Origin: Octopus bimaculoides
Taxonomy: Eukaryota
DNA: 46,898 bases
Direction of reading: 5' to 3'
NCBI RefSeq assembly: GCF_001194135.2
Contig: NC_069007.1
Coordinates: 4,174,718 to 4,221,615, forward strand
Position numbers and translations under genes: made by a program. The notes below the pieces were generated by a model. The model was not told the origin of the DNA, did no database searches, and was given only the letters and a program-made list of their open reading frames with translations. Positions 1-46,898 of the stretch are shown here, in pieces (position 1 is the first letter of the stretch; every line of letters begins with the position of its first letter).

Positions 1-120
1 GTCTCTTACTGAGAGTTATATTTTGATCTGTAATGATATTTCTCAATTCCTTACTTTGTGCAAGGATCGGTAAGTTCGCTTTGGCGATATTAAAGATGTT
101 CTGGTGGCGTGGACTTTGTG

Positions 121-160
<40 letters not shown>

Positions 161-240
161 TGTGTATGTATATATGTATATACACACACACACGCACACA
201 CACACACACATATATACATAGCTTTTTTCTTATTCTTTAG

Positions 241-312
241 GTATCTCAACGGAAACGCATTGCAGTACATATCTTCAAGAATATTTCAGTATCTGCTATC
301 TTTGACGGTTAT
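241..312 (+). CDS. aGPCR exon: LRR unit (72 nt, phase 2-2)
   Basis: ttctttag|g...gttat|gtaagt; [23 protein letters not shown](I), 24-aa LRR period. Confidence 0.9.
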
Positions 313-3300
313 GTAAGTGAAACGCTAATGTTTTTGATTTCTTGTGAATATTTTCAATGCATGCACAATTGTAAAATAAACAGATTTGACTTACACCATG
401 ACTGCTAGAATAAGAGCTTCATTATCACGCTGTGGTGTTTCGAAGAATGTCTGTTAATGAAACAGTCGTAGACATTAGTTAGTTTTATATTTTTTTTTAT
501 TCTTTTACTTGTTTCAGCTATTTGCCTGCGGCCACAATGAAGGAACGCCAGGACTTATTCCTTGTAATCTTCGTACTTATTCTATCGGTTTCTTTTGCCG
601 AACCGCTAAGTTACGCGGACGTAAACACACCAACATCGGCTGTCGATTGATGTCGGTGGTGGTGGGGACAAATACAGACACAAATATATATATATATANN
701 NNNNNNNNNNNNNNNNNNNNNNNNNNNNNNNNNNNNNNNNNNNNNNNNNNNNNNNNNNNNNNNNNNNNNNNNNNNNNNNNNNNNNNNNNNNNNNNNNNNN
801 NNNNNNNNNNNNNNNNNNNNNNNNNNNNNNNNNNNNNNNNNNNNNNNNNNNNNNNNNNNNNNNNNNNNNNNNNNNNNNNNNNNNNNNNNNNNNNNNNNNN
901 NNNNNNNNNNNNNNNNNNNNNNNNNNNNNNNNNNNNNNNNNNNNNNNNNNNNNNNNNNNNNNNNNNNNNNNNNNNNNNNNNNNNNNNNNNNNNNNNNNNN
1001 NNNNNNNNNNNNNNNNNNNNNNNNNNNNNNNNNNNNNNNNNNNNNNNNNNNNNNNNNNNNNNNNNNNNNNNNNNNNNNNNNNNNNNNNNNNNNNNNNNNN
1101 NNNNNNNNNNNNNNNNNNNNNNNNNNNNNNNNNNNNNNNNNNNNNNNNNNNNNNNNNNNNNNNNNNNNNNNNNNNNNNNNNNNNNNNNNNNNNNNNNNNN
1201 NNNNNNNNNNNNNNNNNNNNNNNNNNNNNNNNNNNNNNNNNNNNNNNNNNNNNNNNNNNNNNNNNNNNNNNNNNNNNNNNNNNNNNNNNNNNNNNNNNNN
1301 NNNNNNNNNNNNNNNNNNNNNNNNNNNNNNNNNNNNNNNNNNNNNNNNNNNNNNNNNNNNNNNNNNNNNNNNNNNNNNNNNNNNNNNNNNNNNNNNNNNN
1401 NNNNNNNNNNNNNNNNNNNNNNNNNNNNNNNNNNNNNNNNNNNNNNNNNNNNNNNNNNNNNNNNNNNNNNNNNNNNNNNNNNNNNNNNNNNNNNNNNNNN
1501 NNNNNNNNNNNNNNNNNNNNNNNNNNNNNNNNNNNNNNNNNNNNATATATATATATATATATACCACAGACTTCTTTCAGCTTCTGTCTACCAAATCCAC
1601 TCACAAGGTTTTGGTCGGCCCAAAGCTATAGTAGAAGACACTTGCCAAGGTACCACGCAGTGAGACTGAAACACCAACCTCAGTGTTTAACCGGTACTTA
1701 TTTTATCGACCCCGAAAGCGATGAAAGGCAAAGTATACCATGGCGGAATTTGAACTCAGAATGTAAAGACGGACGAAATGCCGCTAAGCATTTTGTCCGG
1801 CTTGCTAACGATTCTGCCAGCTCACTGCCTTCATTGTAGTCAATATTGAAAACATATTTGTACCATAGATGAGAATGTAACATAAAAACCATATTGTGCA
1901 CATAATATATTCTCGTTGTTTTGTTTTACATAGTGTTTATTTTGTTCTGCATTTTGCTCGTGGGGAATCACAGAAGCATTTGGTTTCTCTTAGTGAGATT
2001 GATGGAACCTATTCTCGCCCAAACTCCACCGACAGGAGAACCATGAAGAGGTGTAAGCAACTGTACCGTGGACATGAAAATTACTTTCTTATTGTTGACT
2101 AAAGAGAAATTGTGAAAATTATTGTACGAGAGGAAACAGATTTATTATTTTTTACATAACTTAGAAGCAGCGCTGCGGATGTGCCAACATGCACGAGCTT
2201 GGGACATGGCCGCCCTCACACACTTCTCATGAAGGATTCCGGAAGGAGCTTCATAGACCACTGCAGAGACGCTTCCGGAAAAATTTCAGTAACCGTTGGG
2301 AAACCGATTATAGCAGTGACTCGACCAATTCCTAGCAATATCTGAAGGAGGAAATTTTGTATTTCAAAATATTATTATAATATCAGACTATGGATAGTGA
2401 AGTGCACTCTGCATTGTTGCGCCATTCAAGACACGTCACATTTGACAAACAATACACAATGCTTCAAGCGAACTACAATACTCTCCTCTCTTTTACTTAT
2501 TTTAATTTAGATAATATTTGCTTTTTTTGTCTTTCAGAAATTTGAGCCGAAATCAAATACAAAAAATTGAAGATGGCACTTTCTTATTCCTCCCCAAAAT
2601 AACTGAGATGTAAGTAGTGCAAAACTCTTTGTCTATTGGAAATTTAAGTTAACTTGTTTCACTAAAATCATGAAAGGTAATCAATTCTCAATAGTTTGTT
2701 TAATACAATTGACAATAAATAGCAGTCAAGCTGCTTTAAATTTCAGTGGGTCAAAATGATTACTCCCGAGCAATGTGTTTTGTCATTGTACGAGATACTG
2801 TCTGTGTTCAAATAACATGAGGAGTAGTTTGATTTAATTTCGGGTCTTCCTGCACAAGACCCGAAGTTTTAGGAGAGGGGGCCAGTCGATTAGACCGACC
2901 CCAGTACGCAACTGGTACTTAACACATACATACGCACACACATACATACTGTGACGCCATCACAGTATTTCCATCTGATATCATTTACCGTATTTGATGG
3001 CCTATAAGACACACCTTTTTTTTTTTTTTACCTAAAAATGGCAACCGATGCTGGTGTGTTTACGTCCCCGTAACTTAGCGGTTCGGCAAAAGAGACCGAT
3101 AGAATAAGTACTAGGCTTACAAAGAATAAGCTCTGGGGTCGATTTGCTCGACTATAAAAGGCGGTGCTCCAGCATGGCCACAGTCAAATGACTGAAACAA
3201 GTAAAAGAGTAAAAGAGTGAGAGTAATCGCCAACTCTATGTTTATACCGAATGTGGATGCAATAAATTGTTTATAATTACCGGTAATAACATAAAGTTAT

Positions 3301-6300
3301 ACAGGTAAGTGGAGGAATTAAAACATTATTTTAGTGGTAATTTATTTTACAAAAGTATAGCCTAGGCTAGGGTGCGTTCTATGTACTCGTGCGTCTTATA
3401 GGCCATCAAATACGGTATAAATAAAATTGACTAAAGTAAACAAACTAAATTCGCACGAAAATAAATATATTTGCTAATAAAAGGCTGCAATTAGAACCTA
3501 TCCTTAATTCATATAGATATCTTCTCCCCTAACAAAATATATGCGTTATTAATGATAAAGCTAACTGTCCCCTTTAATCTAATGTTGATTAAATACGTAC
3601 AACCATTATGCTTATTCTTGGATAAAGAAAACCCCTGTTCTATATTTAAGGGATGAGGCATTACGAAGATTATTTACGTTTGATTGATATTTGTCCTCAT
3701 CTTGTTTGTTGTTAATACAACGTTTCGGCTGATATACCCTCCAGCCTTCATAATAATAATAACATCGAAAAATACCTTTGGAATGAGAACCCAAGTTCGA
3801 AATTTCCCCAAGACACCAGATAAAGGCTGGAGGGTGTATCAGCCGGAACGTTGTGTTAACACACAAGATGAGGACAAATATCCGTCGAATGTAAATAATG
3901 TAAATAAGAAAACCTCTGTCATGAAAATATATTTACTAAGTACTGAATATACTTTCTTCTACACTTTTAAAATTTAGATTAGTATAGTGTAGAGAAATCA
4001 TTCACTTCTATGGTACGAACTACTTTAATCTTTTGCAGCTTGTGTAGAAATTCATTATTACACCTGGTACTCCAAGATAAGTTAGTACCTTAATTATAAC
4101 AAAATATGTTTTTGCAACACCTTATAAAGGCTGACCTAACAACGTTTAATTGCATCATTAAGTAATGTAGACAGCTATATATGGGTGCACATTCTGGCAA
4201 CTTCAAACATCTACTCTTATAGGGGACCTCTTTAAGTCATTTGGAGTAAGAAACCAATTTTGGCGTAGCGTTATCCTATTCTTCTACGCTGAAACCCGAA
4301 GTAGATCTAGAATAGTAAGTACGTCTTCGACGATGTCACGGACGGCTACGAATGGGTTAAATTAGTGGTTCTCAACCGAGGTCCACATGACCCTTGGGGT
4401 CCATACAAAATTTTGGTGGTAAAGTTTATCTGCAATAAACTGGTTATACTTGTGCAATGCACAAAATATTTTAACAATTTTTTAATACAATTCCTAATAA
4501 TATTTAATTTTAAAAAATACAAAAGGTTTTTTATTTAAACATCGAATGACTATGAGGGTCCATCCAAGTAAAATAGGAATGAAAAAAAGGGTTCACAGGC
4601 AAAAAATGTTTGAGAAACACTGGGTTAAATGTTTAAGTACTTCACAAATAATAATGATGATGATGATGATGATGATGATAGTAATAGCGAAATAGAGCCA
4701 TTGCATGTGTTTATTACTAGTACAATGTCCCTGCCTGGGAGGCGCAATGGTGCAGTGGTTAGGGCAGCGGACTCGCGGTCATAGGATCGCGGTTTCGATT
4801 CCCAGACCGGGCGTTGTGAGTGTTTATTGAGCGAAAACACCTAAAGCCCCACGAGGCTCAGGCAGGGGATGGTGGCAAACCCTGCTGTACTCTTCCACCA
4901 CAACTTTCTCTCACTCTTTCTTCCTGTTTCTGTTGTGCCTGTAATTCAAAGGGTCAGCCTTGTCACACTGTATCACGCTGAATATCCCCGAGAACTACGT
5001 TAAGGGTACACGTGTCTGTGGAGTGCTCAACCACTTGCACGTTAATTTCACGAGCAGGCTGTTCCGTTGATCGGATCAACTGGAACCCTCGACGTCGTAA
5101 GCGACGGAGTGCCAACAACAACAACAACAATGTCCCTGCCTGGCACAGGCCCTCGGTCGGTTACGATGACGGGCATTCTAGATGGTCTGGTCAAGAGAAC
5201 AATCTGTTCATGAAATCAACGTGTAAGTGGATGGACCCTCGAAAGACACGCGTTCCCTTAACGTAGTTCTCAGGAATATTCAACGTGACACAGAATTTGA
5301 CAAGGCTGGCCCCTTGTGAATTACAGGTACTGATCATGCTTGCCTGCTGAGTGAATGGAACAACGTGAAATAAAGTGTCTTGCTCAAGAGCACAACGCGC
5401 TGCTAGGAATCGAACTCACAACCTCACGTTCGTGAGCAGAATAGTTTAAGAACTAAGCCACGCACCTTCACATGTCCCTGCCTAGAGACCACTAAAAAGA
5501 TGGTTTTAACACCTTTTGAAAAAAACCCGCACGAGTCATAACTTTTATATATCTGCTAAGCTGGGTGGAGGAGTTTGTCTTCCCCTCGCAAAGATAAGGA
5601 CACAGGAAATGTGTCAAGGCCTAATAGGAAGCGGTCCAGCTTCCTAGGGCTAAATAGCAGTAGTATATTCCCTTATTGGGACTGTCACGTTAAGTTGACA
5701 GTATACAACTACTTTATCGCATCACTACTGCTTAAGTCTCTCTGAGAGGTTTAGAAATTTATTATTTCTAAATAATCTCTATTTCTTATCAAATCAAATA
5801 GAAGTTCCTCCATTGGTCAGGAGCAAATTCATTTAGAATTATCTTTGTATTTACAGTGACCTCACTCGTAATATCGGGATGGAGTGTGGATGTCACCTAC
5901 CGGTATTGGTAAACTATACAGAGAAAGCATTCAACAGACGTCTGGTAGTTTTAGGAGCGTGTAATACAAGTGTGGAAAATAGTCGAGAAGGATTCAGGTT
6001 TTGGAAGATATTGAAATATTCGCAATGTCAAAGTTAGTAAAATCTTTTTTGTTTCTGTTGTTACTCTTTTAAGTACCACTAACAAAACTCCAGAGTATTC
6101 TCTGCTGTTCACATTATGATGATACACATATATATGCATGCATGCATTCCTACCTACCTACCTACCTACCTACCTACCTACCTACCTACATACATACATA
6201 CAAAGCCATAGCTAACCTGTCTTCATCGTGGACCACCACCTTGAACTTAAATACAAGAAGTGATTGTAATATAACTGATAGAGTACAGTAACGCAGAGGT

Positions 6301-9300
6301 ACATTCCTAGGGGACAACCTCTTTGTGACGCTGTTGATACTTTCTGTAACCACCTTGTCATTCATGTTAAGAAAGTCTGAAGGGTATCTCACTGGTTCAC
6401 AAGGAAACTGTTTCTTTGTGGATGACTTGAAACTATATGCCAAGAATATGCATGAGAGGAAAAGGAGCTTTGACCTGGTTACAACATTCTGAAAGGATAT
6501 AGGTTGGAGTTTGGTTCGGATAAAAGTTTCTATATTGTTGTGAAGAGAGAAAACTAAACCAGACTATCAGAATATCCATCAATGACTTAACTGTTTCCTT
6601 TATATCTGATGAGGAATGTTACAGGTACCTAGGGGTGGATGAAAACGTATCTTACAAAGGCACCTGTAACAAGACACGTGTCACTAAAGAATATTACAGC
6701 TGAATAAAGAAATTATGGACCTCGGAACTCTCTGCATTCAATAAAACATTGGTCCACAATGTGTTTGCAGTGCCACTACTCATACCAACATCTACTGAAA
6801 CTGTGAGTTAATATATGACGCTTAAGTGCGAGAACGGAGAGATATAAGATGGTGAGGAAAGGCGTTACGCGTGTTCTTTGGGTGGGGTGCAAGTGGAGCC
6901 GTGGGGAGAAGGGAAGAAAGAAACAAAAGCAGCGAAGGTAAGGGTCAGGCAACTGGGAGTAGAAATATAGATGTTTATTAACATTCTAGTAGTGACCGTT
7001 CAGTGGAGGCGCAATGGCCCAGTGGTTAGGGCAGCGGACTCGCGGTCATAGGATCACGGTTTTGATTCCCAGATCGGGAGTTGTGAGTGTTTATTGAGCG
7101 AAAACACCTAAAGCCCCACGAGGCTCCGGCAGGGGATAGTGGCGAACCCTGCTGTACCCTTCCACCACAACTTTCTCTCACTCTTTCTTCTTGTTTCTGT
7201 TGTGCCTGTGATTCAAAGGGTCAGCCTTGTCACACTGTGTCACGCTGAATATCCCCGAGAACTACGCTAAGGGTATACGTGTCTGTGGAGTGCTCAGCCA
7301 CTTGCACGTTAATTTCACGAGCAGGCTGTTCCGTTGATCGGATCAACTGGAACCCTCGACGTCGTAAGCGACGGAGTGCCAACAACATAGTGACCGTTCA
7401 ATATTCGGCTGAGATTTTCGAAGATGATGTTATCTCATGTGTCCTTTATATCCTCATGGTAGAGGACGTGATTTGGATGTTATTGAAGCGGTTGAGTAAC
7501 CACACAGAGATTTCTTCATGTGGAAGGATTCCGACCATACCCCAAAGTGACTAAAGGTGGACTGACTCATTGTTATAAATTAAAGAACTGTGTGCAATTG
7601 GCAGTTCGTGTTGGTAGCGATTCACTGTGAGCCTTTGAGCGTTGAGTCTCCTGTAATACTAATCGTGGCGCACCGTGTATATACTTTCTTCCCTCTGCTT
7701 CATTATACATATCCAACAGACAAGGACATAAAATCTCATTAGATCAACGATATATTTTAGTACTCTGTAACATAATTTTAATGATATTGCTGGTTTTACA
7801 GCGTAGCATCATTATCATTTTGGGGTTATTTCCCCTTATTCAAGCTCTTCCGTAGTTTTCACAACTTTTTGCAAGCAGAATTTAAAGGGAAAACAGCAAC
7901 AACTTATCTTTCATGCTTTTCTTACTTGAAACTGTGCCTGAATTCAAACACTTCCAAATGAAAATAAAACCATGTTTATAGTCTTAATAAGTTATTATAT
8001 AATATGTATTGAATTCAACGCTAACACGTATGTATTTACTTTACATCATAAAGTAAATGTTTGCTATTATTGCTACATTTGATTCCTAATCATAGATATA
8101 TTCTTATATTCTATAGACTACTCCTTATTTCAACGGGGTTTGCAGTGCCAATCATGTGAGGGGACCATATGCAATGATTCGGACGTGACAATCTGTTCAG
8201 GAAATGAGGTAAACTGAAAAGTTATTTTCTTCCTTTCCGTTATAAAATACCCATGGCCGTCACTAACAAGCCGGTATGGCCAAGTAACTTGAACCATGCT
8301 TTCGCTAATTGTTTTATGTGCCTATGTAACCGCAAGTAAACATAAACATATTCACGGTCTTCCTCAGGTTGTGAGGAAATAGTACCGACTAGCACTCGGC
8401 TAATACTTATTTGTAGTAGACTGAGACAACGTAAAATGAAGGAGTGACCTCTGTCATTTTCTTTCTCCGATAAGCATGACTATACACAGAGTATGGTGTG
8501 GTGTACATAGCCTGAAGTTAGTTGGAAGCCAAGTCATTTGCTCAATGACATAAAGTCGCTAGACTTAGATGTGGTAGCCACCAGCGAGACCAGGAGCTCT
8601 GGAACGCACGCTGTCGTTCCCATTTTCGATGATTTTTATGAGCTGTTGAGTTCAGGCAATAGATTGGCTCTGTTATCCCGGAAATCCTTAGATATCAAGG
8701 TACGAGCAATTCTTCTGAACCCGGAAGGTAAGTCGGTGGGCCTGGATGCTGCATAAAGATGTGGTAGACGAGGTTGAAAGGTATGAGGACAGGTTTTCCC
8801 CTTTGGTAGAGGCCTCGTCGAATTTTTCAAGTTTCACTTGAAAAGGAATGGTGAGAGTGAAGAAGATGGTGCTGTCCTGGAGTGAATTTAGTAAAAGGTA
8901 GGCGTGCTTTATGAAAATGGTAACACTGAATGAAATGGCTCTTAACATAAGCCTGGAAGGTGGAGAAAGACATTTGGAGGGAGCGCTTGTCTTCGTTCAG
9001 GGTGATGTTGGCTCTGTATGCTTCCTCAATTGACCTGAAATGGAGAGCCTCTTGCACCATCATCATCTTCCCAGCTCGAGCCAGACAGACAGTACTTTAC
9101 GCAATATGCGTGCGGTTCCAAGTAATGCCGACTTTTGCAATGTATCTAGATTGTAGGGTATCTATAAGGTTTTCAGATGTTTTTGCAAGTTGGGTAGTTT
9201 TGAACCCAATGTTCTGATGACAATAGGAATAACCTTTATGTTCGACTCTCGTAGCTGCCACATCTTAGCGATCTCAATTCCCAGGTCCCCATATTTATCA

Positions 9301-10749
9301 ACTTTTTCTCTTTCTTTCATGATGATATGTTGATCTCCTGGCACTGCTACGTCGATTATTAGACACTCTTGTTTGTCCCTCCTAAAGTTTACGACATCCG
9401 GCCTTCGGTGCTCTAACTCTTTGTCTGTCTGGAAATCAAAGTACCAGAGGATTTTTGCTGTCCCCTTTTCGTCCATTATCTTTTCTGGTGTATGTTGGTA
9501 CCAAGCACCCATAAACTCATATTCATACTTACAAAATAGTGGCCAGTGGAGGTTTTGGGCCACTTAGTCGTGTCTACGTGTGCACTCTTTCCACGCAAGA
9601 CTTTCACAAGCACTAACAATCTGAGTCACATTATCGACCCTCTTCCCACACATTCTGCAGAGGTCCAATGCACTTGCGTGGTATATATTCTTTTTCACTG
9701 AGTTGGTATTCAATGTCTGGTTCTGAGCCGCGATGATTAGGCTTTCAGTATTCTTTTTTAGGTCACCCTTCTTGAGCCGCCTCCATGATGCTCCCTGGTC
9801 TTTTAATTTGTTGGTCTCACGGTGGAACTGACCATGTAATCCCATACGGAGTAGGGTTTCTTCTCTCTCGTTGTTCGAAATTCATGAGCACTCTCAAGTC
9901 CATTTTTGTTAACTCCTTCTGCACTAGCAACATAATGGTCTTCTTTGCCGTTTACCAAATATTCTGCTATGTTTCTTCTTTCACTGTTGATGAACTCCCG
10001 TACGCTAATCAGCCCACAACCACTCTTACCTCTCATGTAGAGCCTGTGTATATTTGCCTTAGGGTGGGGGGTACCATCCATATTCATTGTCTTTCGGGTA
10101 GTGCGATCGAGTTGGTCAATCTCCGCTTGTGTTCATCTCAGGATGGGTGCACTATAGCGGACTACAGCAACAGCCCATTTGTTGATGATAGTCACAAGGT
10201 TCCTTGAGTTGAGCTTTGACTTCAAGAGAAGTTTAAGGCGCTTGAAATATGCAGTGACGACTTTGACTTTCATTTCTCTGTGCAAGATATTGTCCAACTT
10301 CAGGATCCCAAGGTACATGTACATATCATCATCCGGGTCTTCCATTCTCTCTCCGTTTGGCAATTCTATGCCCCTACAATTTACTCTTTTCCCTCCACTT
10401 CATAGTAAGCACCGCACACTTCAAGATACCGAATTCCATTCCTATATCCTTGCTGCACATTTGCACAGTCTCAACCAGCTTCTCCATTTCAATGTCTGTT
10501 TTTGCGAACAGTTTTAAATAATCCATGAGGAGAAGGTGGTTATAAAATTGAAACTGAGAGACTGATGATGTCATTCCATCAACGTGTGGACGCTGGTTGC
10601 TCTCGTTCATACTTTAAATTTGAATTTCTATAATTTTGAATTTTTATCACTTCTTATTTTGGACTCGACAAAGACAGGTTTGCTATCGTTCAACCAATAA
10701 AATATCTATAGCAATCGCATCGCGCTCTTCGTCTTGTCTGTTATTATTA

Positions 10750-10805
<56 letters not shown>

Positions 10806-10845
10806 CATTATTATTATTGTTATTATCATCATCATCATGATCATG

Positions 10846-10877
<32 letters not shown>

Positions 10878-11176
10878 TATTATTATTGTTCAGTAGTTTT
10901 ATTTTTATAACGTGCTTTCACTTCACTACCGAGCGCAGCTCTGTGTGCCTTGGGTATGTGCTGTGGTTTGCTGTGGTGCTCTTATGGTTACTGTATTGAA
11001 AGTGTTTTGCGTAGGATGTGTGCAGTACCCAGTAGTGCAATTTTCTGTATGTTATATATATTTGTAAGTCCTGGTGTTTTTGTTATGTAATTGTCTGAAT
11101 ATTTTTTTGTTATATCTAAGGCACCTACTATGATAGGAATTGTTTCTGTTTTTAGATTCCACATTCGAGTTACCTC

Positions 11177-11233
<57 letters not shown>

Positions 11234-12660
11234 CATTATTATTAGTCGTAGTAGTAGTAGTAGCGGCATGACATTTATTCACTTTTATATTTATTGTTAT
11301 AGTCTGTATGTATGACGAATGTGTCAACAACTGGTTTTACACGGAAGGTTGTAAGATCCTGTCGTGCATATAACGAATGTATGGGAACCATGGCAAACAA
11401 GTTCAAAACGTGCCGAGTATGGGTTGGGAACATAGATTGCGCTTCTTGTTGCTCCGGAAATTCATGCAACAAGCATCTCTTTGTTGGTGAGTGTTATTTC
11501 TTCTGTTATATATTTAGACGTGGTTTAAGACGATTTCTAATTGACAAAGCATTTAATCGGTTGATAAGAACAGAGAATAATAGTTTATGTATCAAGATAA
11601 TAATAAACCCCAGTGCTTATTATTTTAAACATTGTACTTATTCTATTGGTCTGTTCCGCCGAACCTCTAAGTTACGAGGACGTAAATACGCCAACACCGG
11701 TTGTCAACGTGTGGTAGGGGGCCAAGCACAGACACAAATACACACATACATAGACATACATAAATATACATGCATACATACTCACACACATACATACATA
11801 CATATACATATATATATTTATACACACAGACACACACACACATATTCTTTCTTTTCTTTTATTCTTTTACTTGTTTCAGTCATTTGACTGCGGCCATGCT
11901 GGAGCACCGCCTTTAGTCGAAACAAATCGACCCCAAGACTTATTCTGTGTAAGCCTAGTACTTATTCTATCGGTTCTTTTTGCCGAACCGCTAAGTTACG
12001 GGGCCCTAAACACACCAGCACCGATTGTCAAGCGATGCTGGGGGGACAAACACAGAAACACAACATATACACACATACATATATATATACATATATACGA
12101 CGGGATTCTTTCAATTTCCGTCTACCAAATCCACTCACAAGGCTTTGGTCGTCCCGAGGCTATAGTAGAAGACACTTGCCCAAGGTGCCACGCAGTGGGA
12201 CTGAACCCAGAACCATGTGGTTGGTAAGCAAGCTACTTACCACACAGCTACTCCTGCGCCTAAATTTATATTTATATCTTCGCCGTGTATATCTTACGTA
12301 CTTTGTGCATGTAAAACTCCTGTCTCATTTATAACAGCACCATTTCCCTTCCGTGTTTATTTTCTTCCGTAGGNNNNNNNNNNNNNNNNNNNNNNNNNNN
12401 NNNNNNNNNNNNNNNNNNNNNNNNNNNNNNNNNNNNNNNNNNNNNNNNNNNNNNNNNNNNNNNNNNNNNNNNNNNNNNNNNNNNNNNNNNNNNNNNNNNN
12501 NNNNNNNNNNNNNNNNNNNNNNNNNNNNNNNNNNNNNNNNNNNNNNNNNNNNNNNNNNNNNNNAAACCGCTCCTAGAGAAATAGCCGAAGTTGTAAGTAT
12601 AACTTATTAATTCTTTCTTTCTCTCTTTGTCTCTTCCATTTATATGTGTGCGTACTTGTG

Positions 12661-12722
<62 letters not shown>

Positions 12723-13545
12723 TATGCGTGCTTTTGAATGTGTGTGTGTGCGTGTTATGGATTTAGGGGTTGTCAGCAATAAAGGACATGTGATGTCTCC
12801 TTCTTTCCACAAGGCCTTAGAGTTGACTCTGCCACTTACATTGAGGTCCTGGAAATAATTGTTAAGCCCTGGATAGACAGTGTATGCAATGGAAGGTCAT
12901 ATGTGCTTCAGTAAGACTCTACACTATCACACATGGCTCTTGTAACACAGGAATCGGTGGCTGAAAATTTTCATGATCACATAACCCCTAACATTTAGCC
13001 TCTTAATTTCCCAGATCTCAATCCATTGGACTATTACATGTGGAGCATTGCTGAGAGAGAGGTCAATGAACATGGCCATAACACCAAAGATTCTTTGAAA
13101 GCTGCCATAGTCAGTGTAATGTCCCAAATGAATCAGGACCACTTGATTCAAGCATGTAGATGATTTAGATCTCATATAGAAGCAGTTGTTGAAGCTGAAG
13201 GTGGCTTTATTGAATAAGATTATAGAAAAGAAGGTTTATTTTTATCCTCATAGCATTTTTTGATAAATAAAGTTATTATCTGTTTTTTTTTTGTTAACAT
13301 AAATCTGTTCTCAAATATCTTACGCATCCTGTACTATGTATTTAAAAATCGGAGAATAAATATTATTATGCTGTATCATTATAGTTACTATTATACTATG
13401 AGTCTTCCATTGTAGCATTCTCTGCCTAACTTGCAAAACCTTTCGTTCATAAACATTATATGTAGTATATGTGTGTGTGTGCGTGCGTGTATATATATAT
13501 GTATGTATTCATGTATGTATCGTATCTATGCATGTATGTATGCAT

Positions 13546-13601
<56 letters not shown>

Positions 13602-14874
13602 ATTGCAGATGGAGAACGGACTTTCAAAAAAACTAAATGGAATATTCAGAGTTGAATATTGTGGGTAAGCATAAACTTTTATCACGATTATTCCAATTTG
13701 TTTTTGCTCGAAGTATTCCAGTGCTTTTTAACGCATATATAAAATATTACAATAATTGATAATGTTGTACTTTAGACCCAAACTATTCAAAATTCATACT
13801 TTCAATCAAGTCTTTGTAATACAGTAATCCCTCGACTGTCGCGAGTGTTACGTTTCCAAATCCTCCGCGATAGGTGAAAATCCGCGAAGTAGAAACAGTA
13901 CTGTACTGTATATTTAAAAAAAAATTATTTTTATAATTGGTATATATTTATTTTATTATAAATGCAAAACAACACCACAGGTGTTTTTCTGTACCTGCTC
14001 GTAGTAATAGCATCGATAGCAAGGTAAAGAATGTTTTGTCAACACTCATCAGCCTTGACACATTGCTATCCATAATCGGTAAATAAAAGTTTGGATAGTC
14101 AGTGGACCGTATTATATAATGGTAACATTTAGAGTTCTATAATGAAAACAAGGTCATCTTCTTTAGAAGCAGATAAATGTATGTGTGTGTATGTATGTGC
14201 ATACGTTTACGCACGTGAGTGCATACAGTATATGCGTATATATATATACAGTATGTAGAGTATATGCGTATATATGAGGATGTGTCTGCCTATGCGTTAT
14301 CACATATAACTATGCATGCTTCTGCAGACATGTACTAAAAAATCTGGTGAGTGTTGTTGAAACTAATAATAATTATTACTTCCTTTCTATTTGAAAATCC
14401 TATTTCAGGTTAGTTCATGATTCGGAAATATTTACAATACACTGCACGGTGCCTAAAAGCAATATTAAAGATGATGTTGAAACGAAGGTATCCTACACCT
14501 TGTATAATTTACAAGAATTGAAAGACAAAGGAGTTTCGGAAAATATGGAAATATTAATTCGTGAAAGTAAGTGATGAAATTTTTAGAATTTTTATTGCCT
14601 TCAAAATCATCATTGAGGCAGCGAGCTGGTAGAATCGTTAATATGTTCGATGAAATGCTTAGCGGTATTTCGCACGTCGCTACATTCTGGATTCAAAATC
14701 CGCCGACTTGCATCCTTTCGGAGTTGATGAAACAAGCATCTGTTACACACTTTTATTAACGTGTCTTCTTGACTCCAGAAATGAAATAAGACCTTGTAGG
14801 AGATGCGTCGATTACGTCGACACCAGTGCTTCACTGGTATTTATTTCACCCGCGTGATAAAGATTCTCTCAGCA

Positions 14875-14934
<60 letters not shown>

Positions 14935-15315
14935 TAATGATAATAGACAAAAATAAATAATAATGACTTCAAATTTTTGCTGCAAGGGCAGCTTATGGGA
15001 GAGGATAAAGTTGATTACATCGATCCCTGTGTTTCACTGGTACTTAATTTATCGACCCCGAAAGGATAAAAGGCAAAGTTGACCTCGGCAAAATTTGAAC
15101 TCAGAACGTAGTGATTGGCGAAATACTGCTGAACATCTTCTCCAGCATGCTAATGATTCTGCCAGCTTACTCACCAACTTAATGATAGTGATAATCATTT
15201 CTACTAAAGGTACAAGGCCGGAAATTTTGAGGGATCCCTTTAATATGATTATTATATAATTATCAATTTAGTATATATATATATATATATGCTATATAGG
15301 CTTTGAAAAGGCGAC

Positions 15316-15349
<34 letters not shown>

Positions 15350-15965
15350 NNNNNNNNNNNNNNNNNNNNNNNNNNNNNNNNNNNNNNNNNNNNNNNNNNN
15401 NNNNNNNNNNNNNNNNNNNNNNNNNNNNNNNNNNNNNNNNNNNNNNNNNNNNNNNNNNNNNNNNNNNNNNNNNNNNNNNNNNNNNNNNNNNNNNNNNNNN
15501 NNNNNNNNNNNNNNNNNNNNNNNNNNNNNNNNNNNNNNNNNNNNNNNNNNNNNNNNNNNNNNNNNNNNNNNNNNNNNNNNNNNNNNNNNNNNNNNNNNNN
15601 NNNNNNNNNNNNNNNNNNNNNNNNNNNNNNNNNNNNNNNNNNNNNNNNNNNNNNNNNNNNNNNNNNNNNNNNNNNNNNNNNNNNNNNNNNNNNNNNNNNN
15701 NNNNNNNNNNNNNNNNNNNNNNNNNNNNNNNNNNNNNNNNNNNNNNNNNNNNNNNNNNNNNNNNNNNNNNNNNNNNNNNNNNNNNNNNNNNNNNNNNNNN
15801 NNNNNNNNNNNNNNNNNNNNNNNNNNNNNNNNNNNNNNNNNNNNNNNNNNNNNNNNNNNNNNNNNNNNNNNNNNNNNNNNNNNNNNNNNNNNNNNNNNNN
15901 NNNNNNNNNNNNNNNNNNNNNNNNNNNNNNNNNNNNNNNNNNNNNNNNNNNNNNNNTATATGTAT

Positions 15966-15999
<34 letters not shown>

Positions 16000-16079
16000 G
16001 CTATTGTTCTCAAATCAACCAGCACATCCAAACTATTCTACAACAAACGCTACTTCTACTACTGCTGCTGCTGCTGCTG

Positions 16080-16140
<61 letters not shown>

Positions 16141-16231
16141 CACTGCTACTGCAATGACTGTTGCTATTACTATGCTACCACCGTGACCACCACCACCACC
16201 AACACCACCAACACCGCCACCACCACCACCG

Positions 16232-16276
<45 letters not shown>

Positions 16277-19200
16277 GTTTGATTGAAACACACTTGCTCA
16301 TTGTCGTTTATAAATTTGTATTTTTAGTATATAAAGCCATGCAAATTCGTTACTTTCTACCTTTTTGCTTCATTTTCAGACATTTGCGGTGAAGATACAA
16401 CATCAAATAACGGTGAAACTTTTAAGTGGCCGCTAACAAAAGTAGGAACTACTGCAACGTTGACATGTCGTGCGAATATCGCCACAAGAAACTGGTTCGT
16501 TTGAATTGTATCACTTGTTTTCTCTCAAATTTTGAAGTTTCTAGTGTCGTCTTTTTGTGAGAGAATATCATATGGCTGTGGAGGCGCAATGGCCCAGTGG
16601 TTAGGGCAGCGGACTCGCGGTCATAGGATCGCGGTTTCGATTCCCAGACCGGGCGTTGTGAGTGTTTATTGAGCGAAAACACCTAAAGCTCCACGAGGCT
16701 CCAGCAGGGGACGGTGGCGAACCCTGCTGTACTCTTCCACCACAACTTTCTCTCACTCTTACTTCCTGTTTCTGTTGTGCCTCTAATTCAAAGGGTCAGC
16801 CTTGTCACACTCTGTGTCACGCTGAATATCCCCGAGAACTACGTTAAGGGTACACGTGTCTGTGGAGTGCTCAGCCACGTGCACGTTAATTTCACGAGCA
16901 GGCTGTTCCGTTGATCGGATCGACTCGAACCCTCGACGTCGTAAGCGACGGAGTGCCAACAACATTTAATAAGACACCTCGTCAGATTAAGCTGATTGAA
17001 TTAATAACCATCGGTTCAGATCACATTAAGCAGCTATTGGTAGAATTTTGGTTTAAGCACCCCCATGTAATCCCTCGTAACTTTTTGTATTTTTGGAATT
17101 TTCAGGAAGCATTTGCGAATTTGTGTTCTACACACAGGAATTCATATGATTATGGGAAAAAATTTAACTCCCTCCACGCGCCATAAATCCTAAAAGTTCC
17201 ACTATTTTTCGAATTTTGTGTTTTTAAACAAGAATCTAAAATACGGACAGTCCGAGTTTTTTTTGCTTAAATCCCAGTAATGGACCACCCATCGGTGCAT
17301 CATTATTCCATTAAATGTATTTACGGGAAGAAAATATTGAAAAACATCAATACATGTCAGCGAGACAAAGCAATGAGGAAGGTGTCAGGTGGTCGTGAGA
17401 TGTGCTGAAAATAACGGCTAAATCGCCCTTACATCACATACAAAAAGAATTGTATAATCGCATGAATTCCTTTGTTTAGAACACAAATTCGCAAAACTTT
17501 TTCTGAAAATTTCTAAAAATAAAGTTATGAGGGATTCTGTGCTACTATTTTACATTTTGCACAGTCTGGAACTTAACTACTTAACTACCAAGGCCTCCTT
17601 TGTTGCCAACATTTGCCAAACCCTGGCCTTATACCGAAATTTGAAATCAGCATTTGACAAATCTTTAAGGCGGTGAGCTGGTAGAATCGCTAGCACACCA
17701 GGCAGAATGCTTAGAAGCATTTCGTCTGTCTTTATGTTCCGAGTTCAAGTCCCACAGAGGTCGACTTTGTCTTTCACTCTTCTGGAGTCAATGAAATAGG
17801 TACGAGCCGAGCATTGGGGCTGATGAAATCGACTTCCTTTCTTCCCCGAAATTGCTGGCCTTGTCAATAATTTAAAGTCAATACTAGACAAAGCTTTAAC
17901 GCGTCGGGCTGGGAAAATCGTTAGAAACGTCGGGCTAAAAGTTTAGCGGTATTTTGTCCGTCTTTACATTCTGAGTTCAAATTCCACCGAAGTCGATTTT
18001 GCGTTTCATCCTTCCGAGGTCAATAAAATAAGTATCAGTTGAATACTGGTGGTCTTGGACTGAAATTTGAAACCAATGTTAGACAAAGCTTTAAAGAATT
18101 TGTAGGGATTCATATTGCAATATTTAAAAAAAAAAATCTGATCTTTAATTTGAAAATATTTTACATCGTTTTCGAAAAGAGTGAGGTGGACTAAATAATA
18201 AATTAGTGACAAAATACACCAAAGAATATATCTCTATTTCGCTAGATTATGAGTTCAATTCTCGACCAAGTCTTTGTTTTCTTGTATTTCTCTGAGATGG
18301 ATAAATAAGCATGACTGATAATATTTTACATTTATTTTCAGTTCTCCCAGAACGACCGCACTTAGTCAAAATATGACATCTCTAAAGTGTTCACAAGTTT
18401 CAGGTGTCTGGCAAAAACCAGACATGTCTAAATGTAACGATACAAAGTGGATCTCTCGGAAACTGGAAGATCTGAAGAATCAAGATATCAATGAACGTGA
18501 GTGAGCAGTTGTGTTTCGAAATTTTTGTTGGTTGTTGGCACTCCGTCGCTTACGACGTCGAGGGTTCCAGTTGATTCGATCAACGGAACAGCCTGCTCGT
18601 GAAATTAACGTGCAAGTGGCTGAGCACTCCACAGACACGTGTACCCTTAACGTAGTTCTCGGGGATACTCAGCGTGACACAGTGTGACGAAGCTGACCCT
18701 TTGAAATACAGGCACAACAGAAACAGGAAGTAATAGTGAGAGAAAGTTGTGGTGGAAGAGTACAGCAGGGTTCGCCACCATCCCCTGCCGGAGCCTCGTG
18801 GAGCTTTAGGTGTTTTCGCTCAATAAACACTCACAACGCCCGGTCTGGGAATCGAAACCGCGATCCTATGACCGCGAGTCCGCTGCCCTAACCACTGGGC
18901 CATTCCACCTCCACTGTGTTTCGAAATAGCCTTATAGTAACAGCTGTAGTAGTTATAGTTGGAAGAGGAGGGAGAGGATGGGTGTAGTACTACAATCAGT
19001 AGATTAGTCCTGTCATGGTCGTTGTCATCTGCGGCGGTGACCCGAACAAAATGTTTTTATTCTGTTACTAATGCCTTTATATATATATGTATATATATAT
19101 ACTCTTTACTCTTTACTCTTTTACTTGTTTCAGTCATTTGACTGTGGCTATGCTGGAGTACCGCCTTTAGTCGAGCAAATCGACCCCAGGACTTATTCTT

Positions 19201-19322
19201 TGTAAGCCTAGTACTTATTCTATCAGTCTATTTTGCTGAACCGCTAGGTTACGGGGACGTAAACACACCACCATTGGTTGTCAAGCGATGGTGGGGGGAC
19301 AAACACAGACACACAAACATAT

Positions 19323-19392
<70 letters not shown>

Positions 19393-21529
19393 GTGTGTGT
19401 GTGTGTGTGCGTGTGTGTGTGTGTGTGTTTGAAAGTTTATAAGAATTACTTAATACTGTGTTGAAGTGTAAATGTAACCTTAAACAAAAACGGGTCGCTT
19501 ATCTAAGGATTAATATTGATGAACTGAGAACATTTAGCAATCTCTATGCTATATGAAATTGCGGTTGTTAATTAACATCCAGTAGTTCATTAATAATTAT
19601 GTTAATAATTGTGTGACGTATAATTTGCCTCTAGTATTTCATGTCAAAGTGACTGTAAATATCCTTAAATTTCATTTTCAATTTTCCGTTGCAGGAAATA
19701 TTGAGAAAACTGTGAAAGAATTTGTGAATGTTTCGCAGACATCAGAGTATTTCAAAAAAGAAGCCATTGGCTTGAGTATAAGCATTCTAGAGAAACTGAT
19801 GCCATTGATATCGAGAGTACCCGCTGATATAACCCTGGACCAAATTTCTGCGAGTATCAACAATTTAATGAACGCACCTGAAGGCGTTTGGGCTGGGGCA
19901 GAACAAGCTGATGGATCTACCAGCAGGTAAAATTCAAACTTAAGTTTGCTGCCACTAGTCGTAGTTGTAGTAGTAGTAGTAGTAGTAATGTTTGTGGTGG
20001 TGGTAATAGCATTAGTGGCACTCCGTCGGTTACGACGACGAGGGTTCCAGTTGATCCGATCAACGGAACAGTCTGCTCGTGAAATTAACACGCAAGTGCC
20101 TGAGCACTCCACAGACACGTGTACCCTTAACGTAGTTCTCGGGGATATTCAGCGTGACACAGAGTGTGACAAGGCTGACCCTTTTGAAATACAGGTACAA
20201 CAGAAACAGACAAAAGTTGTGGTGAAATAGTACAGCAGGGTACGCAACCACCCTCTGCCAGAGCCTCGTGTACCTTTTAGGTGTTTTCGCTCAATAAACA
20301 CTCATACTGCCCGGTCTGGGAATCGAAACCGCGATTATACGACCGCGAGTCCGCTGCCCTAACCACTGGGCCATTGTGCCTCCACCGATAGTATTAGTTG
20401 TAATATATATAATATATTGTGGTGTTAATTACTAATAGTTGAGACCATCCTTGATATCATCATCATCATCAATAACATTTAACATCTGTTTTCCATGCTG
20501 GTATGGATTGGACGGCTTAACAGGAACTTTGCCTTTCATCCTTTCGGGGTCGATAAATTAAGTACCAGTTGCGTACTGGGGGTCGATATAATCGACTTAA
20601 TCCCTTTGTCTATCCTTGTTTGTCCCCTCTATGTTTAGCCCCTTGTAGGCAATAAAGAAATCAGAAACGTTAGCATGCCGGGCGAAATGCTTAGCGGTAT
20701 TTCGTCTACCGTTACGTTCTGAGTTCAAATTCCGCCGAGGTCCACTTTGCCTTTCATCCTTTCGTACCAATTACGCACTGGAGTCGATGTTATCGACTTA
20801 ATCCCTTTGTCTATCCTTGTTTGGACCCTCTATGTTTAGCCCCTTGGGGGCAATAAAAAAATAAGAAACACTTGAAGAGACTCAACACGTTTCTTATTGC
20901 TTCAACCGACACAAACTAAAGCGAAAATACTTATCAATTACATGGCAAGCCTTAATATACTCATTGTACTAAACTCAAACTGCTTGACTTGAGGAGAGCA
21001 ATTAAGTTTATCAATCCATAGTATTTCTGAATAATTTTTTTTCGCCCTTTCAAAGCCTAGCCAGGCTCATGGGCCCGGTTTCCCGGTTTCTATGGCGTAT
21101 GTGTTCCCCCTAGCACTTCATCGCAGCGTTACTCAAGAAACAGGAAGAAAGAGTGAGAGAAAGAGTACAACAGGGGTCGCCACCACCCCCTGCCAGAGCC
21201 ACGTGGAGCTTAGGTGTTTTCGCTCAATAAACACTCACAACGCCCGGCCTGGGAATCGAAACCGCGGTCCTCCGACCGCGAGTCCGCTGCCCTATCCACT
21301 GGGCCATTGCGCCTCCATTTCTGAATAATTAGCTGAACTTAATTACTGTGTCTTAAATATTTTCTTGGTGTACATCTATTTGAGAAATATACTCAAAATT
21401 AACTTTGACTACATTTACTGTAGTAGTAGTAGTAGTAGTAGTAGTAGTTGTAGTTGTAGTAGTAGTAGTAGCAGTAGCTGTAGTAGTAGTAGTAGCAGTA
21501 GTAGTAGTAGCAGCAGTAGTAGTAGTAGC

Positions 21530-21569
<40 letters not shown>

Positions 21570-22423
21570 ATGGTAGCAGTAGCGGCAGCGTCGTTAATAA
21601 TAGTTGCATCAACCAAAACAGTAGCAACCGCAGAAGTGTACGAGAAACATTAGCAACAGGAGCATTCAGAGATTTGTTAATCAATACAGTTCACGTTTAT
21701 ATTAATAACTATGGAAGACTGGTGTGAATATTATCTGTATGGACTTCAAGGCAACCTAGCGGTTGCTATTTGGTTAGAAAATGTAGGAGTTAGTTATAGG
21801 TTTACCTACTGAATTAATTTACCGATACTGTTTTTGTACATAGGGTAAATGTGGTTTATTTGTTGTAGTTAAATTAATGATGTTAGTGTATAATCCTTCC
21901 TAGAATTAAGATTGAATGAATGTGGTGATATCTAAAGTATGTTTGTTTCTAAACGACACTAATTTTAGTGCTGTTGACACCGCCGGATTGAATGGTACTG
22001 TCCAGGTGTCGAAACCATAGTGATATCCGTGCGGCAGCTGATGATGGAAGTATGTTGGATTGTTGGTACGGCTGTTATTGTATGTGCGGATTAGTTCTTT
22101 TAAGACATCCATTTGGTACATAGTTAATTACGTATTTGAAACCATCTCAATTACAAATTGTTTTCTTGGTTTTCTCACAGAATGCTGAAAATTATAGAAG
22201 CAATCCCAGAAATGATTCCATTGAAAGAGCAACAAGTCACAGTTTCATATCCCAATTTTGGTTTTGGTGTTAGCAAAGTGGACAAGGACACTTTCAATGG
22301 CCTTTCCTTTAGAATTTTATATGGAAATAATGAAACAAAAACTACGGTACAGTACTTTTTCAACAATACTCTCTTTTAACTGTTTGTTCATAAATATTAG
22401 AATCTGTATATGGGCGCGCACGT

Positions 22424-22492
<69 letters not shown>

Positions 22493-24770
22493 GGAATAAC
22501 GAAAATGTTTATTCAGGAAGCAGAAAGACTACTGAGTCCATCAATCATTAGTTGACCAACGTAGAAATCCCTATGGCTGCTTGCCTATGGGCTGGTGGGA
22601 TTGGGTGATGATTGTAGTAATGTAGTAGTCGTAAGGACGTAGAATTTACAACAGTAGTAGTAGTAGTAGTAGTAGTAACAGCAGTAGTATTTTATGTTTA
22701 TGAATTGCATTTTTCCTTTGGCTTTCTTCCTCCAGGTACATAACTCCTCATACGAGGGTCACCATGAGCAAGATATCAAAAAGTTTAACTACATTTCATT
22801 ACCAAAGAGTCTTTTAAACCAACTGAGCAACGACGAACGACTAAACGTTTCAAGGATTACATTTTCTTCTATGCGAGATGATATGCTATATAGGGTATGG
22901 AACCAAAATTGTAAATCTTCTTCTTCTTCCAGCTGATTAGAGAATACATGAATTCATTGATACGTTTTTTGTTTTTATTCTGAACAGTGCTTGTAAAATT
23001 TTGTCTTAGAAAAACATTTTTTAAAGAATTTGGCATGTTAAAAACATCTCATTCAGAAATAATTATTAATGAATCATTAGACACCGGTGTTTCGGCTTGA
23101 TTTGACCTCCTCAGATACAGAGACTCCTCATATTCTGAGTTAATAATTTAGAATCTTCGTTCCAATATGTAACTAAGCAAACAAAGCATTCACTGATTTA
23201 TGCAGAAGCTGGCCGAGTTTTAATTTAATTAATCTGATGCATTTGAAAGGCATCAGATTAATTCTATGCCATTCCAAAGAAATTTCAATAGTTTGTCTAT
23301 GCTTCTTTTAGACTAGTAGCTAGCTCTTGTTTCATAAATCCTAAATAATATAAAGCTTTCCTTTCATATGTCCCAAGTTATAATGGAGATTTAAAAGAAT
23401 CGTAAATATTTATCACATAAGCATGGACATCGTATTACATGCGATACACAAGACAGCAAACGGTTAACATATGAATGTGTATAATATATTTATAATGTGT
23501 ATACAATTATAGAACCGGACTAGCTGTATTAGTTTGACTTATTTTAACACACCAAGGCATTTAAGAGAAATTTCACACACACACTAGAATGTTCCTTGTG
23601 CCATTCAGTAACAACTTTAGCCGTGTGAATTGGCGCATTATCATCCTGAAAAATTGCGCTTCCCCCCCGAAAACAGTTCTGCAACCATAGGATGAATTTG
23701 ATCAGATAAAATGCTTAAATAGTCTTGACTATTAATTCTTCCACGAAGGGAAACCATTGGGCCGGCAGATTTCCACGATATAGCCCTCTCCCCGCCCCGA
23801 TCGTCAGAGATCCTCCTCCATGTTTAACAGTNNNNNNNNNNNNNNNNNNNNNNNNNNNNNNNNNNNNNNNNNNNNNNNNNNNNNNNNNNNNNNNNNNNNN
23901 NNNNNNNNNNNNNNNNNNNNNNNNNNNNNNNNNNNNNNNNNNNNNNNNNNNNNNNNNNNNNNNNNNNNNNNNNNNNNNNNNNNNNNNNNNNNNNNNNNNN
24001 NNNNNNNNNNNNNNNNNNNNNNNNNNNNNNNNNNNNNNNNNNNNNNNNNNNNNNNNNNNNNNNNNNNNNNNNNNNNNNNNNNNNNNNNNNNNNNNNNNNN
24101 NNNNNNNNNNNNNNNNNNNNNNNNNNNNNNNNNNNNNNNNNNNNNNNNNNNNNNNNNNNNNNNNNNNNNNNNNNNNNNNNNNNNNNNNNNNNNNNNNNNN
24201 NNNNNNNNNNNNNNNNNNNNNNNNNNNNNNNNNNNNNNNNNNNNNNNNNNNNNNNNNNNNNNNNNNNNNNNNNNNNNNNNNNNNNNNNNNNNNNNNNNNN
24301 NNNNNNNNNNNNNNNNNNNNNNNNNNNNNNNNNNNNNNNNNNNNNNNNNNNNNNNNNNNNNNNNNNNNNNNNNNNNNNNNNNNNNNNNNNNNNNNNNNNN
24401 NNNNNNNNNNNNNNNNNNNNNNNNNNNNNNNNNNNNNNNNNNNNNNNNNNNNNNNNNNNNNNNNNNNNNNNNNNNNNNNNNNNNNNNNNNNNNNNNNNNN
24501 NNNNNNNNNNNNNNNNNNNNNNNNNNNNNNNNNNNNNNNNNNNNNNNNNNNNNNNNNNNNNNNNNNNNNNNNNNNNNNNNNNNNNNNNNNNNNNNNNNNN
24601 NNNNNNNNNNNNNNNNNNNNNNNNNNNNNNNNNNNNNNNNNNNNNNNNNNNNNNNNNNNNNNNNNNNNNNNNNNNNNNNNNNNNNNNNNNNNNNNNNNNN
24701 NNNNNNNNNNNNNNNNNNNNNNNNNNNNNNNNNNNNNNNNNNNNNNNNNNNNNNNNNNNNTATATATATG

Positions 24771-24809
<39 letters not shown>

Positions 24810-27800
24810 ACACGCTCCCATGACTCTTTCAAAGGAGATAACGTTAAAACTCAGGTAAATAAGTTAGTTTTTATTAAACATAACTAGACGGGAAACTTTT
24901 TGATAACACCTCGTATATCATTGTTTTTATATCCTGGTATTGGATAATAAATAATTTAACGAAGCAAGGGAGAAAGAAACTAATTACACGACGCAATACG
25001 ATTACTATTACATGAGGTCAAACACCCACTACCATCGGCTCACAGTGAACTGCTTGCCCAATTGCTCACAGTACTTTATTTCATAGCAATGCGTCAGTCC
25101 ACTTTTAGTCGTTTGGAGGTGATTAAAATCCTCCCATAACAGTTGTATTAAGTTGTACTGATAATGTTGTAATGATGATGTAATAATGTCTAAGTATAAC
25201 GACACTATAGTTTGGTTTCATACTTTAACATTGTATTAAACTCGTTTATTGACTTCTATTTGCAGGCAATATTAAACTCTAGTAGCAAACCAAAAACGAA
25301 AATTAACAGTCATATTATTGCTGCAAGTATTCCTAATATCCCAGTAACCGACCTTGATGAACCAGTTACCATATCATTCATATTATTAGATCAGGTAATA
25401 CCTACGTATTTATCATTTCTGCTGCTGTGTAACAAGATTTTTTGTCTTTGGCTACCAACTGTTATTTTCTATTTGCTTACCCTTAGAAAGAATGAAAAAT
25501 GGCTAATATTTCCTTTTCAAACTTTGCTTTTGTTATGATATCTATTCCAACCCCAAAGAATCCCTTTCAGCTTATGGCTATGATGCTTCCCCACTACTCC
25601 TGATCATGATCAGAAAGCACATATTATCAGCCATTAAGGGATACGCTCAAGTGGTTAAGGTCAAGCAGGTCATAAGCGAATCTGTACTATTGAGCAGAAT
25701 ATTTGCTATAACGATATTTCTGCTTCAGCAACTCAGCACTGGATCTGTGTGAAATGTAATGGAAAATAGGTCAGTTTCAAAGCATTGATGCCCAGGTCAG
25801 AAAAGCAAAGTTTGAAGGGAATAGTCATTATTTCCTTTGATAGAAGCAAATAAGAAATAACACTGAACAAAGACGAAATACAATTAATAACACTTTGTTT
25901 CGCATTATTAATGGTGGACAATCTAAGGCGGCGAGCTGGCAGAATCGTCAGCACGCCGGGCGAAATGCTTTGCGGTATTTCGCCCACAATTTACGTTCAT
26001 TTTTTACTTTTCATTTGAAAAGGAAAGTGTGGCTGGAGAGGAGATGTCTGTCGGAGTGTACGTTCCAAAAGAGATGGAAGCATTTTGCACGAGTATTGTG
26101 CGTGCAAGGAACCGTGTGAATAGTCAGAAAAAAATAATGAAAAAAAAAAAAAGGTGCCAGCGATAGATTGGGGCTTGTGGGGTCGGAGCGTGGCCTGATC
26201 ATCGCTTCATTTGTGTTGTCTAACGTACTGTTAATATCATTCGATTTTTTCTATTTTATATAATTTTTAAAGTCATATTTTATGTAAACCATTCGCGTTA
26301 CTGATCCCAATCAGTTGTTTTGTACCATTCTATGTTTAGCCCCCTGTGGGCAATAAAGAAATTGGTATTTCGCACGTCGCTACATTCTTAGTTCAAATTC
26401 CGCCGAGGTCGACTTTGCCACTTGCACATTGTAAAGGTGCATGGCCTAGTGTTTAGAGTTTTCTGCTCATGATCACAAGGTCGCCAGTTCGATACCCAGC
26501 GTTGCATTGTGTCCTTGAGCAAGACACTTTATATAATGCTACTCCAGTCCACTCATGTGACAAAAATGAGCTCTACTTGTATTTCAAAGGGGTCAGCCTT
26601 ATATCTTTCTGTGTCATATAAAGGATACATGTGTCTGCAGAGTGCTCAGCCACTTACATATTAATTTCATGAGCAGGCTGTTCCATTGATCGGATTCACT
26701 GGAACAGTCATCGTCGTAACCGACGGAGTGTCAGTGCATAGTAGTGTCCTATTGTGTTGTATAGTGCTATATCGACCCCGATTGAATGAAACTAAGATTA
26801 AACGGAATCCTGCAATGATCTGATAATTTTGGTGTAATCTTTGGAAGATTATATTATTCATCGTGCCTACTTTTTAAAAAGCATTATTGTGTGATTTGAA
26901 GGCAATCTGCCTGTTATTTCTAGCAAATAGATGCTCCACTGTCGGATGATTTGTATATGTACCTGACAGGAACCTTATTCCTGATGTGGAACCAAACTGT
27001 GACTCCCGCGCGTTCTGGTGATTCTTTTAATTGTATTTAGGTGATCATTGGGGGTGGTCTGTCTGTATCCTTTGAGGATGTGGAGGCTGCTATCTCATGC
27101 CGGCATGTAAAACATACATCGTCATTATTACTTAGGCATGGGGACTAGAGAGGGTTAGTGCTCTTTTAATGAATAACAAGAATGGATTCTAAAACTTCCT
27201 GTGCGCACAACGCTTCACCAACCAAGAGCAGGTGGAAGCTTCACTGAAGGAGTTCTTCGCCTCAAAGGACAAGCAATGGTATCAGTGAGGAATCAAAGAA
27301 CTGGCAAAAAGGTGGCTTCAGACGCTGCAACACAATGGCCTCTTCTTTGAATTCTGGGCTGCCTTTGTTGTAACTTGATGAATAAAGCAAATAAATTACC
27401 AAAATATCACGAAATGTTTGACTCAATGTAATGATTACAAAGAAATTTAATTAAATTACCGAAATAAAAATTTTTTTTTCAGAATACTTATAACGCACGG
27501 TGTGTTTATTGGGATGAAACACCTGGAGGGGATACCCAATGGTCAACAACAGGCTGTAATATATCCTACGATGACCCTGGAAAGAGAGTATTGTGTTCTT
27601 GTAACCATCTTACAAATTTTGCTTTACTAATGGTTGGTGAGATTACTATAACTTATTAATTACTTGTGATTTGGCAGTTATGTCTGTGCATTAACAATTT
27701 TAAAGAGTTGTATACTAACATATCGACTGGATTTTGTGTTGGAGGGTATTTTCGTAAATATGTAATGTTGGTATATTGCGGGAAGCTACCGTTGTTTTTC

Positions 27801-30800
27801 TGCTATTACTGTCGCTTGTGTTTAACTCTTTCGCATTCAGATTACCTTGTCAAATATAATCTTTATTCATTCACACTGTTTTGGATTAATCATGCATTAC
27901 TTCATATCTTCGAGAATCTGATGATGTCATAGCTTATGTTTTGAATAATATTGTAGGGTAAAATATAGGAGGCCGGATCTGGCCAGTTTAAACATAAAAC
28001 AATTAGAATATTTCGGTCAGACATGGCTGGTTTGACCTCTCAGAATTCAGATTGCTCTATCAAACGTAATATTTATTCAAATTGCTTTGAATTAATCGTG
28101 CATTATCTTGTAGCGCTGAGTGTTTCGATGATGTGATTGTTTACGTTTAAAATGACATTGTATAACATGTGTGAAAGGCCAGATCTGGCCAAATTCAATA
28201 TAAAACAGACAGGATATCTGGGCCAGACATGGCTGGTTTAAATACTAATGGATCAAACTGATTTTAAAGTCTGTTGTGTTGAGACAGTCTGAAACTGATG
28301 TTTTTTTTGTTGATTTTTTTTGGCAGGACGTCTCCCAGAAGGAAGGAAATATAAAGAATACTCAACCCTTATCTATAATATCTAACATTGGATGTGGAAT
28401 ATCATTAGTTTGTCTCATTCTTACAATAATAATTCATGTTTTTTTTAAGTAAGCATTTCAATTTCTATTTGCTTGTGCAAACATGGCTGTGTGGCAAAAA
28501 GCTTGGTTCCCAACCACATGGTTCCAGGTTCAGTCCTACTGCATGCCACGTTGTGCAAGTGTCTTCTACTATAGCCCCAGGCCAACCAAACCCTTGTGAG
28601 TGGATTTGGTAGGCGGAAACTGAAAGAAGCCCATCGTATATATGTATTACGTGTGTGTGTGTGTGTCTTTGTGTCTATCTCCACACCATCCTGACAGACC
28701 CCTCCCCCATCCTGACAGACCCTTCCTCCATCCTTTCAGACCCTTCCCCCAACCTGATAGACCCTTCCCCCATCCTAGCAGACCTCTACCCATCCTGACA
28801 CATCCTCCACCCATCATGACAGACCCATCTTCCATCCTCACAGACCCCTCTGCCATCCTGACAAAGCCTTCTCCCATTCCGACAGACCACCATCTCTATC
28901 CTGACAGACCCCCCTACCCCATCCTGACAGACACTTCCCCCATCCTAACAGACTTCTTCCCTCATCCTGACAGACTTCCACCCCCGTACTGACAGACCCC
29001 TCCCTATCCTGACAGACCCCCCTACCCCATCCTGACAGACACTTCCCCCATCCTAACAGNNNNNNNNNNNNNNNNNNNNNNNNNNNNNNNNNNNNNNNNN
29101 NNNNNNNNNNNNNNNNNNNNNNNNNNNNNNNNNNNNNNNNNNNNNNNNNNNNNNNNNNNNNNNNNNNNNNNNNNNNNNNNNNNNNNNNNNNNNNNNNNNN
29201 NNNNNNNNNNNNNNNNNNNNNNNNNNNNNNNNNNNNNNNNNNNNNNNNNNNNNNNNNNNNNNNNNNNNNNNNNNNNNNNNNNNNNNNNNNNNNNNNNNNN
29301 NNNNNNNNNNNNNNNNNNNNNNNNNNNNNNNNNNNNNNNNNNNNNNNNNNNNNNNNNNNNNNNNNNNNNNNNNNNNNNNNNNNNNNNNNNNNNNNNNNNN
29401 NNNNNNNNNNNNNNNNNNNNNNNNNNNNNNNNNNNNNNNNNNNNNNNNNNNNNNNNNNNNNNNNNNNNNNNNNNNNNNNNNNNNNNNNNNNNNNNNNNNN
29501 NNNNNNNNNNNNNNNNNNNNNNNNNNNNNNNNNNNNNNNNNNNNNNNNNNNNNNNNNNNNNNNNNNNNNNNNNNNNNNNNNNNNNNNNNNNNNNNNNNNN
29601 NNNNNNNNNNNNNNNNNNNNNNNNNNNNNNNNNNNNNNNNNNNNNNNNNNNNNNNNNNNNNNNNNNNNNNNNNNNNNNNNNNNNNNNNNNNNNNNNNNNN
29701 NNNNNNNNNNNNNNNNNNNNNNNNNNNNNNNNNNNNNNNNNNNNNNNNNNNNNNNNNNNNNNNNNNNNNNNNNNNNNNNNNNNNNNNNNNNNNNNNNNNN
29801 NNNNNNNNNNNNNNNNNNNNNNNNNNNNNNNNNNNNNNNNNNNNNNNNNNNNNNNNNNNNNNNNNNNNNNNNNNNNNNNNNNNNNNNNNNNNNNNNNNNN
29901 CGGAACAGCCTGCTCGTGAAATTAACGTGCAAGTGGCTGAGCACTCCACAGACACGTGTACCCTTAACGTAGTTCTCGGGGAGAGTCAGCGTGACACAGG
30001 GTGACAAGGCTGACCCTTTGAAATACAGGTACAACAGAAATAGGAAGTAAGAGTGAGAGAAAGTTGTGGTGGAAGAGTACAGCAGGGTTCGCCACCATCC
30101 CCTGCTGGAGCCTCGTGGAGCTTTAGGTGTTTTCGCTCAATAAACACTCACAACGCCCGGTCTGAGAATCGAAACCGCGATCCTATGACCGCAAGTCCGC
30201 TGCCCTAACCACCGGGCCATTGCCCCTCCACGCAAGTGATTCCAAGCTCCAGAAAATCAAGTGAGTAAATCCCCAGTCCAATCTATACTCAGTGGTTTGA
30301 TGGGCGAAAAACAAAACATTTTGCTGCTAAATGAGGGAAAATTTAAGCTCGTCCACTTAGAGAAACAGAATATACTTAGACAACTATAGACTTTTACCTT
30401 GAACGAGCTCCTCATAGCATTATATAATATCAAAGACTTAGATGTAATTGTGGACAAAAGCTTAAGTGGAGTGCACACATCAGCAACAAAGTTGATATTG
30501 CCCACAGAATGTGTTCTTGGATCGTTAGGACTTCCCAGTCCAGATTTCCTTAAACCATCATCCTTCTCTTCTCTAACTTTGCCAGGGTGCACCTTGAATA
30601 TTGCTACCCACTACAGTCTCTCTCGCTCTTTTCACACACACACACACACACTAGAAAAGAGATTAGGAAATCTCAACACAGAAGTGGAAGTAGTTCAGTT
30701 GATCTTTACTTTTCCATTCAAGAAGATATTGTATAGAACAGGGATTTTCAAACAGTGGTCCCCGGACCACAGGGGTCCGCAAGGACAAGACAGGGGGTCC

Positions 30801-32985
30801 GTGGACAGCAAATACTTTTTATGGGCAATTTGATTTATATTTTTTAATCGAAATCTTTTAATTGACAATAAACCTATTTGTTAAATACTGTTAAATAAAT
30901 AAATGTAAAAATATATGTTATTTTAAGCAAATATTTATGTATAAATTTCATAAGCGTTTATAAGGGGGTCCCTAAGCTAAAGCCTGAAATATAAAGGGGT
31001 CCGCAAGTCAAAAAGTTTGAAAACCCCTGGTATATAACAACAAGGTGTCTACAATGTCTACTGGAAACAATGAAACAATATTGGCTAAAACCTATGGGTA
31101 AGACCTCTAGGTATGTTCTATTGTAAAAATAACATTGTTAATAAATCTTCAAAGTTGACAGAATCATTAAGCACATCAGACAAAATGTATTGTAGTATTT
31201 CTTCCATTTCCTTAAGTTCTGTGTTCAGATGCCACTGATGCCAACTTTGTCTTTCGCCCATATAGGATCGATACTAAGGCTTGTAGTATCAATTAACTTA
31301 TCCTTCTAAAATTACGGCTTCCGTGCCAAAAATTTCGAACCATTATTTATGTATTGAGTGACTTTATATTTCAATGCTCTGTTCCACTCGGAAATGAGTT
31401 GTACTTGTATTTCAAAGGGCCAACCTTGTCACACTCTGTGTCATGCTGAATCTCCCTGAGAACTACATTAAAGGCATGCGTGTCTGTGGAGTACTCAGCC
31501 ACTTGCATGTTAATTTCACAAGCAGGTTGACTTCGTGACTGATACGGTGTCATACTTCAATAGATTAAATATCATTATTTCTTTTTTTTTCTCCTTCAGG
31601 CGGCGAGCTGGCAGAATGGTTAGAACGCCGGGCGAAATGCCTGCAGTATTTCACCTGTCGGTACGTTCTGAGTTTAAATTCTGCTGAGGTCGACTTTTGT
31701 CTTTCATCCTTTCGGAATCGATAAATTAAGTACCAGTGAAATACTGGTGTCGATGTAATCGACCATACTCCTCCCCCAAATTTCAGGCCTTGTGCCTACA
31801 GTAAAAAGGATTATTTCTTTTTTCCTTAAAACGGCAAGATGGCAGAATCGTTAGCACGCCGGGCAAGATGCTTAGCAGCCTGTCTTTACGTTTTGAGTTC
31901 AAATGCCACCAAGGTCAACTTTGCCTTTCATCCTTTTTTTTGAGGGGGTGGGGGTCAATAAATTAGTACCAGTTACACACTGGGGGAGATCGATATAATT
32001 GACTTAATCCCCTACCCCGCAAAACTGCTTGCCTTGTGCCAAAATTTAAAACCAATATTTCTTTATTCGTTATTTCAGAAATCTATGGAAATCATTGGCT
32101 TCAAAGATTTTAGTAAGCTTGTGCAGTTCTTTGGCAATCACAAACTTTATCTTTGTTGCTGGGATGCAAGCGCATGCTGTAAAACCAATAGCTAATTGTA
32201 AGGTAAGTGAAAATGCATTTATGCTTGCATATGTTTTGCTTTATATTAAACATAATGAACGACAATCTGTTACTTCAAATATATTTACTTCCGCTAGTGT
32301 GGAGGCGCAATGGCCCAGTGGTTAGGGCAGCGGACTCGCGGTCATAGGATCGCGGTTTCCATTCCCAGACCGGGCGCTGTGAGTGTTTATTGAGCGAAAA
32401 CACCTAAAGCTCCACAAGGCTCCGACAGGGGATGGTGGCGAACCCTGCTCTACTCTTTCACCACAACTTTCTCTCACTCTTTCTTCCTGTTTCTGTTGTG
32501 CCTGTAATTCAAAGGGTCAGCCTTGTCATCCTGTGTCACGCTGAATCTCCCCGAGAACTACGTTATGGGTACACTGGTCTGTGGAGTGCTCATCCACTTG
32601 CACGTTAATTTCACGAGCAGGCTGTTCCGTTGATCGGATCAACTGGAACCCTCGACGTCGTAAGCAACGGAGTGCCAACAAAAACTTCCTCTAGTAACAG
32701 CCCAGGTTGCAGCTCTTTCCTAAATCTTTCACGACTAATAAATGTTACGTTTAATGTTTGTGCTGTTTGCTTTTGTATTTTTTTATTTGATCTGTTCTAT
32801 GGTGATGACAGCAATTTTTATGAACAGAAATACGAAATAGTAAATGATGAAGTTTTAATTCCAGAAATTGTATTTTATATAAAGTCTTCCAAACCTCCCC
32901 TCCCCAAAACATTTATCTCACCCCTGTTCAACTTCCTGTGAATTTTGTTGCATCTATTTGAGCAATTCTATCTAATAAAGCATCA

Positions 32986-33018
<33 letters not shown>

Positions 33019-34086
33019 GAGTGAGAGAGCAGTGCATGCCATCAAAGTGACACTGGGGTAAAATATACTAAGACCAGTATACCCATCATGATTACCTCTC
33101 TGATAAGGGTAAACCAGGCACATGCATCACAACCATATGTGCGCGACATGGTGATCTCATATCAAGTTAAACAGCACATGACCTTGCAGGTGTGGCCCAG
33201 TTAGAATTTTCTTCAGGTCGAGTAGCCCATCCCACTCAAAAGGTCCCTGAATAAGGTTTGTTTAAGGATGTTGAGCGAAACACCCATGTTTCCAAAGGTG
33301 AATTATTCAAACCCCAAAGAATTCCTCTCAACACATGGCTATGATGCTCCCCCACTACTTCTGCTCGTGATCAGAGATGCACATATCGTCAGCCACCAAG
33401 GAACATGCTCAACTGGTTAAGGTCAAACAACATTATTATTATTATTATTACCTAATAGGACTGTGGTGGATTGGCAAAAGCATTAAATGAAATTCCTTTC
33501 AGGTACTGAATTACGTCACTGCATTGAACTATCAGCAGGGTCTGGTTTTGATCTTCATCTTTTTTGGATCGATAATATAAAATATCAATCAAGTACCAGC
33601 GCCGATACTGTTAGCTATATCCCCACCCCTGCAAAACAATATATTCAATATATATTTGAGAGCGTGTGTCAATGTCAGAAGTCATTATTGTTAGTGTTGA
33701 TGTTGTTGTTATTGTTGTCATTGCAGACAGTGGCTGCTATGTTACACTACTTCCTTCTGGCGTCTTTCATGTGGATGACTATAGAAGCAATTAATGTTCT
33801 CTTAAGTGTGGTTATTACATTCAAAACGTATCAGACATCTTTCATGATGAGAACTTCAATTTTGGCATGGGGTATGTATAACGATTTTTGTTACTTTATC
33901 TCTCTCCCCTTCATACACACACACACACACACGCACACACATAATTTCCCTATCTGTCTGTCTCTTTCTCTCTTTGATAGACGTATAAGCTAAAAATAAT
34001 ACGAGTAAAATCTAAAGTAAAGATCAAATAAATAGTACTTGCGCTTCATTAGCCCCAAAAACTGACCATCTCCACGCATAACAATG

Positions 34087-34117
<31 letters not shown>

Positions 34118-37100
34118 GATGGTCTGGTCTCTCCCGTCGAAGATCATGTATGATTGCTCAGCTATTGCCGAACGACCTGCACCAATAATTTGTTTATAAT
34201 GATCGAATGTATGTGCCGTGCATTATTTCACTCCCTTCATCAAATAGTAAAAACTGATCTGTGCGTGATACGAAATAAAACAGTGACTTCTTTTGTACTT
34301 GACATTTTTCCGGAGAAAAAAAAAAAGCAGTCAAAACATCGATTCAAGTGTCACGTATTTATAATTTTAAATATTAATTAAACATTAAATTCAAATTACG
34401 AAAAACGTAAATAAACAAACGAAGCTTACTTTTTTAGAAGCGTTGAGATGTCTTTTAGAAAGTTAAAGAAGTGATTTTAAATTCTCAATCGCAGAATAAT
34501 GCTAATAATATAGCCTGAACAGGATAAACTATCCCTATTTTGCACCTACACTTTTCTCTGCAAAATAGGGATAGTTTATCCTGTTCAGGCTATAATTTTA
34601 AATATTAATAAATATCTACTTATTTATCTTCATTTATGTAAATATCGTTGTCAGGTCTTCCAGCTATCATTGTTATACTTACTTTGTCAATCAATTCCAC
34701 AAACAATTATACGAGAATTGCAGAAGTGTAAGTATTTCTGTGTTTTATCCATCTTATTTTTCCCTGGTCTTCTTCGCTACTAACACTGAAAAAAGCAACT
34801 TTCCATACAAAGAATGTCGTGACCTAAATTCTCAGACGTTTCTCAGACGCTCACCTTCTTATTCTCGTGCCGCACCATTGGAATTGTTAAAACAATGGTA
34901 ACGAGATTCATAATGCCGTTTGATATTTGAGACTCTCTTCACAGTTTTCGACAAATTAAACAAACTCATTTTCTTTGGTGCTCGATGAAAAACTCGTTAA
35001 GTGTCCACTCCTGATTAAAATTTCCGCATTCAAAATCCACTTAACTTTCCTTGTTTTCCATTTTATGTTATTATTCAAGAGATGCAGGATCCTGGACAGG
35101 AAGGCGAAATGTATGACTAAAAATAAGTCAGAACAAAAGCAAATGTGATAATCTACTGAAAATGTATAACAAGGAATAATCATACAAAAACATTATCAGA
35201 AGAATTTCTCTACTTGGTCAGTGTGGCCACTTTGTTTCTCATGAATCTTCTGTTAGGCTCAATGGATTGCAGTGATGCCAGTTCAATAAATAACAATGTT
35301 GTTGCTGTTGGCACTCCGTCGCTTACGACGTCGAGGGTTCCAGTTGATCCGATCAACGGAACAGCCTGCTCGTGAAATTAACGTGCAAGTGGCTGAGCAT
35401 TCCACAGACACGTGTACCCTTAACGTAGTTCTCGGGGATATTCAGCGTGACACAGTGTGACAAGGCTGGCCCTTTGAATTACAGGCACAACAGAAACAGG
35501 AAGTAAGAGTGAGAGAAAGTTGTGGTGGAAGAGTACAGCAGGGTTCGCCACCATCCCCTGTTGGAGTCTCGTGGAGCTTTAGGTGTTTTCGCTCAATAAA
35601 CACTCACAACGCCCGGTCTGGAATCGAAACCGCGATCCTATGACCGCGAGTCCGCTGCCCTAACCACTGGGCCATTGCACGTCCACTAATAAATCACAAT
35701 AAGCAGCAATTATTTCTCAACAAAACTTCTTACCGGTGACCATCAAACACAAGCGAAAAGTGATTGTAGACAGTGTATGAATGTAAGAAGGCCTGCGCTG
35801 TACATGTTTCATTTTACCAAAAATAAGATGCCGCGCACCTGCACACCTGTGTCATTGGTGTTCGTGTATATGTGCCCGGTAAAAACAGACGGACAGGCAA
35901 TACCGAAATGCTGGAGTTGAGGCAAAGTGTGGTTTGAGATAAATGAAATCTTAAAAATTCTGAATTTCCACAAAACCCTCGCGGGCCGGATCAAGGCCTT
36001 CGCGGGCCGGATGTGGCCTGCAGGCCGGGGATTGCGGACCCCTTCATAAAGCAATGACAAAATACCAACATCAAACCCAAATAAATCTCCTCTCCTTAAC
36101 CTTCAGCCAACATCTTCACCTATCAACCCACACCCTACAAACATATACATCAAACCTGTCCTACCGCATTCCCCATCTTTTTACACAACTGCTTTCTTGA
36201 TTTACCTACATTACACCTGAATTTCAAAGGGGCCATATTGTGGGTCAGTCTGAAGATGGACATAGTCAACGCAAAATCACAGAAAACCTTGGGGTCCTGC
36301 TTTCTACAGTTAATAGAGTGATTGTGAAATTCACCAGAGAGGGGAAGGAGTCCACATCATCTCACCCAGATCAACCAGAGCCCTCTAACAAGACCCTTCT
36401 GTTTGTTAAGAGAAGTGTGGAGGATAATCCTTGTTGCAAGGCCACTAACATAGCAGAACAAGTTGATGTCGGTCCCAGAACAGCTGTCAGGTATCTCCAC
36501 AAACTTGGTTACTATGGCAGAGCAGCAAGAAGGAAGCCACTTCTTCGACCAGGCAACATCAAGTAGAGAAAAGATTGGGTCAGTGAGATGATGGAGAGGC
36601 CACTAGTATTTTAGGACAGTCATATTCTCTGATGAAGTGGAGGCGCAATGGCCCAGTGGTTAGGGCAGCGGACTCGCGGTCATAGGATCCGGTTTCGATT
36701 CCCAGACCGGGCATTGTGAGTGTTTATTGAGCGAAAACACCTAAAGCCCCACGAGGCTCCGGCAGGGGATGGTGGCGAACCCTGCTGTACTCTTCCACCA
36801 CAACTTTCTCTCACTCTTACTTCCTATTTCTGTTGTACCTGTAATTCAAAGGGTCAGCCTTGTCACACTGTGTCATGCTGAATATCCCCGAGAACTACGT
36901 TAAGGGTACACGTGTCTGTGGAGTGCTCAGCCACTTGCACGTTAATTTCACGAGCAGGCTGTTCCGTTGATCGGATCAACTGGAACCCTCAACGTCGTAA
37001 GCGACGGAGTGCCAACAACAACAAATTCTCTGATGAGTTCAGATTTGCTGTATTTCCTGACAGGCAGTTGTGATATAGAATGAAGTTAGTAATAAAACAG

Positions 37101-37270
37101 GCGTATTGCTCTACCTCCGGTATTCGAGTACCATTTCCTTCCACCTCGTTGCGCATTTATGTAATGCTATGCATTCCTGATTTTTTTTTACTCATTTGTA
37201 ATATATTCTTTGAATATTTTTGGTGTGATGTCTATTTCTGTCTCTTTCTCTTTCTTTGCCTTTCTTTTGC

Positions 37271-37303
<33 letters not shown>

Positions 37304-38643
37304 CCTTTCTCTCTCTTTCCCTCCATAATAATTTACTTCTTCCTTCGTTATAACTGTCTATCTCTCCTCTCGTCTCCAATCCTACAGGACATTTTAATTT
37401 TCCTTTGTTACCCCACATACCTGTCTTGCGGCCGCATGGCCTTTTTTCTTGTATAAGTATATTTCATTTTGTCATGTTTGTTTTCAACATTGTCCAGTAC
37501 ATTCGTTAGCTATTCCCAGTGGACAGATTTCCTTTCGTAATTGTCTTTCTATTTCTTTTGTAGCTGTTGGTTATCCAACACACCTTTCTATGTTGCTTTC
37601 TTGACTCCCGTGGTTATCATTCTTACTTTAAACCTTGGCATATTCCTTTACGTTATCTGGCGAGTTGTCACGATGCAAAAATTCAGCAATGTTATGCACA
37701 AAACAAGAAAGGTACGCTTTTGGGGCGCCGTTGGTCTTTGCATCCTTCTGGGTTTTACCTGGATCATAGCATTCTTTTCTTTTGGTAAAGCGGCGGAAGC
37801 ATTTCAATATCTCTTTGCTATCTTCAATACGCTTCAAGGAACGTTTATCTTCATATTCTACTGTATATACAAGAAAGATACCAGAGATATCATTCACCAG
37901 TTTATACGTGATCAAAAGGAAAAATTTGACAAGAAGAGAGAGAGTAAGTGCAATTTCGTCTTTCTTACTTCTGCAACTACCAAAATTAGCATCGATGTTG
38001 TCATAATAAGCAATGTGGAGGCGCAATGGCCCAGTGGTTAGGGCAGCGGATTCGCGGTCATAGGATCGCGGTTTCGACTTCCAGACCGGGCGTTGTGAGT
38101 GTTTATTGAGCGAAAACACCTAAAGCTCCACGAGGCTCCGGCAGGGGATGGTGGCGAACCCTGCTGAAGAAACGCGTTTTTTCTATCATTCAATTTCTTT
38201 ATTTCGTTATATGTGGTTTGTTCCTGAAGAATATGTTTGTTTTCTCAACATATGAAACTATAAGTAGCGCTTTAATACATGTGTTGTTACCTTTAAATAA
38301 ATAATGTGTGTGTGTGTGTGCATATAGGTGTGTATATATAAGTGTGCTTCTATGAGAAACATTCACTCTTGAGGTCCGTTATTGTTCACCATAACTTACG
38401 GGCCGTGTAAAGTGTGTATTGTTAATCACTGCTTCATCTTCGGTAATGATATCTTTTCATTTATAAGAAAAAAGTTACTGGCAAATGGAGTTACATAGGA
38501 ATATAATGTTTAAGTATGATTGTGCTTTTTCTTTTTCTTTCAAAAGAATAATATTTTTTATACTTTTTTTTCCATTGTTTCCAGATACATATGATAAAAT
38601 GAAAACAGAAGGTGGAACAGCAGAAACGGAGATACAGAATTAA
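241..38643 (+). CDS. Adhesion GPCR (ADGRG-like 7TM) with LRR-LRRCT-Ly6/uPAR-SEA-like-HormR-GAIN ectodomain; 21 exons in window, 5'-partial
   Basis: Exons 241-312, 2538-2609, 5857-6032, 8117-8208, 11303-11486, 12373-12592 (spans gap), 13609-13664, 14409-14566, 16380-16494, 18342-18496, 19695-19926, 22181-22346, 22736-22894, 25266-25394, 27483-27632, 28327-28448, 32079-32202, 33727-33871, 34655-34727, 37564-37943, 38585-38643. All have AG/GT boundaries, matching phases and no visible stops; GPS motif and 7 TM segments recovered. Confidence 0.93.
499..1670 (-). mobile_element. tRNA-derived SINE family B copy interrupted by a gap
   Basis: Tail ttttacttgtttcag...; body ccaaatccactcacaagg...tagtagaagacacttgcc shared with other copies. 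Confidence 0.75.
1690..1832 (-). mobile_element. SINE family C copy
   Basis: Reverse complement of ggcagtgagctggcagaatcgttagc...gagttcaaattccgcc...ctttcatcgctttcggggtcgataaa. Confidence 0.7.
2538..2609 (+). CDS. aGPCR exon: LRR unit (72 nt, phase 2-2)
   Basis: ctttcag|a...gagat|gtaagt; [23 protein letters not shown](I) fits the typical extracellular LRR consensus. Confidence 0.93.
2988..3415. mobile_element. Tc1/mariner-superfamily MITE with nested SINE-B fragment (about 3042-3222)
   Basis: Perfect 23-bp TIRs ccgtatttgatggcctataagac / gtcttataggccatcaaatacgg flanked by TA on both sides. Confidence 0.85.
3637..3905. mobile_element. Inverted pair of Penelope-like element termini carrying a degenerate hammerhead motif
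   Basis: 3637-3751 (-) and 3766-3905 (+) share aaggctggagggt(a/g)tatcagccg(a/g)aacgttgt...caagatgaggacaaatatc in opposite orientation, separated by (AAT)n. Confidence 0.65.
4363..4622. mobile_element. hAT-type MITE
   Basis: TIRs tagtggttctcaa / ttgagaaacactg; exact 8-bp TSD ggttaaat (4355-4362, 4623-4630). Confidence 0.85.
4737..5130 (+). mobile_element. Young tRNA-derived SINE family A, full length
   Basis: A-box-like tggtgcagtgg, B-box-like ggtttcgattccc, (CAA)n tail, 17-bp TSD acaatgtccctgcctgg. Confidence 0.9.
5142..5471 (-). mobile_element. Older relative of SINE family A
   Basis: Diverged tail and body homology; flanked by atgtccctgcct at 5130-5141 and 5472-5483. Confidence 0.7.
5857..6032 (+). 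CDS. aGPCR exon: LRR C-terminal cap (LRRCT)
   Basis: tttacag|t...caaa|gttagt; [58 protein letters not shown] has the CxC...C...C LRRCT pattern; phase 2 to 1. Confidence 0.88.
6205..6792 (+). pseudogene. Degraded R4/Dong-like non-LTR retrotransposon RT fragment
   Basis: RGTFLGDNL...[11 protein letters not shown]...DIG.FG.DK...YRYLGVDE...[13 protein letters not shown] with stops and frameshifts. Confidence 0.75.
7003..7387 (+). mobile_element. SINE family A, full length
   Basis: gtggaggcgcaatggcccagtgg head; 13-bp TSD tagtgaccgttca. Confidence 0.92.
8117..8208 (+). CDS. aGPCR exon: Ly6/uPAR-like domain, N-terminal half
   Basis: ctatag|ac...aatgag|gtaaac; [30 protein letters not shown] (LxCxxC start); phase 1 to 0. 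Confidence 0.88.
8530..8960 (+). pseudogene. Tx1/L1-like ORF2 remnant: APE endonuclease start joined to ORF2 C-terminus
   Basis: [19 protein letters not shown]...[25 protein letters not shown], then [26 protein letters not shown], similar to 26000-26119. Confidence 0.6.
9060..10610 (-). pseudogene. R4/Dong-clade (RLE) LINE, 5'-truncated and degraded
   Basis: RT end ([17 protein letters not shown]), zinc knuckle CRMCG...C, RLE motif DFQTD...RRPDVV...IIDVAVP...EKVDKY, C-terminus [17 protein letters not shown]. Confidence 0.88.
10737..10888. repeat. (ATT)n/(ATC)n microsatellite
   Basis: Direct inspection. Confidence 0.95.
10888..11177 (-). mobile_element. Short 3' end of a second R4/Dong-like LINE embedded in (TAA)n
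   Basis: [20 protein letters not shown]...[20 protein letters not shown] plus 3' UTR; (ATT)n arrays on both sides. Confidence 0.85.
11303..11486 (+). CDS. aGPCR exon: Ly6/uPAR-like domain, C-terminal half
   Basis: gttatag|tct...gttg|gtgagt; [61 protein letters not shown] with terminal CCxxxxCN motif; phase 0 to 1. Confidence 0.9.
11629..12258 (-). mobile_element. SINE family B: partial copy plus full-length copy with internal CA/TA microsatellite
   Basis: Head revcomp gcaggagtagctgtgtggtaagtagc..., B-box-like gggttcagtccc, tail gaaacaagtaaaag. Confidence 0.85.
12373..12592 (+). CDS. aGPCR exon(s) mostly hidden in the 190-N gap
   Basis: Acceptor ttttcttccgtag|g just before the gap; after it only the frame TAPREIAEV is open and ends at gtt|gtaagt; bridges a phase-1 exon to a phase-0 exon. 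Confidence 0.72.
12754..13331 (+). pseudogene. maT (DD37D) Tc1/mariner transposase C-terminal remnant with probable right end
   Basis: [14 protein letters not shown]...Q*DSTLSH...[12 protein letters not shown]...VEAEGGFIE*; 37 residues between 2nd and 3rd Asp; ends ...catcctg|TA. Confidence 0.85.
13609..13664 (+). CDS. aGPCR exon: SEA-like segment
   Basis: ccattgcag|atg...tgtgg|gtaagc; [18 protein letters not shown](G); phase 0 to 2, the phase needed to join 14409. Confidence 0.8.
13822..13980 (+). mobile_element. pogo/Tigger-like MITE left end
   Basis: TA|cagtaatccctcgactgtcgcg start; second TIR not found. Confidence 0.5.
14409..14566 (+). CDS. aGPCR exon: SEA-like segment, C-terminal part
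   Basis: tatttcag|g...gaaa|gtaagt; [52 protein letters not shown]; phase 2 to 1. Confidence 0.82.
14615..15172. mobile_element. Two SINE family C copies (+ 14615-14850, - 14985-15172) around an (AAT)n tract
   Basis: ggcagcgagctggtagaatcgtta head; revcomp copy with cgaccccgaaaggataaaaggcaaagttgacc. Confidence 0.7.
16060..16280. repeat. Compound (CTG)/(CTA)/(CAC) triplet microsatellite
   Basis: Direct inspection; source of poly-T/poly-Y pseudo-ORFs. Confidence 0.95.
16380..16494 (+). CDS. aGPCR exon: HormR/HRM domain, part 1
   Basis: cattttcag|ac...aactg|gttcgt; [37 protein letters not shown](C) matches C..WP.T..G....C...A.R.C. Confidence 0.92.
16578..16964 (+). mobile_element. SINE family A, full length
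   Basis: Near-identical to 7003-7387; no clear TSD. Confidence 0.9.
17668..18060 (+). mobile_element. Two diverged SINE family C copies
   Basis: ggcggtgagctggtagaatcg... and ...gagttcaaattccaccgaagtcg...catccttccgaggtcaataaa. Confidence 0.7.
18342..18496 (+). CDS. aGPCR exon: HormR part 2 / start of GAIN
   Basis: ttttcag|t...gaac|gtgagt; [51 protein letters not shown] (W..PD.S.C motif). Confidence 0.92.
18523..18914 (-). mobile_element. SINE family A, full length
   Basis: 13-bp TSD tgtgtttcgaaat (18510-18522, 18915-18927). Confidence 0.92.
19091..19345 (-). mobile_element. SINE family B 3' half
   Basis: ttttactcttttacttgtttcagtcatttgactg...ggacaaacacagac. Confidence 0.8.
19695..19926 (+). 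CDS. aGPCR exon: GAIN subdomain A (helical)
   Basis: gttgcag|ga...agcag|gtaaaa; [76 protein letters not shown]. Confidence 0.9.
20016..20385 (-). mobile_element. SINE family A variant
   Basis: Same head and tail with small indels; approximate TSD atag(c/t)attagt. Confidence 0.88.
20525..20865 (+). mobile_element. Tandem partial SINE family C copies
   Basis: ctttgcctttcatcctttcg...atcgacttaatccctttgtctatccttg present twice. Confidence 0.75.
21037..21316 (-). mobile_element. SINE with family A head and body but a different 3' tail
   Basis: 14-bp TSD atttctgaataatt; tail ...gaaaccgggcccatgagcctggctaggctttgaaaagggcgaaaaaa instead of ...ggagtgccaacaac. Confidence 0.85.
21419..21595. repeat. (TAG)n/(CAG) microsatellite
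   Basis: Direct inspection. Confidence 0.95.
22181..22346 (+). CDS. aGPCR exon: GAIN
   Basis: ctcacag|a...actacg|gtacag; [55 protein letters not shown]. Confidence 0.9.
22736..22894 (+). CDS. aGPCR exon: GAIN subdomain B
   Basis: cctccag|gta...tatagg|gtatgg; [53 protein letters not shown] (ISLP.SL motif). Confidence 0.9.
23586..23831 (-). pseudogene. Tc1 (DD34E-type) transposase fragment running into a gap
   Basis: TVKHGGGSL...[64 protein letters not shown]. Confidence 0.85.
25266..25394 (+). CDS. aGPCR exon: GAIN subdomain B
   Basis: tttgcag|gca...gatcag|gtaata; [43 protein letters not shown] (INS.IIAAS...L.EPV.I.F). Confidence 0.92.
25545..25800 (-). mobile_element. Unclassified repeat family D fragment
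   Basis: aaccccaaagaat...ggctatgatgct...ccactact...ggttaaggtcaa shared with 33019-33431. Confidence 0.6.
26000..26300 (+). mobile_element. Tx1/L1-like LINE 3' fragment
   Basis: [39 protein letters not shown], homologous to 8820-8950. Confidence 0.55.
27483..27632 (+). CDS. aGPCR exon: GPS proteolysis motif
   Basis: tttcag|aat...ctaatg|gttggt; [50 protein letters not shown]. Confidence 0.96.
28327..28448 (+). CDS. aGPCR exon: TM1
   Basis: tggcag|gac...tttaa|gtaagc; [40 protein letters not shown](K). Confidence 0.94.
28474..28682 (+). mobile_element. SINE family B 5' half
   Basis: ggctgtgtggcaaaaagcttgg...ggttcagtcc...ccttgtgagtggatttggtag. Confidence 0.8.
28687..29059. repeat. C-rich minisatellite, about 19-20-nt unit (CATCCTGACAGACCCxTCCCC), runs into gap
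   Basis: Repeated catcctgacagac cores. Confidence 0.9.
29901..30231 (-). mobile_element. SINE family A, 3' end lost in gap
   Basis: Near-identical to other copies. Confidence 0.9.
30240..30738 (+). pseudogene. CR1-like LINE RT C-terminal remnant
   Basis: [14 protein letters not shown]...[12 protein letters not shown]..., later LEKR...DL; heavily degraded. Confidence 0.5.
30739..31029. mobile_element. hAT-type MITE
   Basis: TIRs cagggattttcaaac / gtttgaaaacccctg; 8-bp TSD gtatagaa / gtatataa. Confidence 0.82.
31598..32060 (+). mobile_element. Two SINE family C copies
   Basis: ggcggcgagctggcagaatgg... and ggcaagatggcagaatcgttagc... heads with ctttcatcc domain. Confidence 0.75.
32079..32202 (+). 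CDS. aGPCR exon: TM2
   Basis: tatttcag|a...tgtaag|gtaagt; [41 protein letters not shown]. Confidence 0.94.
32299..32683 (+). mobile_element. SINE family A, full length
   Basis: TSD acttcc(g/t)ctagt. Confidence 0.92.
33019..33431 (-). mobile_element. Unclassified repeat family D, 5'-truncated, embedded in (TAA)n
   Basis: (ATT)n on both sides; homologous to 25545-25800; no tRNA head. Confidence 0.7.
33727..33871 (+). CDS. aGPCR exon: TM3-ICL2-start of TM4
   Basis: cattgcag|aca...tggg|gtatgt; [48 protein letters not shown](G). Confidence 0.95.
34509..34594. repeat. Perfect 36-bp inverted repeat with 14-nt loop
   Basis: tatagcctgaacaggataaactatccctattttgca / exact reverse complement at 34559-34594. 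Confidence 0.95.
34655..34727 (+). CDS. aGPCR exon: TM4-ECL2
   Basis: ttgtcag|gt...gaagt|gtaagt; [23 protein letters not shown](V). Confidence 0.92.
35298..35686 (-). mobile_element. SINE family A, full length
   Basis: TSD aataaat(a/c)acaat. Confidence 0.92.
35980..36045 (-). mobile_element. hAT (Charlie-like) terminal remnant
   Basis: revcomp aggggtccgcaatccccggcctgcaggccacatccggcccgcg. Confidence 0.55.
36225..37065 (+). pseudogene. Tc1 transposase N-terminal remnant interrupted by a SINE
   Basis: HTH-like [22 protein letters not shown]...[11 protein letters not shown]...; FSDE motif duplicated as TSD around the SINE. Confidence 0.85.
36637..37024 (+). mobile_element. SINE family A, full length
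   Basis: 12-bp TSD attctctgatga (36624-36635, 37025-37036). Confidence 0.93.
37564..37943 (+). CDS. aGPCR exon: ECL2-TM5-TM6-TM7-helix 8
   Basis: ttttgtag|c...gaga|gtaagt; [27 protein letters not shown]...[10 protein letters not shown]...[26 protein letters not shown]...KKRE. Confidence 0.95.
38015..38166 (+). mobile_element. SINE family A 5' half
   Basis: Head through ...gaaccctgctg, then homology stops. Confidence 0.85.
38585..38643 (+). CDS. aGPCR terminal coding exon
   Basis: gtttccag|at; (N)[18 protein letters not shown] then TAA at 38641-38643; phase matches the preceding donor. Confidence 0.8.
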
Positions 38644-38881
38644 AATCAAGGAATTGTCTGCAAATCGTCTTTGATCATATTTTTTGTTATAAATCTAAAA
38701 TTTCTTTTTATATTATATCCAACATACTTCCATATAAGGAAACTTTATTTTTACTTATCAACACAAAACTATGCAAGCATGAATCCATTTAATCCGCAAT
38801 GTAATTAAAACGAAATTCAGTGCCTTATAAGTTTACTGGAAAACAGAAAACCTGGGAAGCTTTTATTTTTATTTTATATCT

Positions 38882-39160
38882 GTTGTTGTTGGCACCCCAT
38901 CGCTTACGACGTCGAGGGTTCGAAGCAGTGATGAAAAAGTTGTGATTCTTTCATCACTCTTTCTTCCTGTTTCTGTTGTGCCTGTAATTCAAAGGGTCAG
39001 CCTTGTCACACTGTGTCACGCTGAATATCCCCGAGAACTACGTTAAGGGTACACGTGTCTGTGGAGTGCTCAGCCACTTGCACGTTAATTTCACGAGCAG
39101 GCTGTTCCGTTGATCGGATCAACTGGAACCCTCGACGTCGTAAGCGACGGAGTGCCAACA
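38882..39160. mobile_element. Rearranged SINE family A: inverted tail fragment plus sense 3' half
   Basis: gttgttggcaccccatcgcttacgacg (-) followed by cactctttcttcctg...gtgccaacac (+). Confidence 0.8.
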
Positions 39161-39467
39161 CACACGTGTTGGAGGTCTTCAACGGATAATTGAGGATTAG
39201 GCTGATCCTTTACATCGCTGCAAATACGTATGGTTGCGTTGGTTCTTCATCCATCTCCGAGTTGGTATAGAGCTGCTGAAACAGCTATTAGGAAAATCGC
39301 GCTGGTTTGAGTATGAAGCTGTAAAAAAGCCATGAGAGAGGAATTCAGCGGGGGACCTTTACAATGATGGGATGTATGCCGAACTGAAGCATTGACATGA
39401 AACAGGTTAGAAATGTAGTGAAAAACATTATTCTATCAAAATTGTTAACGTGTTTTGCATGTTATTA

Positions 39468-40920
39468 TCTATATATATAAAAATGAGAATGTGTGTCTGT
39501 CTGTGTGAATCCCTAAAACTCGAGAACTACGCAACCAATTTCATTCAAATTTTACACATGCCTTACTTAGGGTTCCAGTTGTGTTTTAGTCAAAAAAAAT
39601 TATTAACTTCTTGCAGAGTTCGAGCACACGGCAACATAATATCTCCTCCACTATTTAAGTATTACGTGTCAAAAGTGAAACAAAAACACTCATGTCAAAT
39701 ACTTTCACTTTAAAAATGAAACTATTCCACTAACTGAAACAATCACATTTCGATACTGTAGTGACAGATACTTTCACAGAGAGAGAAAGAGAGAANNNNN
39801 NNNNNNNNNNNNNNNNNNNNNNNNNNNNNNNNNNNNNNNNNNNNNNNNNNNNNNNNNNNNNNNNNNNNNNNNNNNNNNNNNNNNNNNNNNNNNNNNNNNN
39901 NNNNNNNNNNNNNNNNNNNNNNNNNNNNNNNNNNNNNNNNNNNNNNNNNNNNNNNNNNNNNNNNNNNNNNNNNNNNNNNNNNNNNNNNNNNNNNNNNNNN
40001 NNNNNNNNNNNNNNNNNNNNNNNNNNNNNNNNNNNNNNNNNNNNNNNNNNNNNNNNNNNNNNNNNNNNNNNNNNNNNNNNNNNNNNNNNNNNNNNNNNNN
40101 NNNNNNNNNNNNNNNNNNNNNNNNNNNNNNNNNNNNNNNNNNNNNNNNNNNNNNNNNNNNNNNNNNNNNNNNNNNNNNNNNNNNNNNNNNNNNNNNNNNN
40201 NNNNNNNNNNNNNNNNNNNNNNNNNNNNNNNNNNNNNNNNNNNNNNNNNNNNNNNNNNNNNNNNNNNNNNNNNNNNNNNNNNNNNNNNNNNNNNNNNNNN
40301 NNNNNNNNNNNNNNNNNNNNNNNNNNNNNNNNNNNNNNNNNNNNNNNNNNNNNNNNNNNNNNNNNNNNNNNNNNNNNNNNNNNNNNNNNNNNNNNNNNNN
40401 NNNNNNNNNNNNNNNNNNNNNNNNNNNNNNNNNNNNNNNNNNNNNNNNNNNNNNNNNNNNNNNNNNNNNNNNNNNNNNNNNNNNNNNNNNNNNNNNNNNN
40501 NNNNNNNNNNNNNNNNNNNNNNNNNNNNNNNNNNNNNNNNNNNNNNNNNNNNNNNNCACTGTCTGTAGCTGGTCTTCTCTTGGAAGAGCCCTGCTTCTCA
40601 CATGGACAACTGTATGTTGGCTGCTCAAGAGTGGGCAGCAACAAAAAAACCTATTTGTATATGCTCCACAAGGGAAAACAAGGAACATAGTTTACAATGA
40701 GGTGTTATAATCACAACAGCAAGAAAGTATGTACATGATCACCTTCTTTTACGAAACTTCATTGACTTTCATATATTTATATTGATATACATATATATAC
40801 GTGTGTTTGGGTGCGTGTGTGTATATACATCTCTCTATATAAAGATGATGCGTAGTCTAGACGGCGTTTTTAGATTTCATTATTCTGTTTAACCCGGGCA
40901 ACGCCGGGTATTTCTGCTAG
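39468..40920 (+). mobile_element. Helitron (gap inside) with helicase C-terminal remnant
   Basis: A|TCTATATAT 5' end; VAGLLLEEPCFSHGQLYVGCSRVG (Helitron PIF1-like motif) at 40557-40690; hairpin cccgggcaacgccggg then CTAG|T. Confidence 0.82.
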
Positions 40921-41728
40921 TATTATATAAAATTGTTAACAGTTTTACATGTTATTATATTATATAAAATTGTTAACAGTTTTACATGTTATTATATTTC
41001 ACCTAAAATCACAGATAAAAAGATAAATACGAATAAATCTGTCAAACAACATTTTTCATGTAACTCCATTATTTTCGCTTGTGTTTTATACCATATTTGA
41101 TCAACTAAATGCGATTATTTTATAAGTGAACACAACGGTGCATTTCCTAGATACTAAAAGATAGCCGGTAAGTCACAGCTGCCGCTTATCAAACATTCTT
41201 TTTTTGCTATTGATTTTTTTTTCTTTTTGTTTTGGCATTTTTTGTTTCTTTCTTTTTCTTTTTACCTTAACAAAATTGGAAAACATTTTGTTTGGAAAAT
41301 CCAATACTGTTCCTCCTTCGTCACCATATTCCTACCAAGACAAGAATTCGCTTGTTTCTCATTCATTATGTCATGTATATTCTTGAATGATGTCAGAAGT
41401 TTTTTTTTTTACAAAAATGCTATTCCGTGTTTACAGCATTGTTATAGACCCAGCGTGTTAGCTTTCTTTCAATTGCTACAGCTTGATACGTAGATCTATA
41501 ACGATAACATTACTAAAAAGGGACAATAAACGGGAGATGGCTGTTTCAAGGCTTAAAGAGTAGAAGCAGTTGTTGTTATTGTTGTTGTGGTTGCTGTTGC
41601 CCTTGTTTAACCCCATGTCAGCCCTGACCGAGTAGACCTAAGATCGATCAGATGTGTCCTAGTGAAGATCATTTCAACTTTCTTCAGGGAATTGTCTATC
41701 AGGGACTACATTATCCAGTGTGTCACTC

Positions 41729-41807
41729 CATTTACTCTTTACTCTCTTTTTTACTCTTTTACTTGTTTCAGTCATTTGACTGCGGCCATGCTGGAGCACC
41801 GCCTTTA

Positions 41808-41865
<58 letters not shown>

Positions 41866-41882
41866 TTGCACGCGTGTGTGTG

Positions 41883-41924
<42 letters not shown>

Positions 41925-42135
41925 TGTCTGTCTGTTTGTCCCCGCCTTCACTGCTTGACAACCGTATTGGTTTGTTTGCATCCCCGTAACTTAGCGGTTC
42001 GGCAACAGAGATCGAGAGAATAAGTACCAGACTTAACAAAAAGTGGCTGGGATCGATTCGTTCGGCTAAAAAACTTTTCAGGCGGTACCCCAGCATAGCC
42101 ACGGTCTAATGACTGAAATAAGTAAAAGATAAAAG
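41729..42135. mobile_element. Back-to-back SINE family B 3' fragments around a CA/GT microsatellite
   Basis: (-) tail 41729-41810 and (+) 3' half about 41900-42135. Confidence 0.75.
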
Positions 42136-43531
42136 ATAATATATCTACTTTTTAAACCTTTGAACCTCTGGGTGTATTTTAGCGAACACGGTTTCGTTTG
42201 ACCTTTGCCCCTGGAAGACAGAGAAGCGGGCGACTGCAGGGTTTTGTGTTTCTGGTTCACTAATTGGCAGAAAAAAAGTTATTTTCAGCCCTAAACACAA
42301 AATTATGTGGTTGCTCGCGTTTGCGTCTTCCAGGAGTATAGACAAACGAAATTGTGAGCTCAAAGGGTGAGATAAGAGGGAGATTTGGCTGTTGTTTTTC
42401 GCAGATATAGCAACCTGCCTTTGTCGGTATTTGGTCGGTGGAAACTGTTCGGAAGACTCTCGTGGGACTGTTTCTGTTCTTAGTAGTTGCGTAGCCAGGT
42501 TATAATATTCCTAATTGTTAATGACTTGTAGGTATGTGGTATTTCGTTATGCAACCATAATATACTATAAAGTATATAAAAAAATTTTTATTAGTGAACA
42601 CCACGTTCTACTGTGTTAGCAGTGCTATATCAGCTCCAGGAATGCGTTTTATATATAAATTGGCATACCGAATAACTTAACACCGCTGTATGCGGTGGCT
42701 ATATAGACAATGTGTTCGGAGGCGAGAATGGGGTAGATGGGTGTTGATGAAGGGTCAAGCCCACACCCCCGAAATTTGGCATATACAGTCATTACCCATT
42801 CTTGTCTTCGATCTTATTGTTTATATCTGACGTCTCGATACGAAACGTTATAGCAAAAAATCGGTGCGGGCTATGATTTCTTTCGAATATCTGTAGAAAC
42901 AGCCTAAACAAAGTAATTCATAATTGTATTTTACATTCATTAATTTCATGTTTCACTAACAACGTAATTATGTATGAAACGTACAGCTACTGATATAAGG
43001 TGTAACGTGAAAAAAGATGAAGCTCCGATGCCGAGGGGTTACAACTTCAGGGTTTGTTTTGGCTCTTCAGATGTCTGTGGCCACCAACACATCACAGGAG
43101 TTTGAGCAAACAATTTAAAAACACAGGAGGGTGATCAAAATACAGTAATGACTCTAGAAAGTTCTTCCAAGGCCATTCGATAAAGAATAGAAAAAAAATG
43201 GAGATTCGACTTTTATCGCATTAGTAAATTGAAGATTTTAAAAAATTGTTGAAAAGGAGCCAATTNNNNNNNNNNNNNNNNNNNNNNNNNNNNNNNNNNN
43301 NNNNNNNNNNNNNNNNNNNNNNNNNNNNNNNNNNNNNNNNNNNNNNNNNNNNNNNNNNNNNNNNNNNNNNNNNNNNNNNNNNNNNNNNNNNNNNNNNNNN
43401 NNNNNNNNNNNNNNNNNNNNNNNNNNNNNNNNNNNNNNNNNNNNNNNNNNNNNNNNNNNNNNNNNNNNNNNNNNNNNNNNNNNNNNNNNNNNNNNNNNNN
43501 NNNNNNNNNNNNNNNNNNNNNNNNNNNNNNN

Positions 43532-43813
43532 AGACACGTGTACCCTTAACGTAGTTCTCGGGGATATTCAGCGTGACACAGTGTGACAAGGCTGGCCCTT
43601 TGAATTACAGACATAACAGAAACAGGAAGTAAGAGTGAGAGAAAGTTGTGGTGAAAGAGTACAGCAGGGTTCGCCACCATCCCCTGCCGGAGCCTCGTGG
43701 AGCTTTAGGTGTTTTCACTCAATAAACACTCACAACGCCCGGTCTGGGAATCGAAACCGCGATCCTATGATCGCGAGTCCGCTGCACTAACCACTGGGCC
43801 ATTGCGCCTCCAC
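43532..43813 (-). mobile_element. SINE family A, 3' end in gap
   Basis: Near-identical to other copies. Confidence 0.9.
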
Positions 43814-44021
43814 TAAAAAAAAAAACCCCAAAACAAAACGAAAAACAAACCTAACAAATACAATTGTATTGTTATAATCATGTACATCACTTTAAATTCT
43901 TTTATTAAAATCTAGAATATTTTTATAATCAAAAGCAAAATATTTTATAATATTCTCTCAAATTAATAAAAGAAATCTTATAAAAGTAATTGATTTTTCT
44001 TCAATATTTAGGTTTGAATTA

Positions 44022-44240
44022 AGGCAGTGGGTTGCGAGAATCCTTAACACGCAGTGAAAAATGTTTAGCAGCATTTCGTCCGTCTTTGCGTTCTGAGTTC
44101 AAATTCCGCCGAGGTCGACTTTTCGTTTCATCTTTTCGGGGTGGATAAAATAAGTACCAGTTGAACACCAGGGTCGATGTAATCGACTTACTCCCTCCCC
44201 TTGAAATTGCTGGCCTTGTGCAAAAATTTGAAACTAATAT
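44022..44240 (+). mobile_element. SINE family C copy
   Basis: gagttcaaattccgccgaggtcgact...cttttcggggtggataaaataagtaccag. Confidence 0.75.
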
Positions 44241-45352
44241 TTAGGTTTGAATTACGTTGTTATAGGAGACAAAGGCACATCGGCAATTCTAAGTTCTTCC
44301 GGATCTTTATATTCCGAGTTCAAATCCTATCGAGATCAAGTTTGCTTTCTGCCTTTTCGGGATCGATAAAATAAAGTATCAGTCAAAATAAGTAAGAATT
44401 ATGTCAGACAAAATCGAAAACTGTGCAGTACAATGTCTTTTAATATAAAATTCCATAAACTGTATATTTTACTTGTTATCCTTCAATATGGAGTGTCTAC
44501 ATAGTCGCTAAACTATTAACCTTGTAATCAGGTGTTCAAATCTTATTGCTGTCATTAGGTTGTCTCACTTCAGTAAAAACTATCTCTCTCTCTCTCTCAA
44601 TGGGAGTCACTAAATATTTGAAGCGTTTGCTGGTTCTTCTCTGGCTGGAACTTACATACCAGCAAACATTTTGTCAGTGTGATGAGTCTCGTCGTCATTA
44701 CTAAGCATCAATACAGAAAATTCATTGCACATAGGTAAGCCATATCTTCTGGAATGTTCTCTATCTGAACTTTTGTTAGCCTACAATACAATAGAAACGT
44801 TTTCTGGTATTGTGCCAGCACCAATTTGTTCTTCAAAGGAAAAGAGTTATAATAAATTGTGTTGTTAACTGAAATAATGCAAGAATGGAGTATACGGTAA
44901 ACAAATTTTCTCTATTATATACAACCGCTCTCAACATTCATCATATGTTGTCGAATTTGTTCTTCAGATTTGTAAAATGTATAGTTTGCAGACAGGATGG
45001 AGCATCAATAATAACATTTCTCGTTGCTCTAAAAATTCTATAAACAATCCGTAAATTGTAACATGATTATGGCATTGAAATATTTTATTTTTAGTAAATG
45101 AAATATGAAGAATTGATGTAGTGCATCAGGTAAATCTAAAATATGGTTTAAACGGAATTTACAGCAAATGTTCTTCAAGTACTCTTCCATGAAAATTACT
45201 GCATTACTACGATAGAATCTCACGATCATTTAACCGCAACTAGGACGGATTACATTGATAGCTACTTCTAGCTCTGGTGTCTTACGGCATTCAACATCTG
45301 TCAATGCTTTGTTAATTGTTAATGTACTTGGCGATGCCGTTCAGCATCAGAC

Positions 45353-45575
45353 GCAGGCATGATTGAGTGGTAAGAAGCTTAATTCCTAACTACATGGCTC
45401 GGGGTTCAGTCCCACTGCGTGGCACCTTGGGCAAGTGTCTTCTACTATAGCCACAGAGCTTTGTGAGTGGAGTTGGGAGACGGAAACTGAATGTGTGTGT
45501 GTGTGTCTTTGTCTTTGTTCCCCATCACCACTGCTTGAAAACCGGTGCTCACGTGTTTACGTCCTCGTAACTTGT
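45353..45575 (+). mobile_element. SINE family B copy
   Basis: gcaggcatgattgagtggtaag...gggttcagtcccactgcgtggcaccttgggcaagtgtc. Confidence 0.75.
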
Positions 45576-46064
45576 AAATAATAAGAGTTGGAGTAAATAA
45601 TGAGTGAAGATGCCGGATAAATGTGCTGAGAAATGCATTTTGATACACGAGGAAAACTACTGGGAGTACATAAAAGAACTTGGTGAAAATATAACAACAA
45701 TAAGGGTATGGTTGGTGGAGACACCACCCCCTAGAACTGATTATTTGCAGTTGATAAGGACACAAGTAACAGTGGTTAATGGGAGAAAGGTAACGCGAGT
45801 GTTTGAACTTTTTGAGTTGCAAAACCGTTAAAATGTCTACATGATGTTGAACGTAAAAGTGAAAAACTGGATAAATGTAACCACCCGACTTCGGGGGTCG
45901 AGTGGACATTGCGCCTCACTTTTTCATTCTTGCATATTGTCATTTTATTTTAATCTTTCTTCTACTATTATCATTCGCTTTTGTAATTTTTAGTTCCCCG
46001 ATTTTATGTTTGATGTTTTGTGATGTCTTAAAAATTCTTTGTATAACCCTTTATGAGTAATAAA

Positions 46065-46572
46065 GAAATCGGTATTTCGTCTGCCGTTAATTTCTGAGTT
46101 CAAATTCCGCCGAGGTCGACTTTGCCTTTCATCCTTTCGGGGTCGATAAATTAAGTACCAGTTACGCACTGGGGTCGATGTAATCGACGTAATCCCTTGT
46201 TTGTCCCCTCTATTTTTAGCCCCTTTTGGGCAGTAAAGAAATAAGAAACATAAACGCCAAGAATACGGAATCCTCATGAAATTCATCCCACATAAACCGT
46301 TTAAATGATTACCTTTTTTTTGTTTCAGTCATTGGACTGCGACCATGCCTTGAAGAATTTTTTAGTCGAATAAATTGACCTCAGTATTTTTGAAAGCCTG
46401 GTCCTTATTCTATCATTCTCTTTTGCTGAACTGCTAAGTTACAGGACCGTAAACACACCAACAGCGCTTGTCAAATGATGGTGGAGGACAAAAACAGACA
46501 GACACATATAAGCATATGCACATATATATGTATACGATCGATAGGCTTCTTGTAGTTTCCGTCTACCAAATC
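46065..46572. mobile_element. SINE family C (+, 46065-46250) and family B (-, 46318-46572)
   Basis: Homology to other copies in the window. Confidence 0.75.
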
Positions 46573-46654
46573 CGGATCTATTTTAAAACGGGGGCACCAG
46601 TATTTTCTTAATGAAACACTAACGAAACACTTTGAAACTTGGGACACTGGTAGA

Positions 46655-46898
46655 ACGTGTCATATAAAACATCTTTTACTCTTAGTCTTCTTAACAAACA
46701 AATGTACATCGCAAGTTATTCCATGTTACAGTTGTCGTATTTCTGTAATTTCAACCAATCACTGACGTCTATTCAGCTGAATAGACGTCAGTGATTGGTT
46801 GAAATTACAGAAATACGACAACTGTAACATGGAATAACTTGCGATGTACATTTGTTTGTTAAGAAGACTAAGAGTAAAAGATGTTTTATATGACACGT
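46655..46898. repeat. Perfect spacer-less 244-bp palindrome reaching the window end
   Basis: Centre cag|ctg at 46776/46777; 122-bp arms are exact reverse complements. Confidence 0.95.

What the first reader, a model, noticed from the sequence alone, without database searches (positions are those of the whole stretch)
241..38643. Adhesion GPCR with an unfamiliar ectodomain: LRR + LRRCT + Ly6/uPAR three-finger-like domain on a SEA-HormR-GAIN-7TM core
Seen: the spliced exons read in one frame from LRRs, through a 12-Cys domain ([26 protein letters not shown]...RSCRAYNEC...TC...[11 protein letters not shown]), to HormR, GAIN/GPS and a 7TM; the only unreadable part is the exon in the 12374-12563 gap. 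Established: LxCxxC...CCxxxxCN defines LU/three-finger domains, usually small GPI-anchored or secreted proteins (Ly6, Lynx1, sleepless/quiver, snake toxins), several of which modulate nicotinic receptors or ion channels. Vertebrate ADGRG6/GPR126 has SEA-HormR-GAIN preceded by CUB-PTX, and ADGRA has LRR-Ig-HormR. Inference: a lineage-specific receptor that puts an LRR ligand surface and a three-finger module on an ADGRG-like core; I know no characterised aGPCR with an LU domain.
Basis: partly seen in the sequence, partly recalled or inferred. Interest (0 to 1): 0.88.

Follow-up and report, generated by a model that had tools for sequence, protein, structure and literature searches.

The report
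Octopus adhesion receptor with Ly6 domain
This Octopus bimaculoides DNA holds most of one adhesion-type G-protein-coupled receptor gene whose outer part carries leucine-rich repeats and a Lynx2/LYPD1-like three-finger domain. The gene is real, but it belongs to an octopus receptor expansion that is already published, and the public annotation cuts it in two at an assembly gap.

Summary
On the + strand, 21 exons (241 to 38643) with AG/GT borders join in one frame. The frame is shown directly on each side of the gap exon, not across it. The products equal two RefSeq proteins of Octopus bimaculoides. XP_052833075.1 (337 aa, named LINGO-like) carries LRR-LRRCT-LU. XP_014778286.1 (740 aa, named ADGRG6) runs from the SEA-like domain to the 7TM.

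The split sits exactly at the 12374-12563 gap. Both halves match one 1148-aa O. sinensis protein best. That gap-free locus is collinear with the window and has a 77-nt coding exon where the gap lies, a length that would close the frame. I conclude it is one gene.

The 12-Cys module is a three-finger (LU) domain. Its profile hits LYPD1/Lynx2 (E 6e-5, all 12 Cys aligned), and every other PDB hit is a three-finger protein. The predicted model is weak (pLDDT 62).

HormR, GPS (HL/T) and the 7TM are present.

The architecture is not cephalopod-specific: a gastropod and a nemertean have it, and LU-bearing aGPCRs were noted in starfish. The family is the octopus aGPCR expansion of Ritschard et al. 2019, which did not report the LU domain. 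Interest is moderate.

The parts
241..312 (+). LRR exon (72 nt, intron phase 2-2): [23 protein letters not shown]
   Evidence: AG/GTAAGT borders; identical to P0116 residues 136-159; Pfam LRR_8 E 4.6e-11 on the joined N-terminus
2538..2609 (+). LRR exon (72 nt, phase 2-2): [24 protein letters not shown]
5857..6032 (+). LRRCT cap exon (176 nt, phase 2-1): [20 protein letters not shown]...KYSQCQ
   Evidence: 98% identical to P0116 in tblastn, the only mismatch being the split codon at the exon's 3' border
8117..8208 (+). LU (three-finger) domain, first exon (92 nt, phase 1-0): [31 protein letters not shown]
   Evidence: LU evidence
11303..11486 (+). LU domain, second exon (184 nt, phase 0-1): SVCMTNV...[16 protein letters not shown]. 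The LU module as a whole is flanked by phase-1 introns.
12373..12592 (+). Exon interrupted by the assembly gap 12374-12563. One base is readable before the gap and 29 bases (..TAPREIAEV) after it. By homology it encodes the first strand of the SEA-like domain. The expected true length is about 77 nt.
   Evidence: Acceptor and GTAAGT donor. Both flanks align to O. sinensis L002 24133-24204 and 24253-24454, where a 77-nt phase 1-0 exon encodes PWNFVFHFVYRRNSTSKTASQEIVEI.
13609..13664 (+). SEA-like domain exon (56 nt, phase 0-2): [19 protein letters not shown]. Its ATG is used by RefSeq as the start of the 740-aa model.
14409..14566 (+). SEA-like domain exon (158 nt, phase 2-1): [22 protein letters not shown]...ILIRE
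   Evidence: fold from AF2 of the O. sinensis homologue
16380..16494 (+). HormR exon 1 (phase 1-2): [37 protein letters not shown]
   Evidence: Pfam HRM E 1.9e-4 for the window's own domain, 10 of 10 paralogues hit
18342..18496 (+). HormR exon 2 (phase 2-1): [37 protein letters not shown]...
19695..19926 (+). GAIN domain exon 1
   Evidence: (Pfam GAIN E 8.4e-6)
22181..22346 (+). GAIN domain exon 2
22736..22894 (+). GAIN domain exon 3
25266..25394 (+). GAIN domain exon 4
27483..27632 (+). GPS exon: ...CSCNHL|TNFALLM, holding the autoproteolysis motif and the start of the tethered agonist
   Evidence: Pfam GPS E 7.4e-14
28327..28448 (+). Rest of the Stachel region and TM1
32079..32202 (+). TM2 exon
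33727..33871 (+). TM3 exon
34655..34727 (+). TM4 exon
37564..37943 (+). TM5-TM7 exon
   Evidence: Pfam 7tm_2 E 1.3e-38 over the joined 7TM
38585..38643 (+). C-terminal exon with the stop codon (..[12 protein letters not shown])
13416..13430 (+). Short terminal exon used by the RefSeq 337-aa model (adds AFSA and a stop after the LU domain). It is either a minor truncated isoform or a modelling patch.
   Evidence: it lies outside the block conserved with O. sinensis

Best explanation
The window holds all but the 5' end of one Octopus bimaculoides adhesion GPCR gene. Its ectodomain reads signal peptide, LRRNT and LRRs (partly upstream of the window), then LRRCT, a LYPD1/Lynx2-like LU three-finger domain, a SEA-like alpha/beta domain, HormR and GAIN/GPS, followed by a secretin-class 7TM.

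Shown:
- the exon chain;
- its identity to two RefSeq proteins;
- its one-to-one, collinear match to a single O. sinensis gene;
- the domain assignments.

Inferred from established aGPCR biology:
- The GAIN domain cleaves itself at HL|T.
- The N-terminal fragment stays bound and uses the LRR surface and the LU fingers to bind partners on other cells, on the matrix or in cis.
- Binding or pulling exposes the tethered agonist TNFALLMDV..., which activates the 7TM and G proteins.

The gene belongs to the octopus-expanded aGPCR family (Ritschard group 3). At family level it is expressed in axial nerve cord, suckers and skin, and shows positive selection. That fits a diversified contact-recognition role.

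RefSeq's split into a 'LINGO-like' gene and an 'ADGRG6' gene is an artefact of the assembly gap inside one exon.
For: Exon chain and RefSeq identity:
- 21 exons with AG/GT borders; those on each side of the gap exon join in one frame.
- The C-terminal model is identical to XP_014778286.1 (740 aa), and the N-terminal exons are identical to XP_052833075.1.

One gene rather than two:
- Both halves have the same best relative, O. sinensis XP_029652540.1 (1148 aa).
- The N-half matches its residues 1-335 at 62.5% (next best 46%). The C-half matches residues 400-1148 at 71% (next best 54%).
- The O. sinensis locus has no gaps and is collinear with the window in exon and intron blocks.
- It has a 77-nt phase 1-0 coding exon exactly where the window's gap lies, with both flanks alignable at 81-83%.
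- The 740-aa RefSeq model has no signal peptide and starts in helix 1 of the SEA-like domain. The 337-aa model ends 4 residues after the LU domain with no anchor.
- More than 20 octopus paralogue models and an mRNA-like 4.2-kb contig with an uninterrupted 1155-aa ORF (SRR21372857) carry the whole architecture in one product.

Domains:
- LRR_8 E 4.6e-11; 7tm_2 E 1.3e-38, GPS E 7.4e-14, GAIN E 8.4e-6; HRM in 10 of 10 paralogues.
- LU: the profile against PDB sequences gives LYPD1 at E 6.4e-5 with all 12 Cys aligned, and all 19 hits are three-finger proteins.
- Pfam hits among members come only from the three-finger clan.
- Foldseek's top 28 hits are all three-finger folds.
- SUPERFAMILY SSF57302 hits a paralogue in Ritschard's Table S3.
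- The GPS motif reads CSCNHL|TNFALLM.

Family-level expression and selection: PMC6408891.
Against: - The frame across gap 12374-12563 cannot be read, and with the nominal 190 N it is off by one.
- No transcript of this very gene that spans LU to SEA was found.
- RefSeq has two models here, and the 337-aa one uses a phase-compatible terminal exon at 13416.
- The LU model is low confidence (pLDDT 62) and no Foldseek hit passes E 0.1.
- No Pfam LU-clan model reaches its gathering score.
- Ligands, cleavage and G-protein coupling are all inferred.
- This gene's own expression was not looked up.
Confidence: 0.8

Rival explanations
1. There are two adjacent genes, as annotated in RefSeq. One is a secreted LRR-LRRCT-LU protein of 337 aa ending in AFSA. 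The other is a separate aGPCR of 740 aa starting at the ATG at 13609.
For: - RefSeq models XP_052833075.1 and XP_014778286.1 exist.
- The exon at 13416 has an AG acceptor and the right phase.
- Short LRR-LU models exist at other octopus loci (P0001-P0004), so truncated N-terminal isoforms may be real.
Against: - The split coincides with the assembly gap.
- A conserved coding exon with acceptor and donor straddles that gap, and both models omit it.
- One O. sinensis gene covers both halves collinearly.
- The 740-aa product lacks a signal peptide and begins inside a folded domain.
- The AFSA exon lies outside the sequence conserved between the species.
Confidence: 0.1
2. The 12-Cys module is not a Ly6/uPAR (LU) domain proper. 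It is instead a TGF-beta/activin-receptor-type ectodomain or another small disulphide-rich fold.
For: - Activin_recp is about as good as the LU models in Pfam (best E 5.6e-5 against 1.1e-4).
- ALK2 is the second PDB hit at E 0.0028.
- The TGF-beta receptor I ectodomain tops Foldseek.
- The AF2 model is weak.
Against: - The best sequence match is LYPD1, with all 12 Cys and the terminal CCxxxxCN aligned over the full domain.
- The activin-receptor alignment drops Cys positions.
- Both groups belong to the same three-finger superfamily, so this rival changes the sub-class and not the fold.
Confidence: 0.1
3. The locus is a decaying or non-functional paralogue in a fast-evolving tandem family, and the hidden exon part carries a defect.
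For: - The frame over the gap is unverified.
- The family is large and diverges fast, with only 71% identity to the closest O. sinensis gene.
- RefSeq also lists a truncated isoform X2.
Against: - All 20 readable exons are open, with canonical splice sites.
- The invariant and nearly invariant LU residues (12 Cys and the Asn of the CN motif), the HL|T site, the Stachel and the 7TM motifs are kept.
- The orthologous exon length would restore the frame.
Confidence: 0.05

Closest known systems
Octopus-specific adhesion GPCR expansion, 'group 3' of Ritschard et al. 2019 (PMC6408891)
   Same: It is the same family. The paralogue A0A0L8FLR8 (LRR, LU, 7TM and a Death domain) is listed in their group 3. 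The paper reports LRR, GPS and 7TM, clustered genes, positive selection, and expression in axial nerve cord, suckers and skin.
   Different: The paper does not describe the LU, SEA-like or HormR modules. Only one SSF57302 line appears in its Table S3. I did not locate this gene's own entry in their tables.
Vertebrate ADGRG6 / GPR126
   Same: It is among the best vertebrate matches over HormR-GAIN-7TM (E 8.7e-64, 28% identity, 95% coverage). It shares the order of an alpha/beta domain, HormR, GAIN and 7TM, and the HL|T site with a TxFAxLMD Stachel.
   Different: There is no CUB and no pentraxin; LRR-LRRCT-LU stands in their place. The SEA assignment here is only fold-level. No tree was built, so orthology is not shown.
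ADGRA2/ADGRA3 (GPR124/GPR125)
   Same: LRR and LRRCT at the N-terminus, followed by HormR, GAIN and 7TM. The precomputed Pfam family on the paralogues is named GAIN_ADGRA3.
   Different: ADGRA has an Ig domain where this receptor has LU plus a SEA-like domain. The 7TM matches ADGRG better than other vertebrate groups.
LYPD1 / Lynx2 and other single-domain Ly6/uPAR proteins
   Same: Same 12-Cys pattern, with LxCxxC at the start and CCxxxxCN at the end. It is the best solved-structure match (6zss, E 6.4e-5). NCBI already names one octopus fragment 'LYPD1-like'.
   Different: Those are small GPI-anchored or secreted proteins. Here the domain is an internal module of a receptor of about 1100 aa, flanked by phase-1 introns.
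Starfish LyAr2 / LyAp2 (Asterias rubens, Acanthaster planci)
   Same: An LU domain in the N-terminal ectodomain of a predicted adhesion GPCR, grouped with Lynx2 (PMC9410279, PMC11595613).
   Different: My LU profile did not recover them at E 0.001 or better. I could not check whether they have LRR, SEA-like or HormR modules. They are known only from automatic annotation and qPCR.
LRR-LU-HormR-GAIN-7TM proteins of Nucella lapillus (KAL8620952.1) and Tubulanus polymorphus (XP_074663095.1)
   Same: Same domain order, a 12-Cys LU and the [12 protein letters not shown] GPS motif.
   Different: Only 28% identity for Tubulanus; I did not measure it for Nucella. They are single hits rather than an expanded family. 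Common descent versus convergence was not tested by a tree.

Membership tests
Adhesion GPCR | Secretin-class 7TM (7tm_2) | tested here: met
   Pfam 7tm_2 E 1.3e-38, 133 bits against a cutoff of 20.6, covering profile positions 3-250 of 250
Adhesion GPCR | GPS motif directly before TM1, with the HL|T/S cleavage triad | tested here: met
   Pfam GPS E 7.4e-14; the sequence reads CSCNHL|TNFALLM 14 residues before the TM1 region
Adhesion GPCR | Full GAIN domain | tested here: inconclusive
   Pfam GAIN E 8.4e-6 but 25.8 bits against a cutoff of 26.5. Precomputed GAIN_ADGRA3 (PF26588) is recorded on the RefSeq product and its paralogues.
Adhesion GPCR | Autoproteolysis and tethered-agonist activation | not testable with these tools
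   Only the motif is seen; this needs biochemistry
ADGRG6 (GPR126) subfamily | CUB and pentraxin domains at the N-terminus | tested here: not met
   No CUB or PTX hit; the N-terminus is LRR-LRRCT-LU
ADGRG6 (GPR126) subfamily | 7TM/GAIN closest to ADGRG among vertebrate aGPCRs | tested here: met
   By E-value rank only: ADGRG6 8.7e-64 and ADGRG2 9.6e-64, against ADGRL1 3.9e-40 and ADGRF 3.5e-17. No phylogeny was made.
Ly6/uPAR (LU, three-finger) domain | Cys framework with LxCxxC at the start and CCxxxxCN at the end | tested here: met
   10 columns (9 Cys and the Asn of the CN motif) are invariant across 20 sequences, and 3 further Cys are nearly invariant. The window has 12 Cys, and the LU profile aligns all 12 Cys positions with LYPD1.
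Ly6/uPAR (LU, three-finger) domain | Significant profile match to a solved LU domain | tested here: met
   LYPD1 6zss at E 6.4e-5 over the full domain. SLURP-1, LYPD6, LYPD6B, Lynx1 and CD59 follow, and all 19 hits are three-finger proteins.
Ly6/uPAR (LU, three-finger) domain | Pfam gathering score of a LU-clan model | tested here: not met
   Window: UPAR_LY6_2 at 15.7 bits against a cutoff of 31.5. The best E-values among members are 1.1e-4 (UPAR_LY6_2) and 8.5e-5 (Toxin_TOLIP); their bit scores were not listed.
Ly6/uPAR (LU, three-finger) domain | Three-finger beta fold | tested here: inconclusive
   AF2 of the O. sinensis homologue's domain (60% identical to the window's) gave pLDDT 62 and pTM 0.55. 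The Foldseek top 28 are all three-finger folds, with Lynx2 at probability 0.97 and TM 0.48-0.52, but the best E is 0.13.
Ly6/uPAR (LU, three-finger) domain | Small secreted or GPI-anchored protein (the usual context) | tested here: not met
   The domain is internal to a multidomain receptor. The 337-aa RefSeq form has no hydrophobic GPI signal.
SEA domain | Alpha/beta sandwich fold between the adhesion modules and HormR | tested here: met
   AF2 pLDDT 89.6 and pTM 0.81, with topology beta-alpha-beta-beta-alpha-beta. The model was made on the O. sinensis homologue, because the window's first strand lies in the gap.
SEA domain | Specific sequence or structure match to SEA | tested here: inconclusive
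   Pfam SEA hit 1 of 13 paralogues (E 5e-6) and not the closest homologue. The PDB profile search found nothing. Foldseek's top 50 are generic ferredoxin-like folds with no SEA.
HormR (HRM) domain | Pfam HRM match with conserved Cys and Trp | tested here: met
   10 of 10 paralogues hit HRM (best E 7.1e-6). The window's own score is E 1.9e-4 at 22.2 bits, below the 26.2 cutoff. The profile found no PDB match.
LRR with C-terminal cap | LRR repeats followed by a Cys-capped LRRCT | tested here: met
   LRR_8 E 4.6e-11. The cap CGCHLP...C...C is read directly from the sequence. LRRNT and the signal peptide are seen in the RefSeq product upstream of the window.
ADGRA (GPR124/125) subfamily | Ig domain between LRRCT and HormR | tested here: not met
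   No Ig hit; LU and the SEA-like domain occupy that position

The most novel reading that the evidence does not exclude
LRR-LU-SEA-like-HormR-GAIN-7TM may be an old spiralian aGPCR family, perhaps bilaterian if the starfish LU-aGPCRs are related, that lies outside the nine vertebrate-based families.

In octopus its Lynx2-like finger module may have been multiplied to act on Cys-loop receptors. Candidates are the nicotinic-receptor-like chemotactile receptors of the suckers, engaged in cis or in trans. That would couple contact chemosensation or neuronal recognition to G-protein signalling.

A truncated LRR-LU isoform, such as the RefSeq 337-aa product, could then be a soluble modulator.
Probability: 0.1. 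Interest if true: 0.8.

Novelty: new variant of a known kind. Interest (0 to 1): 0.45.

Why it matters
- It corrects an annotation. Two RefSeq genes ('LINGO-like' and 'ADGRG6') are one receptor, cut at an assembly gap, and the same error may affect other members of the family.
- It adds a domain that the published description of the octopus aGPCR expansion lacks. More than 20 paralogues carry a Lynx2/LYPD1-like three-finger module.
- In vertebrates and flies, such modules are best known as cis-acting modulators of nicotinic receptors, channels and, recently, GPCRs (bioRxiv 10.64898/2026.06.29.735401).
- That gives concrete candidates for ligand hunting in a family expressed in arm nerve cord, suckers and skin.
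- The same architecture in a gastropod and a nemertean shows it is older than cephalopods. That bears on how aGPCR families are classified outside vertebrates.
- It is not a new kind of receptor, and no function is shown.

Tried and rejected
- The first protein search, with LRRCT+LU, returned only four paralogue fragments and missed the identical RefSeq protein P0116. I at first took the N-terminal exons to be unannotated. The exhaustive profile search corrected this.
I used the closest homologue's domain instead, so the LU model is not of the window's own protein.
- The profile of the SEA-like region against PDB sequences found nothing meaningful, and Foldseek gave only generic ferredoxin-like folds.
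- The HormR profile against PDB sequences found nothing. The per-member Pfam scan did work.
- Pairwise BLASTP of the window's LU against LYPD1 is weak on its own (E 0.021), and a simple global alignment misplaces two Cys. Only the profile alignment lines up all 12.
- I looked for a second paralogue or other exons in 38644-46898 and on the minus strand, and found none.
- I looked for a counterpart of the O. sinensis 111-nt cassette exon in the window, and found none.
- I considered a hidden LRR exon in gap 699-1544 and rejected it, because neither RefSeq nor O. sinensis has an extra repeat there.
- I did not use the third protein search, because the exhaustive HMM search had already covered distribution at higher sensitivity.
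- I did not locate this gene's own row in Ritschard's expression table.
Full report
SOURCE AND OVERALL PICTURE

The window is 46,898 bases at 39% G+C, with seven runs of N. It is genomic DNA of Octopus bimaculoides: the spliced product of 13609-38643 is identical to RefSeq XP_014778286.1, and the upstream exons are identical to XP_052833075.1. Both proteins are recorded on a scaffold of 22,553,649 bases.

CHECK OF THE OBSERVATION

I rebuilt the gene by hand from open stretches and splice signals.

N-terminal exons (+ strand):
- 241-312 and 2538-2609: two 72-nt LRR exons, intron phase 2-2.
- 5857-6032: LRRCT.
- 8117-8208 and 11303-11486: the 12-Cys module.

All five have AG...GT borders and join in one frame. 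They read ...[21 protein letters not shown]...[42 protein letters not shown]...[16 protein letters not shown].

Downstream, 15 exons (13609-13664, 14409-14566, 16380-16494, 18342-18496, 19695-19926, 22181-22346, 22736-22894, 25266-25394, 27483-27632, 28327-28448, 32079-32202, 33727-33871, 34655-34727, 37564-37943, 38585-38643) give 2223 nt. That is 740 codons plus a stop.

Without it the phase of the 14409 exon cannot be reached.

THE GAPS

Four of the five gaps in the finding (699-1544, 15350-15956, 23832-24760, 29060-29900) are intronic:
- The exons on both sides join in frame.
- The joined products equal the RefSeq proteins.
- The 1148-aa O. sinensis homologue P0006 (XP_029652540.1) aligns across each junction without missing residues.

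I fetched the O. sinensis locus (L002, 59.5 kb, no N). Unique exon-plus-intron blocks of the window align to it in the same order and orientation across all five gaps. The scaffold order is therefore sound.

The fifth gap (12374-12563) lies inside an exon:
- The acceptor ttcttccgtag|G sits one base before the gap.
- After the gap come 29 coding bases (..TAPREIAEV) and a GTAAGT donor.
- With the nominal 190 N the frame is off by one, so it cannot be verified in this assembly.
- In O. sinensis both flanks align at 83% and 81%. Between them lies a 77-nt exon, AG..GT, phase 1 to 0, encoding PWNFVFHFVYRRNSTSKTASQEIVEI.
- A 77-nt exon would carry the window's frame exactly from the LU exon (which ends in phase 1) to the 13609 exon (which starts in phase 0).
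- That implies about 47 hidden bases rather than 190.

ONE GENE OR TWO

RefSeq annotates two genes here:
- A 337-aa 'LINGO-like' protein with signal peptide, LRRNT, LRRs, LRRCT and LU. It then adds AFSA and a stop from a small exon at 13416.
- A 740-aa 'ADGRG6 isoform X1' that starts at the ATG at 13609. There is also a truncated isoform X2.

Against two genes:
- The boundary coincides with the gap.
- Both models skip the conserved exon that straddles it.
- The 740-aa product has no signal peptide and starts in the first helix of a folded domain.
- The 337-aa product ends four residues after the LU domain without an anchor.
- The AFSA exon lies outside the block conserved with O. sinensis.
- The two halves share one best relative, P0006. 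The N-half matches residues 1-335 at 62.5% (next best 46%). The C-half matches residues 400-1148 at 71% (next best 54%).

In addition, more than 20 octopus paralogue models carry the whole architecture in one protein. So does a 4.2-kb contig assembled from run SRR21372857, which holds an uninterrupted 1155-aa ORF with UTRs and so looks like an mRNA.

I put about 0.85 on one gene. A truncated LRR-LU isoform is not excluded.

THE DOMAINS

LRR, GPS and 7TM are clear: LRR_8 E 4.6e-11, GPS E 7.4e-14 and 7tm_2 E 1.3e-38.

GAIN is just under Pfam's cutoff (25.8 against 26.5 bits). A newer family, GAIN_ADGRA3, is recorded on the product.

HormR: all 10 paralogues tested hit HRM, and the window's own domain scores E 1.9e-4.

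The Cys-rich module:
- An alignment of 20 copies has 10 invariant columns (9 Cys and the Asn of the CN motif) and 3 further nearly invariant Cys.
- Its profile against all PDB sequences gives human LYPD1/Lynx2 first (E 6.4e-5, full length, all 12 Cys aligned). Next come ALK2, SLURP-1, LYPD6, LYPD6B, a muscarinic toxin-like protein, Lynx1 and CD59. All 19 hits are three-finger proteins.
- Per-member Pfam hits come from the same clan: UPAR_LY6_2, Activin_recp, Toxin_TOLIP, UPAR_LY6, BAMBI and CD59. For the window's own domain the best of them is far below its gathering score.
It is weak, at pLDDT 62.
- Foldseek's top 28 matches are nonetheless all three-finger folds, with Lynx2 at probability 0.97. 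The best E-value is 0.13.
- Independently, InterProScan in Ritschard's Table S3 lists SSF57302 at residues 136-215 of one paralogue. From memory, that is the snake-toxin-like superfamily.

I take the three-finger assignment as about 0.9 likely, with LYPD1 the closest type.

The 'SEA' region:
- AF2 gives a confident beta-alpha-beta-beta-alpha-beta domain (pLDDT 89.6).
- Foldseek returns only generic ferredoxin-like folds.
- Pfam SEA hits 1 of 13 paralogues.
- It is SEA-like in fold and position. Membership is not shown.

Intron phases fit modular assembly by exon shuffling. LU, the SEA-like domain and HormR are each bounded by phase-1 introns (for the SEA-like domain this relies on the 77-nt exon length inferred from O. 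sinensis).

HOW IT MOST LIKELY WORKS

This part is inferred from established aGPCR biology.
- The GPS reads CSCNHL|TNFALLMDV, the canonical cleavage triad followed by a Stachel of the TxFAxLM type.
- The receptor should cleave itself in the GAIN domain and keep its N-terminal fragment bound.
- It should signal when partner binding or force on the LRR/LU end exposes the tethered agonist to the 7TM.
- The LRR arc and the LU fingers are the likely binding surfaces.

For the family, Ritschard et al. report clustered genes, positive selection, and expression in axial nerve cord, suckers and skin. That fits diversified contact recognition. Nothing here shows a ligand, cleavage or coupling.

COMPARISON WITH WHAT IS KNOWN

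The family is Ritschard's octopus-specific class B 'group 3'. The LU-bearing paralogue A0A0L8FLR8, which also has a Death domain, is listed there. That paper names LRR and Death domains but not LU.

The best vertebrate matches are ADGRG6 and ADGRG2. The defining CUB and PTX domains are absent, so I do not file the gene as ADGRG6. ADGRA shares LRR and HormR but has an Ig domain.

LU domains on predicted aGPCRs were noted in passing in starfish. The 2026 aGPCR review does not mention Ly6 or three-finger domains, octopus or cephalopods.

DISTRIBUTION

An exhaustive HMM search of 1.84 billion representative proteins with the LU profile found only 61 proteins at E 0.001 or better. Those that also have GAIN and 7TM are from:
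- Octopus species;
- Argonauta hians;
- the unknown-source contig above;
- the gastropod Nucella lapillus;
- the nemertean Tubulanus polymorphus.

In the three of these I read in full (the contig, Nucella and Tubulanus) the domain order and the [12 protein letters not shown] motif are the same; the Argonauta record is partial. The architecture therefore predates cephalopods.

Other hits are small LU proteins and LU-repeat 'mucin-like' proteins of fishes, abalone and sea cucumber.

VERDICT

It is better than the public annotation.

- The LU domain is real and was unremarked for this family.
- The family is known.
- The architecture is not confined to cephalopods.
- LU-bearing aGPCRs have been seen before.
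- The 'SEA' label is unproven.

I rate the novelty as a new variant of a known kind, and the interest at 0.45.

Noticed in passing
window 4749, 7016, 16591, 18879(-), 20350(-), 21283(-), 30196(-), 32312, 35651(-), 36650, 38028, 43778(-): There are twelve copies, in both orientations, of a roughly 380-bp SINE-like repeat with a tRNA-like head (GGCCCAGTGGTTAGGGCAGCGGA). All are intronic or intergenic. The same element is scattered through the O. sinensis locus. It accounts for many of the long 'ORFs' such as ...[35 protein letters not shown].
   Followed up: partly
window 36201-36563 (+), in the intron between the TM4 and TM5-7 exons: An ORF fragment carries Tc1/mariner-type transposase helix-turn-helix domains (HTH_23 E 2.3e-7, HTH_Tnp_Tc3_2 E 2.5e-6). 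A possible transposase C-terminal fragment at 12999-13160 had no Pfam hit.
   Followed up: partly
window 9162-10610 (-) and 10988-11269 (-), in the intron between the two LU exons: Several open frames on the minus strand look like retroelement remains (for example ...[34 protein letters not shown]...[10 protein letters not shown]). Pfam gave no hit, so their identity is unconfirmed.
   Followed up: partly
L002 20176-20286 (O. sinensis locus): The O. sinensis homologue has an extra 111-nt phase 1-1 cassette exon between LU and the SEA-like domain (RKCVYKTILLETGQTFEKSGSQCECQENGNIICYPK, 4 Cys). No counterpart is found in the readable part of the window, and it is absent from the other paralogues I inspected. 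It may be species-specific or alternatively spliced.
   Followed up: partly
window 13416-13430 and 34727 onward: RefSeq lists truncated products at this locus. One is an LRR-LU form ending in AFSA. The other is isoform X2, which ends after TM4 (..RIAEVYI). Similar short 'isoform X2' LRR-LU models exist at paralogous loci (P0003, P0004). Truncated N-terminal isoforms may be a regular feature of the family, or a modelling artefact.
   Followed up: no
proteins P0113, P0118, P0119, P0121, P0124, P0137, P0120: The octopus LU profile also hits large proteins with 3 to 24 tandem LU-like repeats. These are annotated as mucin-like or psiR-like in teleosts (Gouania, Oreochromis, Salarias), in abalone (Haliotis) and in a sea cucumber. 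This LU-repeat architecture is unrelated to the receptor.
   Followed up: no
protein P0114 / P0155 (O. bimaculoides paralogue): One LU-bearing paralogue has a C-terminal Death domain after the 7TM (Pfam Death E 3.3e-6). This is an unusual intracellular module for an aGPCR. Ritschard et al. already listed it.
   Followed up: partly
window 38644-46898: No exon of this or a paralogous receptor lies downstream of the stop codon on either strand. The region holds two more assembly gaps (39796-40556, 43266-43531), microsatellites and repeats.
   Followed up: partly
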